Positions 1 to 64,000 of a stretch of 64,000 nt of DNA are shown here, one piece after another. Below the pieces are notes generated by a model, which did no database searches, was not told the DNA's origin, and saw only the letters and a list, made by a program, of their open reading frames with translations. The number at the start of each line of letters is the position of its first letter. The stretch's first letter is position 1. A program made the translations under genes and the position numbers. The stretch spans positions 128,073-192,072 of the forward strand of contig JBLWYD010000001.1 in assembly GCA_048267165.1 (NCBI GenBank), in the 5' to 3' direction. This DNA comes from Bacteroidota bacterium (GTDB lineage Bacteria; Bacteroidota; Ignavibacteria; Kapaibacteriales; UBA2268).

Positions 1-2
1 TA

Positions 3-374
3 TTTGTAGAATTTCATCCTTTTGTGTGGATGTACGACAATGATTTTACTAAGTTCGAATATAGTTATTTCAAGAAGGAACCAATAGTAGAGACTGAAAA
101 AGGAACTTATGCTGACCGAGATGCTGATTTAGAACAAACAACTGTGGGGTGGAATCACAGTATAAGTGAGGTTGTGAACTGCTTGATTAAACACGGTATC
201 CAGATTAAGTCACTTGATGAATTTGATTATTCACCTTATAATTGCTTCAAAAACATGATAGAATTCGAGCCAAAGAAATATAGAATAAAAACCTTTGAAG
301 ATAAACTTCCTTTGGTCTATGCTATTGAGGGAGAGAAAGAGAACAACACTAATAAAGGTTCACAAGGGCTATAA
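3..374 (+). CDS. class I SAM-dependent methyltransferase, C-terminal part (5' end outside the window)
   Basis: The frame stays open to the window edge (FVEFHPFVWMYD...), so the GTG at 24 in the ORF track is probably internal. The EFHP strand and WNHSISEVVNCLIKHGIQIKSLDEFDYSP resemble the C-terminal half of Methyltransf_11/25-type enzymes. Confidence 0.55.
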   Translation, partial: FVEFHPFVWMYDNDFTKFEYSYFKKEPIVETEKGTYADRDADLEQTTVGWNHSISEVVNCLIKHGIQIKSLDEFDYSPYNCFKNMIEFEPKKYRIKTFEDKLPLVYAIEGEKENNTNKGSQGL

Positions 375-410
375 AAAAGAAAAACCCAATCGAAGTGATT
401 GGGTTTTGAT
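375..410. terminator. bidirectional rho-independent terminator between convergent genes
   Basis: 9-bp stem AACCCAATC (383-391) / GATTGGGTT (397-405) with a 5-nt loop. An A-run lies upstream and T-rich sequence downstream, so it reads as hairpin plus U-tract on both strands. Confidence 0.6.
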
Positions 411-416
411 GTATTA

Positions 417-1910
417 TTATCGTTTTCTACGAGTGTGAGCACTTTTACCGCCGCCACTGCCGCCGCCGCCTTTCTTTGCGAATTTACCGAATGGCTTTTT
501 ACCACCGCCGCCGCCGCTTCCGCCGCTACGTCTTCTACCACCACGACTTCCGCCGCCGCCTTTACCGCCACCAGAGAATCCTCTAGATTCAGTATCGTTA
601 AGATCTTTATCGCTATCAGACTTTATTTTATCTAATTCTATAACTAGTAGTTTTTCAACAAGTTCTTCTTTAGAAAGTCTGAAGAAAATATCGGTAGCTT
701 TTTGGTTAAGCTTTTTAGAAACTTTACCAGCCGTGCCTTTATTAAGCACTTTCATACACCAATCTTCCACTCTAATTTCAGCTATATCATTAGCATTAGG
801 AATAAATGAACGATCGAATTCAATACCTAGTTGAGATTCCAATTTATGTATCCTATGTTTTTCTCTTCCACTTACGAAAGCGAGTGATATACCTTTTTTA
901 CCAGCTCTTGCTGTACGACCTGCACGGTGAGTATAGTACGAATTATCGTCTGGTAAAGAGTGATGTATCACGTGAGATAAATCGTTTACGTCTATACCCC
1001 TAGCCGCCACATCAGTAGCTATAAGTACATGTAACTCATGTTTTTTGAATCTACGCATAACTCTATCACGCTGCGCTTGCGAAAGATCACCGTGAAGCGA
1101 GTCTGCTTTGTAGTTTTGTCTTAGCAATAGTTCTGCTAATTCTTGTGTTTCGTGTTTTGTTCTACAGAACACAACCCCACGCATATCGGGGCTAATATCT
1201 AGTATTCTAGATAGTGCTTCAGCTTTATCAGAAGCCTTTACTAGTATGTATTGGTGCTCTATATCTACGTTAACTTGGTCTTTAGAGTTAATCCTAACTT
1301 CAGTAGGATTATCCATATATTTGTTAACTATTTTCTTAATCTCCTTAGGCATAGTCGCAGAGAATAGCCACGTAAGCTTATCTTTGGGAGTATAACTAAG
1401 AATCAAATCCAAATCTTCTTTGAAGCCCATATTTAGCATTTCATCCGCCTCGTCAAGGACAAGGAAACGAACGCTTTCTAAATTTACGGCTCTACGTTTG
1501 ATAAGGTCTAATAACCGGCCCGGAGTAGCTATAATAGCGTGTTGTGGTTTCTTAAGGGCTCTCATCTGATTAGTGATAGGAGCTCCACCATACACTGCTA
1601 ATACATTTAGCTTTTCCTGATATTTGCTATAAATATCCAACTGCTCGGCTATTTGCTGACCTAACTCACGAGTAGGTGCTAATATTAGCGCTTGAGTTGC
1701 TTTCATAGCGGGGTCAATTCGCTCCAATAGTGGTAATCCAAAAGCAGCAGTTTTACCTGTTCCTGTTTGTGCTAATCCGATGAAATCTTTGTCATCTTTT
1801 ATTAGTTTAGGGATTGCTTGTATTTGGATGTCTGTGGGAGTATCGAACCCGAGTTCATTGATGGCTTTCAGTAAATTTTCTGAAATACCTAGTTGCTTGA
1901 AATTTGTCAA
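417..1910 (-). CDS. DEAD-box ATP-dependent RNA helicase with C-terminal RGG/Gly-rich basic tail
   Basis: Q motif FDTPTDIQ, motif I AQTGTGKT, Ia PTRELG, II VLDEADEM, III SAT, VI HRAGRTAR. TTG start at 1910. The last ~55 aa are GGG/RGG/KK low complexity. Confidence 0.95.
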   Translation of the reverse strand: MTNFKQLGISENLLKAINELGFDTPTDIQIQAIPKLIKDDKDFIGLAQTGTGKTAAFGLPLLERIDPAMKATQALILAPTRELGQQIAEQLDIYSKYQEKLNVLAVYGGAPITNQMRALKKPQHAIIATPGRLLDLIKRRAVNLESVRFLVLDEADEMLNMGFKEDLDLILSYTPKDKLTWLFSATMPKEIKKIVNKYMDNPTEVRINSKDQVNVDIEHQYILVKASDKAEALSRILDISPDMRGVVFCRTKHETQELAELLLRQNYKADSLHGDLSQAQRDRVMRRFKKHELHVLIATDVAARGIDVNDLSHVIHHSLPDDNSYYTHRAGRTARAGKKGISLAFVSGREKHRIHKLESQLGIEFDRSFIPNANDIAEIRVEDWCMKVLNKGTAGKVSKKLNQKATDIFFRLSKEELVEKLLVIELDKIKSDSDKDLNDTESRGFSGGGKGGGGSRGGRRRSGGSGGGGGKKPFGKFAKKGGGGSGGGKSAHTRRKR

Positions 1911-2046
1911 AAAAGTACACTATGTAAAAATATTAAAAACAAAACTAAGAATAATTAGGCTATTATGCTAATTAATAGTCTTTTATGGAGTTTATTGGGT
2001 TGTTAACAGTACCTTCCATTTATGTGGGAATCAACTTAAATATAAC

Positions 2047-2061
2047 CTATTGACTGAATTA
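2047..2061. repeat. 15-bp motif CTATTGACTGAATTA, left copy flanking the ATPase gene
   Basis: Identical 15-mer recurs at 3319-3333 in the same orientation. Related TATTG(A/C)(C/G)T words occur at 2067 and 2080. Confidence 0.7.
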
Positions 2062-2119
2062 ATATCTATTGCGTCAGCTTATTGACTCTTTTTATACTAA
2101 TACAGTCATTAGATTAATC

Positions 2120-3271
2120 TTATTCTGTTATCCAATCATAGTAATTGTCTTGATTAATAGCTTGGAAAGTCGCATTATCATAGTTTGTCTTCCATAGCGG
2201 CGGTACTTTAACTTTCTTATTAGCACCCCATTTTATCTCATAACCATCTAATCGGCCTTCAGTTTCCTCTACTAAGTCTATTTCCTGTCCGTCATAAGTA
2301 CGCCAAAAATATCTATTTACTATTTTTCCATCATATGTCTGTTGCTTTAACCTTTCGCTAATAAGATAATTTTCCCAAAGTTGCCCCATATCGTTACGAA
2401 GGTGAATAGGGTTCATATTAGCAATTAGTATATTCCGCAAACCATTGTCGTAGAAATACCACTTACTACTTTTCGTTACTTCTTTACGTAGGTTCTTACT
2501 GAAACCACTCAATTGATGGATTACAAATACTTTTGAGAGTAAATCCAAATATCTTTCTACTGTGTTTTTACTCATTCCTAGCTGCCTACCTAATTCTTGA
2601 TAAGAAACTTCATTACCTACTTGGAATGCAATTAACCGTAGTAAATTGAATATCTTACTCGAATTTCTAATCTTATCTAATGTAAGTATATCCTTTAGTA
2701 GATATGAATTTAGTATCTCATTCAAATAATCGACTTTGTCTTCTTTACTGTTTAGATGCATCAGCTCTGGGTAATTACCGTATATTAATCTCTTATCAAG
2801 ATTATCTTTATACTGACTTGGACCTTCAATTGCCCTATATTCTTTTTCACTAATCGGATATAAATAAAAGGTTTTCTTTCTGCCAGTAAGTGGTTCACCT
2901 GTTACATTAGCTATATCGAAAGCAGAAGAACCTGTGACTATAATTTTTAGTCCTGGAATACCGTCAATCATTAACTTTAGTATCCGCCCAATATCCTCTA
3001 TGTGCTGAGCTTCATCTATGATCAAGAGCCGTTTACCACCGAGTAAATTCTCGTAGTTCTGAATACTTCTTCGGTTGAGTAACTCGTGAGTAGTTACATC
3101 TTCTCCATTGAGGAAAACACTCGGTTCATCTATTGATTTCAACAATCTATTGAGTAGTACAGTTTTCCCAATACGTCTTGGGCCTAATAGTACAATAACT
3201 TTATTAGGTACTAAGCTCTTTATTAGCTTTGTTTCTATACTCCTAGATAATATTTCAGTTGTAGTATTCAT
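2120..3271 (-). CDS. AAA+ ATPase with AAA_14 + DUF4143-type architecture
   Basis: Walker A GPRRIGKT, Walker B LLIIDEAQ, winged-helix-like NEVSYQELGRQLGMSKNTVERYLDLL, and a C-terminal tail typical of this stand-alone ATPase family. Confidence 0.85.
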   Translation of the reverse strand: MNTTTEILSRSIETKLIKSLVPNKVIVLLGPRRIGKTVLLNRLLKSIDEPSVFLNGEDVTTHELLNRRSIQNYENLLGGKRLLIIDEAQHIEDIGRILKLMIDGIPGLKIIVTGSSAFDIANVTGEPLTGRKKTFYLYPISEKEYRAIEGPSQYKDNLDKRLIYGNYPELMHLNSKEDKVDYLNEILNSYLLKDILTLDKIRNSSKIFNLLRLIAFQVGNEVSYQELGRQLGMSKNTVERYLDLLSKVFVIHQLSGFSKNLRKEVTKSSKWYFYDNGLRNILIANMNPIHLRNDMGQLWENYLISERLKQQTYDGKIVNRYFWRTYDGQEIDLVEETEGRLDGYEIKWGANKKVKVPPLWKTNYDNATFQAINQDNYYDWITE

Positions 3272-3318
3272 AGTTCAAATTTATGAAATTAATTTACAAT
3301 AACAATGAAATAATTACT

Positions 3319-3423
3319 CTATTGACTGAATTAGTGTTAATTCAGTCATCATATTGACGCAATTAATGTTAATTCAGTCATCGTATTGACGCTATTTGCA
3401 TTAATTCAGTCACTATACTGGTG
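3319..3423. repeat. palindrome plus three abutting 32-bp tandem units (iteron-like) upstream of the ATPase gene
   Basis: TGACTGAATTA (3323-3333) / TAATTCAGTCA (3338-3348) form 11-bp inverted arms with a 4-nt spacer. Units TTAATTCAGTCATC(A/G)TATTGACGC... start at 3337, 3369 and 3401; the third is truncated and degenerate. Confidence 0.8.
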
Positions 3424-3526
3424 TCGCTATCTAATTTTATTGTTAATTGAGGTATTATCCAATAATATAGCTAATTTGTTCGTGTATGTGATACCATAAT
3501 ATCAATTATAATAGAATTCTATAGTT

Positions 3527-3871
3527 TTGAAAAGAATAACATCATATATTTATAAGAAAAATAAAAGCCGGTCATTGTTTATGATTGCGCTGATGTTGTT
3601 CGTTTCTACTTCTACTTTCCCATACTTTGGTGATATGTTGGCAAGGGCAAACATATCAATAAATGAAATAAACGAAGAAGAGAACGAAACTCATAATACT
3701 AACTCAAAAAATAAGGTAGGTGCATATTACTCGATAAATGAACTCCATAAGTTCTTATCTGACTATAGCACTAATTTATCTTCTATTACATACAGTCTAA
3801 AGCAATACGCAGACTATATACCTGAAGTATGTACACCACCTCCCGAATATACACAGCTACAATCAGCATAA
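3527..3871 (+). CDS. hypothetical protein (weak call)
   Basis: ORF only, TTG start, one N-terminal hydrophobic segment (FMIALMLFVSTSTF), no recognisable motif. Confidence 0.35.
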   Translation: MKRITSYIYKKNKSRSLFMIALMLFVSTSTFPYFGDMLARANISINEINEEENETHNTNSKNKVGAYYSINELHKFLSDYSTNLSSITYSLKQYADYIPEVCTPPPEYTQLQSA

Positions 3872-3970
3872 TATAAAGTAATGATTTTGTTAATAAACAC
3901 GAGCAGCTTGTCGATTAGGCCGTATCGTTATATTTATCAATATACTTACCCAATCAGGTAAGTACATAAT

Positions 3971-5584
3971 ATGTGTATATATATGAATTCAAATAAAGAA
4001 AGTTTTTTATCAAATATAAAAAGTGATTTACCAGCAAGTATAGTAGTATTGCTAGTAGCTATACCACTATGTTTGGGTATAGCCCTTGCATCTGGGGCAC
4101 CACTTTTCTCTGGAATTATTGCGGGTATAGTAGGCGGTATAGTAGTTGGTGCTATTAGTAAATCATCATTAGGCGTAAGTGGTCCTGCTGCTGGTTTAGC
4201 AGTAATCGTATTAGTAGCTATCCAAGAGCTTGGTGCTTATGATATATTCTTGCTTGCTGTTGTGATAGCAGGTATTTTCCAAATTATCCTTGGCATACTC
4301 AAAGCAGGAGTAATAGGTTACTATTTCCCTACCTCTGTTATCAAAGGTATGCTATCGGGTATAGGTATCATTATTATATTGAAACAAATACCCCACGCTT
4401 TCGGCTATGATGCTGATTACGAAGGAGACCTTGATTTCGTTCAACCTGATGGTCAAAACACGTTCAGCGAGTTATTCAACATGGTTAACTACATAAACGA
4501 AGGTGCGTTGATAATCGCGGCAGTATCATTAGCGATATTAATATTATGGGATAGACCATTTATCAAAAATATAAAGTCTCTGAAATTAGTACAAGGTCCA
4601 TTAGTTGCTGTGATTGTTGGTATTGTACTTGGAATTGTATTTCAAGAAATACCCGGTTTAGCGCTTATGCCTAAACAATTAGTAAACATACCTGTTGCTG
4701 AATCGTTTAATGGTTTTATATCACAGTTTACTTTACCTAACTTTAGTCATCTAACAAACCCCGCTGTGTATTCTGTTGCTTTTACAATAGCAGTAGTAGC
4801 TAGTTTGGAAACATTACTAAGCGTAGAAGCTACTGATAAACTCGACCCTGAGAAGAGAGTAACACCGACTAATAGAGAGTTAACAGCACAGGGTGTCGGA
4901 AATATTGTTTCTGGAATGATTGGTGGATTACCAGTAACTCAAGTTATTGTTAGAAGTTCTGCCAATATTCAATCTGGTGGAAAAACAAAAGCCTCCGCTA
5001 TTATGCATGGTGCATTATTATTAGTTTGTGCTATAGCTATTCCGAACATATTAAATTTAATTCCTTTAGCGAGTCTTGCAGCTATTCTATTCGTAGTCGG
5101 ATTTAAGTTAGCAAAGCCAGCTCTTTTCAAACAGATGTACGAGAAGGGGTATAGCGAATTTGCTCCATTTGTGGTAACTATTGTAGGTATAGTATTCACA
5201 GATTTACTTGTCGGAATAGGATTGGGTATGTCAGTAGCAATTGTTCAAATATTATGGAAAAACTACAAAACTCCTTACGAAATAATCAAAGGTAATTCGG
5301 AAGGAAATCATTTGACACTAAGACTATCTGAAGAAGTTAGTTTTTTGAACAAAGCTGGAATACTACGTACATTAGATCTGATTCCTAAAAATACTAAATT
5401 AGATATTGACGCAACAAGAACAAAGTTTATCCACCCCGATGTCATAGAGATAATGGAGGACTTTAAAGAGAATGCTAGAACAAAGAATATTTCTGTTAAT
5501 GTAATTGGTTTAGGAATGGGAATGATGGAAAAAGACCCATTAGACGAGTTTAACGAATTAGTAGTAAATGGAACAAATAAATAA
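3971..5584 (+). CDS. SulP-family anion (sulfate/bicarbonate) transporter with C-terminal STAS domain
   Basis: Polytopic N-terminal region with SulP-like blocks (LPASIVVLLVAIPLCLGIALASGAP, NRELTAQGVGNIVSGMIGGLP). C-terminal soluble STAS-like region (LTLRLSEEVSFLNKAGIL). An alternative ATG lies at 3983. Confidence 0.9.
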   Translation: MCIYMNSNKESFLSNIKSDLPASIVVLLVAIPLCLGIALASGAPLFSGIIAGIVGGIVVGAISKSSLGVSGPAAGLAVIVLVAIQELGAYDIFLLAVVIAGIFQIILGILKAGVIGYYFPTSVIKGMLSGIGIIIILKQIPHAFGYDADYEGDLDFVQPDGQNTFSELFNMVNYINEGALIIAAVSLAILILWDRPFIKNIKSLKLVQGPLVAVIVGIVLGIVFQEIPGLALMPKQLVNIPVAESFNGFISQFTLPNFSHLTNPAVYSVAFTIAVVASLETLLSVEATDKLDPEKRVTPTNRELTAQGVGNIVSGMIGGLPVTQVIVRSSANIQSGGKTKASAIMHGALLLVCAIAIPNILNLIPLASLAAILFVVGFKLAKPALFKQMYEKGYSEFAPFVVTIVGIVFTDLLVGIGLGMSVAIVQILWKNYKTPYEIIKGNSEGNHLTLRLSEEVSFLNKAGILRTLDLIPKNTKLDIDATRTKFIHPDVIEIMEDFKENARTKNISVNVIGLGMGMMEKDPLDEFNELVVNGTNK

Positions 5585-5607
5585 TTGTTAACCGCTTAAA
5601 TAATTCA

Positions 5608-5645
5608 AAGCCATTTTACCTCAAAGTAAAATGGCTTTTTTGTTT
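5608..5645 (+). terminator. rho-independent terminator after the SulP gene
   Basis: 12-bp perfect stem AAGCCATTTTAC (5608-5619) / GTAAAATGGCTT (5626-5637) followed by a T-run. Confidence 0.85.
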
Positions 5646-5670
5646 TCTAACAAATGTTTAAATTAGAGTT

Positions 5671-5961
5671 ATGAAAACATTATCTCAAATAAAAACATTA
5701 TTAACTGCAAATAAGCAACTACTGTTTGAAAAATATAGAATTAAGACACTTGCTATATTTGGTTCGTATGCCCGGAATGAAGCAGACGAAAGCAGTGATT
5801 TAGATCTAATCGTTGATTTTAACGGAACTGTTGGTATTGAATTCATTGATTTAGCCGAAGATTTAGAAAATCTAGTTGGTTTCAAAGTCGATTTAATTTC
5901 TATGAATGGTATAAAATCTAAGTATTATGATTTCATAAATAATGAAATGATTTATGTATAA
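5671..5961 (+). CDS. minimal nucleotidyltransferase (MNT-type, usually the HepT/DUF86 antitoxin partner)
   Basis: LAIFGSYARNEADESSDLDLIVDF is the GS...D.D pol-beta-fold NTase signature. The 96-aa size is typical of MNT. Confidence 0.8.
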   Translation: MKTLSQIKTLLTANKQLLFEKYRIKTLAIFGSYARNEADESSDLDLIVDFNGTVGIEFIDLAEDLENLVGFKVDLISMNGIKSKYYDFINNEMIYV

Positions 5962-6472
5962 ACTAATATGCATATTACCCATTCTTCTTTTACTTGTAAA
6001 CTGTAGCGACGATTCAGTTAGTTTTAAAGATGATTCTCGAGTTAAAACAATCTATGGGATAGAAGTATTATTACAAAATGGCAGTAAGGATAGTGAAATC
6101 GGTGACATTGAGAAAAATCCATGTAAAAAAAATGGATTCGAACTAGTTGCTTATCCAAACCCATATTTTGCAACTTTTACTTTTATTCAATACACTCTAG
6201 ATGAAGAAAAAGAGGTTCAAGTGTCAATAGAAACGGCAAAAGTTTCTCAAGATTTGCAGATCCAGTTAGAAGAGAAGGGTTATGATATAAGAACCCATTC
6301 GGAATATAAAGACTATGTTTTTTATACAGAAGTTCAATCTGAAGGTTTTAATAGTGTTTTACACTTGATGTATATATTTGAGCCAGGCCCATATTTAATA
6401 CGAATACTGGACAAGGATGGTAATGAGAGTTGCTTTCCGTATATTATAGTTCCGAATATTGAATTACCTTAA
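5954..6472 (+). CDS. small lipoprotein, paralog 1 of 3, T9SS-CTD-like beta-sandwich body
   Basis: Lipobox LLLVNC|SDD. Shared blocks with the next two ORFs: KT(I/V)YG(I/L)E, IGD(I/L).KN.C, (Y/F)PNP, IETA, (D/E)SC(F/Y)P. Confidence 0.8.
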   Translation: MYKLICILPILLLLVNCSDDSVSFKDDSRVKTIYGIEVLLQNGSKDSEIGDIEKNPCKKNGFELVAYPNPYFATFTFIQYTLDEEKEVQVSIETAKVSQDLQIQLEEKGYDIRTHSEYKDYVFYTEVQSEGFNSVLHLMYIFEPGPYLIRILDKDGNESCFPYIIVPNIELP

Positions 6473-6521
6473 CTGTGTTTAATATTTTAACTTATTCAAT
6501 TACTAATTCAAACTTAAACCA

Positions 6522-7043
6522 ATGAAAAAACTACTCTACATATTACCACTTATGCTCCTGCTACTAAGCTGTAATGAAGACCCTACACAAGTACAGAAAG
6601 ACAAGCGATTCAAAACAGTTTATGGTTTAGAAAGATCCCTTGTAAACGGTCAGATTGCTGGAGTGATTGGTGACATCAGCAAAAACTCTTGCACTAATGA
6701 TGAAGACTTAGGACTCTCTATATTTCCGAACCCTGCTGCCTTTACGACTACTTTTCAGTTTAATACTAATAGTAACCGTTCATACGAGTTATTCATAGAA
6801 ACAGCAATCGGCAATAATCAGTTTTTGGATAGTTTGAGCGCCTCTGGTTCACCTTCAAATTATGAATATCCTCAACATGAGAGTTATTTTAAAAAGAGCT
6901 TATACAAAGGTGAAATAAGTGCAGGTTCTAATTCCATCAGTCTTGAGCTAAACGAATTTGATGCTGGAATTTATTATATAATCTATGAGGATAGTGAAGG
7001 AAATAGCGACTGCTACCCCTTACTAATTCAACGATTCGAGTGA
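6522..7043 (+). CDS. small lipoprotein, paralog 2 of 3
   Basis: Lipobox LLLLSC|NED. Aligns along its full length with the 5954 and 7086 ORFs. Confidence 0.85.
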   Translation: MKKLLYILPLMLLLLSCNEDPTQVQKDKRFKTVYGLERSLVNGQIAGVIGDISKNSCTNDEDLGLSIFPNPAAFTTTFQFNTNSNRSYELFIETAIGNNQFLDSLSASGSPSNYEYPQHESYFKKSLYKGEISAGSNSISLELNEFDAGIYYIIYEDSEGNSDCYPLLIQRFE

Positions 7044-7085
7044 TAGTCAATGCTTTTAAATTTGTACATTACAGGAACCCGACCA

Positions 7086-7616
7086 ATGAAAAAACTACTA
7101 TACATATTACCTATATTCCTTATACTTATAAGCTGTTCGGATGAACCGACAAAAGCAATAGAGGAGGGGCAATCTAGAACCGTTTTCGGATTAGAAAGAA
7201 CCTTTGAAAACAGTACCATAGCAGGTTTGATAGGCGACTTATCTAAAAATTATTGCACAAATATTGATTCACTCGAATTTTTCACATTCCCGAACCCGAC
7301 TGCATCTGGTGTTACAATAGAGTTCAAGTCTGACAGCAGAAGAACTTATGAGATATTTTTAGAGACTGCGATAGGAGATGAAAATCTACTAGATAGTTTG
7401 GCAGCAATTAGTTATCCGACACCAATTATTATCGCTCAACATGAAAGCTATTTCAAACAAAGTCTAATTTCTGGAAGCATAAAAGAAGGTAAGAATTCTA
7501 TACACATAGACCTTAGAGATATTAGTACTGGCGTTTACTACTTAATCTACAATGATAACAAAGGGAATAGTGACTGCTATCCTCTTGTAGTGCAACGCTA
7601 CGGCAATACAAATTAG
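7086..7616 (+). CDS. small lipoprotein, paralog 3 of 3
   Basis: ATG at 7086 gives MKKLLYILPIFLILISC|SDE, matching the start of paralog 2. The ORF-track start at 7050 adds 12 non-conserved residues. Confidence 0.85.
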   Translation: MKKLLYILPIFLILISCSDEPTKAIEEGQSRTVFGLERTFENSTIAGLIGDLSKNYCTNIDSLEFFTFPNPTASGVTIEFKSDSRRTYEIFLETAIGDENLLDSLAAISYPTPIIIAQHESYFKQSLISGSIKEGKNSIHIDLRDISTGVYYLIYNDNKGNSDCYPLVVQRYGNTN

Positions 7617-7921
7617 CCAAAGATAACGAAGAATAGTATAGTCAAAGCAACAAATATGCCTATACCAATACTCAATCCAGTTCTTATTGTCCCCTTAAGT
7701 GGGAATAGAATGAGCTTGTAAACAGCAATCTGAATTAGGGAAATTGCACCTGCGTAAAAGATTCCTACAATCCAATTACCAATGTTAGCCATCCAATCGA
7801 AGTTGTAGTAACCCTCATCAATATAGAGTAGAGCCAAAGTCACAATAATAGCACTTATTATCATCGGAATAAATTCTTTTAATGATTCGTTGCTTTCGTT
7901 TTGGATTGCAGCAGTAGTCAT
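7613..7921 (-). CDS. small integral membrane protein, hypothetical
   Basis: Three to four hydrophobic helices; no family recognised. Confidence 0.6.
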   Translation of the reverse strand: MTTAAIQNESNESLKEFIPMIISAIIVTLALLYIDEGYYNFDWMANIGNWIVGIFYAGAISLIQIAVYKLILFPLKGTIRTGLSIGIGIFVALTILFFVIFG

Positions 7922-8044
7922 ATATTCACCTCATATTTATAGAATAGATACACTTGATACGCTTAGTTGTTCATAAGAGTTTCAGTATATCTATCTGTAT
8001 TTGAATTTATAGGGATTATAAAGAACTATTTACTTGCCAATATA

Positions 8045-8368
8045 CTATTCTCTATTCTCTAACGGCTTCAATATCTTGGAATCAGTTATAAAAGTACCGA
8101 AAGGTAGCAGAGATGCAATGAGTAATATCAAAGTCTTTTTTTTACTTATTCGGTATTGTTGGTATAGAAGAAAAGTCCAGAAAACATATGCCACGAATAG
8201 TACCCCATGTAATAGCCCAACTATGTAATTCGGCTCTTTCATATCCATCATATATTTTAGAGGCATAGTAATACCGAATAGAGTTAGGTAACTTATACCC
8301 TCTATAACGCCAAGTACTCTTAGGGTTTTTAGGTTACTTTTTCTATTGCTCTTCTTTAAAATATTCAA
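8045..8368 (-). CDS. DUF3817-type small membrane protein
   Basis: LRVLGVIEGISYLTLFGITMPLKY...GLLHGVLFVAYVFW matches the conserved DUF3817 pattern. Confidence 0.7.
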   Translation of the reverse strand: MNILKKSNRKSNLKTLRVLGVIEGISYLTLFGITMPLKYMMDMKEPNYIVGLLHGVLFVAYVFWTFLLYQQYRISKKKTLILLIASLLPFGTFITDSKILKPLENRE

Positions 8369-9899
8369 CGCTTATCTCCGATGGTAAATTCCTGCTAAAA
8401 AGCACAACTTGTTCTTTTAGATGTGCAGCAGGTACATTAATTGCATAAAAATAGACAGTTGCAAAATTTGGGACTTGCCTGTTATCGATAGTCCAAGAAG
8501 CAACTTTTTTCCATTCATTGGGGACGTAATTAAAGCTATCTTCATTATAAATTATTGCAATTTTTGAATTTCTATCATAAGCTAATCTTGCAACCAAATC
8601 TTGGTCTATGTCACCATTTTTCAACTTATAGTCAACTACTTCATAGTTTGCCAATCCCCAAACATCAATGTATTTGGCATTAGTGTAATAAGATGTAGTA
8701 CCAATATCGTTTAGTACTATTTCACTATCATTATAATATTCTTTTATAAACTCTGACATCTGGTATTGTTGATTGTATATATTCTGCATACCATACCTAT
8801 AATCAAAAGTATTCGGGAAAGTACGAAGCACTATGAAAACAGCAATTATAACAAACGGAACAAACTTAGTTTTCTTAGCATTGCCGAATTTATCATATAT
8901 AAATGCCAATGAAACTAATGCTAATGCAAAGAGATACGCTTCATATCGTGCAAGCCACCCTATTTTGGCAAAAGACCCATGAAGTATAAAAACAGTTAAT
9001 GTAATAAACGAAAACCAATAAGAAACGTCGAATTTCTTCTCCTTGAATTTCCATATAACAGCACTAATAACTAGCAAAAGAGCAGCACCATAGTCTGGAA
9101 ATTCTATCATACTCTTTACCCAACGGAACAAGTACTTAGCGTAATATATCAAATCTGCATCACCGCTCCGAACACCTTTTATAAGCACACTATTGGGTAG
9201 AAAACTTTCGCCATTCAGAATAGAAATATATCCGAATATTGCTAAAGGAAGTAGAGTTATAATTCCGAAGATGATTGCATTTTTGAACTGCTTTCTATAA
9301 AGTAAAATCAAACCGACAACGAAAGCAAGAAAAAGAGTTTCGTACCTAGCCATAGTAGCTAGTGATGTAACCACTGAAAGACTAACTATAAGCTTCGTAT
9401 TATTATAATCATTTCCGAAGTACTTAGCAGCTCTAGTAATAGCCAATAAGATAAGCCAGATATGAAGAGTATGTTCCATAGAGAGAAAAGCAATATGGTA
9501 GAGAGGGACGATAAGTACAAATGCAAAAGCAAGTATAATATACCTGTCAGCACTGAAGTTCATAGCCCTTATGGCTTTTTCGAAAGCGAATAGGCACCCA
9601 ATACTAGAGACTATATTAATAATGAATAGAGTCGATAACCCACCAAACCCCATGAAGAAGAAAAAGGATATAATCAGTGTATATAGCAGAGAAGAGCTAG
9701 ATGAGTTGAAAGTATCGGCCATTGGCCCCCAACTACCATTCAAAGCTAGGTTTTTACCAATAGCAAGGTGTATATATGGGTCATCCATAGGAAAAGCGAA
9801 GTTCAGACCAGCCAATAAATAGCCCCCATAAAACTCCATCAGATAGAGGATAATGAAGATCAGAGCTACGAATAATGTATTTTTCCTGTAGGTACTCAA
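8343..9899 (-). CDS. polytopic membrane protein, GT-C-fold (ArnT/PMT-like) glycosyltransferase candidate
   Basis: At least 10 predicted TM helices, an acidic first-loop motif FPMDDPYIHLAIGKNL, and a C-terminal soluble domain. The function is inferred from architecture only. Confidence 0.7.
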   Translation of the reverse strand: MSTYRKNTLFVALIFIILYLMEFYGGYLLAGLNFAFPMDDPYIHLAIGKNLALNGSWGPMADTFNSSSSSLLYTLIISFFFFMGFGGLSTLFIINIVSSIGCLFAFEKAIRAMNFSADRYIILAFAFVLIVPLYHIAFLSMEHTLHIWLILLAITRAAKYFGNDYNNTKLIVSLSVVTSLATMARYETLFLAFVVGLILLYRKQFKNAIIFGIITLLPLAIFGYISILNGESFLPNSVLIKGVRSGDADLIYYAKYLFRWVKSMIEFPDYGAALLLVISAVIWKFKEKKFDVSYWFSFITLTVFILHGSFAKIGWLARYEAYLFALALVSLAFIYDKFGNAKKTKFVPFVIIAVFIVLRTFPNTFDYRYGMQNIYNQQYQMSEFIKEYYNDSEIVLNDIGTTSYYTNAKYIDVWGLANYEVVDYKLKNGDIDQDLVARLAYDRNSKIAIIYNEDSFNYVPNEWKKVASWTIDNRQVPNFATVYFYAINVPAAHLKEQVVLFSRNLPSEISVEYFKEEQ

Positions 9900-10069
9900 A
9901 TGAAACTTTTTATTTTTTATAATTTATTAGTAATACAAAGATATTATTTTATTGATTTCAAGCGAATTATATATATAAAAGAAACAATCTAATAATTATA
10001 CTTTGAAAATAATCGAAAACTGCATAACTTCGTAGATAATATTATCCACATTATTACGTAAAGATAATC

Positions 10070-10441
10070 ATGCCAACACAAAGTATATTAATGGAATACT
10101 TGCCCCTAATACTCATGTTAGTGGTAGGAGCGGTGATAGGGATACAGTTTACGCTGTTTTCCGAATGGCTGGGTGCCAAAAGATTTACAAAAGAAAAACA
10201 AACAACTTACGAAAGTGGGATGATACCTTACGGTAGCGCATCCGATAGATTTTCAATCAAGTTTTATCTAACGGCCGTTAGTTTTCTAGTATTCGATATT
10301 GAGGTAGTATTCATCTACCCATGGGCGGTACAGCTACGAGAGCTAGGCATGCAAGGATTTATAGCCATGTCTATATTCCTAGTAGTGTTACTAATTGGCT
10401 TAATTTATGAGATTAAAAAAGGTGGTCTGAAATGGGACTAA
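10070..10441 (+). CDS. nuoA: NADH-quinone oxidoreductase subunit A
   Basis: Three TM helices, YESGM...[23 protein letters not shown] signature. Confidence 0.95.
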
Positions 10442-11040
10442 GTTTTACAAAAACAGTAGAAGAAAACGGTTTCCTAACTACAAGTGTAGAAGAGCTAATC
10501 AAATGGGGACAGAAGAACGCACTATGGCCTATGCCATTGGGTATTTCTTGCTGTGCTATAGAGATGATGGCTATGGGTGCTACTAGATTCGACGTAGCTC
10601 GTTTCGGTATGGAAGTAATGCGTATGACTCCGAGACAAGCAGACGTGCTATTAGTAGCCGGTACTGTAACTAAGAAGATGTCATGGGTAGTGAGACGTAT
10701 ATATGACCAAATGCCTGACCCTAAGTGGGTAATAGCTATGGGCGTATGTGCTTCTTCTGGCGGTATGTTCAGAAGCTATTCTGTATGCCAAGGGATAGAT
10801 AAATTCCTTCCTGTTGATGCTTATGTATCAGGATGTCCACCGAGACCAGAATCTGTAATCAGAGCCCTAATGTCTATCCAAGATAGAATAGATCAGAAAT
10901 ACAGACCTGCAATCGCTAATTTGGGCAAATCAATCACTGATACTCCTAGACAAGATTTCTTCGATTCGAAGTTCGCTGGTGTTAAAGGACTATACTCACT
11001 TGATGAGAAACAAGCTCCGCGCGAACAAACTCAGAAATAG
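10432..11040 (+). CDS. nuoB: NADH-quinone oxidoreductase subunit B
   Basis: N2-cluster Cys pattern ([26 protein letters not shown]). The start overlaps the nuoA stop. Confidence 0.95.
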
Positions 11041-11063
11041 TACGAAAAAAGAAAAAAACAACG

Positions 11064-11095
11064 AAAGCTCGCTTAATATAAGTGGGCTTTTTTTG
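11064..11095 (+). terminator. rho-independent terminator directly after nuoB
   Basis: 10-bp stem AAAGCTCGCT / AGTGGGCTTT (two G-U pairs), 7-nt loop, then TTTTTTT. Confidence 0.7.
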
Positions 11096-11266
11096 TATTA
11101 AGCTATTTAGAGCCGTAATGCTTACTTCTAATTCTAATAAAGCATTGAGTACCTCTGCTTATGGAAGTCTATTCAGTGAATCTAGGGTTATAAAATTCTA
11201 AAAAAAAATCCAGCTATAAAGTATAACTTTACAACTGGATTAATACTATAATCTTTATTAATTATC

Positions 11267-11791
11267 TTAGTTTTCTACGTCAGGTTGAACTGCCCAGAAA
11301 AAGCCATCAGTTACCACTATTTCCGATTTATCATCAGCCACAAAAGTACCACTGAAATAACCCTTCACTTTCCCAGTATAAGTATAATTTTCACCCAACT
11401 GACCTACTTCAGTTAATGTGATTTTAGCTGTACCGCGTTCATTATCGGCATAGTACAATTTTGAACCGTGTTTAAACTGTACATTGTATCTTCTGAAAAG
11501 ATTATCGCCTACTGTGTTCTCATAAGTACCAGTTGCGTTCGGTAGTGTACGCAGTTGTATTCCAGTCGAGTTAGGTGCGACTATCATCATATAGTCACGA
11601 ACTGGGTCATGTGACCTTACTTTACATTCGGTAAATGTAAAAGGAGACCCACCTACTTTATATTGCATCCCTTCTTTTGTAAAAGGGTTATTGCTGTTAC
11701 CACCATCAGTAGGGTTAGTTGACTCATCGTCACTACACCCAGCTAAAATCAGCATAAATAGTAAAATCGAAATGCCTAATACTTTTTTCAT
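11267..11791 (-). CDS. lipoprotein, hypothetical
   Basis: Lipobox ILAGC|SDDE; no family recognised. Confidence 0.75.
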   Translation of the reverse strand: MKKVLGISILLFMLILAGCSDDESTNPTDGGNSNNPFTKEGMQYKVGGSPFTFTECKVRSHDPVRDYMMIVAPNSTGIQLRTLPNATGTYENTVGDNLFRRYNVQFKHGSKLYYADNERGTAKITLTEVGQLGENYTYTGKVKGYFSGTFVADDKSEIVVTDGFFWAVQPDVEN

Positions 11792-11844
11792 AAAATCTCC
11801 ATTAATATGATGACTAAAATATATTTGCTAAAATACTATTATAA

Positions 11845-11880
11845 AACATAAAAACCCAACTAAAAATTTAGCTGGGTTCT
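11845..11880 (-). terminator. rho-independent terminator after the 547-aa gene
   Basis: On the minus strand: AACCCAGCTA...TAGTTGGGTT hairpin followed by TTTTTATGTTTT. Confidence 0.6.
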
Positions 11881-11908
11881 TTAAAAATCACATTAGAATA
11901 AAACCAAC

Positions 11909-13552
11909 TTATTTTAATAGTTTATATCGTACTAAATAAAATTCATCTTGATTAATTAATGTAACATATTCATTATTTCCTATCGAGAATTGGGAACCAG
12001 GAAAATATGAGGCAACACCATCATTTTCGAATAATGAAATTTCTTCTATCTTTTCACCAGTCGTCAAGTTATATTTTATTCTTCTAATCTCATCCTCTGG
12101 TTCAGTTGTGGAGTAAATAAATGATATGTCATTAGAAGTTACATTCGGTACTAGATTCACATGAGAAGCATTGTTAGAACCGAAATAAGAATTGGAAGGG
12201 TTCCCAAATATATTTCCATTAACATATATTTCTCTATCAATAAAGTTATTCCATTTTACATTCAAATCTTTATCCAGAGCAAAAAGATTTATATCATTAA
12301 AAAAATATAAATACGTATACGATGTGCCATATTTTGATGTAGTTACTATAACGTGCAATTTGTTATTCTCTGCAAGTACGACATATCCATCATCTTTTTC
12401 GATGACTTTATTTATCACATTGAACTTCAAATCATCATCTTCATTATTAATTGTCTCTCCTTCATCTTCAGTCAAAAACTGCTCCTTGAATTCGAAATCC
12501 ATAGTATTCAAGTCAATATCAAGAATCGAAATACTCGATATTGATTCTAACTCTTGACCCTCATCACCTTCGTACCTTGAAATACCAAAAAGTTTAAGTC
12601 TATTGTTGATTAAACTTATTTTTTCAAATCTTCTATAAGCATATTCATCACCATCGATTTCTAAAGCCACTTCTTTAATTTTCTGAGTAAGTTTTCCATC
12701 TGGTGATATTTTGTTAACAGATATATATCTTTTATCTATATCATCATTAAGCCAGCTCATAACAAAATATAGATTTGATTGGTCATCTAGATAAGAATAT
12801 TGATAAGTAATATTCTCATAATCTTCGGCAGAATCTTGAAGTACTACCAATTTAGTATTTGGTAATCCACCTTCTTTATCAAAATTGGAACTAAGACCAT
12901 ACATTGTGTATTCATTGTCATCTATAATCAAATAAAAGAAGTTTTTTCTATTACTATCTGCTTCATTATAAGTAGTAGAGTAGTATCTGAAATCATTTGG
13001 TTCGATTTCTTTTTCTTCTAATCCTTTAATAAATATTGACTTATCGAACGACTTTTGTGCATATTCTAAATCATCATTATAATCTTCATAATCAAAGTCA
13101 TCTTCTTCAATTGTAGTATAGAATATTCTTGAAGTAATGGGTTTATATGTTTTCAAATCAACAATAGTTTCACGCCAATAAAACCCATCTGTTCCTCCAA
13201 AACCAAAGATAGAGCCACCCTCTCCATTTGTAAACCTTAGTTTAAGTTTACCGTCTTTTATTTTATACTCTATTAATCTCTCATCATCGTTTATTATGAA
13301 CTCTGACTTTTTCTCTGTTTTATTAGTCACAGTATTATAAACGTATATAATTGCATCATCACCATCAAGTAATAACATCAAGAATTCATTCTCATTTATC
13401 CTTTCAATAAATGAAGGTCTATCATCAAATTCATAAGAATAAACTATTTCTGATGCACCTTCGATGGGTTCTAGTTCATCTGGAATTTCGATATCATCAG
13501 CTATTAAAAAATAGCCGGAAACCATTAAAAGTAAAATAATTAATCTAGCCAA
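11909..13552 (-). CDS. secreted/anchored acidic protein, hypothetical
   Basis: N-terminal hydrophobic segment MARLIILLLMVSGYFLIA. Very Asp/Glu/Asn/Tyr/Ile-rich. Overlaps the upstream barrel gene by 13 nt. Confidence 0.75.
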   Translation of the reverse strand: MARLIILLLMVSGYFLIADDIEIPDELEPIEGASEIVYSYEFDDRPSFIERINENEFLMLLLDGDDAIIYVYNTVTNKTEKKSEFIINDDERLIEYKIKDGKLKLRFTNGEGGSIFGFGGTDGFYWRETIVDLKTYKPITSRIFYTTIEEDDFDYEDYNDDLEYAQKSFDKSIFIKGLEEKEIEPNDFRYYSTTYNEADSNRKNFFYLIIDDNEYTMYGLSSNFDKEGGLPNTKLVVLQDSAEDYENITYQYSYLDDQSNLYFVMSWLNDDIDKRYISVNKISPDGKLTQKIKEVALEIDGDEYAYRRFEKISLINNRLKLFGISRYEGDEGQELESISSISILDIDLNTMDFEFKEQFLTEDEGETINNEDDDLKFNVINKVIEKDDGYVVLAENNKLHVIVTTSKYGTSYTYLYFFNDINLFALDKDLNVKWNNFIDREIYVNGNIFGNPSNSYFGSNNASHVNLVPNVTSNDISFIYSTTEPEDEIRRIKYNLTTGEKIEEISLFENDGVASYFPGSQFSIGNNEYVTLINQDEFYLVRYKLLK

Positions 13553-14127
13553 TACACAACTCCTGCATTTAATGATGGAACTAAGCTAATATATTCATTC
13601 AAGTAAAATTTTAACTCTAAACCTACATCAACAGTTAGATTTTCATTTAGAGGTATATTAAATCCAAACTTACCATCAAAAGCAAATAATATTTCACTTA
13701 GTTGAGGATATATGAAGTTTTCATTCAATAAATCCTCTGGGTAAGTACTGCTAACGAAAGATATTATACCACCATAACCGATATAGGGAGTAAAATCATC
13801 TGGTTTATCAAAATATGTTAGACCCAATAGTTTGATGTCCGTTGAGCTAGAAGAATAACCTGGATAATCGGCAGTATTATAGCTATAAGAAGTAAATCCA
13901 ATAGCGAAATTAGCATAAGTGTTTCTATTTACTTTAAATACTCCATTCCCAAAAAAACTGAACGTTCCTTCGATTAAATCTGGACTATTACTTTCTCCAA
14001 ATCTTTCGATTGATATTACAGCTAAAGATTTATCGATTGACCCTCCAAAAGCATATTTGTTTTTTGCAGCATTTAGATTGATTGTTGCAATTAAAGTAAT
14101 TACTATTAAAATTAGTAATTTCTTCAT
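13540..14127 (-). CDS. small outer-membrane beta-barrel-like protein (paralog A)
   Basis: Signal peptide, alternating hydrophobic beta-strand pattern, C-terminus ...AGVVYWLD. Paralogous to the 14160 ORF (shared DDFTPY(I/L)GYG block). Confidence 0.7.
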   Translation of the reverse strand: MKKLLILIVITLIATINLNAAKNKYAFGGSIDKSLAVISIERFGESNSPDLIEGTFSFFGNGVFKVNRNTYANFAIGFTSYSYNTADYPGYSSSSTDIKLLGLTYFDKPDDFTPYIGYGGIISFVSSTYPEDLLNENFIYPQLSEILFAFDGKFGFNIPLNENLTVDVGLELKFYLNEYISLVPSLNAGVVYWLD

Positions 14128-14159
14128 AATCTCCTCCTATTATTAAAATTAATTTATTA

Positions 14160-14786
14160 TTATCTAATCCAATATATACTACCTACTTGAAGCTTTGGTA
14201 TTAGTCCTAAGTGTTTAGCAAAGTAGATACCAAAATCTATATCAGCAGTTACCGAAAAATTCTCATTGATGGGTATAAGTAATCCAGCCTTTATGTCAAT
14301 TGAGATTGTGAATGGTGAAAATAGATCACCCGTGATTGGCTCGTATTCATCCGAATCATAAGTTATTAGTTCATCTTGGTTAGTGTTTATGAATAAGAAT
14401 CCAAACCCATAACCCAGATAAGGTGTGAATTCGTCTGGTGGTTCCATGTAACCTATTCCATTGAATCCAATTTTGACAAAATTTCCATTTAGTTCCTTAC
14501 CATTCAAGTCAAGAAAATCATCATTTCTTACTAATGAGTTATATTCTAACGATAAGTTAAAATAGATTCTTCTTTTTGATTTATAAAGTAAATCCGCTGC
14601 AATACCAAAAGTACCATTGAGTAAACTTAATTCTTTATTATCATCTTTATTCAACTCAACACTACCAAAAGGTATTAGCCCTAGAGATTTATTCAGTTTT
14701 AAACTTAACCCTAGGTCTGTTTGTTCTGCTTTCGAAGATGAATATAGAAGTATTATAAAGAGAAAAGGTAGTAAGTACTTTGTCAT
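14160..14786 (-). CDS. small outer-membrane beta-barrel-like protein (paralog B)
   Basis: Signal peptide, DEFTPYLGYGFG block, C-terminus ...VGSIYWIR. Confidence 0.7.
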   Translation of the reverse strand: MTKYLLPFLFIILLYSSSKAEQTDLGLSLKLNKSLGLIPFGSVELNKDDNKELSLLNGTFGIAADLLYKSKRRIYFNLSLEYNSLVRNDDFLDLNGKELNGNFVKIGFNGIGYMEPPDEFTPYLGYGFGFLFINTNQDELITYDSDEYEPITGDLFSPFTISIDIKAGLLIPINENFSVTADIDFGIYFAKHLGLIPKLQVGSIYWIR

Positions 14787-14929
14787 AATTTTAGTAATTG
14801 AATGGATTGATAATCGTAATATAATAAAATTTTCAAAATTAATCCTTTCTATAGAAATGTATTTAAGAATAATAAAAATCCGTTATTAAGATGAAAACGT
14901 AGATATAGGGAATTTAAAACAAATTTTAG

Positions 14930-15640
14930 GTGAATAGAATGATAAAAAGAACTTTGTTCTCAGTTTTGCTGGTCTCTCTACTGGCATGTTCTGACGATAC
15001 TACGTCTCCAGATGGTATGGCAGATGTTAAAGTGATTTCTTCGATGAATACTAAAAGTGTTTACTCGTCTAATGCTGGAGCTTTTCAGTCTCATGGAGTG
15101 GATTCTTTAGTTGTAACTAATTTCCGAATCTTAATTTCTTCGATCAAATTGCATGGCTATAACGATATTGATGACAAACATGAGTCATTTAAAACTGGGC
15201 CGTATGTACTAAAAGCAGATTCAACTGGGAGTTTCTATTATTTATCAGAACATACTGTACCAACAGGCGATTATGATAAAATTAAATTTGAAATTCATAA
15301 ATTCCCTGAATCAGAAAGAGTTCAATATGCTGGTGATACTTTATTTGGTGAGTTTGCTACAGACGATAAATATACAATTCTGATTGATGGTTACTATTAT
15401 GAAGATGGAGAGAGATTTTCATTTGAATTCAAAAGCAATAAGACTGAAAATTTATCTTTAAAATTTGATCCTATGTTAGAATTAAATGATGATGAGACTA
15501 ATAATATTGACTTAGATATTATACCCGAGCTTCTATTTGTTACTGATGGCGCTATAATCAAACCGACGGAAGAGAACTGGAAAGAAATAGAAAAGAATAT
15601 ACATAAATCTATAAAAGCTTTGAAAAAGCATTTCAAATAA
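14930..15640 (+). CDS. lipoprotein, hypothetical
   Basis: Lipobox SLLAC|SDDT. GTG start at 14930 or ATG at 14939. Confidence 0.75.
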   Translation: MNRMIKRTLFSVLLVSLLACSDDTTSPDGMADVKVISSMNTKSVYSSNAGAFQSHGVDSLVVTNFRILISSIKLHGYNDIDDKHESFKTGPYVLKADSTGSFYYLSEHTVPTGDYDKIKFEIHKFPESERVQYAGDTLFGEFATDDKYTILIDGYYYEDGERFSFEFKSNKTENLSLKFDPMLELNDDETNNIDLDIIPELLFVTDGAIIKPTEENWKEIEKNIHKSIKALKKHFK

Positions 15641-15651
15641 GATTAGAAGAA

Positions 15652-15680
15652 AAGGCAGCTTTTGGGCTGCCTTTTTTATT
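15652..15680. terminator. bidirectional terminator between convergent genes
   Basis: AAGGCAGC (15652-15659) / GCTGCCTT (15666-15673) stem, T-run downstream, A-run upstream. Confidence 0.75.
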
Positions 15681-15700
15681 TTCTATCTCTTGAATACTTA

Positions 15701-16000
15701 CTAATTCATATTCTCTAATTCTCGTAAACCATCTGATATTTCTGATGCTCCTGAGAAAAACAGACTCATAAATAATACAAAGATTATGAAGTAGAGTACT
15801 AGGAATATGGCAGCTAATACCAACGCTCCTTTAGACCAATTACGTTTGTTCAGATTAGTATCTGACCCAAACGCCCATACGAATAACATTACTATCCCTA
15901 CTAATGGTATTGCTGTGATGAATAGTGTTATCACCCAGTCTTTGACACTCATTACACTAGTGTCTTCGGCTCTGCCGTAAGCTTGTTGAACATCTTCCAT
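15701..16000 (-). CDS. small membrane protein, hypothetical
   Basis: ATG at 16000 (MEDVQQAYG...) followed by two long TM helices. The longer ORF-track start at 16069 is less likely. Confidence 0.6.
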   Translation of the reverse strand: MEDVQQAYGRAEDTSVMSVKDWVITLFITAIPLVGIVMLFVWAFGSDTNLNKRNWSKGALVLAAIFLVLYFIIFVLFMSLFFSGASEISDGLRELENMN

Positions 16001-16084
16001 AACGAATAACCCCTTATTAATGATGAAATTGTGCATGATTAAACTATGGAATTTGTTTCGATTATGCAAATTTTATTTACTTAG

Positions 16085-18154
16085 TTAAATACTATATCTG
16101 AAATAAATATTGACACTTATACCTGGGTTGGGTACTCCATATACTGATAGGTTAGACATTGGGTCCACATATTCGCGGTTCAACAAATTCTTTCCACTCA
16201 AACCTAAAGTCAAATCTCTATCATATAGAGATACATCTGTTTGCAAGTTCAGATTAAGCAAATTGTACCACTTACCACCACTATTTGTAACCAATCTACC
16301 ATCGTTCCATATATTCATAAACTGAAGGAATTGGACAGCAATCTGTGGCTTTTTGAAAGAACCCATATTTGCGAAACTATGTTTTAATTCTAGATTCAGT
16401 TTATCAACTGGTAGATTGTAGATTATATAACTGTTAGAAATTAGATTATTTTTAGTAGTCGAGAAGCTAATATCAATATCTGTGCTACTCGTTTCCCAGG
16501 TGGAAGTAAAACCAATACCAAGCTCGAAGCCATAGAACTCTGCATCGTTTTGTATGAAATTGAATGTAGGTCTAATTTCTGGGCGTGATGGGTTTAGAAC
16601 TTTCTCTAGGTAAATGAAATCGTTAAATTTTTGGTAGAAAACTGAACCGAAATATCTGAACTCTTTAGCAGTTTCATTAAATGAAACTTCGACTGAAGAT
16701 GATCTTTCAGCATCAAGATTATTATCACCATATTCTATTCTCATAGATTCTGGTTTGTAACCAGCTGCGGCTAGTTCGTTTATATTAGGAGGACGGAAGC
16801 CAGTAGCTAAGTTTAGAGAAATCTTACTAGTATTTGAAGCCAAATAACTAGCACCCAAATTACCCGAAAAATCAGCAAAGTTCTTATCGAAATTTGCTCC
16901 GAATAGATTACTGTAGTTCTTAGTAGAGTATGCAACTCTATCCCAACTAATGCCGCCATTCAGACCCCAATCAGAAGTCTTATAATCAGATGCCAAAAAA
17001 GCGCCTGTATTAAGCACATTATTATCAGGTACAAAAGTATAAACAGCAGTGTTTTTCATATCCGAATACTCAGTTCTGATGCCTAAATTAGTCTCGAAGT
17101 TATTAGTTTGGATAATCGGGTATGCCGAGCGGAAATGGAATGCATTGGTTTGCAAACCTATGAACTTAGTCGGTACTTTTGGGTTGCCATTCAGTGGTTC
17201 AAACTCATCACGCAAATCGAGTTCCCTAGCAGCTGCTACTTGTAGAGCTTTATCGCCGATTTTAATATCAGAGTTGATTTGTAATCTATTACCAACTATC
17301 GAATGATATGGTGCTTCGAATTCGTGTGGGTATTCCTCTTCCTCAACTCCCGGAACCTCTACCTCAAAAGGATCCAGAATACCGTATAATGCAAAGTTGA
17401 GCTTATATCTAATTTTGATACTACCCCAATTCTCTTTGAAGCCATATATAGCGTCGAATCCAGTCCGCCAGAAACGTGTATTGAATGCTCGTTGATTATC
17501 AGCATACCGATAATCGCTTATAGATTTAGTATCGAAAGAAATTTTCCAAAATGAGCTTTTTCCAGTGTTACCAAGCCCCTCGATTCTACCGAAGAAGCCC
17601 AATCCATTGGTCATAAATCCCGCGTTAGTATTCAACTTTGTATCAGTCATGTTCATAGATATGTGGTCTTCGAAAAGCAACGCCCCTCCGATAGCATCAG
17701 TACCATACATCATAGTAGAAGTACCAAGCACAGCTGTCGCTTGAGTGAAGTCATTATCGTTGATTCCCAAACCGTGCAACTCATCCCACGCTTGAGTAGC
17801 GAATCCAAGACCATCTATTAGGGTTTTCACTCTTGTGCCACCCATACCTCTGATAATCGGCCTAGTTATTCCTTCACCAAAGGAAGTCATAGATATACCC
17901 GGTAGGTTTGCAAATGCTGCTGATACAGATGATGGCGAGTATTTGAATAAGTTTTCTTGGTTGATTTTAGTAATCGATTGTGATCGTAGTATGGGGGTGT
18001 GTGATATATCGGATAAGACTAAAATGTCTTGGCTTGTGTAAGTCGTAGTGTCCAATTGTTGGTATTCTGTTTGGTTTTCTATGTTTCGCGAGTATGTCCG
18101 AACTCGAACTAAAAAGATTGAAACTGTTAGCAAAAATATATACTTATAATTCAA
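16085..18154 (-). CDS. TonB-dependent receptor
   Basis: Plug-domain blocks (NLPGISMTSFGEGITRPIIRGMGGTRVKTLIDGL, GTDAIGGALLFE) and a long beta-barrel region. Confidence 0.9.
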   Translation of the reverse strand: MNYKYIFLLTVSIFLVRVRTYSRNIENQTEYQQLDTTTYTSQDILVLSDISHTPILRSQSITKINQENLFKYSPSSVSAAFANLPGISMTSFGEGITRPIIRGMGGTRVKTLIDGLGFATQAWDELHGLGINDNDFTQATAVLGTSTMMYGTDAIGGALLFEDHISMNMTDTKLNTNAGFMTNGLGFFGRIEGLGNTGKSSFWKISFDTKSISDYRYADNQRAFNTRFWRTGFDAIYGFKENWGSIKIRYKLNFALYGILDPFEVEVPGVEEEEYPHEFEAPYHSIVGNRLQINSDIKIGDKALQVAAARELDLRDEFEPLNGNPKVPTKFIGLQTNAFHFRSAYPIIQTNNFETNLGIRTEYSDMKNTAVYTFVPDNNVLNTGAFLASDYKTSDWGLNGGISWDRVAYSTKNYSNLFGANFDKNFADFSGNLGASYLASNTSKISLNLATGFRPPNINELAAAGYKPESMRIEYGDNNLDAERSSSVEVSFNETAKEFRYFGSVFYQKFNDFIYLEKVLNPSRPEIRPTFNFIQNDAEFYGFELGIGFTSTWETSSTDIDISFSTTKNNLISNSYIIYNLPVDKLNLELKHSFANMGSFKKPQIAVQFLQFMNIWNDGRLVTNSGGKWYNLLNLNLQTDVSLYDRDLTLGLSGKNLLNREYVDPMSNLSVYGVPNPGISVNIYFRYSI

Positions 18155-18213
18155 AATTTACCTCAAATTAATTGTGTGTTTACAAACATAATAAATCTGT
18201 AATAATAGCACAA

Positions 18214-18248
18214 TAAAAAAAGCAGAACATCTTTTCGATATTCTGCTT
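18214..18248 (-). terminator. rho-independent terminator after the alpha-oxoamine synthase gene
   Basis: AGCAGAA (18221-18227) / TTCTGCT (18241-18247) stem. The minus strand reads hairpin then TTTTTTT. Confidence 0.7.
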
Positions 18249-18274
18249 TAGTTTTTCTTCTTTTTATACGGGTA

Positions 18275-19468
18275 TTACTTTATAAGACCGAACTCTTTTC
18301 CAACTTCACCGAAGATTTCTAATATCTTATCTAGGTGTTGTTTTTCGTGAGTAGCCATATAGCTAGTACGCATCATACTCATAGTAGGAGGCACTCCCGG
18401 AGGAATAAACGCATTGACAAAAACACCTGCGTCGTATAGTCTTCTCCACATCATCAGTGCTTTTTCTACATCACCAACGATAACTGGTACTATAGCCGTT
18501 AAGCTGTCTAGTACTTCGAATCCAAGTTCATTGAATCCAGCACGCATATAGTCTGCATTTTCTTTTAGTCTAGTTACTCTTTCTGGCTCTCTTTCCAGCA
18601 CGTCAAGGGCTGCTAAAGTAGCCGCACAAGACGATGGCGTAGGGCTTGCACTGAATATTAGTGCTGGTGAAGTATGCTTAACAAAGTCGATCACTTTACT
18701 AGGGCCGGCTACGAATCCACCCAATGACGCGAAAGTCTTAGAGAATGTACCCATTATCATATCTGTTTCTTCTACTAATCCGTAGTGGCTAGCAGTACCA
18801 CGACCACCAACACCCACAACACCAGTAGCGTGAGCATCATCTATCAATACTCTTGCATTATATTTCTTAGCCAATTCCAATAATTCAGGTAAGTGAACTA
18901 GTTCACCAGTTACGGAGAATACCCCGTCTGATACTAATAGCTTACCAGCATCTAAGGGTAAATTGCTAAGTACTCTTTCTAGGTCAGCCATATCATTGTG
19001 CTTATAACGCACAAGTTCAACGAATGCACCTTTGGCCATCATAGCACCATTAATAAGACAAGCGTGATTCTCCTTGTCCATTATTATATATTCGCCTTTC
19101 GTAGGTAGTGCAGAGATAGTACCTATACCAGTTTGGTAACCCGTACTGAATAGCAATACTTCTTCGAACCCTAAGTATTTTGCTAATCTATGCTCTAATT
19201 CTATATGCAAATCTAATGTACCAGTGAGGTATCTAGAACCCGAACAACCAGTACCGTATTTTTCTATTGCTTTTATTGCTGCTTCCCTAACTTCGGGGTG
19301 GGCAGTTAGTCCGAGGTAATTGTTAGAGCCAGCCATAATAACTTTACGGCCTTCCATACTTACAACTGGACCTTCATTCTCTTCTACAGCTCGAAAGTAT
19401 GGGTAAATACCCTTCTCTTTTGCTTCATCCGCCACATGAAAACTATACGCTTTGTCGAATAAATCCAC
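18275..19468 (-). CDS. PLP-dependent alpha-oxoamine synthase, serine palmitoyltransferase-like (Kbl/BioF family)
   Basis: NNYLGL, GSRYLTG, DDAHATG and the GTFSK Schiff-base lysine block. N- and C-terminal regions ([13 protein letters not shown]..., [23 protein letters not shown]) resemble bacterial SPT more than BioF, by eye. Confidence 0.85.
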
Positions 19469-19558
19469 TTTTACCTCTTTTCCTAATCTTCTGTTTCAAT
19501 TTTAAAAAACAAATATAATCAAATAATTGTTCACAGAAAAAACATAAGATATTCACAC

Positions 19559-19873
19559 CTAATTATTTAATAGGGGAATCCATAAATGTTTTTTCATATC
19601 AACACTATCTCCATCGAACTCAACGCCCTCTGATTCGAGCATTTCACGCATATATGTAGGGGTCGGGAAGTGCATTTTCCCAGTTAGTTCGCCCAATCTA
19701 TTAACCACTCTGTGAGCTGGAATATCTGAAGATAATTTGGTACTATTGAGTGCCCAGCCAACATAACGAGCAGAGGATTGCAAACCAATTGCTTTGGCAA
19801 TGGCGCCATAAGTTGTTACTTTGCCAATTGGTATTTGCTTCACTATTTTGAATATATTTTCGTTTACTGACAT
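19559..19873 (-). CDS. alkyltransferase-like (ATL) protein, MGMT DNA-binding domain without the acceptor Cys
   Basis: IPIGKVTTYGAIA helix-turn-helix block and PAHRVV in place of the MGMT active site PCHRV. Confidence 0.8.
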   Translation of the reverse strand: MSVNENIFKIVKQIPIGKVTTYGAIAKAIGLQSSARYVGWALNSTKLSSDIPAHRVVNRLGELTGKMHFPTPTYMREMLESEGVEFDGDSVDMKKHLWIPLLNN

Positions 19874-19877
19874 AATT

Positions 19878-20519
19878 ATGATAAATGATCAAATAAAATT
19901 CTTCGATTTTCTTAATAATCGACTCAAATCTGATTTGCCGGGTGCGAAAGCACACATCAAAATGGCACCATTCGGCGATTTGGAGCGACTAAATAATAAT
20001 ATACCAAGAGCGGACGCCAAAAAGAGCGCAGTTCTCCTACTCATTAACGAGAAAATGGAACTTTTGTTCACTCTACGAAGTAGCAAGTTACGCAAACATA
20101 GTGGACAAATCTCATTTCCCGGTGGTAGAGCAGACGATGGCGAAACCTACGAACAAACAGCTCTCCGCGAGACTGAAGAAGAAGTAGGAATTAGCAGTAG
20201 CAAAATAGAACTAATAGGGCGGATGTCTGGGCTATACGTTCCACCTTCGAATAATATAATCCAGCCAGTAATAGGGCGAATTCCTAGTAATATTGATTTA
20301 CTACTAAACCCCGATGAAGTGGAAGAAGCATTCTACGTGCCACTAGAGAGCTTCCTCAATGAAGAAATGCTGAAAACAAAGAACACAGTTTTCAATGGCA
20401 AACCGTTCGCGTATCCTTATTGGGATGTGCACCACAGTGTACCCTTGTGGGGAGCCACAGCTATAGTTATGAGTGAATTTATTTATTTAGTTAATGAGTT
20501 TAGGGAAGGGGGTGATTAA
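19878..20519 (+). CDS. NUDIX hydrolase, CoA pyrophosphatase-like
   Basis: Nudix box GGRADDGETYEQTALRETEEEVGI preceded by SGQISFPGG. The ATG at 19878 keeps the conserved LPG..AH.KMAP N-terminus. Confidence 0.85.
   Translation: MINDQIKFFDFLNNRLKSDLPGAKAHIKMAPFGDLERLNNNIPRADAKKSAVLLLINEKMELLFTLRSSKLRKHSGQISFPGGRADDGETYEQTALRETEEEVGISSSKIELIGRMSGLYVPPSNNIIQPVIGRIPSNIDLLLNPDEVEEAFYVPLESFLNEEMLKTKNTVFNGKPFAYPYWDVHHSVPLWGATAIVMSEFIYLVNEFREGGD
20476..20507. repeat. 32-bp direct repeat, copy 1 (inside the last codons of the NUDIX gene)
   Basis: AATTTATTTATTTAGTTAATGAGTTTAGGGAA; 31/32 identical to 21715-21746. Confidence 0.9.
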
Positions 20520-20935
20520 GGTGATGAGTTTGCTAATTCATTTCTTATATACTCTTTATCTTCAAAGCTAACAGCTCTAGATTTTAGTAATAAGTTTAAG
20601 ATAGCAATATAGTCTTCGTTAGTGATTTGACCACTATATTTAAAATCTCCTTTTAGAATTAATGACTCTATATCCTCTTGGAGTATCTCCTTTGTTTGCC
20701 AGCAATTCACAAAAGTATCTAAGGTGGCATTCAGGATTACAGAATGATTAATCTTTAAAAGAAAATCTTCTCTTTCAGTACCTAAGAATGCCTTTTGATT
20801 TTCTTTTTGACTTGTGCATACAGAGATTAGAAATGGAGTTGAGCTAGAAAGAAATATATGATAATGCGGCTTCTCGGGGAATTCTGGATTCCTAAAATAA
20901 TATACACTTTTCGCCTTAATTGAATAGTTAGCCAT
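20516..20935 (-). CDS. unknown 139-aa protein, candidate toxin partner of the Panacea-domain gene
   Basis: ATG lies 11 nt after the stop of the upstream gene (a TTG at 20941 is also possible). No TM segment and no recognisable toxin motif. Confidence 0.65.
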   Translation of the reverse strand: MANYSIKAKSVYYFRNPEFPEKPHYHIFLSSSTPFLISVCTSQKENQKAFLGTEREDFLLKINHSVILNATLDTFVNCWQTKEILQEDIESLILKGDFKYSGQITNEDYIAILNLLLKSRAVSFEDKEYIRNELANSSP

Positions 20936-20946
20936 TTTCAAGAGTG

Positions 20947-21558
20947 TTAGGCGTTGAATTCTTGGTAGTAGGCCTTACTTGAATTAATTTCCCCTTCACT
21001 CTGAGAACTAAAAATCGTAAGTGGATCATCTTTTGGATTTTCGAAGAAATCACTCATATCGATTGAGATGCTAGATTTAGGATTCTTATTTATTTCTGTC
21101 TTGTGCTTTAACCATTCGGGATATAGATGAGTAATATCTACTAAATCAAAACTTCCCTTATCTTTACTTAGCTGATAAACTTCCTCTAGAACTTCAATAT
21201 CTGTTTCAGAAAATTTACCCTGGTCAACATCTTCAATTGATTGATATGTGTAATTATTTAAAACTTCGATATACAGACTTTTATAATAGTTTTGCTCTTG
21301 ATTAAGTCGATTAGAAGCACCTGTTATATCTTTCGCTAATGAACCAACTGGTCCATATTCCATTGCAAAATATGTGTCATTTGTCAGTGTACTACCATAC
21401 TTTCGCAAATGCAGTCTATCCGCTAACCAATATATTTTTATTGCTTTTAATTTATCTACTTTACCACCCTCTTTTCTTGCTATCCAGTTTAATACCTGTA
21501 CGGATTTCAAGTAATTTCGTCGTAAATTAGGATAATTTGATCTGTTAAATTTTTCCAT
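20947..21558 (-). CDS. DUF4065 / Panacea-domain protein (SocA/PanA-like antitoxin candidate)
   Basis: KAIKIYWLADRLHLRKYGSTLTNDTYFAMEYGPVGS block. The ATG at 21558 is preceded by AGGAG (Shine-Dalgarno) 7 nt upstream. Confidence 0.75.
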   Translation of the reverse strand: MEKFNRSNYPNLRRNYLKSVQVLNWIARKEGGKVDKLKAIKIYWLADRLHLRKYGSTLTNDTYFAMEYGPVGSLAKDITGASNRLNQEQNYYKSLYIEVLNNYTYQSIEDVDQGKFSETDIEVLEEVYQLSKDKGSFDLVDITHLYPEWLKHKTEINKNPKSSISIDMSDFFENPKDDPLTIFSSQSEGEINSSKAYYQEFNA

Positions 21559-21714
21559 GTTCTCACTCCTTTCTGTACAAAAATAATATTTCACATCATT
21601 TTTTCCAAAGTAATTCTTTTTATTTCAATACATTTGCTTGTATATCGCTTAATATCTAAACGAAATAAATACAAAATAGTTTTACCTTAATTCTGACTAC
21701 CTCCCCTACCCCTA

Positions 21715-21746
21715 AATTTATTTACTTAGTTAATGAGTTTAGGGAA
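21715..21746. repeat. 32-bp direct repeat, copy 2
   Basis: AATTTATTTACTTAGTTAATGAGTTTAGGGAA, followed in the NUDIX frame by AAT AAT TCG TAA. Confidence 0.9.
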
Positions 21747-21769
21747 AATAATTCGTAATTTGTGCGACT

Positions 21770-23164
21770 ATGAATGACTTAAATAATAAAACAATCGATT
21801 GGTCTGTGCCCCCTGCGAGTACGGATATTCCAGCTTTTTTAGCTCCTGATACAAAGAGAATAAATATAAGCAATAACTCACAGTTATTGCATTTCTATAG
21901 TAATACGCACCCCCTTGTTTCTTTCAAAATCGTATTCCACAAAGGAACATCTGAGGAAGAATACCCAGGTATTTCGAAAGTTATGTTCGAGCTTCTAACA
22001 TCAGGTACTGATAGCAAATCGGCTCTCGATTTCGCGACTGAACTCGATTATCTAGGTGCTTCGCTCAACTTTACTGAAAGTAAAGATTATGCAATTTGTA
22101 GATTAGATTGCCTTAAAGATGTTTTCGATACGGCATTTGAGCTACTGAAAGACGCTCTTTTCAATCCAAAATTCGACGATCAAGAAATAGAAAAAACTAT
22201 ACGTAAATTCAAATCAGCTAAAGAGCAAGAAGAGGCGGACTCTAACTACCTCAGCACTACCACTATGATGGCTTCGCTTTTCCGTGAGCATCCGTACGGT
22301 AACCCAGAATATGGCTTCAGCGATGAGATAGAGGAATTCACACGTAAGAATATCAAAAACTGCTGGGAATCGTATATTTCTGGTGCAAGAGTTTCTATAG
22401 TTGCTACGGGTAATATGCGCGAAGAAACTGCTCTAAAATATGCTAACCAATTAGTTAACCAAATGGCTGATGATGTATATAATGAGGAAGTAGATAATAT
22501 ACTCGTTCGTGAGCAAAACAAACTAGTAATTGTGAATTTCAATTCTAGTTCGCAATCTGTTATTAGTGTTGGTAAGCCAACAATTAACATAAAGCACGAG
22601 AATTATGCTGGTCTTAGTCTTGTCAATGTTATCTTTGGTGGGTATTTCCTATCTAGGTTGAACCACTTGATAAGAGAACAAAAAGGATTGACTTACGGAG
22701 TTCATTCTTCTATTAGCTCGGCTGTTCATACAGGACTACTGGGTGTATCTACGTCTGTTAATCTGGATAAAACTAGAGAAGTAGTCTCGGATATACTTGA
22801 AGAAATGTCAAAAATAGCAAATGAAATGCTAGAAGATGACGAGCTACAAAGAGCAAAGAACTACTATCTTGGTAGCTTCCTACGTAGTGCAGAGAGCCAC
22901 AAGCAAATCTCGAAAATGCTAACAACAATCGCTCTCAATGACCTAGATGATGACTATTATAACGGATTTTACAGAAAAATAAAGAATATAAGAAGCGACG
23001 AACTTTTCAGCACACAGATTGACTTATTCAAGCCAGAAGGTCTATCAATAGCAATAGCTGGGAACGAAAAAAAGCTAGTAGAGCAGTTTGATGGCTACTT
23101 CGATAGATACGATATATTGGACAAAGAAGGCAAGATTTTAGGACGTTACGAAAACAATAACTAA
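21770..23164 (+). CDS. M16 (pitrilysin/insulinase) family protein, probably the non-catalytic type
   Basis: M16 two-domain layout. The position of the HxxEH zinc motif reads GISKVMFELLTSGT, so there is no His pair. Confidence 0.75.
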   Translation: MNDLNNKTIDWSVPPASTDIPAFLAPDTKRINISNNSQLLHFYSNTHPLVSFKIVFHKGTSEEEYPGISKVMFELLTSGTDSKSALDFATELDYLGASLNFTESKDYAICRLDCLKDVFDTAFELLKDALFNPKFDDQEIEKTIRKFKSAKEQEEADSNYLSTTTMMASLFREHPYGNPEYGFSDEIEEFTRKNIKNCWESYISGARVSIVATGNMREETALKYANQLVNQMADDVYNEEVDNILVREQNKLVIVNFNSSSQSVISVGKPTINIKHENYAGLSLVNVIFGGYFLSRLNHLIREQKGLTYGVHSSISSAVHTGLLGVSTSVNLDKTREVVSDILEEMSKIANEMLEDDELQRAKNYYLGSFLRSAESHKQISKMLTTIALNDLDDDYYNGFYRKIKNIRSDELFSTQIDLFKPEGLSIAIAGNEKKLVEQFDGYFDRYDILDKEGKILGRYENNN

Positions 23165-23210
23165 TACCATTCGTAATATGTATTTTAATATGATAATCAG
23201 ATAAAAGAAT

Positions 23211-24182
23211 ATGGCAAATGATATCGAGCTACTAAAAGAGCTTTCCGAATCGATAAATAAAGTTAAAAGTGAAGTTGCGAAAGTAATAATAGGTCAAGAT
23301 AAAGTAGTCGAAGAGCTACTAATATCACTGTTTGCTAAGGGTAATTGCCTACTAGTAGGAGTACCCGGATTAGCGAAAACATTGCTTATTCGTACGTTAG
23401 CCGAATCATTGCAATTAGATTTCTCACGTATCCAATTTACACCAGATCTAATGCCCGGTGATATTACTGGGACAGAGGTGATAGAGGACGATCTATCTAC
23501 AGGTAAAAAGACTTTCAGATTCGTACAAGGTCCAATATTCTCGAATATAGTACTTGCCGATGAGATAAACAGAACTCCTCCTAAAACTCAAGCAGCTTTA
23601 CTAGAGGCGATGCAAGAGCACGAGGTGACTGCTGCCGGTAAAACTCTGAGCTTGCAAGAGCCGTTTTTCGTATTAGCTACGCAAAACCCAATTGAGCAAG
23701 AGGGTACTTACCCATTACCAGAAGCACAGTTAGACAGATTTATGTTCAACATAATGCTAGACTATCCTTCTCTAAAAGAAGAAGTAGAGATAGTAAAATC
23801 GACTACAGTAGAGACAAAAACTACTATCAACCGAGTAATTGGTGCAGACAAGATTATCGAATTCCAAAACCTAATCCGCCGTATTCCTGTGGCTGATAAT
23901 GTGGTAGAATATGCGGTAAATCTAGTGCGTAGTACTCGCCCCGATTACACTGATTCAGAACTAGTGAAGAAATACATTAGCTATGGTGCTGGCCCTAGAG
24001 CGAGCCAATACCTAGTGCTTGGTGCCAAATCAAGAGCTGGTATAAAAGGTAACTCTTCACCAGAAATTGCTGACGTGAAAGAAGTAGCAGTTTCTGTACT
24101 TCAACACAGAATAGTGACTAACTTCAACGCTGAAGCAGAAGGCATAGATTCTGTAAAGATAATCAAAGAACTAATAAAATAA
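23211..24182 (+). CDS. MoxR-family AAA+ ATPase
   Basis: Walker A GVPGLAKT, Walker B VLADEINR, LEAMQE, ATQNPIEQEGTYPLPEAQLDRF. Confidence 0.95.
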   Translation: MANDIELLKELSESINKVKSEVAKVIIGQDKVVEELLISLFAKGNCLLVGVPGLAKTLLIRTLAESLQLDFSRIQFTPDLMPGDITGTEVIEDDLSTGKKTFRFVQGPIFSNIVLADEINRTPPKTQAALLEAMQEHEVTAAGKTLSLQEPFFVLATQNPIEQEGTYPLPEAQLDRFMFNIMLDYPSLKEEVEIVKSTTVETKTTINRVIGADKIIEFQNLIRRIPVADNVVEYAVNLVRSTRPDYTDSELVKKYISYGAGPRASQYLVLGAKSRAGIKGNSSPEIADVKEVAVSVLQHRIVTNFNAEAEGIDSVKIIKELIK

Positions 24183-24232
24183 CCCTATATTCGTAATTGA
24201 ATTAGTAACTAATATTACTACTCAAACAGGCT

Positions 24233-24847
24233 ATGAAAGAAAAGCACTTCATATCGAATAAGAACGAATCTGTACGTATGTTCAAATGGAACATAATAGA
24301 AGCATTATCCAAGACTCATTGGACTTTGCCAGTCATCGTTTATCTGCCTATTATAGCCTATCTATTGTATTTGGGATTCAGCGGTGATATGAGCGTAATT
24401 GCTTCATTGCTTATGTTTCTATTAGGACTATTCGTGTGGACATTTGCTGAGTATTTTATGCACCGATTCGTCTTCCACTATGAGCCGAAAACGGATTGGG
24501 GTAAACGATTCCATTGGCTTATGCACGGAGTACACCACGACTATCCGCAAGATGCAAATCGACTAGTATTACCACCGGGTTTGAGTCTTATATTTGCTAG
24601 TATATTTTTACTTTTCTTCTATTTATTTATACCGATGCCGAGCTTATTTCCATATTTTGCAGGATTCTTATTTGGTTATTTGGTCTATGATATTGGGCAT
24701 TACGCTATGCACCATTTCTCTTTCAAAAGCGATTTATTCAAAAAGATAAAACTGCACCACATGAAGCACCACTACGTAGAGCCACACGAGGGCTACGGAG
24801 TTAGCTCACCGCTTTGGGATATTATATTCCGAACTAGAGGGAAGTGA
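24233..24847 (+). CDS. fatty acid hydroxylase superfamily membrane enzyme (FA2H/Scs7-like)
   Basis: Four His boxes HRFVFH, HGVHHDYP, HYAMHH and HHMKHHY, with four TM helices. Confidence 0.85.
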   Translation: MKEKHFISNKNESVRMFKWNIIEALSKTHWTLPVIVYLPIIAYLLYLGFSGDMSVIASLLMFLLGLFVWTFAEYFMHRFVFHYEPKTDWGKRFHWLMHGVHHDYPQDANRLVLPPGLSLIFASIFLLFFYLFIPMPSLFPYFAGFLFGYLVYDIGHYAMHHFSFKSDLFKKIKLHHMKHHYVEPHEGYGVSSPLWDIIFRTRGK

Positions 24848-24972
24848 GTTTCTTACTCAGTCATAATTAGTTTATCTTTATGGATTATTAATGCTCCCCC
24901 TGTGATATGTAAATCTCTAGTCCATCCATTTCTCTATGCATAATTAATTACCTAACGTTAAGTTCTAGCTAT

Positions 24973-25308
24973 TCATTCAATATTTGTAATGAAAATATGA
25001 GAATAAGCAGGTCCCATGTCGTGGCATACTATAAGTTCATCATTTTTGGGTTCTCTAAATTCTACATAAATTCGCATCCCTTTAGTTTTTAAATTGTCGG
25101 GTAAATTATTCGCATAATAAATTTTCCCAAATGCATTTTCAGGCAGTCCCGTGACCGTATTATCAAGTTCTATTAATAATAAACCACAATCCATTCCTTT
25201 TCCAAGAACTGTTGCATTAGTTTGGTCTTCAAAATTTGTTGTAGATTTATCGCTACATGAAATTAATATGAATACTAGTCCTATAATAAATACAATTATT
25301 TTTTTCAT
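24973..25308 (-). CDS. small lipoprotein, hypothetical
   Basis: Lipobox ILISC|SDKS. ATGA overlap with the upstream gene. Confidence 0.7.
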   Translation of the reverse strand: MKKIIVFIIGLVFILISCSDKSTTNFEDQTNATVLGKGMDCGLLLIELDNTVTGLPENAFGKIYYANNLPDNLKTKGMRIYVEFREPKNDELIVCHDMGPAYSHIFITNIE

Positions 25309-25889
25309 TCTATTTTCTCTCCTGTTTCGACTCCATTTATTTTAGAGTAAATTAAATCTATTTTATCTATTTGCCAAAAACTACTAACTAATCCTATATC
25401 TTTTGCATAATAAAACATAATCCCTGCATCCCTCTCTATCTCACCTTCTTCTATAGAAGCGTAATCATTAAAGTCACCAACTTTAGTCCTAATTACTGTA
25501 GAACTATTTTTTTCCATTATAGTCTTTAATCTTAACGAATTGTATGTATCATTATCTATAGTAATATCCTTAAATACTCTAAAAAGTAAATCTTCATTGT
25601 CCTTATAAGTATAATAATAAATACCGTCATTGGTTCGGATATAATTTGTGTCTAATTCAAAAATATTATCAACAAGAACGAAGTATTCTCTTTTAGATAT
25701 TACCTTTTTTCCTATGATTTTTAAATAAAGATAGGACGTGTCTTGTCTAACAGATTCATATTGCCACTCATTTCCTACATGTAAAGGAAAATATGACCCA
25801 TTAGAATTTTTAATTCCTGGTTGTGTTGAATTATCATCGCTGCACCCCAAAATAGCTAACAGAGCTAGTAGTAGTAATATTTTATTCAT
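25305..25889 (-). CDS. lipoprotein, hypothetical (shares its signal peptide with the next cassette)
   Basis: ATG at 25889 gives MNKILLLLALLAILGC|SDDN. It overlaps the stop of the upstream gene by 8 nt. Confidence 0.75.
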   Translation of the reverse strand: MNKILLLLALLAILGCSDDNSTQPGIKNSNGSYFPLHVGNEWQYESVRQDTSYLYLKIIGKKVISKREYFVLVDNIFELDTNYIRTNDGIYYYTYKDNEDLLFRVFKDITIDNDTYNSLRLKTIMEKNSSTVIRTKVGDFNDYASIEEGEIERDAGIMFYYAKDIGLVSSFWQIDKIDLIYSKINGVETGEKIE

Positions 25890-26439
25890 CCCAACTCCAT
25901 TCATAATATCTTAATGTATCAAATATCATCTCAGTGTCCTTAGAAATTTTAGGTATTGAGATTGCCTCGGTATAACCAGCGCCTTCTTTTGTTACGTCTC
26001 TTATGGTTATATCAAGTACATACCTACATTGATTTAATTTCGAATTTTTAAATATTTTCCTAATGAACCAAGGACTTCCACCATTTGTCCTTACCTCAAA
26101 GAGTATTAAATCCCTCTTAGAAAAATCCACATCAATATAATTAGTATCATTATTGCATGGTAATCCCGAATTTTCAATTAAAACTTTAGATTCTTCATAC
26201 AATTGCTTAAATTCATTTTCCTGTTTTATCAGTTTACCTCTTTCATACAAATCATACCAGATACAAGGTATCTCTAATGTATCTATATCGGTCATTTCCA
26301 CCCAATTGGGGTCACTTTCGAGTTCCTCTAATGTGTATTTTTTATCAAGGTTTTCCTTGACTTCGTTTTTAGTAGGTGCATTATCATCGCTGCATCCTAT
26401 GAAGGCTAATAGAGCAAGTAGTAGTAATATTTTATTCAT
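25882..26439 (-). CDS. lipoprotein, cassette paralog B
   Basis: MNKILLLLALLAFIGC|SDDN. Long identical stretches with the 26432 ORF (NEVKENLDKKYTLEELESDPNWVE, TDIDTLEIPCIWYDLY, FDTLRYY). Confidence 0.8.
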   Translation of the reverse strand: MNKILLLLALLAFIGCSDDNAPTKNEVKENLDKKYTLEELESDPNWVEMTDIDTLEIPCIWYDLYERGKLIKQENEFKQLYEESKVLIENSGLPCNNDTNYIDVDFSKRDLILFEVRTNGGSPWFIRKIFKNSKLNQCRYVLDITIRDVTKEGAGYTEAISIPKISKDTEMIFDTLRYYEWSWDE

Positions 26440-26986
26440 CATAACTCCAATCATAATATCTTAATGTATCAAATATCATTTCCATATCACTTGATATTTT
26501 AGGTATAGAGAATGCTTCTGTAAAATTAAAACCTACTTTGGATCCACCTCTAATGGTTATTTCAAGCACATATATACATTGATTTAATTTCGAATTTTTA
26601 AATATTCTCCTTTTGAACAATGGGCTACCTCCAATTGGACCGAACTCAAATAATATTAAATCTCTATTGGAAAAATCCACATCAATATAATTAGTATCGT
26701 TTTTGCACGCCCATTCCGAATGTTCCATTAAAGCTTTTGACTCATCATACAAATTTTTATATTCAGCATCAGTCCTAATTACTTTACCCATTTTATACAA
26801 ATCATACCAGATACAAGGTATCTCCAATGTATCAATATCGGTTATCTCCACCCAGTTTGGGTCACTTTCTAGTTCTTCTAATGTGTATTTTTTATCTAGG
26901 TTTTCCTTGACTTCGTTTTTAGTAGGAGTGTTTTCATCGCATCCTAAGAAAGTTAGTAGAGTTAGTACTAGTATTATTTTTTTCAT
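26432..26986 (-). CDS. lipoprotein, cassette paralog A
   Basis: MKKIILVLTLLTFLGC|DEN. Full-length paralog of the 25882 ORF. Confidence 0.8.
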   Translation of the reverse strand: MKKIILVLTLLTFLGCDENTPTKNEVKENLDKKYTLEELESDPNWVEITDIDTLEIPCIWYDLYKMGKVIRTDAEYKNLYDESKALMEHSEWACKNDTNYIDVDFSNRDLILFEFGPIGGSPLFKRRIFKNSKLNQCIYVLEITIRGGSKVGFNFTEAFSIPKISSDMEMIFDTLRYYDWSYDE

Positions 26987-27004
26987 TCTATGTTACCTTT
27001 GAAT

Positions 27005-28345
27005 TTACTCTTTAACAAATCGCTTATAAATTTTATCATTAATCCTGATAAAGTATGTCCCTGTGTATAAATAATCGATGTTTAAACTCTGTTCCATTCG
27101 TGGTGCAATATACTGATTTGATAATACTCTCTTACCGTTTAGATCTAGTATTTCAATGGAATTAATTAGTTTGTCATAGCTGATATTTATCTCTTCTTTC
27201 GCTGGGTTGGGGTAGATGCTGAGGTTTGAGATTACAGATTCAACGGATGATTCTATATCCAGTTTAATTCGAAATATTTTTTTAGTATTCTGTATATTTC
27301 CTTCTGAATCTGTATATTTTACATTAGCTTGCCCATATCCATAATTGTCTATATATGCAAAACCGTCCGAATTACTACTATTATAGAATTCATCTTCTTC
27401 ATCATACAAATCTATCCAAGTATTCCCACCGTCAAGCGAATAAATGAAAATCTGTTTACCATATCCAAAAATTATATTTTCATAAATCTGAAATGATTTG
27501 ATCCATTTACCACCACTTATAGTATCAGATATAAATACAGACTCCCATTTTTCAAAGTCTATTGTTCTCATTATTCTTGTATGCCCATCTTTGTCTGCTT
27601 TGTAACTATTATCAGTAAAAGCATAAGGGGCTTGGTAAATCATATTCTCATATTGTTGATTTACAAATTCTGATTTTTCGAATAATTCAGATTCAAATTC
27701 CTCCCAATTACCTCCTCCATTCTGTGTTCTAAAGAATCTAAAAATGCCTTGCAAACTTGTAATTATTACTATATTATTCTCATCCATTGGAACAAAGTTT
27801 AAAAATGAAAACCCAGGAGGAAACACATCATTAGCAATTGGTAATGGATTCCAAGTTTTCCCGCCGTCTGTGGTTTTAGTAAGTATATGATCATAAATAT
27901 GTCCTAGAAAACCAATTTTCTCGTTTACAAATTTTATATGATGGATTGCGTGATTGTCTTTTTCTCCGAAAAAAGTAAAATCCCAAGTCTCACCTCCATC
28001 GAATGAGTGATATAATCGCCCATTATCAGCAGGAGCAAATAAATTATTATTATGATTTAAAAGCTTGTAAAAATTCGTTGTAGCACCGATATTATTTATT
28101 GGTGCATAGACACAAGAATCCCAATTCATTCCATAATCTTTGGATTTTATTATAGAATATTGCCCACCTCTAAATATGGAGTAAATTGTGTTATTTAAAA
28201 CAGTCGTGTTAAATAGTATAAATTCACTAGATTTATTATTTGGTCGAGGAATAGTTGTTTTATTATCGATTAACTCCCACTTCTCGGCTGTGGCTGTACT
28301 CGCTAGTATCACGAAAGTTAGTATTATGTAGATTGCTTTTTTCAT
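27005..28345 (-). CDS. BNR/Asp-box (Ycf48/sialidase-like beta-propeller) protein with T9SS C-terminal sorting domain
   Basis: Repeats DYGMNW, DGGETW, DGGKTW, NGGGNW and DGGNTW. C-terminus SIYPNPAKEEINISY...GTYFIRINDKIYKRFVKE. The ATG at 28345 gives a signal peptide. Confidence 0.85.
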   Translation of the reverse strand: MKKAIYIILTFVILASTATAEKWELIDNKTTIPRPNNKSSEFILFNTTVLNNTIYSIFRGGQYSIIKSKDYGMNWDSCVYAPINNIGATTNFYKLLNHNNNLFAPADNGRLYHSFDGGETWDFTFFGEKDNHAIHHIKFVNEKIGFLGHIYDHILTKTTDGGKTWNPLPIANDVFPPGFSFLNFVPMDENNIVIITSLQGIFRFFRTQNGGGNWEEFESELFEKSEFVNQQYENMIYQAPYAFTDNSYKADKDGHTRIMRTIDFEKWESVFISDTISGGKWIKSFQIYENIIFGYGKQIFIYSLDGGNTWIDLYDEEDEFYNSSNSDGFAYIDNYGYGQANVKYTDSEGNIQNTKKIFRIKLDIESSVESVISNLSIYPNPAKEEINISYDKLINSIEILDLNGKRVLSNQYIAPRMEQSLNIDYLYTGTYFIRINDKIYKRFVKE

Positions 28346-28605
28346 AGTTTCCTCAGATTGTTGTTTATACCTTTTTTTGATATACAATTAACTCGTAAAA
28401 TGGTTGCACAGAAATGATAGATTTTTTTTAAATATCTCCCACCTCTTTTCATTGTATTTCAAAAGACATAATACACAAATAACACACCATCATAAAGAAA
28501 GTTACACAACTATCGTATAATTTACAAATCTATCCTTTTGCTCGTAATTGCTAACTATTGGTTAAATTGCTTTTTTTGATATCAACATCCTAAAATCTAC
28601 TTATT

Positions 28606-30294
28606 TTGAATATTAAATCATATATAGAAAAACATCCATTTTCAATAGTCATTGTCTTTTTCGTTTTTTTATACATCTGGCAGCCATTTTTCGCTGGAAT
28701 GTATTCTGATGATTGGGTTTTTCTTATTAGCTATTTCGCCGAGCATACTGATATTTCTGCACCTTTCTCGCTCGAAAGGTTGACCCACTTTATGACTGTA
28801 TATGCCAATAGACCTATGTCGGGTGTAATGTTCTATCTTGTTAACTCTATTTGTGGTCATAATATCGCATTAGTACATACATTTATGCTCAGCTGGATTG
28901 TCACGGCTTTGTACGCCTACTACCTATTTGCTCGTGAGTTTTTAGCATTCCTCTCTATCAAAAAAGCGAGTCTAGTTGCTGCTATTACGACTCTTATTTG
29001 GATTGTCTCTCCCTGGACTTTGGGGGTTACGGCTTGGTTTTCTAGCTCTGTTAATCTTATCTCGTTTGTATTCTTTTCGTTGTCATTATACTACCTTTTT
29101 CGGGGATTGCGAATCGGTAAACACAACTATCTGAAAGTAGGAATATTCTACCTACTTTCGGTGTTAACTTATGAAAGCTTTTTCTTCCAGTATTTCATCT
29201 TCATAGCAATAGCTTGGCTGTTTATCAAGGAAAAAGTTATTGACAAAAAAGTACTCGTAAAGCATAGCTCAATTCTCTCCGTGATAGTATCTTTGACCGT
29301 AGTTTGGAACCGATTAGCTCCGACTATTTTCGACGCAGTTATTAATAAAGTGATTAACCCTTATTTCTTACAAACACTGGTTGTCAATATATTCTCTTTC
29401 CCTTATTTGCTAATAGCTAGTTTCGGGGTGTTTGAACTATTGGCTTTAGCGATATTTGTACCGACTATTATCTATTTTGTAATAAAGCTGAAGAAAAATG
29501 CAGGTGGCTTAATACCACTATTCCGCACCAAAAGATTTGCAATTATTCTACTATTAACTTCGGGTATCTTCGCAGGATTTTTCTTGTATTCAGCCGCCGG
29601 CTATACTATGTGGGGCTTGGGTTCTAGGAGTCGTACTATGTTCGTAGCATCTTTCTATTTACCTTTAATTATAGTAATAATAGCCCAGCGAATTAGCGAA
29701 TTAAATAATATTAGCAAAGCCAATAAAAAAGGGATTGCAATTGCTTTATTCGCACTTTCATTTGCAGCATTACTCGTGAATAAATTAGATTGGGTGGAGG
29801 CAGAAAAAATGCAAAAAGACGTAATTGAGAAATTCCCCACTGAACAAGTTGCCGATTTAGATTCTAACGATATGGTATTGGTGGTCGCACCTTTCCGCCA
29901 CAAACGGATATCACAATTTGATGCACCGTGGTCAATTAATAATCAGATGCAATATGGTAAATCATTCTATAGAGGCGGTGAGTTAGCCCGAACAACTGAT
30001 GCTAAATTTGCGGTTGGCAGAGGCATTGTCCACCCAGTTAGTGGCAAGCATTACCAGATATATTGGGATGGCGCATTGCTTTATCAGGGCTATGATCTAG
30101 ACATAGAAGCAAAGGGCATAGACAAGAATTTCTTTTATAATAGGGCAGAGAGCTTCACTGCTAAACGGCTTTATATATGGAATTACTATGAGGGTACTTT
30201 CCAACAGATAACTGACCCAAAATTATTCGAATATGAACCATATTACAACTATGACTATTGGGTAACTTGGGTTTATCACAATTGGGTACAATAA
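28606..30294 (+). CDS. polytopic membrane protein, GT-C-like glycosyltransferase candidate
   Basis: At least 10 TM helices, an acidic first-loop motif (GMYSDDWVF), a C-terminal soluble domain, TTG start. Confidence 0.7.
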   Translation: MNIKSYIEKHPFSIVIVFFVFLYIWQPFFAGMYSDDWVFLISYFAEHTDISAPFSLERLTHFMTVYANRPMSGVMFYLVNSICGHNIALVHTFMLSWIVTALYAYYLFAREFLAFLSIKKASLVAAITTLIWIVSPWTLGVTAWFSSSVNLISFVFFSLSLYYLFRGLRIGKHNYLKVGIFYLLSVLTYESFFFQYFIFIAIAWLFIKEKVIDKKVLVKHSSILSVIVSLTVVWNRLAPTIFDAVINKVINPYFLQTLVVNIFSFPYLLIASFGVFELLALAIFVPTIIYFVIKLKKNAGGLIPLFRTKRFAIILLLTSGIFAGFFLYSAAGYTMWGLGSRSRTMFVASFYLPLIIVIIAQRISELNNISKANKKGIAIALFALSFAALLVNKLDWVEAEKMQKDVIEKFPTEQVADLDSNDMVLVVAPFRHKRISQFDAPWSINNQMQYGKSFYRGGELARTTDAKFAVGRGIVHPVSGKHYQIYWDGALLYQGYDLDIEAKGIDKNFFYNRAESFTAKRLYIWNYYEGTFQQITDPKLFEYEPYYNYDYWVTWVYHNWVQ

Positions 30295-30307
30295 ATCGGG
30301 TAATACT

Positions 30308-30670
30308 ATGCTAGAAGTAAAAAAACTAAACGAAATATTCAATCAAATTAATGAGTACTGGCAACCTCATATAGTCGGCGAACTCAACGGTCAACACGTT
30401 AAGGCGGCGAAGTTTAAGGGTCAATTCCCAATGCACAAGCACGACGATGAGGACGAGATGTTCTTAGTCATTAATGGGGCAATACAGATTGAGTTTTCAG
30501 ATTATACAAAAACGGTTGGAGAGGGCGAGTTCATAGTAATCCCAAAAGGAATTACTCATAGTCCAATAGCCGCCGAAGAAGCTCACGTCTTATTATTCGA
30601 GCCAATTAGTACGCTCAACACTGGCGATACGGTAAGCGAATACACACACCGTGATTTGAAGAAGCTGTAG
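30308..30670 (+). CDS. cupin domain protein
   Basis: Cupin motifs HKHDDEDEMFLVINGAIQIEF and GEFIVIPKGITHSP. Confidence 0.85.
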   Translation: MLEVKKLNEIFNQINEYWQPHIVGELNGQHVKAAKFKGQFPMHKHDDEDEMFLVINGAIQIEFSDYTKTVGEGEFIVIPKGITHSPIAAEEAHVLLFEPISTLNTGDTVSEYTHRDLKKL

Positions 30671-30704
30671 AGTTTATGCTCCATACGGACTTGAAGGGTA
30701 TTTA

Positions 30705-30774
30705 AACTCCGTTAGGAGTTCAATATTAGTAGCATAGAGTTAATTGAGGATCTAATACAACTCCGTTAGGAGTT
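30705..30774. repeat. duplicated 20-bp hairpin element AACTCCGTTAGGAGTT(C/G)AAT
   Basis: Copies at 30705-30724 and 30759-30778. Each contains a 6-bp stem AACTCC/GGAGTT with a GTTA loop. Confidence 0.8.
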
Positions 30775-31216
30775 GAATGAGTATGAGACTATTCTTTTAT
30801 CGTTAGAATTAATTATTAGTATTTTCTCTGAATCAAGATTTACATAATTTAACACAGATTGTCGGTTTACCAAAAAGTATTGCAATTAGTTTTTTCTGCC
30901 TAGACTCTTCACTCCATTTCATTTCGTTCTGAGTGACGATAAGTTTGAAGGCTCATCTGCCAAACAAGCCGAAGGTATGGTCAAAGGGGGTAGTTGGATT
31001 TATTCTTAAAATTATAACATCTATATTTTTTACTACGCACTCATTATGTTTGTTTTAACACAAAGACCACAGAGTTTTACCGTTTGCTTTTGCCAATGGA
31101 ATAATTAATATTAATGAACACCCAGTCAGACACACTGCGTGCATCTACCACTCATGCCTTTGGCTTGAAAAGCCCTTTTTCGCTACACTTAAAGAGGGGA
31201 ATTTTTTAGCTTTTAA

Positions 31217-32731
31217 TTACTCGACAACTACGAATTTCTTCGAATAGCTCTTATCACCCAAAGTGATACGAATTAGGTAAGTACCGGCAGCTTTTTTGCC
31301 GAGATTTAACTCGTATTTTTGCTTATTGTGTAGTCCCTGATATAAGGTAGATAGCGCATTACCAGATAGGTCAATTAATTCTATAGACATTTGCTCACCT
31401 ATTGCGGCATCTAACTCTAAGCTGATTTTTCCATCTTTTGTGGGGTTGGGGTATAAGACTATTGGACTTTTCTCTTCGGCTGTTTCTACACTTGTTAATC
31501 GCTCTTTGAAGAAAACTTCGTTTGCCAATAATTCAGCTTCTATTTTCTTTCTTGTGCCTTCGTCCATGTTCGGATAACCACCATTCGGAGAAGTCATATT
31601 TATCTGAATAACAAAACTAGCTGATTGATTAGCCGGCAATACAAATGGTATTGTAGGCATAAAGAATCTTTGATCTGTTTTTTTTATTAAATTCTCGCTC
31701 CATGAAATAAATGAACTCCAATATTCTAGATAATCATATGCGTTTGGCAATTGTCTATATCCAAGAACTTTTAACTCACGACTAAATTCATTATTATAGT
31801 CTATCAGAATCCCTTGAGCAAGAGGTGTTTGTAACCATTTGAAACTAATGTATCCAAATTCTTCACCCTCTTCATATTCTTCCATCTCTGTTGCGAAGGA
31901 GACATAAGAACTATCTTCAGGAAACAGAATTATATCATTATCAATACCTGTGAAGGCATTAGTATACTTAGTAATATCTATATCGAAAACAGGTGCAAAC
32001 GATAGACTTTTGATATCATTTGCTGTATTATTTGTAATCACCCAATTGATAAAAACTACATTCTTTTGTTCTTCATTATCATAACTATATACTCTTGTTT
32101 CTGCCTCAATACCTGCCTCTCGTATTATATTATTATATATTACCGAAATTGGATTGACATTCGTATCTGTATCTTTGTAAATTGCTACTATATCTTCATC
32201 AGACTTGAATAATGGTTTGCTAAGTGTACTAGTTCTATCTGATTCGTCAACTTTATAATCGCCATAGAAAGAGCCAAGGTAACCCTCGTCAGTCCATATA
32301 GGCCATTTGGGGCCAGTGCCGCCCGACTGTTCTACACCAGAATACTTATCATAATTAGTAGAGCTATATACTCTGTATTTACTTGCCATACTAGAATCTA
32401 ATAAAATACCGTCTGATATTGAGCCCGGAACAAACCAACTAACTGCATACATAAAATTGTAAGAGTATTCCGGTAAATGAGATGTTTCTCCAGCTGCCAT
32501 TTGCTCACGAAGTAATATAAACCCACCACCATATAAGTACTGTGCGTTAGAGCCACGAGGCCAGATGAAACCTGATTTCTTAGTTACTAGGTCGTGACCA
32601 ACTATGCCGTTATTGGTCACAGTTAGCTCTATATTGCCTTTGGTTGATTTGATTGAATGGATTGTTGGAACTTGGGGAAAAACAGCAGAGAGTGCCGTTA
32701 TAAATGCTAATAGGTATATCGTAGCTTTCAT
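31217..32731 (-). CDS. secreted protein with T9SS C-terminal sorting domain
   Basis: The ATG at 32731 gives the signal peptide MKATIYLLAFITALSAVFPQ. C-terminus LYPNPTKDGKISLEL...AGTYLIRITLGDKSYSKKFVVVE. The start shares 1 nt with the queE stop (TAATG). Confidence 0.85.
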   Translation of the reverse strand: MKATIYLLAFITALSAVFPQVPTIHSIKSTKGNIELTVTNNGIVGHDLVTKKSGFIWPRGSNAQYLYGGGFILLREQMAAGETSHLPEYSYNFMYAVSWFVPGSISDGILLDSSMASKYRVYSSTNYDKYSGVEQSGGTGPKWPIWTDEGYLGSFYGDYKVDESDRTSTLSKPLFKSDEDIVAIYKDTDTNVNPISVIYNNIIREAGIEAETRVYSYDNEEQKNVVFINWVITNNTANDIKSLSFAPVFDIDITKYTNAFTGIDNDIILFPEDSSYVSFATEMEEYEEGEEFGYISFKWLQTPLAQGILIDYNNEFSRELKVLGYRQLPNAYDYLEYWSSFISWSENLIKKTDQRFFMPTIPFVLPANQSASFVIQINMTSPNGGYPNMDEGTRKKIEAELLANEVFFKERLTSVETAEEKSPIVLYPNPTKDGKISLELDAAIGEQMSIELIDLSGNALSTLYQGLHNKQKYELNLGKKAAGTYLIRITLGDKSYSKKFVVVE

Positions 32732-33399
32732 TACACTCCTCGTGTATTTGGTTCCCATATAAATTTGTGCATCTGCATTTGCATTCTTACTGGCAGATGA
32801 TCTTCTAATATCCAATTCGCTATTTCTATCGGCTCTATCTCACCGAAAACAGGAGAGAATAAAACTTCTCTTACTCTGTTGAATAGATAATATTCACGAC
32901 ATTTATCTACTGCCCAATCGTAGTCGGCTCTATCTTTGATTACGAACTTAACTTCGTCTTTTTCATCTAGCTTGGCTATATTATTATAGTCATTCTTCTT
33001 GTGCATAGCCGAACCGGGGCACTTTAGGTCGAATATTTTCACAGCTTCTTTCGGTACTTTCCCTATGTCTTGTTGCCCATTAGTCTCTATTACTACGTCT
33101 AGTCCACGGCTGAGAGCTACTTCGACTAGTGCACCTATTTCCTTTTGTTCTAGCGGTTCCCCACCAGTTAGCATTAGAAACTTACAATTGTGGCTTTCTA
33201 CTTCTGCGAGTATTTCGTCTATACTCATTAGCTTTTCAGTCTGGTTTCGCTCTAGTGCATACGGCGTATCGCACCAACTGCAACGTAGCAAACAACCTTG
33301 CATACGAACAAATACGCAGGGCTTACCGCTGCGGCTGCCCTCACCTTGTATTGAGTAAAATATCTCATTTACGTTGTACTGTATTTCGTCTTTGTTCAT
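32731..33399 (-). CDS. queE: 7-carboxy-7-deazaguanine synthase (radical SAM)
   Basis: IFYSIQGEGSRSGKPCVFVRMQGCLLRCSWCDTPYA and the LTGGEPL block. Confidence 0.9.
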   Translation of the reverse strand: MNKDEIQYNVNEIFYSIQGEGSRSGKPCVFVRMQGCLLRCSWCDTPYALERNQTEKLMSIDEILAEVESHNCKFLMLTGGEPLEQKEIGALVEVALSRGLDVVIETNGQQDIGKVPKEAVKIFDLKCPGSAMHKKNDYNNIAKLDEKDEVKFVIKDRADYDWAVDKCREYYLFNRVREVLFSPVFGEIEPIEIANWILEDHLPVRMQMQMHKFIWEPNTRGV

Positions 33400-33429
33400 A
33401 CTAATAACACTTTAACAATTATAAAGTTA

Positions 33430-34839
33430 CTAAATTCTTTCTAATACTGCAATAGATTCTATATGATATGTCTGCGGAAACATATCAACTGGAAGTATGC
33501 TTACGACTTTGTATTTTTCACCGAGCAGCTGACAATCCCTAGCTTGAGTAGATGGGTTACAGCTAACATATACTATTTTCGGCGCGTTGACAGTAAGCAA
33601 ATGTTCCACCAAATTAGTGTGCATACCAGCACGTGGCGGATCTACGAATATAATATCTGGTTTCGGTAATCTATCCAATAATTCGGGAGTATCTTTTGCG
33701 TGCAAATCTGCAACTTGGAATGTTGTGTTGCTTATATTGTTCATTTCCGCATTCACTTTCGCATCAGAGATAGATGATTCTACTAACTCTACTCCATGCA
33801 TTTCCTTTACTCGTTTAGCCGCTGGTAGGGCTATAGAACCAGTACCGCAGTATAAATCCCATGCTACCATATTCTCATCCAAATCAACAGCATCTATTAT
33901 TTTCTGTATGAAATTATTGAGCTGTAATCTATTAGTTTGGAAGAAAGAGAATGGGGAAACCTTGAAGTCAACTCCAAGTATATTATCCATCAGGTATTCT
34001 TTGCCAATGATTAATCTTTTTGATTCAATATTCACAGGCGATGGCCCAGAGTTAATAGCGTGAATGAAGTTAATATTAGCATCTACTTTTTCAGCTAATA
34101 GATTAGCTAATTCATCTACTTTCGCATCATGTTCTTCGTCAGTTGCGTTCGTAGTTAGCACTATTATTATATCATCATTCGAGCCGCTATGCCTGATAAT
34201 CAGCTCTCTCAAATAGCCAGTTTTCTCTCTCTTGTCGAATGCAGAAATCTCATTTTCTAAAGCAAAAGTACGTACTATATCTAGTATTTGGTTACCATTT
34301 TTAGGTTGTATGTGACATTCTTTTATGTCCAATACCTTTTCAAAAGCACCGGGAGTATGCAGTCCAAGAGCGAAATCCTTATCTTCAATTTCTTTATCTT
34401 CTACCATTTCTTTTCTTGACACCCAGCGCTTAGCACTGAATGTGAAATCCATCTTATTACGATAGTTGAACTCATTGGGACAAGGCACAACATCAAGTAT
34501 AGTCGTTTCTATTTTACCAATTCTCTGGAAAGCATCTATTACGTGTTGCTTTTTCCATTTTAGCTGATTAGTGTAGTCCATATTTTGCCAGCTGCAACCA
34601 CCGCAATCATCGAAGTATTCGCAGCGCGGGTCTATTCGCTCGTGTCCGGGTTCTATCAGCTTTACGAATCCAGCTTCATTGTAGCTCTTACGCTTTTTGC
34701 GGACGTATGCCTCTACCACATCGCCGGGGACTACTTTCTTTATGAAGTGTACTTTATCATTTAGGCGAGCTATTGCTTTACCTTCAAAACCTATTGATTC
34801 GATATTAAGTATTATATTCTGTTTGAATTGTTTTTTCAT
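33430..34839 (-). CDS. rlmD: 23S rRNA (uracil-C5)-methyltransferase, RlmD/RumA family
   Basis: N-terminal TRAM domain, Fe-S Cys cluster CEYFDDCGGCSWQ, SAM motifs DLYCGTGSI and FVDPPRAG, catalytic VYVSCNP. Confidence 0.9.
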   Translation of the reverse strand: MKKQFKQNIILNIESIGFEGKAIARLNDKVHFIKKVVPGDVVEAYVRKKRKSYNEAGFVKLIEPGHERIDPRCEYFDDCGGCSWQNMDYTNQLKWKKQHVIDAFQRIGKIETTILDVVPCPNEFNYRNKMDFTFSAKRWVSRKEMVEDKEIEDKDFALGLHTPGAFEKVLDIKECHIQPKNGNQILDIVRTFALENEISAFDKREKTGYLRELIIRHSGSNDDIIIVLTTNATDEEHDAKVDELANLLAEKVDANINFIHAINSGPSPVNIESKRLIIGKEYLMDNILGVDFKVSPFSFFQTNRLQLNNFIQKIIDAVDLDENMVAWDLYCGTGSIALPAAKRVKEMHGVELVESSISDAKVNAEMNNISNTTFQVADLHAKDTPELLDRLPKPDIIFVDPPRAGMHTNLVEHLLTVNAPKIVYVSCNPSTQARDCQLLGEKYKVVSILPVDMFPQTYHIESIAVLERI

Positions 34840-34916
34840 TGCGTTTCTAAATAAAACAAGCACTAATCAATAATAGATTAATGCTTAGGGTTGTTATAAT
34901 TTCTAATTTATGTAGC

Positions 34917-35201
34917 TCAATTTAGCGATAGCTCAGGCAACTTGTGCTTAGAGTTATTGTAGAACATCATACCTTCTAGTCTGAAAGTCATATATTTGAA
35001 CATAGGGAATTGCTCAGTAATCGCTCTTACTTCTTCTTTGCTACCAGCTACAGCCACTACCCATAAGCAAGTGCGGTCGTCTGACAACCCATAGCTAAGT
35101 ATTACGCCTTTATCCATCATATCCACTACGAAATCCCTCTGAGCAGCTACTAGAGTGTAGAACTCAGTTGGTGGGTCCGCTGGCATTTTAATCTCTATCA
35201 T
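34917..35201 (-). CDS. small alpha+beta protein, muconolactone-isomerase-like (weak assignment)
   Basis: MIEIKMPADPP...FPMFKYMTFRLEGM resembles the MIase-family pattern M.F.V.M...LPLFPYM.I.V.PL. Confidence 0.5.
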   Translation of the reverse strand: MIEIKMPADPPTEFYTLVAAQRDFVVDMMDKGVILSYGLSDDRTCLWVVAVAGSKEEVRAITEQFPMFKYMTFRLEGMMFYNNSKHKLPELSLN

Positions 35202-35247
35202 AAAATGCTTTAATATATTAAAATTCTTTGCATCCATATTCTTATAC

Positions 35248-36324
35248 CTATGCTGGTAAATTTCTTTTTATTGCTTCGTATAGTGCATCGGCAGATATAT
35301 GCTCAATGCAGCTATATTCGTCATTCTTACATTTGGGGCTGAAATAGCAATGACACGCTTTTGTTGGTTCTACTATTTCGCCTCTTCCATATAGTTCAAA
35401 CTCATTAGAGTTAAATATATTGTTTACTAGTATTATTGGCTTTTTAAGCCCGATAGCGAGGTGCGATGCCATAGTGACAACACTTACTACCAAATCGCAC
35501 TTATTAATCAATGAGATGAACTTTTCGAGCGAAAAATGACCTAAGTATGCAGCTTTGGTTGCGTCTGCTAAGTACTCATTCCTATGATTTTCCTGTGAGC
35601 CACCTAATAAAAGTGGGTAATACCCCTTCTTCTGTAATTTCTTAATAAGCTCTATCCATGTACTATCAGGTATCAGACGGCTAGTCCATCTATCTCCGCA
35701 GCCAGTATTAAGGCCTATTATCTTCTTGCCATCATTAGCTATTCGCCAATAGTGATCGACTACATCTATTAAGTATTCTTCTTTTTCGAATTTCCAACCG
35801 CATATCTCGAATATCTCTTCTGGGTACGATTTTGTATTCGCTTTACTCACTTCATCGAATAAGCCTGTCAAATATTTCGGAACTGCTCTGTCATCTATAG
35901 GAGCAGGTTTTCCATCTACTAGAGTATAACCGATTTTCTCTTTCGCTGTTATTGCTTTAGTCAAAGCACAAGCTTCGTAATCCTTATCTAAGTTAATTAC
36001 AACATCAAACTCGGTATTCTGCAATTGGATTATAGATTTATGATCTAGCTTTAATATTCTATCTACAGTTCTTGGCACTATATCTGGGAACTCTGTTACC
36101 CACCATATTTCCTTATCGCTGTGTTCAACCCATAATTTATGCAGAAGAGGAGTTGTACGAATTACATCGCCAATAGCACCTAGTTTTACTACTAGTACTT
36201 TTCCCGTCTTTTTTTCGTAATAATCGCAATTATTACAAACTACGCCATGTTGTTTATTCGGCTTGCAAGGTATGTGACCCAAGAAATGCTTGCAGTCACT
36301 ATGAAAAATTAGTTTTTCTGTCAT
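35248..36324 (-). CDS. glycosyltransferase family 9 (heptosyltransferase-like) with Cys-rich termini
   Basis: VLVVKLGAIGDVIRTTPLLHKL is the GT9 N-terminal signature. Extra Cys clusters: CKHFLGHIPC...CNNC at the N-terminus and CHCYFSPKCKNDEYSC at the C-terminus. Confidence 0.85.
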   Translation of the reverse strand: MTEKLIFHSDCKHFLGHIPCKPNKQHGVVCNNCDYYEKKTGKVLVVKLGAIGDVIRTTPLLHKLWVEHSDKEIWWVTEFPDIVPRTVDRILKLDHKSIIQLQNTEFDVVINLDKDYEACALTKAITAKEKIGYTLVDGKPAPIDDRAVPKYLTGLFDEVSKANTKSYPEEIFEICGWKFEKEEYLIDVVDHYWRIANDGKKIIGLNTGCGDRWTSRLIPDSTWIELIKKLQKKGYYPLLLGGSQENHRNEYLADATKAAYLGHFSLEKFISLINKCDLVVSVVTMASHLAIGLKKPIILVNNIFNSNEFELYGRGEIVEPTKACHCYFSPKCKNDEYSCIEHISADALYEAIKRNLPA

Positions 36325-37119
36325 TTAATCAAATCTATACTGAATCATCAATGAAAAATAGAAATTGTATGTCAATTCTTCTTCCAATTCCCAATCTACA
36401 TTTCCTATAAAGTCACTTTGTGAAAAAGGAGTGAGCAAATTACCACGTACATTATCTCTTCCAACTGGATTAAGTACATCTATTCCCCAACTAACATTTA
36501 TCATATAGTTTTCGTGTATTTCACCTTCTATACCTAATTTAAACAATCCCCCAGCTCTACCAGTATTGTCTTTACCAATATCTATTGGTTTTCGAGGTAC
36601 AATTTCACCAGTGGACCTCAGCGTTTCAGATACGAGAAATTCTGAACCAAATATATAATTGTATTTGAGTTGCAAACCTGCATAAAAAGATGACATTGCA
36701 GTTGGGAATCTAAATATTGTATAATTAATTCCAACAAGAGGAGATATGATATTTACGTTATGTTCAAACCTAATATCACTTATATCAGCTGGTTGCCTTT
36801 CTCTAGCGCTATAGGATGTATAATTAACTCCACCTACTAATTTCCAATCACCGATTTTATCTAATCTGTACTGTCCTAATACTTCTACTCCCGGCATAGC
36901 ACCATTAAAACTACCACCCGGTATAGAGCCGTTTAGAATTCTCATTGTTTCTATAGCTGGATTATCACCCATTATCTTAGAAGTAGTAAACGCCACACCC
37001 AAACTATACTCATAGTCATAAACATCTGCTTTAGTTTGCATCGGCATAAGCAATACTACTATAAGTAATACTAGGACTACTAAGCTATTATAAATTTTCT
37101 CTGATTTGATATTCTTCAT
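36325..37119 (-). CDS. outer-membrane beta-barrel-like protein, hypothetical
   Basis: Signal peptide ...MPMQTKA|DV, amphipathic beta-strand pattern, C-terminus MIQYRFD. Abuts GT9 with no gap and overlaps the GT2 end by 32 nt. Confidence 0.7.
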   Translation of the reverse strand: MKNIKSEKIYNSLVVLVLLIVVLLMPMQTKADVYDYEYSLGVAFTTSKIMGDNPAIETMRILNGSIPGGSFNGAMPGVEVLGQYRLDKIGDWKLVGGVNYTSYSARERQPADISDIRFEHNVNIISPLVGINYTIFRFPTAMSSFYAGLQLKYNYIFGSEFLVSETLRSTGEIVPRKPIDIGKDNTGRAGGLFKLGIEGEIHENYMINVSWGIDVLNPVGRDNVRGNLLTPFSQSDFIGNVDWELEEELTYNFYFSLMIQYRFD

Positions 37120-38329
37120 CTCTTTTAAAGTTTTTAACTATCATTTCGCCTAATAATCCGAGCGAAACTAATTGAACACCTACTATAATTAACGCTATAC
37201 CTAGTAACGCAGCAGGACGATTACTAAGGAAGGTATCTCCCATTATCCATTCTACAGTTAACCATGCATCTATTCCGAAACCAACAAGCCCCATTAATGC
37301 ACCTACAGTTCCAAAGAAGTGTAGTGGTCTTTTCAGATATCTTGACGTAAATAATAGCGTTATTAAATCTAAGAACCCTTTTATGTATCTAGAAGCACCA
37401 AACTTGGTCTTTCCATGCTTTCTTGGATGGTGTTTTACTGGTATTTCAGTAATTCTAAAACCATTCCAATGAGCTAATACAGGAAGGTAACGATGCATTT
37501 CACCATAAATATCCAATGATTTGGCAGCTTCCGATCTATATGCTTTTAACCCGCAATTAAAATCGTGCAACTTTAATCCACTTACCTTTGCTGTTACAAA
37601 GTTGAAGAACTTAGAAGGCAATGTCTTATTAATTGGGTCATTTCTTTTCTTCTTCCAGCCTGAAACCACATCAAAACCGTCTCTAATTTTTGACATTAGA
37701 TTTGGTATTTCCATCGGGTCATCTTGCAAATCAGCATCCATAGTTATGATAACAGCACCTTTCGCTGCTTTGAATCCAACTGATAATGCAGCAGATTTAC
37801 CATAATTCCTTCTGAATCGAATAGCTTTGAATTTAGGATTCTTCTTATTAATCTCTTTCATTACTGAGAAAGTACTATCTGAAGAGCCATCGTCTATAAA
37901 GAGAACTTCATAATTATTCTTAGTTTCTTTAGAAAGTACTTTTTCTAATGTATTACTAAGTTCCGTTAGTGATTCTTCTTCATTGTAAGTCGGTATAACA
38001 ACTGAAATCAACGGTTTATTAGAATACTTAGGTTTACCCTTTTTTCTTTCAGGTCTAACATCAGTTTTTGCTTCTGTTTTCTCTGGCGTATCTCTACGTT
38101 CAGGTTTTCTTTTGGGTCTATTACTCTGTCTTCTTTCAGGTTTAACTTCACTACTACTCTCTGAACTTTCAACAGAAGGAGTTCTATCATCCTTAGGAGT
38201 CCTATCCTGTCTCGGATGTTTTCTCTTAGGTCTATTCTGTCTTCTCTCAGGTTTAACTTCACCATCGGCAGGAGTGTTTAACTCTGGTTTAGGACGACTC
38301 ATCCTAGAGCCACCATCCCTAATACTCAA
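37088..38329 (-). CDS. GT2 polyprenol-phosphate glycosyltransferase (ArnC/GtrB/DPM1-like) with ~110-aa basic repeat N-terminal extension
   Basis: ISVVIPTYNEEESL, FIDDGSSDST, MDADLQDDP and two C-terminal TM helices. The N-terminus has EVKPERRQ(S)NRPKRK repeats. The first canonical start is TTG 38329 (ATG at 38302), but the frame is open up to 38458. Confidence 0.85.
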   Translation of the reverse strand: MSIRDGGSRMSRPKPELNTPADGEVKPERRQNRPKRKHPRQDRTPKDDRTPSVESSESSSEVKPERRQSNRPKRKPERRDTPEKTEAKTDVRPERKKGKPKYSNKPLISVVIPTYNEEESLTELSNTLEKVLSKETKNNYEVLFIDDGSSDSTFSVMKEINKKNPKFKAIRFRRNYGKSAALSVGFKAAKGAVIITMDADLQDDPMEIPNLMSKIRDGFDVVSGWKKKRNDPINKTLPSKFFNFVTAKVSGLKLHDFNCGLKAYRSEAAKSLDIYGEMHRYLPVLAHWNGFRITEIPVKHHPRKHGKTKFGASRYIKGFLDLITLLFTSRYLKRPLHFFGTVGALMGLVGFGIDAWLTVEWIMGDTFLSNRPAALLGIALIIVGVQLVSLGLLGEMIVKNFKRDEEYQIRENL

Positions 38330-38518
38330 CTCATCTATCGGATCAGGACGTTCAACTTTTCTTTCTGGACGTTCTGCCTTAGGTTCGGAACGTTCTGTTC
38401 TTTGCTCAGATGAATTGTTTTCTGGATTTATGTTTTTATTCGTTTCTATTTCTTTTACCTAGTAGTATATTCTTGTTAATGTAATAACAGTTATTTCTAC
38501 AATTAATCACATTTAATG

Positions 38519-39277
38519 TTACAATTTAATAATCTTTAGCATTCTAATCACTAAATCACTCTCATAAATATAAGCAAAATATACACCACTTTGCACATTT
38601 TGTATATCAATTGTACTTCCTATGTACCCGTTTTCTCTAATTAAGTTACCTGTTAAGTCGTATAATTCATACTTTTGGTATAATCTATTGGTAAGGTTTA
38701 TTTTTCCATTTGAGTAATATATTGAATTATCTTCAATTTGTTTGACTACGCTAGTAGGCGATTGAAGATAAACAACTCTTACTTTGAAATTTTGAATAAA
38801 TCTATTTTTAACATAAAACGTTTGGCCATTCACTATATTAGAATCAACTAACGTACCATCTATAGCATCAACTATCCTAACCTCAACTACTTCTTTAGAT
38901 TTTGTACCCTTAGGGACGAAAAAGTAGAAGTCTTTCCCTTCCTCTCTATTACCGAGAATATCTAACTGATATTCTACAGTATCTAAGTTACTAGTTGGAC
39001 GCTCTCGATAGTCAACATCAGTAAATATTAGTTCATCTGGCAAACCATCATATTGTCTAATTATCCTAAACCCCGGCATAATCCCTTCAAAAGGAGGGAA
39101 AGAGGGTAAATCTTTCTCATATTTATCATCATAATATACAGTAGTTGAATCTGAGTACCCAGCTCTTAACAATGTTGCAGTTCCATCATAGTTTACATTA
39201 AGAGTAAACTGTGTGAAATCTACAGCTAATACACTTGTAGTGGAAAACAAAATCAGAATTAGTATTATTTTTTTCAT
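38519..39277 (-). CDS. secreted protein with T9SS C-terminal sorting domain (252 aa)
   Basis: Signal peptide MKKIILILILFSTTSVLA. C-terminus ...SGVYFAYIYESDLVIRMLKIIKL. Confidence 0.8.
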   Translation of the reverse strand: MKKIILILILFSTTSVLAVDFTQFTLNVNYDGTATLLRAGYSDSTTVYYDDKYEKDLPSFPPFEGIMPGFRIIRQYDGLPDELIFTDVDYRERPTSNLDTVEYQLDILGNREEGKDFYFFVPKGTKSKEVVEVRIVDAIDGTLVDSNIVNGQTFYVKNRFIQNFKVRVVYLQSPTSVVKQIEDNSIYYSNGKINLTNRLYQKYELYDLTGNLIRENGYIGSTIDIQNVQSGVYFAYIYESDLVIRMLKIIKL

Positions 39278-39290
39278 AATTACCTCTTTT

Positions 39291-39332
39291 TAAAAAAAAA
39301 TAGGGATAGTACATAACTGTATCTATCCCTAT
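39291..39332 (-). terminator. rho-independent terminator after the 1064-aa gene
   Basis: Perfect 10-bp stem ATAGGGATAG (39300-39309) / CTATCCCTAT (39323-39332). The minus strand then reads TTTTTTTTT. Confidence 0.8.
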
Positions 39333-39359
39333 TATATTCTAATTCAATTTAACTTAAAG

Positions 39360-42300
39360 TTACTTAACTATTTGTAGTCTCATAACTTTGTTGAATGAAT
39401 TACCTTCTATTTTCACGAAATAGTTACCAGAAGAAATACCGTTCGCTTGGAAAGGAACTTGGTTATTATTTGCTTCTAAGTGACCATTGAAAACAGTTGC
39501 AACAGTGTTACCGACAGCGTCAATCAATGTAACATTAACATTACCAGATTCTGGTAAGTTGAAATTAATAGTTGCATTGTTAAGTACTGGGTTAGGGTAA
39601 ACAGAATTTAACGTAGCTACTTCAGCAACTTCAACTTTATTCATTTTGATTGAATTAGAAGAAGCATTGATTTCTACTGAAGAGTAGTTATCAGAGCTGA
39701 TAGTACCGAATACTTCACCAGTAGCAGCATCTGATAGTTCAAATGTACCGTTCAATCCTTTAGCAGAGATTGATACTGGGTATTCTACGTTAGTTAATTG
39801 GATTACCGCTTCGTTGTTATTAGTCAATTCAGTATTACCTTCAAATCTTACATCAAATGATGGTGGAAGTGGTGGTAATTCGATAGAGTTTACGTTAGCG
39901 CTATTAGATACGAATAGAGACTTAGCACTTTGATTGTTGTCAGAAACAACGATTTCAGTTGACATAGCTTTCAATTCGTTTCTATAAGCTAAAGAAGAAG
40001 AAACACCTTCAGATAGTTTAGGATTTGCAGTGCTGAAATAGTAGTAACCATTCTCATCAACTTTAATCCAATAACCTAAACCTGGACGTAATTCATTTAC
40101 TTCTTTATAACCTTCTTTAGTCATATATTTCCAAACACCATGCTCAAGCATATAGTTTTTATCTGGTCTTTGACCGTTTCCTAATGCTCTGAAATCTAAT
40201 GCTTCAACATTAATAGGTACAGAAGGAGCACCAACAGCGTTCCATCCACCTCTAGTATCTTCAGCAGTATAAACTCTTACAGGGTTAATATCAGGACTTA
40301 CTTCAAAGATACTGCTACCTCTAAATACTCTATTTACTTCAGCTTCTCTATTATACTTTAAGAAGTAACCAACACCTGGTCTGACTGTTTCACCAGTTTC
40401 TTGTTGATATGAATTCAAGAAGAAATAGTATGGCTTATTAAGAGCACCAGTCCAAGGGTTTTTATTACCCAATGGTTGTACTGGTAATGATAATAAGTTC
40501 CATCCAACATTAATAATTGGGTTACCTTCATCATCAACATATTCAATTATCTTAGCAGGAGTATATTCAATTATAAATTCTCTAATTCTAGGATCATCTA
40601 TTTTCATTGAATATGCATTAGTTTCACCCGGTACTGGAGTACCTTCAGTCCACATATCAACAGGAGCAAAAGATTTACCATTGTCAGTATCTCTAATGAA
40701 TAATGACGAATTAGGGATAAAGTCTTTTCTGTTCCAAGTGATGATAATAGGATATCTTTGATCTTTATTAACTTTACCTGGGTTAAATTTAACTTTGTAA
40801 AGTAATGAACGTGTAGTATCATCAGAACTTCTAATATCTCTTGAATTAGCTTTAACTTGTTCATCATTTGTAGCGAAATCATCTAAACCGAATGGAGCTA
40901 GTCCTGGTATTTCTTTACCACTTGCATCGATAGGGAAGAATCTAGCATCTAGTTCTGTTTCTAGTAATGGAACATTATATTCTCTTTCACCAAATAATGG
41001 ATCAACACCAATTGTAGCTCTATCACCAGTACCAAATATTAGAGTATCAACTTCACCATCTCTGTTTTCAACAGTTATAGGAATACCATTAAGTTTTCTA
41101 CCTTGAGGGTCTTGTCCTTCTAAAGGTGGTCTGAAGTAAATAAATGTTACTTTAATTCTGATTGGAGAAAGTTCTGCAAATTCAGATTTGAAAGTGATGT
41201 AACCTACATAGATACCTGTTTTTTCAATTTCAGGATTATCAGTAGCATCATCACCAGCTTGAATTTTTGAAGGATCACAAGTGATTTGTAAAGTGATTCC
41301 ACCATCATCATTAGGAATGTCATTTAATTCGTCTCTTTCAGAAGCTTCACCCAAAATACCATTATCGATATAAGGTATATAACCTTCATTAGTTAATGAC
41401 CCAATAGGGTTATTAGGTGGTAAAGTTCTAAACTCTAGCCAAGGTTGATCAGAAACAACTTCGATATCTTTCAATATAGTACCAGCTTCCACATTCAATA
41501 CTTCTAGTGATCTAGTAGCAACATTAGGAAATGGATTTTGGTTTCTGTTAGGATTCAAATCAACAGTCATTGGATCAACTAATTCATACAAATCATCACG
41601 ACCATCAACTAATTTGATAGGAGGTTGAGAACCGATTTGTCTATTAATTTGGAAGCCAAATTTAGGTTGTTTAGTCATATATTGGAACCAAATACCACCT
41701 GGTAATATTCTATTCAAAGGTTGGTTTTTAGTTCTATTGTCCATACCCGCAAGTCCAGTAAACTGTGCACCTAAATTAGACTGATAATTAGGTCTTTGTG
41801 GATTAGGGAAATCTTGAGCAACTTGTGGATCATAATCTCTAAAATCTACAAAAGGTGCTGTTTGTAATATATTCATATCATTATACATGATTGAATCACG
41901 TCCGATATGGAAATATGTAAAATCTAAATTACCTGCTGGTACTCCTTCATCTAATACAGCTTTAAACTTTACATAAAGTAGAATATCAAAATCTTGGAAT
42001 GATAAACTAGTGTTAGGTAATGGTTTATTGCTACTTGCAGTAATAACTACAGCACGACCACGGTTAGTAGTAGTGGGAGTGTTATTAATGTGAGTATAGT
42101 ATGATTTGTCAGGACCTTCACTCCAATCAATTTGGAATCCTTTAGCTAAAGGATCTTTAAGTTTTGCGCCACCTGGAGCAAACTTAGGGTGAGTAGTCTC
42201 GATACCTACTGGAGTTACCGAAGCAGAATCATAAAACAGCTTAAATTGAAAGCTTGTAATAGGTCTTACTGGTAAATCTACAGAGTATTTGTTAGGGTTT

Positions 42301-42554
42301 TCAGCCCATCTGTTATCTATGAATACTGGTACTACGAACTCACGCTCATATTCCGTATTCTTTGGCATTATGATTCTTCCATTTTGGAACCATAAATCAT
42401 TATATCCACCTTCTTGACCAGTCAATGATAAGACTGGTATTTGAGGATGTGTTTGTGCAAACGTACTACTATAGCCGACAATAAACAGCAGGGCTGCTAT
42501 TGCTAGACTAGTTAGTTTGTTTACGCCCTTCACTTTTGTATTATTTCTATACAT
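39360..42554 (-). CDS. large secreted protein with T9SS C-terminal sorting domain (1064 aa)
   Basis: Signal peptide ...GYSSTFAQ. Cohesin-like block ITSFQFKLFYDSASVTPVG near the N-terminus. C-terminus VYPNPVLNNATINFNL...SGNYFVKIEGNSFNKVMRLQIVK. Confidence 0.9.
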   Translation of the reverse strand: MYRNNTKVKGVNKLTSLAIAALLFIVGYSSTFAQTHPQIPVLSLTGQEGGYNDLWFQNGRIIMPKNTEYEREFVVPVFIDNRWAENPNKYSVDLPVRPITSFQFKLFYDSASVTPVGIETTHPKFAPGGAKLKDPLAKGFQIDWSEGPDKSYYTHINNTPTTTNRGRAVVITASSNKPLPNTSLSFQDFDILLYVKFKAVLDEGVPAGNLDFTYFHIGRDSIMYNDMNILQTAPFVDFRDYDPQVAQDFPNPQRPNYQSNLGAQFTGLAGMDNRTKNQPLNRILPGGIWFQYMTKQPKFGFQINRQIGSQPPIKLVDGRDDLYELVDPMTVDLNPNRNQNPFPNVATRSLEVLNVEAGTILKDIEVVSDQPWLEFRTLPPNNPIGSLTNEGYIPYIDNGILGEASERDELNDIPNDDGGITLQITCDPSKIQAGDDATDNPEIEKTGIYVGYITFKSEFAELSPIRIKVTFIYFRPPLEGQDPQGRKLNGIPITVENRDGEVDTLIFGTGDRATIGVDPLFGEREYNVPLLETELDARFFPIDASGKEIPGLAPFGLDDFATNDEQVKANSRDIRSSDDTTRSLLYKVKFNPGKVNKDQRYPIIITWNRKDFIPNSSLFIRDTDNGKSFAPVDMWTEGTPVPGETNAYSMKIDDPRIREFIIEYTPAKIIEYVDDEGNPIINVGWNLLSLPVQPLGNKNPWTGALNKPYYFFLNSYQQETGETVRPGVGYFLKYNREAEVNRVFRGSSIFEVSPDINPVRVYTAEDTRGGWNAVGAPSVPINVEALDFRALGNGQRPDKNYMLEHGVWKYMTKEGYKEVNELRPGLGYWIKVDENGYYYFSTANPKLSEGVSSSLAYRNELKAMSTEIVVSDNNQSAKSLFVSNSANVNSIELPPLPPSFDVRFEGNTELTNNNEAVIQLTNVEYPVSISAKGLNGTFELSDAATGEVFGTISSDNYSSVEINASSNSIKMNKVEVAEVATLNSVYPNPVLNNATINFNLPESGNVNVTLIDAVGNTVATVFNGHLEANNNQVPFQANGISSGNYFVKIEGNSFNKVMRLQIVK

Positions 42555-42582
42555 TAGGACACCTTAAATTATTTATAAAAAA

Positions 42583-43743
42583 TTAATTATTTATTATTTT
42601 CAATATTTTTGTTCTGTTACCATCGGTAACCTTAATAAAGTATATACCTTGCTTAAGAAGCTTTGTATCATATACTTTAGTAAAATCACATACTTTGGAA
42701 TCAATCATATACCCAGTGTAATTATAAACTTCAATCGTTAGTTCTTTATTATTACTTATAATAACACCATTATTATAAATATAATCAACAACATTATCTA
42801 CGGAAGCAATTATTACTGAATCTTTTGTTTCAAGATTCTCTATTTCAAAAGAACTAGTTGGAAAGTTAGTTGCACAAATACACTCTGTGCTTTTAACTGT
42901 TTCCATTATCACATTTACACTTGAAGATTCTTTCTTACTTGACTTTATACTCAAAGTTAAGTTTTTATTATCCTTATTTAGAACTTCTAAGTCAATCAAA
43001 TAACCGTTATCTTCTTCTGGTGTTACATTCTTAACTAAAACAGATTCAGAACCAGTTACTTTTTCAAGAATCAAACTATCATTTTCAATAGTTATTCTTG
43101 TTTGCCAATAGTCTATAGAGTCAATTATTCCAAGATTCAGCGGAACATCTATTACAATAGTACTATCTGCCTTGATTGCTCTTTTATCTTTGCTTATATC
43201 GAATCCGAGCTTTCTATCAGGTTTATCTAGTATCTGACCTTTTATAGTCACATCTTTTATCGTATCTACAGTTCCTTTGAAACCATCAATAGGATAAAAG
43301 TATTTAACTTTGAAGTAAGCATCCTCTTCGCATTCACCTATAAACTTGCCAGCAAAAGCAACAAGCGGCATATCACCATTGACTGGATTCGGAAATGCTG
43401 AAATATCAACAATACCTTCCATTATGATTTCACCACGCTCTTTTTCAAATGTCGTGCTTTTATATTTAAAGAACTGAGATATAGTATTAGTATATAATTG
43501 TCGATTCATTTGTACTACATCTGGGTCAAATTCTATTACTATTTCAAACCCAACCAATGAATCAGATTTTACAATACCTCCCATATAAGGAGCAATTATA
43601 ATATCTTTTTGAAATTCCTTACCACACAAATCTAATGGATTTGTATCCAATATTTCTAAGTTGTAAGTTTTTGACTCAGCTAGGGAGTTGCCTATAAAAA
43701 GCAACCCCAAAGCTAAAATCAAATATACTCTAGAACATATCAT
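42583..43743 (-). CDS. secreted protein with cohesin-like N-domain and T9SS C-terminal sorting domain (386 aa)
   Basis: Signal peptide. LVGFEIVIEFDPDVVQ and GDMPLVAFAGKF blocks. C-terminus GIYFIKVTDGNRTKILKIINN. Only a 2-nt gap to the upstream gene. Confidence 0.8.
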   Translation of the reverse strand: MICSRVYLILALGLLFIGNSLAESKTYNLEILDTNPLDLCGKEFQKDIIIAPYMGGIVKSDSLVGFEIVIEFDPDVVQMNRQLYTNTISQFFKYKSTTFEKERGEIIMEGIVDISAFPNPVNGDMPLVAFAGKFIGECEEDAYFKVKYFYPIDGFKGTVDTIKDVTIKGQILDKPDRKLGFDISKDKRAIKADSTIVIDVPLNLGIIDSIDYWQTRITIENDSLILEKVTGSESVLVKNVTPEEDNGYLIDLEVLNKDNKNLTLSIKSSKKESSSVNVIMETVKSTECICATNFPTSSFEIENLETKDSVIIASVDNVVDYIYNNGVIISNNKELTIEVYNYTGYMIDSKVCDFTKVYDTKLLKQGIYFIKVTDGNRTKILKIINN

Positions 43744-43745
43744 TA

Positions 43746-45614
43746 TTATCTATTGATAATAATTTTTTGAACTTTATTAACATTGTTTCCTTCTAATTTC
43801 AAGAAGTAAACACCTGAGTAAAGTTCGTTACCATTGAAATCATTCGCTGACCAAGGTCTTTGAACTGATTCACCAGCTTTCAAATCTTCATTGAATACAG
43901 TAGCAACTTTATTACCAACAGCATCATATACTGAAAGTGAGTAAGTACCACTATTTTCTACAGCCACTGTGTAAGTAGTGAAACCACTTACATAAGGATT
44001 TGTAGATAAAGAAAGACTAGCGTTAACAACGTCAGTTTGTTCAGTTATAGAACCAACCATTTTGTCATTAACTCTGATATTGTTTAATTGTAAGTTTCCG
44101 TTTAAATTAGTTATATCAACATACAATACTGGCTCAGTTGAAGTAAATTCACCTGTACTAGCAAAGTAAACACCGTTAGATGAGTTGTGAGCTAATTTAA
44201 TTTCGTTGTCTATGTTCAATTCAACATTTTCAACTGTACCGTTAACATCAAAAGAGAATGATAAAGGACCAGTATGGCTATTATTGATATAAACTGGAAT
44301 ACTTGTAATACCATTGTGAACTACTCTTTCGCCTAAAACGATATTATCAGCAGTTACAACTTTTTTACCAGAAGGTTTAATATCATGTATCCAAGGTAAT
44401 GATGGGATATTTGCAGCTAAATAGCTCATAATCCAAGCAGCATCGTGTTCGTTTACTTGATAAAATACTTTTTTCAATGAAGTAACTTCAGAAGGTAAAT
44501 CATCAAAATAGTTCTCACTTTGAGTAGTAACTTCTATTTTTTGAGTCACACCCGGAGAAACAGTTCTGTAGTAATATCTACCACTGTGATTCACATCACC
44601 GTGATAAGCAGCTCTTCTTCTAACACTATCCAAAGGAACTTGAGTAGCCATAGATCTAAGTATCAATCTAACATCGTTAAATGTTACATATCTACTTTGC
44701 GGTAAACCAAAGTGTCTTTCAGAAGGAGTTTTAGAGAAATCAACATCTCCATCACCCCAGAATTCTTCAATGTTCAAAGTTTTTTGAGCAGTAAAAAGAA
44801 TTCTATAGTTAGAAGCACCAGATGGTTGCCAAGCGTTTGATAAGTTAGTACTGTCAGTTGCTTGAGGTACTACACAGTAAGTACTATCCAACGGGTTGTC
44901 TGTACATGGCCATAAACCATTCAAAAAGTCATCAAACTCACCTTTGATACCAACAGAAGCACCTTTAGTGATAACTGTAGTTTCAGTAGTTAAAGTATTA
45001 CCACCAATTTGACCATAAGCGAACTCTATATCACCCTGTGGTGTAGCAGCATCATCTGACTTATATAGAATAACTTGGAAATCAGCAATACTAGATGGCT
45101 TAGTTTTGTCCATAATATTCAAATCTCTCCACTCGATAGTCAACGTTGAGTCAGTTCTCTTGTAAAGGATTCTAGTACGTGTGTACATTTGTAACGCTTC
45201 TATATCAGTTCTGTAAACGTGGTCACCCCAAAAAGGAGCTAAAACGTTTTGTTGATATGTAGAAGGCAAATCTTTAAACAAACCAGTTGGGTTTGCTTGT
45301 TTCAAAAAGTTAGGACTGTCAAATGTAACAAAACCATTCACACAGATCCATAATTCTGTATATACCTCACCATTATATTCAAAAGGGAAGCCGATGCTAA
45401 TCTTAGCATATCCGTCATCCGCATCTTGAATAGCAGGTGGTTTAGTAAAATCAACAGCATCAAGTACAGTACCACCAACGATTGGTTCGTAGTTCTTTTG
45501 TACTAAATGCAGAGATTTGAATTCACCCGGTACATCAGACTTTAGCGTTAAGCTACTTGAAAGTGCTATTACAGCAACTGTCATCGCGGCTATTATGCTT
45601 TTTGTAAGTCTCAT
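43746..45614 (-). CDS. secreted protein with NIDO-like N-domain and T9SS C-terminal sorting domain (622 aa)
   Basis: Signal peptide. ISIGFPFEYNGEVYTELWICVNGFVTF (NIDO-like pattern). C-terminus TNPYVSG...SGVYFLKLEGNNVNKVQKIIINR. Confidence 0.85.
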   Translation of the reverse strand: MRLTKSIIAAMTVAVIALSSSLTLKSDVPGEFKSLHLVQKNYEPIVGGTVLDAVDFTKPPAIQDADDGYAKISIGFPFEYNGEVYTELWICVNGFVTFDSPNFLKQANPTGLFKDLPSTYQQNVLAPFWGDHVYRTDIEALQMYTRTRILYKRTDSTLTIEWRDLNIMDKTKPSSIADFQVILYKSDDAATPQGDIEFAYGQIGGNTLTTETTVITKGASVGIKGEFDDFLNGLWPCTDNPLDSTYCVVPQATDSTNLSNAWQPSGASNYRILFTAQKTLNIEEFWGDGDVDFSKTPSERHFGLPQSRYVTFNDVRLILRSMATQVPLDSVRRRAAYHGDVNHSGRYYYRTVSPGVTQKIEVTTQSENYFDDLPSEVTSLKKVFYQVNEHDAAWIMSYLAANIPSLPWIHDIKPSGKKVVTADNIVLGERVVHNGITSIPVYINNSHTGPLSFSFDVNGTVENVELNIDNEIKLAHNSSNGVYFASTGEFTSTEPVLYVDITNLNGNLQLNNIRVNDKMVGSITEQTDVVNASLSLSTNPYVSGFTTYTVAVENSGTYSLSVYDAVGNKVATVFNEDLKAGESVQRPWSANDFNGNELYSGVYFLKLEGNNVNKVQKIIINR

Positions 45615-45662
45615 TATAAAACCTCTATTATATTATAAATTATTTTTCTTTTTAATAATTGT

Positions 45663-45684
45663 GGTACCCTTTTGCAAGGGTACC
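45663..45684 (-). other. GC-rich intercistronic hairpin without a U-tract
   Basis: GGTACCCTT (45663-45671) / AAGGGTACC (45676-45684) form a perfect 9-bp stem with a 4-nt loop, between the giant gene stop and the next gene. No T-run follows on the transcribed (minus) strand. Confidence 0.6.
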
Positions 45685-45696
45685 GCAAGTTTTGTC

Positions 45697-48600
45697 TTAT
45701 TTAACAATCATCACTTTGATGAAGTCAGAGTTACCACCAGCGTTCATTCTGATGCTATATGCTCCACTGCTTAATTCAGAACCGAAATCAGTTCTTGAAT
45801 TCCACTTGATTTCACGAGTACCTTCAGGATAGAAACCTTGACCAAATACGCCAATTACTTTTCCTACTTCGTCTATTAATTCAAACTCAACATTAGATGC
45901 TTTGTTCAAGTTAAACTTGATAACACTTTCGCCATTTACTGGGTTAGGTGATACGCTAGTTATAGAGTTAGTTGTAGTAATTTGTGTATCTTCTACATCA
46001 CTCATTACATCGTTATAGATAACGAATGCTTTGATAGTTGCATTGATTAAAGTCAATGTTGCAATATTACCAGTTAAGTCAAAAGTAGCATTAGTTGGTG
46101 ATACTGATCTTACAGTAGGATCACTCATCTTGATATGGAAGTAAGAACCATCAGAGATAGGATCTCTTAAATACCAAGTTGAACCTTGTGGGTTTCTAGT
46201 TGCATCATTCTCATCAGGAACAGTTGTAATGTCCCAAGATATAGTTACAGGATAGTTAATAGCAGTTTGACCACTTTCACCACCAGCTTGTATTTGAGCA
46301 ACATAGATTAAGTCAGTTTGACCACTTTCAGGATATATACTTCTCAAGATACCATTGATTGTAGGCAATGTCCATCTTGCGTCGAATACGTCTTGTTGTG
46401 GGTATGGAGGTAATTCATATTCACAATAGTTGTGATCTAATTTACCAACATCTTCACCATCTCTACCATCACCTGTAGTAACATTAGAAGCAGCAACACC
46501 AAATTCTAGAACTTGGAATGCACCGATTGAGTTAGTTACTGTAATAGGAGCTGTAAAGTTAGTTGCTTCAGATAATTTCAATCTAAATCTCATAATAGAA
46601 GTTTCGCCTTCTGCATCTGTAGCTTTGATTTGAACAGTAATTCTACCATCAGCATCAACAGGTACATTAGCAATGTCTGCTGTAAAGATTAAGTTAACTT
46701 TAACTGAATCATTATCAATAGTAGCACCATCTAATATGTATTTGTCTAATTCAACACCTGAAGAAGGTAATTCTACTACTAGAGTTACTTTTTCTTGAGG
46801 AGTAACAGAATCATCTCTTTCAAAGTCTTTGTCAACAACATATATAAAGTTGTTAGTAGTCAAAGAACTGTTAGGATCGATACAGTCAACATCAGGAGCA
46901 AGAGCCAATTGAGGACCTTGATTAGATGCTTCTACAACTAAAGTATAAGTTTCTAGTGCAGGAAGACCATCTTCATCAGTTACTAATACAATTACTTGTT
47001 CAGTTTTAAGTGCATCGCCTACTTCTGGAGTACCATATAGTAAACCACTTTCAGGGTTGATTTTCAACCATTCAGGAGTATAGCCATTAGCACCATATCC
47101 ATTAACATCGCCTTCATCCCAAGTACCAGCTTCAGCATAACAAGGATCTTTAGCTATTGGACCTCTACCACTGTAGATCAACTCGTAAGTATGTTCTTGG
47201 TGGAAGTTAGGGTCTTTAACTTTAATTGCTCTTGAAGAATCAATTAATTGATTATTATAATCAAATCCTTCTATAGCATTGTCTAAAGTTGTAGTTGTAA
47301 TAGTAGGTGCAAAGTTTACAAAAACTTCAAGTTTTTGTTCTAATCTTCCACCATGACCATCATTTACAACAAATACAAATGCTGTATCAGTGTTATACTC
47401 TTCATTTTGTCTATTTAATGGCGCAAGTATTTGATCAACTTCAGCTCTGTCAATTCTAATATTCAGTTTACCTGAAGTAGTAAAGTCATCAGCAAAACCA
47501 TCTATAGTAACTTCATCATCATATCTATAGATATATTTATCAGCCATCCAAATTGGTCTTTCTTGATCGATTAAAGTATCAAGTCCACCTAAGTCATTAG
47601 ATATAATAGTAGAATCAATAACAACTGTATCGCCAGCTGAGATTATTTTGTTCATGAAACCATAAGCAGTTCTACCATATCTGAAATCCCATCCGTGTTC
47701 TGAAGCAGCATAAGCATCTTCAATTTCGTCATCAGTGTTGATGTCGATTTGGAATCTTAATTTGTCAGTTACGTTAGCTTTCAATCTAGGAGTTCTTTCA
47801 TTTGTTTTACCACAAGTTAGAACACTAGGTTCGTATATTGCAATAATGTCTTTAACTGTAGTACCATCAGACTCATATCTGTATAGTTCTTCTCTTGTGA
47901 AGTTCTCATCCAAATATACTGGTGGTTGATCAATTACGAATATTTCAAATTCGTATGAAGTTTTCCAGCCATTAGCGCCTGCAACGTCGATAGTATCTTG
48001 TTGTAAGTATCTAGCTCTATCTACATCATAAGAACTTGCATTGAAGTAAGGACCATAAGTCTCTATAAACTTGTCAATTTGTTCTTGTGTAAATAATCCA
48101 GAAGCTACCATAGAATCTAATGTTCTGTAATGTGGAGGATAATTAGCAGCAGAAACTGCAACTTTCTCACCACCCGGTACTACGTACGGATTAACTGGAT
48201 GACCTTTTAATACAACATGACCTTTAGCATTGTCTTTAAGACTTAATGGATTGCTAGCATAAAGTGTATCTGCTTGTAACCAATTAGCCAAACCAGAATT
48301 TCTAGCTACATCCCAAGTGTAAGTTAAAGAAGTATAGTTATCAGGATCAGCTAAAGAACGTGGATCATAGAAGTTGTTAGAATCAACTGCAGTAATAGCT
48401 AAGATACTATCTCTAGCATTTGCATAGTTACCTGGGTAAGTTCTATCTTCAGTTATGAATATTCTATTAGCAAGATCAGTTATGTAAATAGTATCCATTT
48501 GGTTGTTAGATCTTTTAACAGGGTCTAACGATGGAACTAACTTCATAATAGTATCATTTTGTAATGTAACGATATTACCAGTAAATTCAGGAGGTAGAGT

Positions 48601-51600
48601 AGCTCTAACTATTTTGAATTCAAGACCATCGTCATAAGCAGCTATAACACCTTCTTTCCATAGTACTTGTCTAGATATAACTCTGATTACGTCACCAGTA
48701 TCAACAGGAAGAGCTTCATATCTCTCACCAGCAAAATATGTTACGATATCTTCAGTAATATTAGAAGGATCATTAATAGCAGGTCTGTTACTGTATAAAT
48801 CAGAAACTTTACCTAATTGTCTGAAATCAGCTTCATATTTTCTACCTGGTACAGTTGCACCAACTTCATTATAAGCATTATCTTCCAATTTAGCCATTAA
48901 ACTAAATCCAGCACCAAAGTTAAATAGACCTTCAGAAGTTCTTCTGTATAGTGTATTTGGATTTCTGTTTGTTGAATCAGGAACAAACTCAACTCTAGAT
49001 CTGAAGACTTCTCTATAAGGAGCAGTTTCAGAAACTTGTTGTAAGTTAGTTCTGATATAATCACCAGTAGTTTCGTTTATAACGAAGAATACTGTTTCAT
49101 TTGTAGTTTCAGGTATGTGGTTGCTTCTTTCAGCAAAGCCATCATAATCTGCATGTGATTCTAAGTATAATGGGTATCCGATAGGGTGATAGAAATCACC
49201 ATTGTTATCAGGCATAAATTCAGATTGAAGAGCAGTGATATAAGGGAATTTCAAATTGCCTTGATCATCTAACAATCCAACACAATAAGGATCTCTAGTT
49301 GTTCTTCTTACATATTTTCCATCAGAAGGTTGAGTCGGAGCTACAAATCTTCTAGTAGAGTAAGGGATACCAACTGCAAAGTCTTCGATTGGAGACATGA
49401 TTCTCTTAGAGTAATCAGCAGTTTTAATATCAGTACCTTTGTCATATAAGTCATAGATTTTACCAGACATTAATAATTTCTCATCAATACTAGTTGCAGC
49501 GTGAGTATTTTCATCACCTGTTGCGTTCTCTAACATTATAGGAGTATAAGTATATTCATCGAATATAGATTCGAATGGACCTTGCTCTAAAGGATTAGCA
49601 GAGTTTCTAACAAATGGTAATGCAGAAGTAGTACCACCAGCAACGAAGAATGTTTCATTCAACGCTAATGGATAACCTAAATCATTGATTACATCTACAG
49701 TTACATTTGCTTGAGTTCTACCCCAGAAGTTACCGTTAAGTGGATTAGTTCCACCAAGACCTAAGCCTAAGTTACCAGCCAAAACACCTTTAGTGTTAGG
49801 AGCATCAGGTAAACGAACGATAAATCTAGCATTGTTACCATATACAGAGTTACCTGCAACTGGACCTGTACCTACTGGTAATGGACCTTGCATTTCACCA
49901 TAAATAACCGCACTAGCTAAATCAGAAGATGCTTCGTTTGAAGAAATACCTTTATTACCATCTAATACGATAGGACCAGAAATAGTATTTTGTTCAACTC
50001 CAACATCAGATAAAGCAGTGTTAGCAGAGATTAATGATCTACCGAAGATCAATTTCAAATCAAAGTTATCAGAATAGATAGCAGCACCAGTATAAGCAGT
50101 GTTGTTTAATATTCTAACACGGTTGAAAGAAACTGAGTCAGTTCTGTTCAATTGATTAACATCAGCATTGTCTAAGATATAGATTGCTCCACCAAGACCA
50201 ACACCATTTTCTGGTAAGTTAGTACCTGGGTGCATTCTAGCTACATCATAATGACCAGCATTGCTAGGATTTGTTTCATTCCAAGTAGCACCACCGTCTT
50301 CTGTTTTCAATAAAGTACCATAGTCACCTACAGCATATCCAACTGAATTAGAAGAGAAGTGAATTCCTTGTAAACCAAATCTTGTTAAATCTTCCATCAA
50401 AGTCCAAGTAGCACCACCATCAGTAGTAGATAACATATCGCCATATACAGTAGTTATAAAACCTTTTGTAGAAGATATGAATACTATGTCAGTTAAGTTA
50501 GCAGTTGTACCAGATGCAACTGTATGCCATGAATCACCACCATCAGTAGTAGAAAGTAAAGTACCTCTTTCACCAATGATGAAACCTTTACTTACACTTG
50601 TAAAGAAGATTTTATTTAAGTCATAATTAGGGATTGGAGGAACAACTTCTTCCCATACTGTACCACCATCAGTAGTACGTAGGATTAATCTGTCATCTCC
50701 AACTACGAAACCTGAATTCAAGCTACCATAATAAACACCATTAAGGTTTTGTTGTTGTGGTTGCATTGTATTCCATGTTGCACCAGCATCATGAGATTCG
50801 TAGATTAGACCATTGTTAGTAACAGCATATAAATCATTTTGACCAATAGAATAGAAGTCATTGAATTGATTTAAAGTGTTAGTATTGATGTTGAACCAAG
50901 TACTACCCGCATCAGTTGATTTTTTCATGATACCTTGAGCACCAACGATATAACCAGTACTTGCGTTAACAAATTCTACATCTGTTAATCTGTGATTAGT
51001 GTTTGAAGTTGGGTATTCCCAAGTTTCGCCACCATTTTTAAATTTAACGATAGTACCAAACAAACCAACAGCATAGCCTGTTTGATCCGAAGTAAAGAAG
51101 TTAGATAGAAAAGGTGATCTTGTTCTAAATACGCCTTCAGCGAATTGTGTAGAACCAGAACCCATTTCTTCAATAGCTCTAGCTTCAGAAATAGCTTGGT
51201 TACCTTTAAATTGAGTTAACATTCTTGAGTCAGGAGGGAAGTTGATTATATCACCATAAGTGAATACATCATCTCTTGAGCTCATGCCAACTGCAACATC
51301 TTTTGAGTCATAAGAAATATTATCTGCATCAGATACAAAGTATCTTCTGTTTAAGTTAAAAGGCTCAACCATTGAAAGTGCACCACCGTTACCATTGTAA
51401 ACAGTATTACCATTAAATTCAACACCTTTAACTAAGTTAAGGTCACCACCAGAAGAATAGACTGCTCCACCACCTCTAAGTTGACCAAGGTTCTTATCAG
51501 CTACATTCATACCTACAGTATTGTTCAAGAACATTGTTCTAGATAACTGAACAGCTCTTTGGAAATATGGAGGATTATCAGCAGTAGGGATTTGGAAGTG

Positions 51601-53688
51601 AACCGCACCACCAGCATATCCAGCACTATTGCCTTCAAATCTGACAGGGAATTTACCACCGTAACCGATTAATTCACTTGCATTAATTCCACCAGCACCT
51701 GTTATTGTACCTTGTCTCTTAGAATAGATTGCACCACCCCAAGAAATAGCTGTGTTATTATTGAATTGAATATCATAACCGTAATCTCTAGTTCTTAATA
51801 AATTATCAGAACCACCAATAATAGTAGTTAATACAGGATTAGAGTTTCCATCTACATAGATAGCTCCACCAGCACCTGAAGTGTTACCTTCAAATCTAGT
51901 TGGGTTACTAGCACTTTCTCTTGCAGGACCACCTTTAACAAATAGTCTGTTTAAAGAGTTTTCTACGTATATAGCTCCACCCATAGAGTATAAACCAGCT
52001 ACAGAACCAACAGTTTCGTCAGTTAAGAATTTAGCACCAGTTTTGTTACCTTCAAAATGACCAGCTACTTGTAATGAAGTATATCTACCAGCGTAGATAG
52101 CACCACCACGAGAACCAGCAGAACTACCATTAGATTGGTAGTTATTAGCTTCGTTGCCATTTGCAACAAATGTGTCAGAATTATCAAAATCAACTTCAGC
52201 ACCATTTATCATGATACTATTGTTAATACCAAAACCAACATCGATTTTTCTATTTTCTTGACCTTCAGTTCCAGACATGTAAACAGCACCACCAAAAGCA
52301 GTGTTACCGTAAACTTGAGGATACATAGCAGGTTCATTCAATAAGTCAGATACGATCTTAACTGGAGGAGTACCTACAGTAGTTTGACCATAATTTGCTA
52401 ATTGAACTTTGTTATCGTTGAATGTTAAATTTCTCATTCTACCTAAGTAAAGTGCTAAACGACCATCATCATGTGCCATTCTTGCATAATCAGTTAATGG
52501 CTCAGCACCAGCTTCGTCAATTAAATCAATTGCAGGAATTGGGTTAGCAACTATTATAGAAGAAGGATTACCATCTCTATCAGTTATATTAGGGTTTTTG
52601 TTAGATGCGTAAGTTCCTACAGCAGCGTTAATCTGATTTCTAGCTATAGTAGCTGGAATTTCTGAAGGCGCTTGTAGTAATTGTAATGCACCACCTTTGA
52701 ATCTTGCTTTATTACCAGAAAATTCTACGTTTAATAACCATGTTCTAGAAGAGAACGTAGTAATTGCACCACCACTACCATTAGTTAGCATGTTAATTTT
52801 CTTATTAACTGCAGCCCAATTTGAGTTAGCACCACTTTGATCATAAAGAGGATCACTATCAACAGTAGTATCTTTTTTGAAATTTTCAAAAGTTGCGTTT
52901 CTGAAGAATGCTGATCTTGCACCAGGAAGAACAATAACATGTCCCCACTCTAAAGATACATTATTTATAGGTTGACCTACAAATCTGATTTTGTCTTGAA
53001 CAACGTTTACTGATGAACCACCAATTCTAGACCATGGCTTAACATTTAAGTTAACGTCATTGTTAGGGTCTTGGTTTAATCTACCAGCAACTAACATGAT
53101 CGCTTCTTCAAAAGTTATTATCTCTAAATTTGGATTAGAAATAACTGAAGCAGCGTTCAATGGATTCAACTCATTCAACTGACGAGTTGTTCTATTTAAT
53201 ACAACATTAAACAAATAGTTATATTTGTTTGGGTGAACAGATTTATCTCTTACAGTTGTAACATCGATAGTACGAATTACATCTGGAGATGGAGAGTTAT
53301 TCCCATCAAATAAGAAATAATCTAAATCCGCATAACCAGTCCAGCTTGACGGGTTCTGAGGTGTTCCAGCTATACCCAATGGATCGATACCATGTGGATT
53401 AGCAGTATATGTTGCTTCCGCAAAACCATCAGCGATGATTCTACCACCAGTTGAATCTATTAATCTCCCGTTAGGGTGAAAATAGACAGTTGTACCAGGC
53501 TCAATTATCAATGTACCGCCAACCACATACTCTCTTTCGACAGTATAGATGGAATCCTTTACAAAGACTCTTACATCACCTGGAGCTATCCTTCCGGATA
53601 TTTTAACGGTCTTCTGCGCATATCCTGAACTTGAAGACAGGATAAATGCGAAGGCCATGAGTACGCAAAGACGAATTAATCGTTGCAT
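45697..53688 (-). CDS. giant (2663 aa) secreted adhesin-like protein: Pmp-type FxxN/GGAI beta-helix repeats + BNR-like propeller + Ig/cadherin-like domains + T9SS sorting domain
   Basis: The ATG at 53688 is preceded by GGAGG 5 nt upstream and gives the signal peptide MQRLIRLCVLMAFAFILSSSSGYAQ. About a dozen GGA(I/V/L)(Y) motifs alternate with F.(G/N)N motifs. Seven (D/N)GG.(T/S)W repeats. PEWLKINPESGLLYGTP Ig-like block. C-terminus VSPNPVNGESVIKFNL...SGAYSIRMNAGGNSDFIKVMIVK. Confidence 0.92.
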   Translation of the reverse strand: MQRLIRLCVLMAFAFILSSSSGYAQKTVKISGRIAPGDVRVFVKDSIYTVEREYVVGGTLIIEPGTTVYFHPNGRLIDSTGGRIIADGFAEATYTANPHGIDPLGIAGTPQNPSSWTGYADLDYFLFDGNNSPSPDVIRTIDVTTVRDKSVHPNKYNYLFNVVLNRTTRQLNELNPLNAASVISNPNLEIITFEEAIMLVAGRLNQDPNNDVNLNVKPWSRIGGSSVNVVQDKIRFVGQPINNVSLEWGHVIVLPGARSAFFRNATFENFKKDTTVDSDPLYDQSGANSNWAAVNKKINMLTNGSGGAITTFSSRTWLLNVEFSGNKARFKGGALQLLQAPSEIPATIARNQINAAVGTYASNKNPNITDRDGNPSSIIVANPIPAIDLIDEAGAEPLTDYARMAHDDGRLALYLGRMRNLTFNDNKVQLANYGQTTVGTPPVKIVSDLLNEPAMYPQVYGNTAFGGAVYMSGTEGQENRKIDVGFGINNSIMINGAEVDFDNSDTFVANGNEANNYQSNGSSAGSRGGAIYAGRYTSLQVAGHFEGNKTGAKFLTDETVGSVAGLYSMGGAIYVENSLNRLFVKGGPARESASNPTRFEGNTSGAGGAIYVDGNSNPVLTTIIGGSDNLLRTRDYGYDIQFNNNTAISWGGAIYSKRQGTITGAGGINASELIGYGGKFPVRFEGNSAGYAGGAVHFQIPTADNPPYFQRAVQLSRTMFLNNTVGMNVADKNLGQLRGGGAVYSSGGDLNLVKGVEFNGNTVYNGNGGALSMVEPFNLNRRYFVSDADNISYDSKDVAVGMSSRDDVFTYGDIINFPPDSRMLTQFKGNQAISEARAIEEMGSGSTQFAEGVFRTRSPFLSNFFTSDQTGYAVGLFGTIVKFKNGGETWEYPTSNTNHRLTDVEFVNASTGYIVGAQGIMKKSTDAGSTWFNINTNTLNQFNDFYSIGQNDLYAVTNNGLIYESHDAGATWNTMQPQQQNLNGVYYGSLNSGFVVGDDRLILRTTDGGTVWEEVVPPIPNYDLNKIFFTSVSKGFIIGERGTLLSTTDGGDSWHTVASGTTANLTDIVFISSTKGFITTVYGDMLSTTDGGATWTLMEDLTRFGLQGIHFSSNSVGYAVGDYGTLLKTEDGGATWNETNPSNAGHYDVARMHPGTNLPENGVGLGGAIYILDNADVNQLNRTDSVSFNRVRILNNTAYTGAAIYSDNFDLKLIFGRSLISANTALSDVGVEQNTISGPIVLDGNKGISSNEASSDLASAVIYGEMQGPLPVGTGPVAGNSVYGNNARFIVRLPDAPNTKGVLAGNLGLGLGGTNPLNGNFWGRTQANVTVDVINDLGYPLALNETFFVAGGTTSALPFVRNSANPLEQGPFESIFDEYTYTPIMLENATGDENTHAATSIDEKLLMSGKIYDLYDKGTDIKTADYSKRIMSPIEDFAVGIPYSTRRFVAPTQPSDGKYVRRTTRDPYCVGLLDDQGNLKFPYITALQSEFMPDNNGDFYHPIGYPLYLESHADYDGFAERSNHIPETTNETVFFVINETTGDYIRTNLQQVSETAPYREVFRSRVEFVPDSTNRNPNTLYRRTSEGLFNFGAGFSLMAKLEDNAYNEVGATVPGRKYEADFRQLGKVSDLYSNRPAINDPSNITEDIVTYFAGERYEALPVDTGDVIRVISRQVLWKEGVIAAYDDGLEFKIVRATLPPEFTGNIVTLQNDTIMKLVPSLDPVKRSNNQMDTIYITDLANRIFITEDRTYPGNYANARDSILAITAVDSNNFYDPRSLADPDNYTSLTYTWDVARNSGLANWLQADTLYASNPLSLKDNAKGHVVLKGHPVNPYVVPGGEKVAVSAANYPPHYRTLDSMVASGLFTQEQIDKFIETYGPYFNASSYDVDRARYLQQDTIDVAGANGWKTSYEFEIFVIDQPPVYLDENFTREELYRYESDGTTVKDIIAIYEPSVLTCGKTNERTPRLKANVTDKLRFQIDINTDDEIEDAYAASEHGWDFRYGRTAYGFMNKIISAGDTVVIDSTIISNDLGGLDTLIDQERPIWMADKYIYRYDDEVTIDGFADDFTTSGKLNIRIDRAEVDQILAPLNRQNEEYNTDTAFVFVVNDGHGGRLEQKLEVFVNFAPTITTTTLDNAIEGFDYNNQLIDSSRAIKVKDPNFHQEHTYELIYSGRGPIAKDPCYAEAGTWDEGDVNGYGANGYTPEWLKINPESGLLYGTPEVGDALKTEQVIVLVTDEDGLPALETYTLVVEASNQGPQLALAPDVDCIDPNSSLTTNNFIYVVDKDFERDDSVTPQEKVTLVVELPSSGVELDKYILDGATIDNDSVKVNLIFTADIANVPVDADGRITVQIKATDAEGETSIMRFRLKLSEATNFTAPITVTNSIGAFQVLEFGVAASNVTTGDGRDGEDVGKLDHNYCEYELPPYPQQDVFDARWTLPTINGILRSIYPESGQTDLIYVAQIQAGGESGQTAINYPVTISWDITTVPDENDATRNPQGSTWYLRDPISDGSYFHIKMSDPTVRSVSPTNATFDLTGNIATLTLINATIKAFVIYNDVMSDVEDTQITTTNSITSVSPNPVNGESVIKFNLNKASNVEFELIDEVGKVIGVFGQGFYPEGTREIKWNSRTDFGSELSSGAYSIRMNAGGNSDFIKVMIVK

Positions 53689-53784
53689 AATACCTCCAAT
53701 AAACAAATTATTATTAAAAAATTAACTTTTAGTTTCATTATTATAGTGTTTAGTTTAATTCAAATGCTATTTCGCAATTAAATA

Positions 53785-54495
53785 CTAATCAATTTTTGTG
53801 CCAAGCATTGATAATCTGACTTTAGATTTATTTCCAAACTCCGAATTCTCGCTTAACTCTACTACTGATTGATATATATTTTTTGCATCTTCTTTTTTAC
53901 CAGCTTGCTCAAAGTTCAATGCGGCAAAGAATAAGTATTTAGATTTTAGCACATCTTCATCTAATTTGTCAGCTGCTTTCTTATAATTTCCCGCAGCACT
54001 TTCTAACTTACCATCTTCTTCATCACATAGTGCTAAACCTGCATAAGCTCCTGATTGCACGACTTCCGACTTGCTATCAGATGCTTTATCAAAGTAATTC
54101 CTTGCATCTGCAAATTGATTAGAGTTAACATAAGCGTTACCTGCGTATAGTGCAGCTAACTTACCTTCATTAGTTCCATCATACTTATTAGCTATCTCTA
54201 CTAGACCCATTGCATCAATTCCTATAGAAGTAGTGCCACCATCTAGAGCTACAGCGTAGTTACCAGAATCAAATTCAGGTAATATTTTTGATAATGCCAT
54301 AGCAGCTTCTTGAGTTGCTTTTTCTGTTTGACTTGCAGAGTAATAGTAATAACCTACTGCAGCTAATACAATTACAATGATTATTCCAAATATCGTTCCG
54401 TTCTTTTTGAGCTTTTGAGCCGATTCTTCATCAACTAAATTCTCAGTAAGCTTAGTTCCGATTTTTAATTCTTCTTGTTCTTCCGAATGGGACAT
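53785..54495 (-). CDS. single-pass membrane protein with TPR-like repeats (YfgM-like architecture)
   Basis: One TM helix (GIIIVIVLAAVGYYYY) followed by Ala/Tyr/Asn-rich helical repeats (AALYAGNAYVNSNQFADARNYFDKA, AAGNYKKAADKL, FAALNFEQAGKKEDAKNIY). Confidence 0.75.
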   Translation of the reverse strand: MSHSEEQEELKIGTKLTENLVDEESAQKLKKNGTIFGIIIVIVLAAVGYYYYSASQTEKATQEAAMALSKILPEFDSGNYAVALDGGTTSIGIDAMGLVEIANKYDGTNEGKLAALYAGNAYVNSNQFADARNYFDKASDSKSEVVQSGAYAGLALCDEEDGKLESAAGNYKKAADKLDEDVLKSKYLFFAALNFEQAGKKEDAKNIYQSVVELSENSEFGNKSKVRLSMLGTKID

Positions 54496-54607
54496 TTTAT
54501 AATCCTTTTATATTCAATTACTTATAAAAAATAAATGTACAACAAGCACAATTAAATAATTATGCACACTTTCTATTGTACCTAGCATACAAATATATAA
54601 CAACAAA

Positions 54608-54636
54608 CCCGAATATCCAATTATTGAATATTCGGG
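54608..54636 (-). terminator. rho-independent terminator after the E1 gene
   Basis: Perfect 9-bp stem CCCGAATAT (54608-54616) / ATATTCGGG (54628-54636). T-rich on the minus strand after the hairpin. Confidence 0.75.
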
Positions 54637-54736
54637 CGTTATCTTTTTATCTTATTTATTTAGCTTGTGTGTAATTTTGATATTACAGTGTCAGATTATT
54701 TCCACACAAAATCCTTGTATTGTTTTACACACTTAT

Positions 54737-57169
54737 CTAAAAGTTCAAGCATTCTTCGATTTTTGCCTTTACTTTATCTACGTTTATCAATACTTCATCT
54801 TCATAGCTCTTCGCAAATCCAACTGGACAATCTTCAGAGCCCAATCTCATTACTGGAGCATCTAGATAATTGAAGGCTTCTTGGCTTACTGTTGATGCGA
54901 TTTCTCCACCAAATCCACCTGTTAGAGTGTCTTCATGTACTACTACTAATCTGTTAGTTTTCTTAACTGACTCTATTATGATATCTTTATCCCAAGGGAT
55001 AAGAGATCTCAAATCAATTACTTCTACAGATAAGCCTTGTTCGGCTAGCTTTTCAGCAGCAAATAAGCTCATGTGGACACCTGTACCATAAGTAGCTACT
55101 GTTATATCAGTACCTTCTCTTCTTATCTTACCTTTTCCGAATGGGATTACCCAATCTTCATCACTTACAGGTCCAGCGGCAGCTTTGAAATTGTATAAGT
55201 ACTTCGGCTCTAAGAACATTGTAGGTCCTTTAGAACGAATACAGTTTCTTAGTAACCCAATCGCATCATCAGCGAAAGCGGGTTGAACAACTCTGATACC
55301 AGGTATAGATGTAAATACCGCTTCTAAGTTCTGTGAGTGGTAAAGACCACCTTGTATATACCCACCACTTGCTAATCTAAGAGTAACGTTGGGGCTAAAT
55401 TGTCCTCTTGTTCTCCAATACTCGTGTGTTAACTCTATTAGTTGCTCCATTGCAGGCCAGAAATAGTCCGCAAATTCAGCTCCTTCTATAACTAATCTAA
55501 TGTCCTCTCTATATCTAGAGAATCCATTAGCAGCACCTACTATATTATCTTCAGCTATTGGTGCGTTGAATACTCTATCTTTACCGAATTCTTCTGGCAT
55601 ACCTTTCACTACGTTGAATACACCGCCTTTCCCTATATCTTGACCCCACATAAACGTATTAGGGTTAGCTCTGAATTCTTCTTTCAGAGTTCTATTAATA
55701 CCTTCTATATAGTTTACTTCTTCGTTGTCAGTGTTCAGAGGGTATTCTGTATCAGCGTCAGGTCCAGCGAACGCTTCAGGGAATATGAAGTTTGGCCAGC
55801 TCTTACCGTCTGCATTAGGTGCAGCTTCTGCTTCATCGGCAGCATCAAATATTTTCTGCTTGATACCATCTTCTATTACTTCTAATTCTTTTTGAGTCAG
55901 ATATTTTTCTTGGATTAGTTTGTATCTGAATTGCATCAAAGGGTCTCTTAGTACCACATCTACTATCTCTTGAGCTGGACGGTAGTTATCCTGCTTATCA
56001 GAATTTGAGTGTGAACCGACTCTATCACATTCTGCATGTACAATAGCTGGGCCTTTACCACTCTTTGCATATTTAACAGCTTCTGTCAATGCTCTATGCG
56101 AATCAAAAGCATCACGTCCATCACATTCTATTATCTTAGTATTAGGAAATCCTTTGAAATTATCAGAAACAACCATGTTAGATGATACTTCTTGCAATGG
56201 TACAGATATACCAAACAAATTACTTTGGATAACAAATACAACTGGAGCTCTATCGAAGTCAGCACTTGCTATTGCTTCGTAGAAGTAACCTTCTGCACAA
56301 GCAGATTCGCCACCTGAGTAGAATACTACTTCATCGCCTTTATATTTTTTGATAGCTCTACCCAAACCAGCTGCGTGCTGTGAGTGATTACCCGTACAAG
56401 AAGATACGTTTTGAATACCAATCTCTGGTTTTGCAAAGTGATTAGACATGTGACGACCGCCACCTGCTACATCAGTATCTTTCGATAGACCGTTAAGTAT
56501 TATCTCCACTGGAGTCATACCTGCAGAAAGTGAAGTCATAAAATCACGGTAGTAAGGGAACATAAAATCTTTGCTAGCTCTGAATATTTGACCCAAAGCT
56601 AATTGGATACCATCGTGACCAGCAAATGGTGCGTGGTATGACCAACCTTTAGCCATCTTTAAGTATAGAGCCGCTTTTTCATCAAGTTTTCTACCAAGTA
56701 ATTGTAGTTTATACCAATCTATTACTTGTTCTTTTTTGTATCCTTTGAAATCGAATTTAGAGTGCATTACAACTTCTACATCTTTACCGCCAAACTTCAT
56801 CTTGTGAATAGTCTTACCAGTAGATTTGCTTTTAGTTGTATTTCCAACTTTAGTTGTTGCTTTTGTAACTGCTTTTTTCGCTTTTGTAGCAGTTTTAGAA
56901 GTATTGCTAACTTTAGCTTTACTAGTAGCAGATTTTGATTTACTCTTAGTCACAGTTTTAGTTGCGGGCTTTTTAGTAGCCGCTGCTGACTTAGTTTTAG
57001 TCGCTGGCTTTTTAACAGCTGTCTTAGATGGTTTTACTTTCGTATTAGATTTAGCTGCTGATTTCTTAGTAGTACTTTTAGCTACACCATTATTGGTTTT
57101 AGCCGCACTAGTAGTTTTCTTAGCTTTTTCTGTTGTTTTTGCTTTGCTCTTAGTTGCCTTTTTAGCCAT
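54737..57169 (-). CDS. fused 2-oxoacid dehydrogenase E1 component (alpha + beta subunits in one chain) with Lys/Ala/Thr-rich N-terminal tail
   Basis: E1-alpha TPP region (GGGRHMSNHF, YSGGESACAEGYFYEA), E1-beta region (NAPIAEDNIVGAANGF, RLASGGYIQGGLYHSQ, PWDKD). The ATG at 57169 is preceded by GGAG. The first ~125 aa are KKAT-type low complexity. Confidence 0.9.
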   Translation of the reverse strand: MAKKATKSKAKTTEKAKKTTSAAKTNNGVAKSTTKKSAAKSNTKVKPSKTAVKKPATKTKSAAATKKPATKTVTKSKSKSATSKAKVSNTSKTATKAKKAVTKATTKVGNTTKSKSTGKTIHKMKFGGKDVEVVMHSKFDFKGYKKEQVIDWYKLQLLGRKLDEKAALYLKMAKGWSYHAPFAGHDGIQLALGQIFRASKDFMFPYYRDFMTSLSAGMTPVEIILNGLSKDTDVAGGGRHMSNHFAKPEIGIQNVSSCTGNHSQHAAGLGRAIKKYKGDEVVFYSGGESACAEGYFYEAIASADFDRAPVVFVIQSNLFGISVPLQEVSSNMVVSDNFKGFPNTKIIECDGRDAFDSHRALTEAVKYAKSGKGPAIVHAECDRVGSHSNSDKQDNYRPAQEIVDVVLRDPLMQFRYKLIQEKYLTQKELEVIEDGIKQKIFDAADEAEAAPNADGKSWPNFIFPEAFAGPDADTEYPLNTDNEEVNYIEGINRTLKEEFRANPNTFMWGQDIGKGGVFNVVKGMPEEFGKDRVFNAPIAEDNIVGAANGFSRYREDIRLVIEGAEFADYFWPAMEQLIELTHEYWRTRGQFSPNVTLRLASGGYIQGGLYHSQNLEAVFTSIPGIRVVQPAFADDAIGLLRNCIRSKGPTMFLEPKYLYNFKAAAGPVSDEDWVIPFGKGKIRREGTDITVATYGTGVHMSLFAAEKLAEQGLSVEVIDLRSLIPWDKDIIIESVKKTNRLVVVHEDTLTGGFGGEIASTVSQEAFNYLDAPVMRLGSEDCPVGFAKSYEDEVLINVDKVKAKIEECLNF

Positions 57170-57213
57170 TACTAACTCCAAATTTCAAATTATATATTTA
57201 TTATTTTCTTAAA

Positions 57214-58677
57214 TTAAGCATCTTGTAGATATTTATCTACTAAGTCCGAAACTATTTGCGGATTTGCTTTGCCTTTAGATTCTTTCATTACTTGACCGAC
57301 GAAGAATCCTTTTACTTTAGCATTTCCTGACTTGAATTTTTCTACAGAATCTGGGTTCGCCTCTATTACTCCTTTCACTAACTCGTCAATGAATGAAGTA
57401 TCTGATACTTGTTTCAACCCTTTTTCTTCTACAATCTCTTTAGGTGATTTCCCTAACTCTACATCTGCGAATATATCCTTAGCTATAGTATTGGATATAG
57501 TGCCAGAAGAAACCAAATCAACGATTTCAGCTATATGTTGTGGTTTGACCTTCAGATCAGATACTACTGTATCCCTATCTTGTATCATCCTCATTATCTC
57601 TGTCATCACCCAGTTGCTGACTAACTTATTGTTGCCCGCATTCTTATTTTCTAATTTCCTTATAGCATTTTCGTAAAAATCAGCTATTTCTTTCTCAGCT
57701 ACTAATACCGAAGCGTCATAGTTAGGTATTTCGTATTGCTCTACAAATCTATTCTTTCTTGCGATAGGAAGCTCAGGCATCAAAGCTCTGACTTTCTCTA
57801 CCCAATCTTCTTTTACTATAAGTGGTGGAAGATCTGGCTCTGGGAAGTATCTATAATCATGGGCCATTTCTTTGGTACGCATTTCTTTAGTTTCATTTGC
57901 GTTGCCATCCCACTGCATAGTTACTTGTCTAACTTCGCCGCCACCTTCTATTAATTCGATTTGACGCTTTATCTCGTAATCAATTGCTTTTTCTACATTT
58001 CTAAAACTATTTAGATTCTTTACTTCCGTTCTTGTTCCGAATTTTTCTCTTCCTACAGGTCTTACAGATATGTTTGCATCTACACGCAGTGCACCTTCTT
58101 CCATATTACCAGTGTTGATACCCAGATATACAAGTATCTGCTTTAACTGCATTAAGTAAAGATATGCTTCTGCTGAACTACGTATATCCGGCTCGCTTAC
58201 TATCTCAATCAAAGCAACACCAGCACGGTTGAAATCAACAAGAGTATCTATATCCAAATCGTGGATAGATTTACCCGAATCTTCTTCCATGTGAATACGA
58301 GTTATACCTATACGTTTAGTATTAACCTCGTCTAACTCTATTTCCAAGTGTCCATCGTAACAGATAGGAGTTTTATCTTGAGATATTTGATATCCCTTTG
58401 GTAAATCCTGATAGAAGTAATTCTTCCTAGCGAATAGATTTCTTTCCCTTATCTTGCAGTTAGTAGCTAAACCCATCATAATAGCGTAGTCAACTACTTT
58501 CCTATTAAGTACAGGTAGTGTACCTGGGTGAGCTAAAGTCACAGGGTCAGTATTTGTATTAGGAGAAGCTCCGAACTTAGTAGAGCTAGAGCTAAATGCT
58601 TTAGATTCAGTCAATAACTGAGCGTGAATCTCTAACCCAATTACGGGTGCGTATTTTTCGTATATCTCTTTGTTCAT
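57214..58677 (-). CDS. gatB: Asp-tRNA(Asn)/Glu-tRNA(Gln) amidotransferase subunit B
   Basis: PVIGLEIHAQL, NRAGVALIEIVSEPD, EGALRVDANISVRP, DYRYFPEPDLPP and a C-terminal YqeY-like tail. Confidence 0.97.
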   Translation of the reverse strand: MNKEIYEKYAPVIGLEIHAQLLTESKAFSSSSTKFGASPNTNTDPVTLAHPGTLPVLNRKVVDYAIMMGLATNCKIRERNLFARKNYFYQDLPKGYQISQDKTPICYDGHLEIELDEVNTKRIGITRIHMEEDSGKSIHDLDIDTLVDFNRAGVALIEIVSEPDIRSSAEAYLYLMQLKQILVYLGINTGNMEEGALRVDANISVRPVGREKFGTRTEVKNLNSFRNVEKAIDYEIKRQIELIEGGGEVRQVTMQWDGNANETKEMRTKEMAHDYRYFPEPDLPPLIVKEDWVEKVRALMPELPIARKNRFVEQYEIPNYDASVLVAEKEIADFYENAIRKLENKNAGNNKLVSNWVMTEIMRMIQDRDTVVSDLKVKPQHIAEIVDLVSSGTISNTIAKDIFADVELGKSPKEIVEEKGLKQVSDTSFIDELVKGVIEANPDSVEKFKSGNAKVKGFFVGQVMKESKGKANPQIVSDLVDKYLQDA

Positions 58678-58855
58678 TTAGCCGGAATCTGATTTATATA
58701 ATTCTACAAATTTAAGAAATATAAAGTAGAAACAAATACTTTTAAGTACAGCTAAACACACAAAAACAACTATTTAACTGTAAAGTTGTTAGAATTTATT
58801 GAAAAATGTATTAACTTAACTTTCAAAGATGATATAAATTTGTCAGAATATATTT

Positions 58856-59527
58856 ATGCCAAAGCAGTATATAATAGGTGATATTCATGGGTGCTACAAG
58901 ACATTAGTCGCACTCCTCGAGGAAGAGGTAAAACCGACCAAACCGGACACTATCTATTTCCTAGGTGATTATATTGGTAAAGGACCAGATTCTAAAAATG
59001 TAGTCAAGTATATTATTTCATTAAAAAATGATGGGTACAAAGTCCGTTGCTTGATGGGTAATCACGAGAAAATGCTACTCGACTCTATGCTATCAGACCG
59101 GCAACACTATAAGTGGTTATGGAATGGTGGCTCCGAATGTCTGCGAAGCTTTGGTGTATATAGAGCAAATGAAATAAAGAACAAATACATTAAGTTTTTC
59201 GAAGAGCTAGAATACTTCATAGAATTAGATGAATTTATCCTTGTTCATGGGGGGCTTAATTTTAATGCTGAAAACCCATTGACTGACAGAAAATCTATGC
59301 TTTGGAGCAGAAATCAACACATAGATAAAAGCAAAACAAAAGGCAAGCGACTTATAGTAGGACACACTCCTGTAAAGTTCAAAAAGATAAAACGCACTTT
59401 ACATGAGGATTTGATAATGTTAGACGGTGGGTGTGTATATTCGAAAGTCAAAGAAAAGCAAGGCAATCTGGTCGCATTAGAACTTAGCAAGATGAAACTT
59501 TATCGTAAATACAACATAGATATGTAA
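58856..59527 (+). CDS. metallophosphoesterase (PPP-family Ser/Thr phosphatase / ApaH-like)
   Basis: GDIHGC, GDYIGKGPDS, GNHE and VHGG motifs. Confidence 0.9.
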   Translation: MPKQYIIGDIHGCYKTLVALLEEEVKPTKPDTIYFLGDYIGKGPDSKNVVKYIISLKNDGYKVRCLMGNHEKMLLDSMLSDRQHYKWLWNGGSECLRSFGVYRANEIKNKYIKFFEELEYFIELDEFILVHGGLNFNAENPLTDRKSMLWSRNQHIDKSKTKGKRLIVGHTPVKFKKIKRTLHEDLIMLDGGCVYSKVKEKQGNLVALELSKMKLYRKYNIDM

Positions 59528-59887
59528 ATGAATATAGAAGAGTTAAGAGAATATTGCCTAACTAGATTACACACTACAGAGGATACACCATTCGATGAGA
59601 CTACTTTAGCTTTCAAAGTTGGGGGAAAGATATTTGCCCTTACTAATATGGAAACAATACCGACGAGAGTAAACCTAAAGTGTGACCCCGAAAGAGCTAT
59701 CGAGCTACGAGAGAATTACCCAGAGGTGATTATCCCTGGTTACCACATGAGCAAGAAACATTGGAATACTGTCTTCATTGAAGAATTAGATACAAGCTTT
59801 ATCGAGGAACTTGTTAGTCATTCTTATGACTTAGTCTATAAATCGCTGACAAAATCTAAGCGATTAGAATTAGAAGGCGGAGCCTAG
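59528..59887 (+). CDS. MmcQ/YjbR-family protein
   Basis: TEDTPFDETTLAFKVGGKIFAL...KCDPERAIELRE...PGYHMSKKHWNTV matches the YjbR pattern. The start abuts the stop of the phosphatase gene. Confidence 0.85.
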   Translation: MNIEELREYCLTRLHTTEDTPFDETTLAFKVGGKIFALTNMETIPTRVNLKCDPERAIELRENYPEVIIPGYHMSKKHWNTVFIEELDTSFIEELVSHSYDLVYKSLTKSKRLELEGGA

Positions 59888-60456
59888 TTTCTTCTTAATA
59901 TACCGAAATAGAACATCTTAGTTAGTTGGTTTACCAACTCATCAGTTGATTCGTATATATTATTTAATCTGTCGTATAAAATTAGTTCGTTGATATGCTC
60001 TAGAAAAAATGAGATGAATTCTAGCTTCACATCATCTCTGAAATTACCTTTTTTCTGTTCCAAGATTATATACTTTAGTGAAAGGTCTCTATGAAACTCG
60101 ACTTTACTCCTCATATAATCTTTCATCTGAGGATTGTCCTGCTTAACGATATCACGTATTAAATCAGGACTAATTTCCTTAACAGACTCCATATTAAAAT
60201 AGATGAGTTCCATTATTTTTTCGATGAATGGTATATTCTTTGTGAATATTTCATTGTAAGCGACTTCTAAACCAGCATAGTTTTCATCAAGGATTTCTTT
60301 TATTATATCGAATTTATTTTCGTAGGCACGGTAGAAGGTCATTTTACTTAGACCAGCCGCTTCGCAGATATGGTCAACAGTAGTCTTGTTGACTCCTTGT
60401 TTCCATATTAACTTTCTAGTAGCTTCTAGAAGTTTTTTATGTGTAGCATCTTTCAT
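59884..60456 (-). CDS. TetR/AcrR-family transcriptional regulator, copy 1
   Basis: HTH block TTVDHICEAAGLSKMTFYRAYENK. Starting at ATG 60456 aligns with the copy 2 start (MKD.T..KLL). Confidence 0.9.
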   Translation of the reverse strand: MKDATHKKLLEATRKLIWKQGVNKTTVDHICEAAGLSKMTFYRAYENKFDIIKEILDENYAGLEVAYNEIFTKNIPFIEKIMELIYFNMESVKEISPDLIRDIVKQDNPQMKDYMRSKVEFHRDLSLKYIILEQKKGNFRDDVKLEFISFFLEHINELILYDRLNNIYESTDELVNQLTKMFYFGILRRN

Positions 60457-60500
60457 TATAAGCCCCATTTATAATTTGAGATATTGTAAGCACAATACCT

Positions 60501-60516
60501 AAAACTTTAAAGTTTT
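60501..60516. promoter_or_regulatory. perfect 16-bp palindrome AAAACTTTAAAGTTTT upstream of TetR copy 1 (candidate operator)
   Basis: Perfect dyad 45 nt upstream of the TetR-1 start codon. It shares the AAAGTT/AACTTT half-site with the inverted repeats at 60738 and 61827. Confidence 0.35.
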
Positions 60517-60660
60517 AGATGATGTGTATCGTTTTATCTATTCATTTTAAATGGTAATAATTACTTTTCGTAGGCGTTCCTTTTTTCTGAATCTTTGATT
60601 AATGATTTGTTAATTTATAATTATAAATTGACTTTTCAAAATATTTATTAGTTATAAAAC

Positions 60661-60688
60661 TTGACGTTCAAACGGATAATAGTAACAT
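60661..60688 (+). promoter_or_regulatory. sigma70-like promoter candidate TTGACG-N16-TAACAT, copy 1
   Basis: Conserved with copy 2 at 61750-61777. The consensus may not apply if the host uses Bacteroidota-type promoters. Confidence 0.3.
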
Positions 60689-60737
60689 CGGGGCTATGTT
60701 CTATTTTTCCATATACACAATAACAAACTTATGTAAT

Positions 60738-60764
60738 AAAAGTTACATTTAGGTAGCAACTTTT
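60738..60764. promoter_or_regulatory. inverted repeat AAAAGTT-N13-AACTTTT, copy 1
   Basis: The arms are conserved in copy 2 (61827-61852, N12 spacer) while the spacer differs. Confidence 0.35.
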
Positions 60765-60969
60765 CTAATTGTATACGGAATTATAGGGTTTTATGCAAAT
60801 CGAATATTTGGTATGCCTGTTAAATTAAGGGGCTTAATAAAATAATGCTTAAACAAAAGAATTTGTAAACTAGTACTACATTCAAAGTTTACATCAGAAT
60901 ATTTGACAAGGTATATTTTAGATGTCGGAAAATTAGTTTGAAGGAGTTACATCAAGTAAAAATAAATGC

Positions 60970-61542
60970 CTAGTTTCGCCTTAATATTCCAAAATAGAAC
61001 ATTTTAGTTAATTGGGTAACAAGTTCATCTGTTGATTCATATACGCAATTAAGTCTTTCCTCTAACGCTAGTTCATTGATATGCACTAGGAAAAAGGAAA
61101 TGAATTCCAACTTAACGTCACTTCTAAAATTTCCCTTTTTTTGTTCAATAATTATATACCTCATAGATAAATCTCTATGAAATTCAACTTTGCTTTGCAT
61201 ATAGTCTTTTAAATGAGGGTTCTTTTGTTTTATAATATCGCGAATGAATTCGGGGCTGACTTCTTTTACAGTACCCATAATATAATAGATAAGCTCCATA
61301 ACTTTTTCAATGAATGGAATATTTCTACTGAATATTTGGTCATAATCTTCTGCCATTGTTCTGTAATTTTCGTCGAGGATTTCTTTGACGATATCGTATT
61401 TGTTTTCGTATGCTCGGTAGAATGTCATCTTGCTGAGGCCAGCATCATCACAGATTTGGCTAACGGAGGTTTTATTCACTCCCTGTTTCCATATTAACTT
61501 TCTAGCTGAGTCTAGAAGTTTTTGGTTTGTTAAATCTTTCAT
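60970..61542 (-). CDS. TetR/AcrR-family transcriptional regulator, copy 2
   Basis: HTH block TSVSQICDDAGLSKMTFYRAYENK. Roughly three quarters identical to copy 1 by eye, with an identical C-terminus LTKMFYFGILRRN. Confidence 0.9.
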   Translation of the reverse strand: MKDLTNQKLLDSARKLIWKQGVNKTSVSQICDDAGLSKMTFYRAYENKYDIVKEILDENYRTMAEDYDQIFSRNIPFIEKVMELIYYIMGTVKEVSPEFIRDIIKQKNPHLKDYMQSKVEFHRDLSMRYIIIEQKKGNFRSDVKLEFISFFLVHINELALEERLNCVYESTDELVTQLTKMFYFGILRRN

Positions 61543-61749
61543 CTTACACCCCTTTTACAAATTATATAATTGCAATCCGTCTAAATTTATTAGAAAATCA
61601 TTTAGACTTAATTACTTTTTTTATGTATTATTTAAAAGGGTAAAACAAAAATTACATAAGCTCTTCTCTAGGGTTTTTAATTAAATGATAATTGAGTAGT
61701 CAACTTATTGCAAATAATCAATATTTCAAAATAATATTTCTTATAATAC

Positions 61750-61777
61750 TTGACGTTAATGCTGATAATAGTAACAT
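61750..61777 (+). promoter_or_regulatory. sigma70-like promoter candidate TTGACG-N16-TAACAT, copy 2 (faces the MerC-like gene)
   Basis: Same hexamers and spacing as copy 1, followed by the conserved GGGGCTATG block. Confidence 0.35.
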
Positions 61778-61826
61778 TGGGGCTATGCTCTACTCTTCAT
61801 CTATTACAATAACAACGGTATGGCTT

Positions 61827-61852
61827 AAAAGTTACAATTAGTTTCAACTTTT
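61827..61852. promoter_or_regulatory. inverted repeat AAAAGTT-N12-AACTTTT, copy 2
   Basis: Lies between the candidate promoter and the MerC-like start codon. Confidence 0.35.
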
Positions 61853-61933
61853 TTTAATCTTACTATCACATTTTTAATTCTACTCCGTCTTAGTTAGATT
61901 GTAAGTCATACTTAACCTAAATATAAGAGTAAA

Positions 61934-62311
61934 TTGGAACCCACTACAAGCGACAAAATTGGTATTACAGCATCTATTCTATGCTTGATTCACTGTCTTG
62001 CATTGCCAATACTATTTACAGTATCAGCAGATACGCTACATCTGGTTAATCACGAGATGCCTATTATTGACTATATATTCGCTGGGGTAGCACTCATAGC
62101 AGCTTATTTTTCTGCTCGTAAAACGGCTAATCCCAAAATCAAACTAGCATTTGGTATAGGTTGGACTTTCTTTATTGCTGGGGTTTTACTTCACGATAAT
62201 CATTACCTATTTGTGTTGCTTCATATCGGCTCTATTATACTAATAGTAACACATCTGAAGAACATACAAAGCTGTAGAATCAAATTCAAAAAACCGAAAG
62301 AATCTCTATGA
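61934..62311 (+). CDS. MerC-domain membrane protein
   Basis: SILCLIHCLALPILF Cys pair in TM1, four TM helices, IGSIILIVTHLKN tail. TTG start. Confidence 0.7.
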   Translation: MEPTTSDKIGITASILCLIHCLALPILFTVSADTLHLVNHEMPIIDYIFAGVALIAAYFSARKTANPKIKLAFGIGWTFFIAGVLLHDNHYLFVLLHIGSIILIVTHLKNIQSCRIKFKKPKESL

Positions 62312-63999
62312 GAAACGAAATAACACTAATACTAAAAGAGATAGCCGAGCTATTAACACTAAAAGGTGAAAACCACTTCAAAACTCGTGCTTATACTAAT
62401 GCTGCTTCACTAATATCAGATGATGGTATAGACATAGAAAGACACGTACAAGAAGGCACTCTGAGAGAAATAGACGGCATAGGCCCTGCACTGCAAGAGA
62501 AGCTCTCTCAATTTGTATTAACTGGGAAAATGGATTATTACGAAAAGCTAAAAGCTGAAATTCCTCAAGAAATGATAGACATTAGCAAGATAAAAGGAGT
62601 AGGTGCAAAAACAGCAAGAGCACTAGTAGAAAAACATAATGTGAAATCCGTAGATGAGCTTGAAGAGATGGCAAAAAACGGTCAGCTAGAAGCAATCAAG
62701 GGCTTCGGAGCAAAATCAGTTCAACAAGTAATCGACTCAATAAACGAAAACAAACAATACGAAAACAAGTACAGATTAGACACTGCATACAAAGCAGGCA
62801 AAGAGATATTAGAGTTATTCAAAGAATCTGGGGCTGTTAAAAAAGCAAGCTCTGCTGGTCAACTTAGAAGATGGTTGGAAGTAATAGAAAACATTGATTT
62901 TGTTGTAATCCCAGAAGATTTGGAACTACTAAAATCATCTTTACAAAAAGAGTTCAGCATTACTGAAAATGGTAATTCTATTACATTCATCTACAACAAA
63001 ATACCAGTCACTATTCACCTAGCTGATGAAGATAATTTCGGTATAATCTCTCATAATCTTAGCTCATCAGAACAGTATCTAGATGCTTTCAACGCTATCA
63101 CAATGAACAGTTTTCAGCTAAAAGATAATTATCTATATGATGGTGATGAAAAGCTGAGCATTGCCTCAGAACAAATGCTTTATAAGCAAATGACAATGCA
63201 GTACGTTGAACCTGAGAACAGAGAAGACGCACAAGCTGTGCAATATGCGGCTATAAGCGGTCTGCCAGAGCTAATCCACGACAAAGATATGAAAGGAATG
63301 CTGCACTGCCACAGTACTTGGAGCGATGGTCTGAATAGTATAGAAGAAATGGCACTAGAATCAAAAAGACTTGGGTATTCATATTTCGCGATTTGTGATC
63401 ATAGTAAAACGGCAGTCTATGCGAACGGACTATCGGAAGAGAGAGTATTAGCTCAACACAGAGAAATAGATGAGTTAAATAGCCGTGATTTAGGTATCAA
63501 AATACTGAAAGGAATAGAATCGGATATATTGAACGATGGTAGCTTAGATTACGACGAAGATATATTGAAAAAATTCGACTTAGTTGTAGCATCAGTTCAT
63601 TCCAATTTCACAATGAGTAAATCGGATATGACCGACAGAGTTATCAGAGCTGTTATGAGTCCTTATACGACAATACTAGGACATCCAACAGGGCGGTTAC
63701 TACTGAAAAGAAAGGGCTACGAAATAGACCAACACGCTGTAATAGATGCCGCAGCCGAACACAAAACTATAATAGAAATAAACGCTAACCCCCACAGATT
63801 AGACCTTGATTGGCGGTTGATTGGCTATGCAAAGCAGAAAGGTGTGAAAATAGCTATTAATCCCGATGCACATAACTTACGAGGGCTACAGCACGTAATG
63901 TATGGTATCAGAATGGCAAGAAAAGGGTGGCTCACACACAACGATGTGGTGAACACTTATAGTTACACAAAATTCAAAATGAACTGTCTAAGCAAATGA
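62308..63999 (+). CDS. polX: family X DNA polymerase with C-terminal PHP phosphoesterase domain
   Basis: N-terminal HhH motifs (IDGIGPALQEKL, IKGVGAKTARAL, IKGFGAKSV). PHP His/Asp blocks (HCHSTWSDG, ICDHS, SVHS, GHPTGR, NPDAH). ATGA overlap with the MerC-like gene. Confidence 0.92.
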   Translation: MRNEITLILKEIAELLTLKGENHFKTRAYTNAASLISDDGIDIERHVQEGTLREIDGIGPALQEKLSQFVLTGKMDYYEKLKAEIPQEMIDISKIKGVGAKTARALVEKHNVKSVDELEEMAKNGQLEAIKGFGAKSVQQVIDSINENKQYENKYRLDTAYKAGKEILELFKESGAVKKASSAGQLRRWLEVIENIDFVVIPEDLELLKSSLQKEFSITENGNSITFIYNKIPVTIHLADEDNFGIISHNLSSSEQYLDAFNAITMNSFQLKDNYLYDGDEKLSIASEQMLYKQMTMQYVEPENREDAQAVQYAAISGLPELIHDKDMKGMLHCHSTWSDGLNSIEEMALESKRLGYSYFAICDHSKTAVYANGLSEERVLAQHREIDELNSRDLGIKILKGIESDILNDGSLDYDEDILKKFDLVVASVHSNFTMSKSDMTDRVIRAVMSPYTTILGHPTGRLLLKRKGYEIDQHAVIDAAAEHKTIIEINANPHRLDLDWRLIGYAKQKGVKIAINPDAHNLRGLQHVMYGIRMARKGWLTHNDVVNTYSYTKFKMNCLSK

Positions 64000-64000
64000 A

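Follow-up and report, generated by a model that had tools for sequence, protein, structure and literature searches.

A two-gene insert at the end of a NUDIX gene

The locus described here lies within a window of 64 kb, by which we mean the whole stretch of DNA that was analysed, and sits between two plus-strand genes. The left one (positions 19878–20519) encodes a CoA-pyrophosphatase-like NUDIX protein that matches PF00293 (3.4e-18) and, below the cutoff of that model, the CoA pyrophosphatase model NF007980 (6.5e-27). The right core flank is an M16 peptidase gene (21770–23164; PF05193 and PF00675), the synteny of which is kept in all relatives. A 32-nt direct repeat, AATTTATTTATTTAGTTAATGAGTTTAGGGAA, is found at the 3′ end of the NUDIX gene (left copy, 20476–20507, plus strand) and again upstream of the M16 gene (right copy, 21715–21746, plus strand). 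The two copies are identical at 31 of 32 positions, with a T>C change at position 11 as the sole mismatch, and their starts are 1,239 bp apart. The 1,207 bp that they enclose (20508–21714) belong to an interval with a GC content of 0.27–0.34, compared with 0.38–0.43 in the flanks. A 17-mer out of the repeat recurs at 16072–16088.

The left copy is the functional 3′ end of the NUDIX gene: it encodes ...EFIYLVNEFRE, after which the frame reads GGD and a stop (20517–20519). Past the right copy, the same frame reads AAT AAT TCG TAA, that is, NNS and a stop (21756–21758), which ends 11 nt upstream of the M16 ATG at 21770. Most NUDIX homologs natively terminate in ...NEFRENNS, and their alignment indicates that the last three NUDIX codons and the stop in the window (20508–20519) derive from inserted DNA. 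The right copy is the displaced NUDIX 3′ end, now non-coding, and matches at every position the native 32-mer of a lineage with an empty site (L098). It is followed on the plus strand by the displaced native tail and the 11-nt spacer to M16 (21747–21769), a segment identical to the empty-site junction.

The copies enclose two minus-strand genes: a Panacea-domain antitoxin gene (20947–21558) and, after a gap of 11 nt, a gene for a 139-aa putative toxin (20516–20935, with its ATG at 20935), the stop of which overlaps the NUDIX stop. Inside the cassette there is no recombinase; no transposase accompanies it, no significant terminal inverted repeats were detected at its ends, and no dyad-symmetric core is obvious in the 32-mer. 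Purine/pyrimidine-rich borders and a hairpin at the right junction (z -1.7) were considered as terminal inverted repeats and rejected, because neither is kept in L008 or clade F. The sole Rfam match was sub-threshold and attributed to chance. A preliminary description of this DNA had given the repeat coordinates with one mismatch, the 1,239-bp spacing, the two alternative NUDIX ends (REGGD, and RENNS after the second copy, 11 bp before M16) and the two co-directional genes free of any recombinase, and all of these were borne out. It had also considered that the 32-mer could be a dispersed generic repeat and that NUDIX homologs could natively end in REGGD; neither is the case, as at up to three mismatches the 32-mer has only two copies in the 64-kb window (0 expected from 100 shuffles), and most homologs end as described above.

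The non-coding right end of the insert (21559–21714) is likely to be a divergent promoter region serving the toxin–antitoxin operon leftward and M16 rightward. It is conserved in five occupied lineages (L008, L013, L007, L015 and L118) and kept in L096 after a swap of cargo, and its core, AATTCTTTTTATTTCAATACATTTGCTT, persists even where the toxin and antitoxin genes are gone. TAnnTTTG-like boxes are present on both strands; scans for sigma-70-type promoters and terminators gave nothing above shuffle expectation. Because the boxes are weakly enriched upstream of genes, we only infer that the right end of the insert now probably supplies the M16 promoter.

The predicted toxin–antitoxin pair

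The upstream gene encodes a PanA/SocA-like protein with the SocA_Panacea domain PF13274 (E 2e-19; 71 bits, against a cutoff of 25.7). Its start is likely to be the ATG at 21558, which gives a protein of 203 aa, the length of its homologs; an alternative 215-aa open reading frame with a GTG start is probably too long. The protein has dN/dS values of 0.05–0.09 and no relatives in viral contigs.

The sequence family of the 139-aa protein is uncharacterised, and the protein has no match in Pfam, NCBIfam or PADLOC. An AF2 model built with 29 sequences (pLDDT 90.6) replaces an earlier one built with 5 sequences (pLDDT 72), which had no meaningful fold match, and predicts a MazF barrel to which a C-terminal helical extension is added. 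All of the top 45 Foldseek matches in the PDB are MazF, except for one CptN type III toxin; the best match, 5hk0_C, has an E value of 4e-4, a prob of 1.0 and TM scores of 0.55 (query) and about 0.69–0.70 (target). The top BFVD matches are phage endoribonuclease and PemK-like proteins. The predicted fold is that of a MazF/CcdB-type SH3-like barrel, outside PF02452 (PemK_toxin) by sequence: the window protein has no match to that model, and 1 of 29 family members reaches an E value of 1e-3. A profile search of PDB sequences with the toxin family returned nothing but spurious EF-hand matches. On the strength of the model, the 139-aa protein is presumably a MazF-fold toxin, an mRNA/rRNA endoribonuclease. 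Its dN/dS is 0.14–0.17 relative to L008 and 0.36 relative to the near-identical L015.

Among 5.8e9 proteins there are four close clusters of the toxin, all of them at the NUDIX–M16 locus, and a profile search adds about 50 remote clusters. Two remote homologs (P0125 and P0128; 26–28% identity) are encoded directly downstream of Panacea genes in two unrelated genomes, and at the locus itself the Panacea–toxin pair is found in at least six lineages. Experiments have confirmed pairs in which PanA partners a MazF/PemK-like toxin (Kurata et al. 2022, PMC8832971). Since remote homologs adjoin Panacea genes, the toxin has a predicted MazF fold and such pairs are validated, the two genes are probably a genuine toxin–antitoxin pair, and we infer that they form a type II operon in which the antitoxin gene comes first. 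Its predicted role would be that of an addiction module or an abortive-infection type of defence module.

As in the PanAT systems, two genes make up the operon, one for a Panacea-domain protein and one beside it for a small toxin; PanT toxins are diverse and include a MazF/PemK-like structural class, the validated members of which inhibit translation (PMC8832971). The Panacea/DUF4065 antitoxin domain (PF13274) and the conserved adjacency of two genes, both expected of the class, are found here. Unlike PanAT, the toxin lies outside any Pfam or NCBIfam model and carries the C-terminal helical extension on its barrel, and the pair is known here from sequence and predicted structure.

The NUDIX–M16 site across relatives

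Empty sites are present in at least five lineages (L001-3, L098, L113, L115-117 and the outgroup L099). They have one copy of the repeat, a NUDIX protein ending in ...NEFRENNS and 11 bp to the M16 ATG, and match exactly the sequence that follows the second copy in the window. Occupied lineages (the window, L004/L008-12, L013/14, L007, L118 and L015) have the same gene order and a homologous left junction with a G-rich, GG(G)TGA-like core (GGGGGTGATTAA in the window), which is decayed in L013 and L007. Because this junction and the gene order are common to the occupied lineages and close toxin clusters occur only at this locus, the comparison points to a single origin of the islet in these lineages. 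Independent assemblies in JGI, Logan and ENA data, drawn from many samples, show the same architecture. A contig search with the NUDIX alignment gave no close-relative junctions among the matches listed (all at or below 51% identity).

Placed on a NUDIX tree, the two tail alleles, type-R (NEFRE) and type-T (NEFT[RQ]), are both old and both native, and either may have been the state at the time of insertion. Empty sites exist of either kind, type-R in L002, L098 and L115 and type-T in L113. At occupied sites, the right copy is of the host type (type-R) in the window and L096 and of type-T in L008 and clade F, and the two repeat copies differ by the same five substitutions in clades C and F.

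The islet is preserved to different degrees. The right copy is intact (31–32 of 32 positions) in the window, L015 and L096, retains 26 of 32 positions in L008 and has lost its 5′ half in L013, L007 and L118. The two genes are shortened to 93 and 35 aa in L007, L006 resembles a near-complete scar, and the series includes an internal deletion of the islet. In L096, a gene for PDC-S50, a PADLOC defence candidate (6.5e-80) with no relatives in viral contigs, lies between the same repeats. Its left boundary coincides with that of the toxin–antitoxin cassette to within 2 nt, and about 105 bp of the right end of the islet are kept. The NUDIX–M16 site therefore holds the toxin–antitoxin pair, PDC-S50, scars or nothing between conserved flanks. 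Because one relative has other cargo between the same repeats, the site is a small variable defence hotspot.

Synonymous divergence bears on the age of the insert. Between the window and L008, dS is 0.60 for the toxin, 0.87 for Panacea and 0.81 for both NUDIX and M16, with dN/dS of 0.05–0.17, and nucleotide identities of cassette and flanks run in parallel across clades. Because the dS of the cassette (about 0.6–0.9) equals that of the flanks (0.8), the insertion is judged to be old and co-inherited with its flanks. A neutral 32-mer would be expected to carry about 8–10 changes at a dS of about 0.8; the intact right copies would be either constrained, for example as sequence upstream of M16, or re-formed recently by gene conversion or re-integration. 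Recent re-formation would favour a more active role of the repeat in recombination.

In the sole close pair of an occupied and an empty site (L096 and L002), divergence is highest at the junction. Identity is 100% over NUDIX nt 1–245 and 93.8% over nt 246–630, then 95% over M16 nt 1–300 and 99.4% over nt 701–1395, so that it falls to 94–95% within 300–400 bp on each side. Homologous recombination that exchanged old alleles would leave such a pattern; a recent excision at the repeats would not. Similarities of islet and flanks are discordant in two settings: the islet remnant of L096 is 98% identical to that of L015 while its flanks are about 84% identical to those of the window, and in clade F the cassette genes are 93–95% alike compared with 85% for NUDIX. 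Because of this discordance, horizontal exchange with endpoints near the repeats may have occurred to some extent.

No integrase was found at the site in about 12 occupied or empty lineages, nor among 10 open reading frames tested in the window. A search of viral contigs for an attP-like copy gave no match to a 21-mer of the repeat; two 18-mer matches there were set aside as chance, since they fall inside an unrelated coding region (TVNEFRED). The cassette was not found at a second locus, the close toxin clusters being confined to this one. The preliminary description had read the cassette as an insertion, non-autonomous and possibly still excisable. Its insertion, together with the single-copy sites and compact 11-bp junctions seen when NUDIX–M16 junctions are aligned across relatives, stands, as does the non-dispersed nature of the 32-mer. 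Active mobility is not supported: the cassette occupies a single locus, its dS equals that of the flanks, it erodes in place, neither an integrase-bearing relative nor an attP was found, and the L096 and L002 flanks have diverged.

Proposed origin and exchange of the islet

We consider it reasonably probable that 20508–21714 is an old chromosomal toxin–antitoxin islet that arose by a single insertion, has been co-inherited and is eroding, and has moved mainly by homologous recombination. The insertion would have entered the last NUDIX codons in the common ancestor of a Kapaibacterium-like clade of genus rank, giving NUDIX the surrogate tail GGD and pushing the native 3′ end (the 32-mer and NNS) to the right, still attached to the M16 upstream region. 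In the oldest lineages the two copies represent different alleles, and the insert was therefore probably founded by a reciprocal recombination, of the integrase or Campbell type, that involved the NUDIX end and a matching stretch of incoming DNA; duplication of the target by a staggered cut is less likely. Comparison among relatives shows that the islet has since been a chromosomal allele, inherited with its flanks under purifying selection. Internal deletion has eroded it in some lineages, and either deletion between the repeats or replacement by an empty allele accounts for the clean empty sites in several others. In one case (L096) PDC-S50 has taken the place of the cargo. Movement between strains goes mainly through the conserved flanks by homologous recombination.

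Several other readings can be weighed against this one. The repeats could be due to chance, to misassembly or to a transposon-style duplication of the target site. AT-rich DNA readily yields short repeats, and the 17-mer at 16072–16088 is one, but the shuffles give an expectation of 0 for a 31/32 match, and the independent assemblies speak against an artefact. There are no terminal inverted repeats, transposase or second locus to suggest a transposon, and the same five substitutions between the copies in clades C and F are unfit for a duplication identical at birth. We regard this reading as already refuted by the comparative data and its probability as negligible. More can be said for a cycle that needs no recombinase, in which RecA or slippage between the repeats releases a circle with one copy, and a relative takes it up and integrates it by a Campbell-type crossover in the NUDIX 3′ end, so that the cassette is mobile to one site only. 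This would explain the single locus, the type-R right copy in the window and L096 as opposed to type-T in L008 and clade F, the empty sites of both types, the identity of the window right copy to the native 32-mer of L098, and the discordant similarities of islet and flanks. We nevertheless consider it unlikely: 32 bp, of which about 22 bp are shared between types, is a very short stretch for RecA to act on; a circle that does not replicate is not known to pass between cells except by transformation; cassette and flanks have the same dS between clades B and C, which makes such events rare at best; and the L096/L002 gradient places the crossovers within the flanking genes, outside the repeat.

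CIMEs are remnants of integrative elements that keep attL and attR without the genes for integration and transfer (PMC6323972). On a reading of this kind, the 32-mer would be a functional att site, at which the cassette and alternative cargos such as PDC-S50 are excised and integrated site-specifically in trans; the tyrosine or serine recombinase responsible would be encoded at another place in the genome or by a helper element. Direct repeats of a gene 3′ end with a surrogate tail are a classic integrase signature; two cargos share the same repeats and left boundary, both repeats survive intact in the window, L015 and L096, clean empty sites exist, and in clades C and F the copies belong to different alleles, the outcome expected of attP × attB recombination. 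The searches for an integrase (about 12 lineages and 10 window open reading frames), for an attP-like copy in viral contigs and for a cassette at another locus were all negative, cassette and flanks have equal dS, the flanks of the close occupied/empty pair have diverged, and the 32-mer lacks an obvious dyad-symmetric core. We find this improbable; a tyrosine or serine recombinase adjoining a copy of AATTTATTTATTTAGTTAATGA would favour it. Slightly more doubtful again is the view that the 32-mer is a dedicated docking site for integrase-less, single-operon defence cassettes (the toxin–antitoxin pair, PDC-S50 and possibly others), swapped by a recombinase elsewhere or by an efficient short-homology pathway. 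Its signature would be the intact repeats in those three lineages together with the identical cargo boundaries and, if true, it would make the NUDIX end a one-site, integron-like cassette platform in Kapaibacteriaceae.

Read as an old islet exchanged through its flanks, the insert resembles several known arrangements and does not, on present evidence, amount to a new type of mobile element. The CIMEs of S. thermophilus at the 3′ end of fda are one example of their class. As with these, a small cargo-only insert without a recombinase lies where a protein gene ends, between direct repeats that include the 3′ end of that gene; unlike them, it has no cognate ICE, IME or integrase at the site among the lineages fetched, and shows long vertical residence with decay and no sign of excision. 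It differs from transposons and insertion sequences in having a 32-nt duplication and no terminal inverted repeats, transposase or multiple loci. To the Panacea antitoxin partners it adds a MazF-fold toxin family that has no sequence model.

A further likeness is to defence hotspots flanked by core genes, such as cDHS1 and cDHS2 of P. aeruginosa (PMC10250203) and those in the E. coli map (PMC10121019), which likewise have conserved core flanks, empty, occupied or variable cargo, and no mobile genes. Such hotspots have been proposed to move by homologous recombination in their conserved flanks, and the L096/L002 divergence gradient supports this at the NUDIX–M16 site. The present case differs in scale, with one or two genes in 1.2–1.5 kb compared with a median of 26 kb, in its host, an uncultured member of the Bacteroidota (Kapaibacteriaceae), and in its clear 32-bp footprint of the founding insertion. 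The locus thus offers a natural series at one site, intact, decaying, scarred, empty and cargo-swapped, that records the birth, persistence, erosion and replacement of a tiny defence or toxin–antitoxin islet with no mobility gene, its main vehicle being the exchange of old alleles through flanking homology.

Structure of the NUDIX–M16 junction

Comparison of NUDIX–M16 junctions shows a real and ancient insertion (20508–21714) whose footprint is a 32-bp repeat. The left copy (AATTTATTTATTTAGTTAATGAGTTTAGGGAA; 20476–20507) forms the end of a NUDIX open reading frame (ORF; 19878–20519; PF00293 match, CoA pyrophosphatase-like) and recurs 1239 bp downstream (21715–21746) with one mismatch, as the preliminary description had it; these are the only copies in the window at up to three mismatches, and none is expected by chance. 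At copy 1 the NUDIX protein ends in ...EFIYLVNEFRE-GGD and a stop. Past copy 2 this frame gives NNS, with its stop 11 nt before the ATG of an M16 peptidase gene (21770). The intervening 1207 bp have a GC content of 0.27–0.34 (flanks, 0.38–0.43) and do carry the two minus-strand genes originally described: a Panacea-domain gene (PF13274, 2e-19), which probably starts at the ATG at 21558 to give 203 aa, a length as in its homologs, and, 11 nt downstream of it, a 139-aa ORF (20516–20935) for which searches of Pfam, NCBIfam and PADLOC returned no match.

Judging by their source names, the closest NUDIX homologs appear to come from Kapaibacterium or Ignavibacteriota-like metagenome-assembled genomes. 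At 64–91% amino-acid identity, most relatives end in ...NEFRENNS or a close variant, and few end otherwise. An empty layout (one 32-mer, NNS and stop, an 11-bp spacer and M16) occurs in the relatives P0001 (loci L001–L003), P0004 (L115–L117; 24 or more contigs with empty sites) and P0005 (L113), in L098 and in the outgroup L099, and from copy 2 on the window has exactly the sequence of the L002 empty site. Because single-copy empty sites exist and most NUDIX homologs natively end in NEFRENNS rather than REGGD, the original reading of the cassette as an insertion holds.

The window contains other repeats. An exact 17-mer, TTTATTTACTTAGTTAA (16072–16088), situated where a TonB-dependent receptor ORF stops 5.6 kb upstream, matches the 5′ part of the right copy, C variant included. 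Its expected number in shuffled sequence is zero; AT-rich DNA may have produced it by chance, or it may be a partial third copy. Units of 78 nt (2047–2124, 3319–3396 and 3351–3428; 68–72% identical, with TATTGAC...CAGTCA motifs) lie either side of an AAA_14 and DUF4143 ATPase gene (2120–3271). Three tandem paralogous ORFs lacking a Pfam match (199, 190 and 184 aa; 25305–26986) contain a 300-nt repeat, 80% identical (25827–26126 and 26377–26676); two further paralogous ORFs (194 and 190 aa; 59884–61800) are duplicated with their upstream regions about 1.09 kb apart, with 200-nt and 64-nt repeats that are 77–83% identical; and a 2669-aa minus-strand ORF (45697–53706) has internal 35-nt periodic repeats about 123 nt apart (50394–50797).

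The Panacea gene and its partner

Among 5.8e9 proteins, only four clusters are close to the 139-aa protein, and a profile search of 1.84e9 representatives recovered some 50 remote proteins, around 145 aa long, with the common motifs PHY.IC, CCTSQ, TLV.I and DTYVNCN. Both remote homologs that were looked up, in unrelated genomes, immediately follow a Panacea gene, and one of these pairs adjoins a Cas9-like gene and a methyltransferase. When an AlphaFold model (pLDDT 90.6; 29-sequence alignment) was compared with the PDB using Foldseek, the top 45 matches were MazF structures except for one CptN type III toxin (probability 1.0; TM 0.55 query, 0.70 target), and BFVD yielded phage PemK-like proteins and endoribonucleases. 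Experiments have validated pairs in which the Panacea-domain antitoxin PanA accompanies a translation-blocking MazF/PemK-like toxin (PMC8832971), and both cassette genes are under purifying selection (dN/dS 0.05–0.17 against the occupied loci L008 and L013). Taken together, the Panacea pairing, the MazF fold, the known pairs and the purifying selection indicate that the cassette is a PanA-type toxin–antitoxin (TA) operon. Its putative toxin, assigned by fold and context only, would be a member of a MazF-fold family for which no sequence model exists; tested against PF02452, its sequence fell outside that family.

The remote pair beside the Cas9-like gene (L112; GCA_016721005.1, JADKJM010000005.1; toxin 26% identical) lies between 223-nt direct repeats (90% identical; 1829–2051 and 3479–3701), each overlapping a 73- or 78-aa ORF; the adjoining methyltransferase is of the D12 type. 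It offers a second, independent case of a Panacea TA pair between direct repeats.

Age, alleles and movement of the islet

All close toxin and antitoxin homologs sit at the NUDIX–M16 junction in the same gene order. Across the occupied loci compared with the window (L004/L008–L012, L013/L014, L118, L007 and L015), the left junction is homologous, with a G-rich, GG(G)TGA-like core, and cassette divergence follows that of the flanks: dS against L008 is 0.60 for the toxin, 0.87 for Panacea, 0.81 for NUDIX and 0.81 for M16, and nucleotide identity to L013 is 73%, 75%, 72% and 79%, respectively. This parallel indicates that the insertion predates the radiation of the clade and was inherited mostly together with its flanks. 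The NUDIX tree places occupied lineages (the window, L008 and clade F) around several empty ones, and empty sites inside the clade would most simply be losses. Decay is visible in the right copy, which is eroded to 26/32 in L008 and has lost its 5′ half in L013, L007 and L118; in L007 the TA genes survive only as fragments of 93 aa (toxin) and 35 aa (antitoxin), and L006 appears to have nothing left but some 12 nt of the left border, fused to the right border.

The NUDIX tail occurs natively as two old alleles, type-R (GAGTTTAGGGAA; NEFRE) and type-T (GAATTTACTC[GA]A; NEFT[RQ]). The left copy is type-R in every case and runs on into the foreign tail. The right copy is type-T, showing the same five differences, in L008 and clade F; in the window, L015 and the occupied locus L096 it is type-R. 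Since the left and right copies of the occupied clades C and F differ by the same five substitutions, they differed already in the common ancestor of C and F, which makes reciprocal recombination of two molecules (attP × attB or Campbell type) a likelier founding event than a staggered-cut duplication.

At every base, the right copy of the window agrees with the native 32-mer of L098, an empty site. Its near-perfect state may be due to constraint, given that the 81 nt running from copy 2 into M16 hardly vary between lineages, or else to gene conversion or later re-integration. Together with the discordant similarity of islet and flanks, it keeps alive both homology-driven cycling of the cassette, which we consider unlikely, and transfer by a trans-acting integrase as a cis-mobilizable element, which we regard as more improbable still. 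The preliminary description saw no recombinase in the cassette; none lies in or around the islet in any of the lineages compared, and the ten window ORFs that were tested include none either. No attP-like copy turned up in the viral contigs searched. The occupied L096 and the empty L002 are closely related, with mgmt-like genes that are 99.7% identical: their NUDIX genes match at 100% over nt 1–245 and 93.8% over nt 246–630, and their M16 genes at 95% over nt 1–300 and 99.4% over nt 701–1395. This divergence peak at the presence/absence site is typical of old alternative alleles that homologous recombination has exchanged through the flanking genes. Had the cassette been excised recently at the repeats, the flanks would be identical; instead, identity falls beside the junction. 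The repeat, the cassette and the insertion thus stand as first described, and the suggested, possibly still excisable state, like active mobility of the cassette in general, is disfavoured by the divergence data.

A second variable spot lies beyond the aminotransferase gene (L096:1–1900 versus L002/L097; window 16085–18154); L096 and L002 are unalignable there, though 93–100% identical to its right. Its neighbourhood includes a BrxC/BrxD-like AAA_16 gene in L001 and L002 but a TonB-dependent receptor in the window.

Alternative cargo at the same site

In L096, whose NUDIX is 92% identical to that of the window, a single plus-strand gene (L096:4139–5317; JGI Ga0209475_10000130) fills the slot of the TA pair between the same two 32-mers (31/32 and 32/32). 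It encodes 392 aa without a Pfam domain, matches the PADLOC candidate PDC-S50 (6.5e-80) and has a TTG start that overlaps the NUDIX stop. About 105 bp of the non-coding right end of the TA islet follows, including its most conserved non-coding element, AATTCTTTTTATTTCAATACATTTGCTT, which is kept also in the degraded L007. This element may now drive M16, cut off from NUDIX by the insertion; 141 nt ahead of M16, a TAnnTTTG-like box hints at such a promoter. These occupants indicate that the NUDIX–M16 site is a miniature defence hotspot, holding either a TA pair or the candidate PDC-S50. The site would thereby be a further member of the core-flanked defence hotspots, and the window pair a further member of the PanAT systems, with a predicted MazF-fold toxin family that has no sequence model.

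Follow-up and report, generated by a model that had tools for sequence, protein, structure and literature searches.

The closest described counterparts of the locus analysed here are the PanAT toxin-antitoxin (TA) systems, in which a Panacea (DUF4065) antitoxin, PanA, is encoded together with a toxin, PanT. Kurata et al. (2022) recognised such systems as two genes separated by 100 nt at most, present in at least two species and not belonging to a longer conserved operon. Their cluster T29 (pT30) includes the pair of Arcticibacter eurypsychrophilus (WP_069659217.1/WP_069659218.1) and members from Marinitoga lauensis, Hugenholtzia roseola, Dyadobacter alkalitolerans and Geminisphaera colitermitum. 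HHpred results recorded for the T29 entry give MazF/EndoA/Kid at 99.4-99.5%, with CcdB, at 99.0%, ranked beneath every listed MazF and Kid entry (PMC8832971). Panacea antitoxins are also combined with EndoA/PemK/MazF-like toxins in P. moraviensis (T6) and B. ruminantium (T25); the toxins of these tested representatives were missed by NCBI CDD and their toxicity was neutralised by PanA co-expression (PMC8832971). PanA:MazF-like pairs were validated by experiment as complex-forming type II TAs, and type II complexes are reported for every PanAT pair examined (PMC8832971); direct neutralisation by standalone Panacea has been described separately (PMC10440598). SocAB of Caulobacter, a type VI TA, has an antitoxin with the same Pfam domain, SocA_Panacea, and its toxin SocB sits in another PanT cluster, T10 (PMC8832971).

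The window, a 64,000-nt stretch of contig JBLWYD010000001.1 (GenBank assembly GCA_048267165.1), derives from a Kapabacteria/Ignavibacteria-like lineage absent from the 2022 dataset and encodes on its minus strand the two genes termed here panA and panT (Table 1). As in T29, panA comes first and is tightly coupled to its partner, PanA has ~200 residues and lacks an N-terminal domain, and the partner falls in the ~140-150 residue class with a MazF-like predicted fold. The pair is a real two-gene TA cassette of this already catalogued Panacea/MazF-like cluster, and it probably represents a chromosomal type II PanAT whose toxin is a MazF-fold RNase, carried on a 1.2-kb inserted cassette. The original prediction had described an antitoxin-first, PanAT-type pair with a strong AGGAG ribosome-binding site and a 139-residue partner starting 11 nt after the panA stop, all on a repeat-bounded cassette; these elements were all recovered, both ORFs at the expected coordinates, and the pair proved to be a module conserved across contexts, as detailed below.

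Table 1. Features of the panA-panT cassette and its insertion site (positions in the window).
Feature	Position	Strand	Description
panA	20947..21558	-	203-aa Panacea (DUF4065) antitoxin, no extra N-terminal domain; ORF call and PF13274
panA ends	ATG at 21558; stop at 20947-20949	-	Read from sequence
panT	20516..20935	-	139-aa divergent MazF/PemK-fold putative toxin, PanT cluster T29; ORF and AF2 model
panT start	ATG at 20935	-	Protein sequence MANYSIKAKSVYYFRNPEFPEKPHYHIF...; read from sequence
Shine-Dalgarno AGGAG	21566..21570	-	7 nt before panA ATG; read from sequence
Putative Bacteroidota-type promoter	21578..21609	-	TTTG 21609..21606, 20-nt spacer, then TATTTTTG = TAnnTTTG 21585..21578
panA-panT spacer	20936..20946	-	11 nt, no Shine-Dalgarno
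Left 32-nt direct repeat	20476..20507	.	3' end of convergent Nudix gene, codons EFIYLVNEFRE
Right 32-nt direct repeat	21715..21746	.	Followed by the C-terminal residues and stop codon of the pre-insertion Nudix gene, AATAATTCGTAA = NNS*
Inserted segment	20508..21746	.	1,239 bp, cassette plus one repeat copy
Nudix hydrolase gene	19878..20519	+	Stop overlaps panT stop convergently

A promoter within the cassette would drive transcription of both genes as one unit. Upstream of panA lie two elements that we take, from the Bacteroidetes promoter consensus, to be a putative Bacteroidota-type promoter, and both fall inside blocks conserved across the window and loci L001 and L006, in which the AGGAG motif is also kept. 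A sigma-70 promoter and terminator scan gave nothing above chance, and Rfam returned no match in the whole window. Translation of panT may start by coupling to panA or by Shine-Dalgarno-independent initiation.

PanT was unrecognisable by sequence, as had been stated at the outset. Pfam, NCBIfam, PADLOC and PHROGs contained nothing at E<=1, sequence and profile searches of the PDB returned noise only (e.g. armadillo repeats, E 0.03), and phmmer over 1.84 billion representatives retrieved only 11 relatives. The family displays a defined set of conserved residues, namely F14, H24, C40-T41-S42, D73-T-F-V-N-C78, G102 and S119. A family HMM built from alignment A4, in which the Arcticibacter protein was not included, matched WP_069659218.1 of A. 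eurypsychrophilus with an E-value of 9e-39 over residues 1-144 of 147. The same protein is found by pairwise BLASTP (E=1e-6, 26% identity), and the PanAs paired with the two toxins share 42% identity (E=9e-41). Dataset S1 of Kurata et al. places WP_069659218.1 in PanT cluster T29 (PMC8832971). Clusters T5 and T8, which are MazF-like and contain Bacteroidetes in Dataset S1, had been expected first, and the accession look-up gave T29. By sequence homology to a listed member, the window PanT is assigned to T29, a cluster of predicted toxins outside the set assayed by Kurata et al. The toxins of T6 and T25 belong to other sequence clusters, and no similarity to PanT was detected in the searches run.

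The AF2 model of PanT obtained from a 21-sequence alignment reached a pLDDT of 87.6 and a pTM of 0.82; an earlier model from four close sequences (pLDDT 65.9), which gave meaningless Foldseek matches, was set aside. The predicted structure comprises an SH3-like β-barrel followed by a C-terminal helix, as in MazF/CcdB-type proteins, with an inserted helical segment at residues 44-58 and an extra C-terminal helix at residues 124-136. Foldseek against the PDB revealed that the best 15 matches are all MazF structures (E 2.9e-4 to 2.4e-2, probability 0.99-1.00, TM 0.56-0.72 on the target), the next match having an E-value of 0.18, while the top matches in the viral BFVD set are annotated "Endoribonuclease" and "PemK-like protein". 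Partners of Panacea genes that are invisible to sequence searches can thus be placed by structure prediction when the alignment is deep enough. The original prediction had recognised no RelE/ParE, Doc/Fic, PIN, HEPN Rx4-6H, toxSAS or membrane-toxin feature in the partner; its sequence is indeed unrecognisable, but MazF, PemK and CcdB were absent from the folds it had considered. Judged from the model, PanT is most likely a very divergent MazF/PemK-fold protein.

Comparison at the level of residues is less uniform. An alignment of the PanT family with a single MazF sequence by hhalign was uninformative, and alignment with a verified seven-sequence MazF/Kid set was weak (E ~0.003, probability 9-10%). 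The catalytic pair of E. coli MazF consists of R29 and T52. The weak alignment pairs VCTSQ of PanT with PCTTQ, thus placing T41 opposite T52, and pairs DTFVNCW with DGVALADQ as well as the C-terminal G-x-helix; position 41 is Thr or Ser in nearly all family members. The predicted fold (TM 0.55-0.72), the strand motif C-T-[TS]-Q (CTTQ in E. coli MazF, CTSQ in the window) and a similar C-terminal "G-x-v/i-s-x-e..." helix are shared with MazEF, Kis-Kid and PemIK. Unlike these toxins, PanT is ~30 residues longer and has no match to PF02452 (PemK_toxin); none of 21 family members match that profile at E<=10, which counts against the MazF reading. The antitoxin differs too, being a Panacea protein and not an AbrB/RHH-type MazE. 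In contrast to canonical MazF, the PanT family has invariant His24, Cys78 and Ser119, and the catalytic Arg (R29) appears not to be conserved, judging by the sequence columns, the Arg region lying outside the hhalign alignment. The x-Pro position carries Arg or Lys in only a few members, with Lys confined to the subclade of the window, and the His24 that follows the Pro is nearly invariant.

Free PanT would most likely act as a sequence-specific endoribonuclease, leading to arrest of translation and growth. The same structural data bear on a rather improbable alternative, in which PanT has the MazF/CcdB fold and is still directly neutralised by PanA, but is not an RNase and acts on another target, such as DNA gyrase in the manner of CcdB. 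The fold is common to CcdB and MazF, CcdB appears in the HHpred results of the T29 representative, the MazF catalytic Arg seems not to be conserved, and the PanT invariants (F14, H24, C78, S119) differ from those of MazF. Against this, CcdB structures were absent from the top 50 Foldseek PDB matches that contained the 15 MazF structures, the Thr/Ser-rich strand pairs with the strand bearing the MazF catalytic Thr, and the validated MazF-like PanTs are called RNase-type toxins by Kurata et al. (PMC8832971). Toxicity and RNase activity of the predicted toxin are expected rather than observed properties. For a cluster that seems to dispense with the canonical MazF Arg, establishing them would be a modest yet genuine advance.

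The gene-neighbourhood census, proposed with the original prediction, revealed that every PanT homolog with enough flanking DNA adjoins a Panacea gene, in ~22 distinct contexts, and hence that the pairing is not due to chance. In 21 of the ~22 contexts panT lies directly downstream of the Panacea gene, mostly with a 1-10 nt overlap or a gap of a few nt; at one locus (L027) the two genes are divergently oriented, which counts against the type II PanAT reading. A metagenome scan seeded on PanT alone, based on A4 since the wider alignment A6 proved too heterogeneous for it, found a Panacea gene adjacent in 15/15 loci. Adjacency spans Bacteroidota, CPR and other metagenomic lineages, and T29 gains a Kapabacteria/Ignavibacteria-like member and is extended to CPR bacteria. 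The flanks of the module vary and include Cas9, type I RM, GmrSD and Fic genes or housekeeping genes. The window pair, with its 11-nt gap, ~22 contexts and unrelated flanks, displays the architecture by which PanAT systems were defined. Substitution ratios (dN/dS of 0.14 for PanT and, against L001, 0.055 for PanA) indicate that both genes are under purifying selection.

These observations weigh on a further alternative, slightly less probable than the previous one, that the module is conserved but does not arrest growth in its host, PanT perhaps being a MazF-fold protein that has become attenuated or domesticated and serves in regulation or in sensing phage. Such a role would agree with the missing catalytic Arg, with the proposal by Ernits et al. 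that Panacea is a sensor (PMC10440598) and with a long residence between housekeeping genes, the dS of panA and panT being similar to that of the flanks. The two Bacteroidota MazF-like PanTs tested were moreover ambiguous in E. coli, which counts against the main reading: the C. bovis T5 toxin and its PanA were both toxic, and the F. xanthum T8 protein was non-toxic (PMC8832971). Of the 25 PanTs tested overall, 8 were non-toxic in E. coli (PMC8832971). By contrast, the two genes stay strictly linked across phyla while their flanks change, which is the TA signature, purifying selection on both genes is strong, and one relative's PanT is truncated beside an IS630-type transposase (L014), as expected of a costly gene.

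PanA itself is a clear Panacea protein. It matches Pfam PF13274 (SocA_Panacea) with 71.1 bits (gathering score 25.7) and an E-value of 1.9e-19, as well as phrog_1281 (E=2.8e-23), and carries the hallmark block KAIKIYWLADRLHLRKYGSTLTNDTYFAMEYGPVGS on which the original prediction had relied. The Pfam domain extends from residue 41 to 149 and is followed by a conserved C-terminal tail (residues 150-203) with a DFF motif; 119 relatives of ~200 residues are conserved over their whole length. In the type II PanAT reading, PanA would neutralise PanT by binding it directly, with the Panacea core, the conserved C-terminal tail or both making the contact, and PanT would be set free once PanA disappears, is degraded or is triggered, as might happen on phage infection or when the cassette is lost. 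A SocAB-like type VI arrangement, with PanA as a proteolytic adaptor delivering the toxin to ClpXP and not a stoichiometric inhibitor, is very improbable: SocA gave the Pfam family its name and there is a weak match to NCBIfam NF047745 (SocA_antitoxin), but its score of 13.2 bits (cutoff 190) shows that PanA is not a SocA equivalog, the partner has a MazF-like predicted fold and is unrelated to SocB, and the PanAT complexes cited above are of type II. The suggestion that PanT is an undescribed toxin family or fold fares worst of all, since its failure to match any profile library and its scarcity among the phmmer representatives are outweighed by a fold match, obtained with the Foldseek analysis that the original prediction had itself proposed, to MazF alone in the PDB and by the listing of the family as T29 through WP_069659218.1.

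The cassette (1,239 bp) arrived by insertion and is flanked by two copies of a 32-nt sequence from the Nudix 3' end. These repeat copies are 97% identical. In five related Kapabacteria-like genomes (L022-L026) the site is empty, with exactly one repeat copy followed by the original Nudix tail, the Nudix stop, 11 nt and the M16 ATG. Relatives were found in none of the IMG/VR viral contigs, GenBank phages or PLSDB plasmids, and a phage or plasmid origin was therefore dropped. Long direct repeats also flank the T29-type module at four unrelated loci. A more far-reaching and rather improbable picture would have T29-type PanATs as mobile mini-cassettes of 1.2-1.65 kb that lack a recombinase, insert at gene 3' ends or in intergenic DNA, leave behind long direct duplications (17-223 nt) specific to the site and undergo precise loss and regain by repeat recombination, with a toxin that is a MazF-fold enzyme using a non-canonical His/Cys/Ser active site, possibly on another substrate. 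A search of the literature turned up no pertinent account of TA cassettes bounded by target duplications. The locus, whose occupied and empty alleles are clean, whose target duplication is 32 nt long and whose repeats have long counterparts at unrelated loci, is a tractable case for studying how tiny TA cassettes move without a recombinase of their own. The insertion has also altered the last codons of the Nudix gene, which change from ...RENNS* to ...REGGD*.

The gene pair lies on the minus strand, a detail that the original prediction left unstated, and is otherwise organised as that prediction described: an AGGAG sequence is located 7 nt 5' of the panA ATG, PanA displays the hallmark Panacea block KAIKIYWLADRLHLRKYGSTLTNDTYFAMEYGPVGS, and the start codon of the 139-residue partner, PanT, follows the panA stop after 11 nt. 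TTTG, 20 nt and TATTTTTG constitute a putative Bacteroidota-type promoter of panA, which is kept in L001 and L006, two related loci carrying the cassette. Residues 41-149 of PanA correspond to SocA_Panacea (PF13274; Pfam score of 71.1 bits, cutoff 25.7, E = 1.9e-19), and the protein also matches PHROG 1281. PanA has no N-terminal domain, and the conserved tail of ~54 residues that extends beyond the Pfam domain, including a DFF motif, is a candidate linear neutraliser. Standalone Panacea domains are able to neutralise toxins directly, and the neutraliser can be a C-terminal add-on such as Phd-C, in which case Panacea may serve as a sensor (Ernits et al. 2023; PMC10440598).

Coordinates of the window pair, its insertion site and relatives' loci (L numbers)
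Feature	Location	Strand	Description
panA	ATG 21558 to TAA 20947-20949	minus	203-aa ORF
panT	ATG 20935, end 20516	minus	139-aa ORF
Putative panA promoter	21609-21578
Inserted segment	20508-21746		1,239 bp, between Nudix and M16-peptidase genes
Insertion with bracketing repeats	20476-21746
Empty sites	L022:5920-6012; L023:5827-5919; L024:2508-2600; L025:2426-2518; L026:5920-6012
Arcticibacter pair	L030:3001-4037		PanT-family ORF 147 aa, E = 9e-39
Azambacteria (CPR) MAG pair	L031:3001-4064		PanT-family ORF 145 aa, E = 6e-22; 11-nt gap, as in window
Divergent pair	L027:1196-2429 (also L029)		PanT-family ORF 150 aa, E = 1e-31; 185 nt between genes
P0027 locus	L014:984-2457 (also L013, L015)		PanT relative, 111 aa
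L008 repeat	3829-4051/5479-5701		223 nt, 90%
L018 repeat	1-124/1625-1748		124 nt, 99%
L016/L019 repeat	L016: 33-133/1617-1709		~100 nt, 84-85%
L020 repeat	1677-1760/2896-2979		84 nt, 94%
L027 repeat	1067-1083/2519-2535		17 nt exact, overlaps 3' end of convergent gene

PanT was, as had been proposed, unrecognisable by sequence, with no match at E <= 1 in Pfam, NCBIfam, PADLOC or PHROGs and none in sequence and profile searches of the PDB. Its nearest homologs (94, 84 and 69% identical) come from related metagenomic contigs and share the syntenic slot of the window, and thus provide no independent evidence. Exhaustive phmmer searching of 1.84 billion cluster representatives revealed only 11 related proteins at E <= 1e-3, extended to 20 by a profile search. 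The AlphaFold2 model built from four close sequences was poor (pLDDT 65.9) and its fold matches meaningless; the model built from a 21-sequence alignment was confident (pLDDT 87.6, pTM 0.82). When this model was submitted to Foldseek, a check recommended at the outset, the best 15 PDB matches were all MazF endoribonucleases (probability 0.99-1.00, target-normalised TM 0.56-0.72), from M. tuberculosis (MazF-mt3 and MazF-mt1), E. coli, S. aureus, B. subtilis and D. radiodurans, and the first match after these had E = 0.18. The most similar predicted viral structures are labelled "Endoribonuclease" and "PemK-like protein". The PanT model differs from MazF by two helical additions, a segment inserted at residues 44-58 and a further helix at the C-terminus (124-136).

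By sequence, the putative kinship of PanT and MazF is nearly undetectable. PF02452 matched none of 21 family members, even at E <= 10, and hhalign comparison of the family with a MazF/Kid alignment gave a probability of just 9-10%. This reference comprised seven sequences, all of which match PF02452 at E <= 6e-24, its E. coli MazF being identical to PDB 3NFC/5CK9. At that 9-10% probability, the columns that appear aligned are still those expected: VCTSQ lies opposite PCTTQ, with T41 falling on catalytic T52, DTFVNCW opposite DGVALADQ, and the C-terminal G-x-I-s...helix opposite GTVAPEEL.... In the PanT family, F14, C78 and S119 are invariant and His24, directly after a conserved Pro, is nearly so, while the canonical MazF catalytic Arg appears not to be conserved.

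Kurata et al. 2022 defined PanAT systems with 88 partner clusters (PMC8832971). By exact sequence match, the Arcticibacter partner is WP_069659218.1 and the PanA beside it WP_069659217.1, both of which are entered under PanT cluster T29 (pT30) in the portion of Dataset S1 covered here, alongside entries from Marinitoga lauensis, Geminisphaera colitermitum, Hugenholtzia roseola and Dyadobacter alkalitolerans, with all T29 members therein labelled "notest" (PMC8832971). For the Marinitoga representative, these entries give HHpred values of 99.4-99.5% for MazF/EndoA/Kid and 99.0% for CcdB (PMC8832971). Since this homolog belongs to a catalogued cluster, the window PanT is, on that portion of the dataset, a divergent member of the computationally annotated, MazF-like T29. 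Of the original interpretation, a PanAT-type pair on a repeat-bounded cassette stands; an undescribed toxin family does not, given the MazF fold of the model and the existing T29 entry. What remains of interest is mostly a putative T29 toxin apparently without the canonical Arg, from a cluster marked "notest" in the entries covered, and a repeat-bracketed cassette polymorphic for presence and absence. Term searches of part of the Dataset S1 list found no CPR taxa (PMC8832971), and one PanA/PanT module was observed in a Candidatus Azambacteria (CPR/Patescibacteria) MAG, whose VPATT is nearer to E. coli MazF VPCTT than is VCTSQ at the equivalent place in the window.

Homologs of PanT were found always to sit beside DUF4065 genes, as the prediction required, wherever flanking DNA sufficed. 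A Panacea gene lies directly 5' of the seven divergent homologs from the protein search (L008-L021) and directly upstream in 15/15 loci from a metagenome scan seeded solely on the PanT DTFVDC motif. PanA relatives were far easier to find than those of PanT (119 versus ~20); they comprise ~200 residues and are 33-100% identical, mostly 37-51%, and a PanT-family ORF was present in all three of the 119 loci examined from the PanA side. The sole exception to the PanA-then-PanT order is L027, where PanA and a PanT with an R-P-H motif are divergently transcribed, head-to-head on opposite strands. The flanks differ between loci and are unrelated to one another. Among the neighbours are Cas9/Cas1, a type I R-M accompanied by an SLFN/AlbA_2-domain gene (PF04326), GmrSD accompanied by a CoiA_N-domain gene, Fic, a further TA and an IS630-type transposase, as well as ordinary housekeeping genes (guanylate kinase, CorC, PBP, dihydroorotate dehydrogenase, IF3). 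Between the window and Arcticibacter, PanA is 42% and PanT 26% identical; the antitoxin is thus much better conserved, whereas type II systems usually show the opposite. The relative P0027 looks like a toxin gene cut by an IS insertion with PanA intact: similarity ends directly after its DTFVDCN motif, and in L014 HTH_29/HTH_32 and DDE_3 (IS630-type transposase) genes come next.

The window pair most probably functions as a type II PanAT module, in which the putative promoter within the cassette would drive both genes as one transcript, PanA would bind and neutralise the MazF-fold toxin, and freed PanT would cleave RNA, leading to translation arrest. Kurata et al. validated nine pairs (ten in their Table 1, including one validated earlier), among which the P. 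moraviensis T6 and B. ruminantium T25 toxins are EndoA/PemK/MazF-like by HHpred only (PMC8832971). It is unlikely that the same fold confers a CcdB-like or other non-RNase activity. A non-toxic or domesticated pair is quite improbable. Two Bacteroidota MazF-like PanTs were ambiguous when tested, toxin and PanA both being toxic for C. bovis T5 and F. xanthum T8 being non-toxic (PMC8832971). Between the window and L001, low dN/dS (PanA 0.055, PanT 0.14) and dS values (0.87 and 0.60) resembling those of flanking M16 (0.81) and Nudix (0.82) indicate that both genes are kept by selection and have co-diverged with the chromosome. A SocAB-like adaptor mechanism is very improbable, PanA scoring 13 bits against the NCBIfam SocA cutoff of 190, and a truly new family or fold is scarcely credible beside the MazF fold of the model.

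The repeat-bounded nature of the cassette was borne out by a 32-nt duplicate of the Nudix 3' end that brackets the insertion on both sides. In five related species-level genomes without PanAT, which show 91-95% protein identity in the M16 peptidase, the empty site is intact, with the Nudix stop, 11 nt and the M16 start in succession and one repeat copy. Through the insertion, Nudix now ends in ...REGGD* instead of ...RENNS*, and its stop overlaps that of panT. Related MAGs, among them these five, carry the labels Ignavibacteriae HGW-4, Candidatus Kapaibacterium and Chlorobiota. In a flank-gene NJ tree, rooted at midpoint and weakly resolved in branch order, occupied genomes (window, L001 and outgroup L006) are interleaved with empty ones, which implies that the cassette was gained or lost at least twice.

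Long direct repeats of 17-223 nt, unrelated in sequence, also bracket the PanA/T29-PanT module in several unrelated genomes, and no recombinase was found inside any repeat-bracketed unit. Exact flanking repeats of at least 17 nt occur in 5/21 distinct PanAT loci, compared with 6 of 1,221 random same-size intervals (0.5%). The PanAT units of L016 and L018 (positions 1-2000 of each) are nearly identical and encode an identical PanT. The two contigs split exactly where the downstream repeat ends, with weak similarity extending beyond it in L016; past this repeat, one leads to a CoiA_N-domain gene and GmrSD and the other to ABC/thioredoxin/IF3 genes, a pattern that suggests a cassette hotspot or array delimited by repeats.

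Follow-up and report, generated by a model that had tools for sequence, protein, structure and literature searches.

The window analyzed here, a stretch of 64,000 nucleotides in its whole length, carries five consecutive T9SS cargo genes behind a TPR membrane protein gene, and the order TPR-giant-622-386-1064-252-GT2-OMP-GT9 was kept in nearly all of 70 species-representative genomes of Kapabacteria-like Bacteroidota. Since T9SS sorting domains (CTDs) were detected, the orthologues were not dispersed and no enzyme families were matched, the existence of a dedicated, co-inherited gene block is well supported by these genomic comparisons. We further propose, with our confidence evenly balanced, that this is a lineage-defining cell-envelope locus that would encode a T9SS-anchored multi-protein surface assembly.

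Layout and conservation of the gene block

Every feature of the block lies on the minus strand of the window. The gene of the TPR protein (TPR236, 53785..54495, 236 aa) stands directly upstream of the giant gene, and a terminator-like hairpin with a T-rich tail (54607..54637), located after the upstream E1 dehydrogenase gene, marks the upstream limit of the unit. The longest version of the giant ORF (45697-53706) encodes 2669 aa from a TTG; from the ATG at 53688 (45697..53688), which stands 5 nt after GGAGGT, the product has 2663 aa, and this is the start codon behind the size given in the sequence-only reading. The ORFs of p622 (43746-45614, 622 aa), p386 (42583-43743, 386 aa), p1064 (39360-42554, 1064 aa) and p252 (38519-39277, 252 aa), all T9SS cargo, come next, followed by GT2 (37088..38329), OMP (36325..37119) and GT9 (35248..36324), with which the conserved block ends. 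We reproduced the five co-directional ORFs of the sizes first described, with gaps of 82, 2, 28 and 82 nt, p386 beginning 2 nt past the p622 stop codon. Scanning the window with Rfam and for tRNAs gave no matches; a sigma-70 promoter scan returned fewer sites than shuffled sequence, and we drew nothing from it.

The relatives sampled were 70 species-level genomes of Kapabacteria-like Bacteroidota, in which gene order was confirmed by independent gene calls; by their record titles, they came from groundwater, hot springs, sediments and bioreactors. The giant was found at 68 loci, TPR upstream of the giant at 60, GT2 at 53, OMP at 52 and GT9 at 49. Dispersal of the orthologues in relatives had been named as an outcome that would speak against a dedicated block; we observed them side by side and identically ordered in virtually all 70 genomes, at protein identities as low as 33-48% and with tightly conserved protein lengths. 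The five cargo genes do co-occur, as expected for the five-gene unit put forward at first, but the conserved block has nine genes (TPR, the five cargo genes, GT2, OMP and GT9). The premise that cargo genes are usually scattered proved a weak point of comparison, given how closely packed CTD genes are in this genome; at least four others lie in the same 64 kb (27005-28387, 31217-32815, 6522-7043 and 7050-7616). By our own rough arithmetic, the chance of a five-CTD-gene run is ~0.003 despite this density in the window, and the conserved synteny makes the chance occurrence of the run irrelevant. The flanks of the block vary, the E1 dehydrogenase being upstream in ~36 of 60 loci and RlmD downstream in 15 of ~49. 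Since the synteny partly reaches these unrelated housekeeping genes, some of the linkage may reflect a stable chromosome neighborhood.

Within the block, the median junctions in relatives were -1 nt for 622-386 and 16 nt for 386-1064, and these tight or overlapping junctions suggest coupled translation. The gap between p252 and GT2 in relatives was 9-15 nt. Two loci (L026 and L027) lacked p252-GT2-OMP-GT9 after p1064 and one (L059) lacked p386. The loss of p386, together with the loss of the giant's propeller in another lineage (see below), suggests that not every part is obligatory. Mean distances were 0.64 for the giant and 0.79 for p622, compared to 0.47-0.51 for the glycosyltransferases GT2 and GT9, and the giant and p622 are thus conserved nearly as well as cytoplasmic glycosyltransferases. 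We also analyzed rate covariation, controlled for the GT2 and GT9 distance and equalized to 180 columns. Values of 0.42-0.49 were obtained among the giant, p1064, p622 and TPR and for the p386-p1064 pair, against a within-protein ceiling of 0.62; they were lower for p252 and OMP (0.17-0.33), with the caveat that the differences are modest and phylogenetic signal is partly left in.

Only one convincing terminator had been recognized in the run of cargo genes, behind the 1064-aa gene. This intrinsic terminator (39291..39332) is real and canonical, with a 10-bp stem (ATAGGGATAG...CTATCCCTAT) followed by T9, and the p1064-p252 interval held a strong hairpin in 44 of the 46 related loci, 27 of which also had a T-run. 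A second strong stem-loop, with a poor T-tract, lies between the giant and p622 (45659..45688) and had been left out of this count. In relatives, the stem-loop after the giant reached dG <= -15 in 56 of 56 loci, with a T-run in only 6 of them. The conserved predicted terminator parts p252 from the other four cargo genes and groups it with GT2-OMP-GT9.

Domain composition of the encoded proteins

Cargo proteins with a type-A CTD combine a C-terminal sorting domain of ~70-80 aa with an N-terminal Sec signal peptide. Such a CTD had been proposed for all five proteins, and we found it in each. Four of them reached the TIGR04183 cut-off of 23 bits (p252, 23.6; p1064, 37.7; p386, 27.9; p622, 34.4), with matches that finish 1-5 residues from the stop. 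The giant, at 20.9 bits (E 2.6e-4), fell just under this cut-off, and its tail (45706..45954, residues 2585-2667) aligned with the CTDs of p622 and p1064 at 98.3-99.1% probability in profile-profile comparison (hhalign). In addition, the tail of the p386 family matched the CTD of a solved Flavobacterium T9SS substrate (8glk_D, E 3.6e-7). The PNP signature first described is literal in the giant and p1064, but p622 has NP, and p386 and p252 are without it. By eye, all five N-termini present a basic n-region, a hydrophobic h-region and an AxA-like site, and the AF2 models of p622 and p1064 begin with a helix followed by a low-confidence linker. The core machinery of the T9SS consists of PorK/L/M/N, SprA/Sov, PorV and PorU, and none of these genes was found among the scanned ORFs of the window. 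Pfam and NCBIfam searches recognized no catalytic family in the five proteins, in agreement with the lack of hydrolase motifs first reported; no protein matched an independent enzyme family, and CAZyme and peptidase families were undetected in the five cargo proteins and their orthologues.

The giant is built of a beta-helix of PMP repeats (Chlam_PMP type in Pfam), interrupted by a Ycf48/BNR-type beta-propeller and followed by a conserved region of ~800 aa, a He_PIG Ig domain, a module that we call module X, and the CTD. Its orthologues span 2393-2939 aa over the 68 loci. The propeller (50266..51126, residues ~861-1147) matched PF14870 (E 1.3e-33) and Ycf48 in the PDB (5ojp_A, E 7.8e-17); it is the least conserved part of the giant in the conservation profile, and is absent from one lineage, whose giants of ~2400 aa gave no propeller match. 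The central region (47347..49719, residues ~1330-2120) is among the most conserved parts. Over residues 1150-2120, the mean column identity is 48-55%, with dozens of invariant D/E/R/N/H/W/Y residues, and no sequence relative of these central ~800-1000 aa was found in Pfam or the PDB. Rich in invariant polar residues, this conserved region could be catalytic.

The p622 protein opens with a beta domain; behind it come an Asp-rich region of loops and helices that is highly conserved, a pair of beta-sandwiches and, at the end, the CTD. Its family occurs only as full-length proteins of ~610-730 aa. The most conserved core (44379..44783, residues 278-412; WGDGDVDFSK ... RRRAAYHGDVNHNGRYYY), with its invariant columns, may be a calcium binder. 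Its DGDVD and DVNHNG loops led us to consider a dockerin. Dockerins (PF00404) consist of two tandem 22-residue segments, each with a 12-residue calcium loop and a helix directly after; in p622, these loops are separated from helices by insertions of 15-40 residues. A profile of residues 278-412 gave no dockerin-like match in the PDB at E <= 10, and PF00404 was unmatched in 21 orthologues at E <= 0.1. The assignment of p622 as NIDO-like was not borne out, PF06119 being absent from the window protein and 21 orthologues (E <= 0.1); among the matches listed, precomputed annotations placed it on only 2 of 120 p622 homologues. Foldseek with the full-length model returned tandem Ig/CTD matches only, with none for the N-terminal domain or the Asp-rich core, and the whole-family profile found nothing in the PDB beyond CTD/FlgD-Ig matches.

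The p386 protein starts with a weakly cohesin-like domain in which Cys40 and Cys138 are conserved, and continues with a variable middle part and the CTD. The p1064 protein is an all-beta string of ~10 beta-sandwich domains, among them a module that resembles cohesins; module X lies at residues 492-671, and a CTD closes the protein. The AF2 model of p1064 has a mean pLDDT of 86. The p1064 family forms 115 clusters, full-length only, with a sharp fall from E 1e-108 to 1e-5. The cohesin fold is a nine-stranded beta-sandwich, and the cohesin-like label given to these proteins drew weak backing from p386 orthologues and from the fold of p1064, but stayed below family thresholds. Pfam Cohesin was matched in 5 of 49 p386 orthologues (best E 8.2e-4); PF00963 gave no match in p386 or p1064 of the window, and none in 46 p1064 N-termini. 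Family profile searches of the PDB recovered the cohesin 4dh2_A as a sub-significant match (E 0.24-0.93), and the whole-family p1064 profile returned CTD/FlgD-Ig plus this sub-significant cohesin only. With Foldseek, the p1064 model matched the cohesin CaCohA2 (6kgd_A; prob 1.0, TM by target 0.53, 14% identity) and the further cohesins 6kgc_A (TM 0.47) and 2w1n (TM 0.38), all ranked below many generic Ig-like matches; AgI/II adhesins and the S-layer protein 7ptp_A (E 1.4e-5, TM 0.10-0.13, a generic fold match) were also found. A further match of this generic kind to an S-layer protein was Sap 8rw9_E (E 0.027). A paralogous relation of the p386 and p1064 N-termini as cohesin-like domains received no evidence from hhalign (probability 14.7%).

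Module X is a ~160-aa unmodelled domain common to the giant, p1064 and p252. The copy in the giant (45991..46548, residues 2387-2572) aligned with residues 492-671 of p1064 (40542..41081) at 97.8% and with p252 at 97.3% (hhalign). The p252 protein is made up of module X (residues 25-166) and a CTD. A word-index search with module X recovered only p252 orthologues, which reflects the sensitivity limit of that method; module X is not specific to the locus and occurs in 1310 representative proteins of many different architectures.

Regarding the non-cargo members of the block, TPR236 matched PF09976 (TPR_21) over residues 30-221 with 35.6 bits (cut-off 25.5) and has one N-terminal hydrophobic helix, with the stretch GTIFGIIIVIVLAAVGYYYY at residues ~33-52, which bears out the TPR membrane protein gene announced upstream of the cargo genes. 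A weak PorW/SprE TPR match was also obtained. TPR236 is predicted to be an inner-membrane-anchored protein of the YfgM (TPR_21) type. GT2 is a polyprenyl-phosphate glycosyltransferase of ArnC/GtrB/PgfS type (PF00535, E 2.5e-34; NF007986, E 1.8e-57, under the equivalog cut-off), and GT9 is heptosyltransferase-like (PF01075, E 6.2e-14; TIGR02193, E 5.8e-18, under cut-off). OMP (264 aa) resembles a small outer-membrane beta-barrel (OMP_b-brl, PF13505, E 4.7e-5, under cut-off); it matched nothing in NCBIfam, and neither database linked it to PorP/SprF, PorQ or PorT.

Proposed function and alternative explanations

The presence of the five genes in the same order in ~60 relatives suggests that they probably function together in a surface structure. 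The single multi-component structure suggested by the sequence-only reading is favored by the gene linkage, the tight 622-386-1064 junctions and the modest rate covariation, but as a physical structure it is something that we infer. It also draws on the type-A CTDs of all five proteins, the full-length families of p622 and p1064, the conservation of the giant and p622, the lack of enzyme matches, the matches of the p1064 model to cohesins, adhesins and an S-layer protein, and the conserved hairpins. Against it count the sub-threshold cohesin matches and the failure to find a dockerin, the reach of the synteny into housekeeping genes, the small size of the covariation differences, the losses of p386 and of the propeller, the wide occurrence of module X and the possibly catalytic central region of the giant. 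In the mechanism that we propose, the cargo proteins would cross the inner membrane by Sec, with the YfgM-like TPR protein as a possible periplasmic holdase; passage of the outer membrane would be ensured by the T9SS, and the type-A CTDs would fix the cargo to the cell surface. There, the giant, p622, p386 and p1064 may assemble into one hetero-oligomeric surface structure, adhesive or coat-like, in which the proteins would contact one another through their beta-sandwich and cohesin-like modules and through the Asp-rich, invariant p622 core. The conserved RNA hairpins behind the giant and p1064 genes would determine how strongly three sub-units of the locus are expressed relative to each other. 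Finally, p252 and GT2-OMP-GT9 would constitute a second, separable sub-unit, which probably makes or modifies an envelope glycolipid or glycan that attaches the complex. A bolder version of this proposal, which we judge unlikely, would see in the locus an undescribed, Kapabacteria-defining envelope organelle. Anchored by way of the T9SS, this hetero-oligomer would serve as a coat or else for adhesion or motility, and it would have its own Sec-side TPR chaperone, its own anchor-glycan genes and hairpin-set subunit ratios; the giant would bring a new fold of ~800 aa, p622 an Asp-rich, calcium-dependent connector, and p386 and p1064 the cohesin-like receptors.

Alternatively, the block could encode co-regulated but physically independent T9SS-anchored adhesins or binding proteins for particles, polymers or cells, which would stay linked for the sake of common regulation alone and form no stable complex. 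We regard this as possible, with a rather low probability. Modules such as PMP beta-helices, BNR propellers, He_PIG and Ig-like sandwiches are characteristic of stand-alone adhesins, module X recurs in many T9SS cargo proteins that are otherwise unrelated, and the very high density of CTD genes in this genome, with the four or more found elsewhere in the 64 kb, is in line with this explanation, as is the fact that p386 and the propeller of the giant can be lost. However, independent adhesins usually diversify and turn over fast, whereas the five families keep their order, their length and 35-50% identity class-wide, the giant being almost as conserved as cytoplasmic enzymes, and the junctions that suggest coupled translation of 622-386-1064 also argue against independence.

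Two further explanations appear less probable. In the first, the block would not yield a surface structure as its end product but would serve a housekeeping function, as a T9SS accessory or in the biogenesis of the envelope; by analogy with the PorU/PorZ/PorQ attachment complex or with LPS/anchor-glycan assembly, it would help to attach cargo or to build the outer leaflet. Such a role would agree with the class-wide conservation of the site beside a YfgM-type TPR, an ArnC/GtrB-type glycosyltransferase, a small OMP and the heptosyltransferase-like GT9. PorU, which has a C25-like peptidase/sortase domain, and PorZ, which has two beta-propellers and a CTD, are also CTD proteins; both the model and the profile of p622 match them (6za2 and 5m11), and the giant has a beta-propeller, as does PorZ. 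Yet these matches are restricted to the C-terminal Ig/CTD (TM 0.08-0.13; PorU residues 1036-1153), Pfam and NCBIfam searches revealed no C25-like peptidase domain in the proteins, OMP is not recognizably PorQ, PorP or PorT, and the giant has one propeller instead of two, dispensable in one lineage. We consider this role quite improbable. The last explanation, a polymer-degrading or -modifying system with a new lyase or hydrolase in the beta-helix or central region of the giant and the smaller proteins as substrate-binding accessories, seems very doubtful to us. Right-handed beta-helices are generally known to often bear polysaccharide lyase or hydrolase sites, the giant's region 1150-2120, for which we found no relative, has its dozens of invariant residues, and the propeller weakly matched the NCBIfam model "F510_1955 family glycosylhydrolase" (E 5.8e-13, under cut-off). 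Against this stand the failure to detect CAZyme or peptidase families in the five proteins or their orthologues, the Chlam_PMP adhesin type of the beta-helix repeats, and the diversity of the source habitats: groundwater, hot springs, sediments and bioreactors differ so much that a nutrient-uptake system would hardly be expected to stay invariant in all of them.

Returning to the surface assembly that we propose, its interest lies in the wide distribution of Kapabacteria-like Bacteroidota over such environments, and in the nine-gene block being among the most stable features seen in the examined genomes. The block encodes ~5000 residues of surface protein, including families and a region of ~800-1000 aa without known relatives. 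Should these proteins combine into a single structure, they would represent a novel class of surface assembly built through the T9SS and a test case for the organization of T9SS cargo into complexes, otherwise studied in few model Bacteroidota. Whatever the function, the full-length, clade-restricted families of p622 and p1064 offer a lineage marker, module X, which occurs in over 1300 representative proteins, might be turned into a family model of its own, and the conserved non-canonical hairpin after the giant gene is a further practical yield of the block.

Comparison with known surface systems

A literature search on Kapabacteria (or "Eximiradi", the current NCBI class name), T9SS, surface and isolates returned no account of this locus or of how cells of the group are organized. 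Several systems known from other bacteria resemble the block in part. YfgM of E. coli (PF09976) is a TPR protein of the periplasm that associates with Sec, and its gene lies upstream of bamB. TPR236 resembles it by its N-terminal anchor and its TPR_21 domain above the Pfam cut-off, and by the position of its gene, which, like yfgM, immediately precedes that of an envelope protein with a beta-propeller. In contrast to yfgM, the next gene here encodes a 2663-aa T9SS cargo and not a BAM lipoprotein, and the chaperone role of TPR236 is a putative one. The giant shares with the chlamydial Pmp proteins (PF02415) GGA(I/L/V)-type repeats forming a beta-helical adhesin passenger; however, Pmps are type V autotransporters, whereas the giant is a T9SS cargo with a propeller insertion, the ~800-aa region and Ig modules. 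The block also recalls the sprC-sprD-sprB-sprF operon of Flavobacterium johnsoniae, in which a giant, repetitive T9SS surface adhesin is accompanied by accessory proteins and a small OMP. Unlike the SprB operon, with its type-B CTD and PorP/SprF partner, the CTDs here match the type-A model, the OMP is without a PorP/SprF signature, and no sequence similarity was found.

In the Cloacimonadota, a CTD-anchored cohesin scaffoldin, or cellulosome-like system, was inferred in "Ca. Stygibacter" (PMC8542988). Both systems belong to the FCB group, place a T9SS CTD on a non-catalytic protein with cohesin modules (putative ones in our case) and have led to the proposal of a multi-protein surface assembly. 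"Ca. Stygibacter", however, has bona fide InterPro cohesins and dockerins, the latter carried by recognizable enzymes (GH18, GH57, S8, C25), whereas the block studied here has sub-threshold cohesin matches, no dockerin and no enzymes. The tfsA-tfsB operon of Tannerella forsythia encodes an S-layer of T9SS CTD glycoproteins that form a surface lattice (PMC4175972). As in TfsA/TfsB, adjacent genes encode large non-catalytic T9SS CTD proteins with multiple beta-sandwiches, and genes for glycosylation or glycolipids bear on the anchoring, putatively so in the block; TfsA and TfsB form one surface structure. S-layer proteins in general are very abundant and assemble themselves into lattices, whether or not they are homologous to known members. 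No sequence similarity was found between the two systems, and the block, known here from its genes, has five proteins instead of two, including the beta-helix giant. Finally, the Kapabacteria block is conserved across a whole class, compared to one genus for TfsA/TfsB.

Layout and conservation of the nine-gene block

The five cargo genes, named here by the length of their products, follow one another on the minus strand: p252 (38519-39277, 252 aa), p1064 (39360-42554, 1064 aa), p386 (42583-43743, 386 aa), p622 (43746-45614, 622 aa) and the giant (45697-53706), which has 2669 aa counted from a TTG and 2663 aa from the ATG at 53688, 5 nt past a GGAGGT. From the giant to p252 the spacers measure 82, 2, 28 and 82 nt, and the ORF coordinates thus bear out the consecutive ORFs, lengths and gaps of the sequence-only reading. 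Upstream of the giant lies a 236-aa TPR protein (53785-54495); it has a single hydrophobic helix at the N-terminus, and its TPR_21/YfgM-type domain scores 35.6 bits (Pfam cut-off 25.5). A terminator-like hairpin at 54607-54637, after the preceding E1 dehydrogenase gene, closes the previous unit. Elsewhere in the window, ORFs of 518-562 aa at 8343-9899 (-), 11909-13552 (-) and 28606-30294 (+) had no Pfam match at E <= 1e-4, and one at 62308-63999 (+) carries HHH_8/HHH_5, DNA polymerase beta thumb and PHP domains (PolX-type polymerase).

We analyzed the block in related genomes, using one genome per GTDB species. p622 forms a family of full-length proteins (610-650 aa in database matches, reaching ~730 aa at some genomic loci) whose members are labelled by their sources as Kapabacteria, Kapaibacterium or 'Ignavibacteria' MAGs, and p1064 gave 115 full-length clusters before an abrupt fall to matches covering only the T9SS C-terminal sorting domain (CTD). 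The p622 profile recovered 70 loci, whose gene order was established by tblastn with eleven window proteins and by an independent ORF-based reconstruction; the two agreed, and database gene calls matched the reconstructed order. Where the contig was long enough, this order was TPR (~240 aa), giant (2393-2939 aa), p622 (610-733 aa), p386 (376-425 aa), p1064 (1015-1108 aa), a small CTD protein (247-279 aa), GT2, OMP (~250 aa) and GT9, and it persisted down to 33-48% identity. Orthologues of p252 have diverged beyond the reach of tblastn; in 53 loci the equivalent position is nevertheless occupied by a protein that has both a signal peptide and a CTD-like tail.

Synteny in relatives, which the sequence-only reading had set as a check, was therefore kept across the 70-locus scan, with three exceptions. 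In L059 (8574-13904 of that locus), the sole locus with this gap in the block, p386 is missing and p1064 starts 156 nt after p622. L026 and L027 lack p252-GT2-OMP-GT9 after p1064, an arrangement which suggests that the block is built from two sub-units that can be separated; other ORFs lie there instead, including one of ~1010 aa (p1064-like in L026). Finally, one lineage (L073, 2730-9914 of that locus; also L031, L032, L036 and L058) has a ~2400-aa giant without a propeller, the rest of the block being the same. The flanks were less stable, with the E1 dehydrogenase upstream in ~36 of 60 loci and RlmD downstream in 15 of ~49. Since the flanks vary while the block persists, the unit of conservation is the nine-gene block; some general stability of the neighbourhood means that synteny alone should not be over-read. 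Many MAG records with the block (L011, L013, L015-L017, L022, L028, L034 and others) bear the labels 'uncultured Hyphomicrobiales', 'Desulfobulbaceae', 'Chloroflexota' or 'Chloroherpeton', probably wrongly. Overall, the feature is real, non-random and more extensive than in the sequence-only reading.

Sorting domains and anatomy of the cargo proteins

The proposal that all five proteins end in a CTD held, although the literal 'PNP' was found in only two of them. For p252, p1064, p386 and p622, NCBIfam TIGR04183 (T9SS type-A sorting domain) scored above its cut-off; the giant stayed under it (20.9 vs 23 bits), but its tail could be aligned to the p622 and p1064 tails with 98-99% probability. 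The p386 family tail matched the solved Flavobacterium T9SS substrate CTD 8glk_D (E 3.6e-7). Signal peptides of the five proteins were judged by eye. Beyond the block, we observed four further T9SS-CTD ORFs in the window, at 27005-28387 (-), which has a Ycf48/BNR propeller like the giant's, 31217-32815 (-), 6522-7043 (+) and 7050-7616 (+), so T9SS cargo genes are very dense in this genome.

Besides its CTD, the giant contains Chlam_PMP repeats forming a beta-helix, a He_PIG Ig domain and, at residues 861-1147, a Ycf48/BNR beta-propeller (Pfam E 1.3e-33; PDB Ycf48 E 8e-17). Self-comparison found PMP repeats before as well as after the propeller, which is therefore an insertion in the beta-helix; it is the least conserved part of the giant and dispensable in one lineage. 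Residues ~1150-2120 (window 47347-50259) are among the most conserved (mean column identity 48-55%), with polar and aromatic residues invariant at dozens of positions, and sequence profiles found no Pfam or PDB relative for them, bar faint PMP-repeat matches at the start. AF2 models p1064 as an all-beta protein of about ten sandwich domains (mean pLDDT 86), and Foldseek related the model to multi-Ig proteins, for instance hydin, complement MG domains, AgI/II adhesins and an archaeal S-layer protein, and to cohesins (6kgd_A, TM 0.53 by target, prob 1.0); the sole non-CTD hint from sequence was the cohesin 4dh2_A (E 0.24-0.93). The N-terminal ~140 aa of p386 are conserved, with two invariant cysteines, and 5 of 49 orthologues gave weak Pfam Cohesin matches. 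For p622, the AF2 model (pLDDT 85.5) comprises an N-terminal beta domain, a helix/loop region, two sandwiches and the CTD; the NIDO label given to it earlier was not reproduced. In p622 the stretch WGDGDVDFSK...RRRAAYHGDVNHNGRYYY is the most conserved; neither PDB nor Pfam supported a dockerin-like reading of it.

p252 is little beyond one domain and its CTD. Profile-profile comparison showed that this domain (residues 25-166; 38780-39205) is homologous, at 97-98% probability, to residues 2387-2572 of the giant (45991-46548) and 492-671 of p1064 (40542-41081). This beta domain of ~150-180 aa, which we call module X, has the motif FG..AT.G.D...GE.ELPP.PP..FDARF ... YP..I.W ... NM. Among 1.84 billion proteins, its profile matched 1310 representatives at E <= 1e-3 and 443 at E <= 1e-10, of many lengths and architectures. 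In ten matched proteins scanned, no Pfam family covered the stretch, and most had T9SS CTDs plus FN3, Big_9, dockerin or BNR domains. Given this wide spread and the lack of Pfam coverage in those ten, module X is a common unmodelled building block of T9SS cargo proteins and a candidate new domain family, not a connection peculiar to these genes.

Spacers, stem-loops and putative expression modules

The terminator after p1064 (39291-39332), a clean 10-bp stem followed by T9, was confirmed. It had been described as the only convincing one in the run; a second strong stem-loop, with a poor T-run, lies between the giant and p622 (45659-45688). Median gaps across loci, which are lower bounds as each ORF was taken from its first start codon, were -1 nt for p622-p386, 16 for p386-p1064, 15 for p252-GT2, 7 for GT2-OMP and 4 for OMP-GT9, and 83, 72 and 89 nt for TPR-giant, giant-p622 and p1064-p252. 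An independent gene call put the p252-GT2 gap at 9 nt. In the window this gap is uncertain (at least 189 nt), because the start of the GT2 ORF (37088-38329) may be over-extended: GT2 has 391-428 aa in the window's clade vs ~335-360 aa in most relatives, and the additional K/E/R-rich N-terminal ~70-100 aa are either an extension peculiar to that clade or the result of an ORF start set too far upstream.

Taking the best 45-nt fold per spacer and dG <= -15 as strong, we found a strong stem-loop in all 56 of 56 giant-p622 spacers from relatives (L002-L070; median dG -22; followed by a T-run in 6), between p1064 and p252 in 44/46 loci (27 with a T-run), and between TPR and the giant in 0/54. Stem sequences after the giant vary between lineages, so structure is what is kept; this stem-loop could serve as an attenuator, stabilise the 3' end or mark a processing site. 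Across many lineages (p1064-p252 spacers of L010-L070), the stem after p1064 has a similar sequence (ATGGGCAAC...GTTGCCCAT) though the proteins are only ~35% identical, which is unusual for a plain terminator. From gaps and stem-loops, the locus looks like three expression modules: TPR and the giant up to the hairpin, p622-p386-p1064 up to the terminator, and p252-GT2-OMP-GT9, the last being detachable, as in L026 and L027.

A possible common surface structure and its alternatives

Pairwise distances were controlled for GT2+GT9 divergence, each family being equalised to 180 random columns. Residual correlations reached 0.49 for giant-p1064, 0.46 for giant-TPR, 0.44 for giant-p622 and 0.42 for p386-p1064, compared with 0.17-0.33 for any pair with p252 or OMP and a within-protein ceiling of 0.62. 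This covariation lends weak support to a functional core of TPR, giant, p622, p386 and p1064.

Overall, the genome comparison shows a clade-wide, co-inherited and ordered set of five predicted T9SS type-A CTD proteins without a detectable catalytic domain, inside the nine-gene block. The cargo proteins would be exported by Sec and the T9SS and displayed on the surface, where the four core ones may join into one structure; the p252-GT2-OMP-GT9 module might supply or modify its anchor. GT2 groups by type with the ArnC/GtrB/PgfS polyprenyl-phosphate glycosyltransferases, and GT9 resembles heptosyltransferases; this pair fits modification of an envelope glycolipid. We consider a joint structure of the core proteins plausible and give it an even chance. 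That the same genes encode independent, co-regulated adhesins appears rather unlikely to us. A role of the locus in envelope biogenesis or attachment is improbable. No enzyme family was detected in the five proteins, in agreement with the earlier absence of hydrolase motifs, and an unrecognised enzyme system seems more improbable still.

A literature search found no paper on the nine-gene locus. Compared with known systems, the locus could be assigned to type-A CTD cargo and to YfgM/TPR_21, and could not be assigned to cohesin-dockerin, NIDO, SprB/SprF or PorU/PorZ systems. The block is a putative T9SS surface-protein operon. Judged from genes and predicted proteins, it would work most like the TfsA/TfsB S-layer operon of T. 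forsythia (PMC4175972); a further resemblance is to the cohesin scaffoldin, anchored by a CTD, that was inferred for Cloacimonadota (PMC8542988). It is a demonstrable member of neither family.
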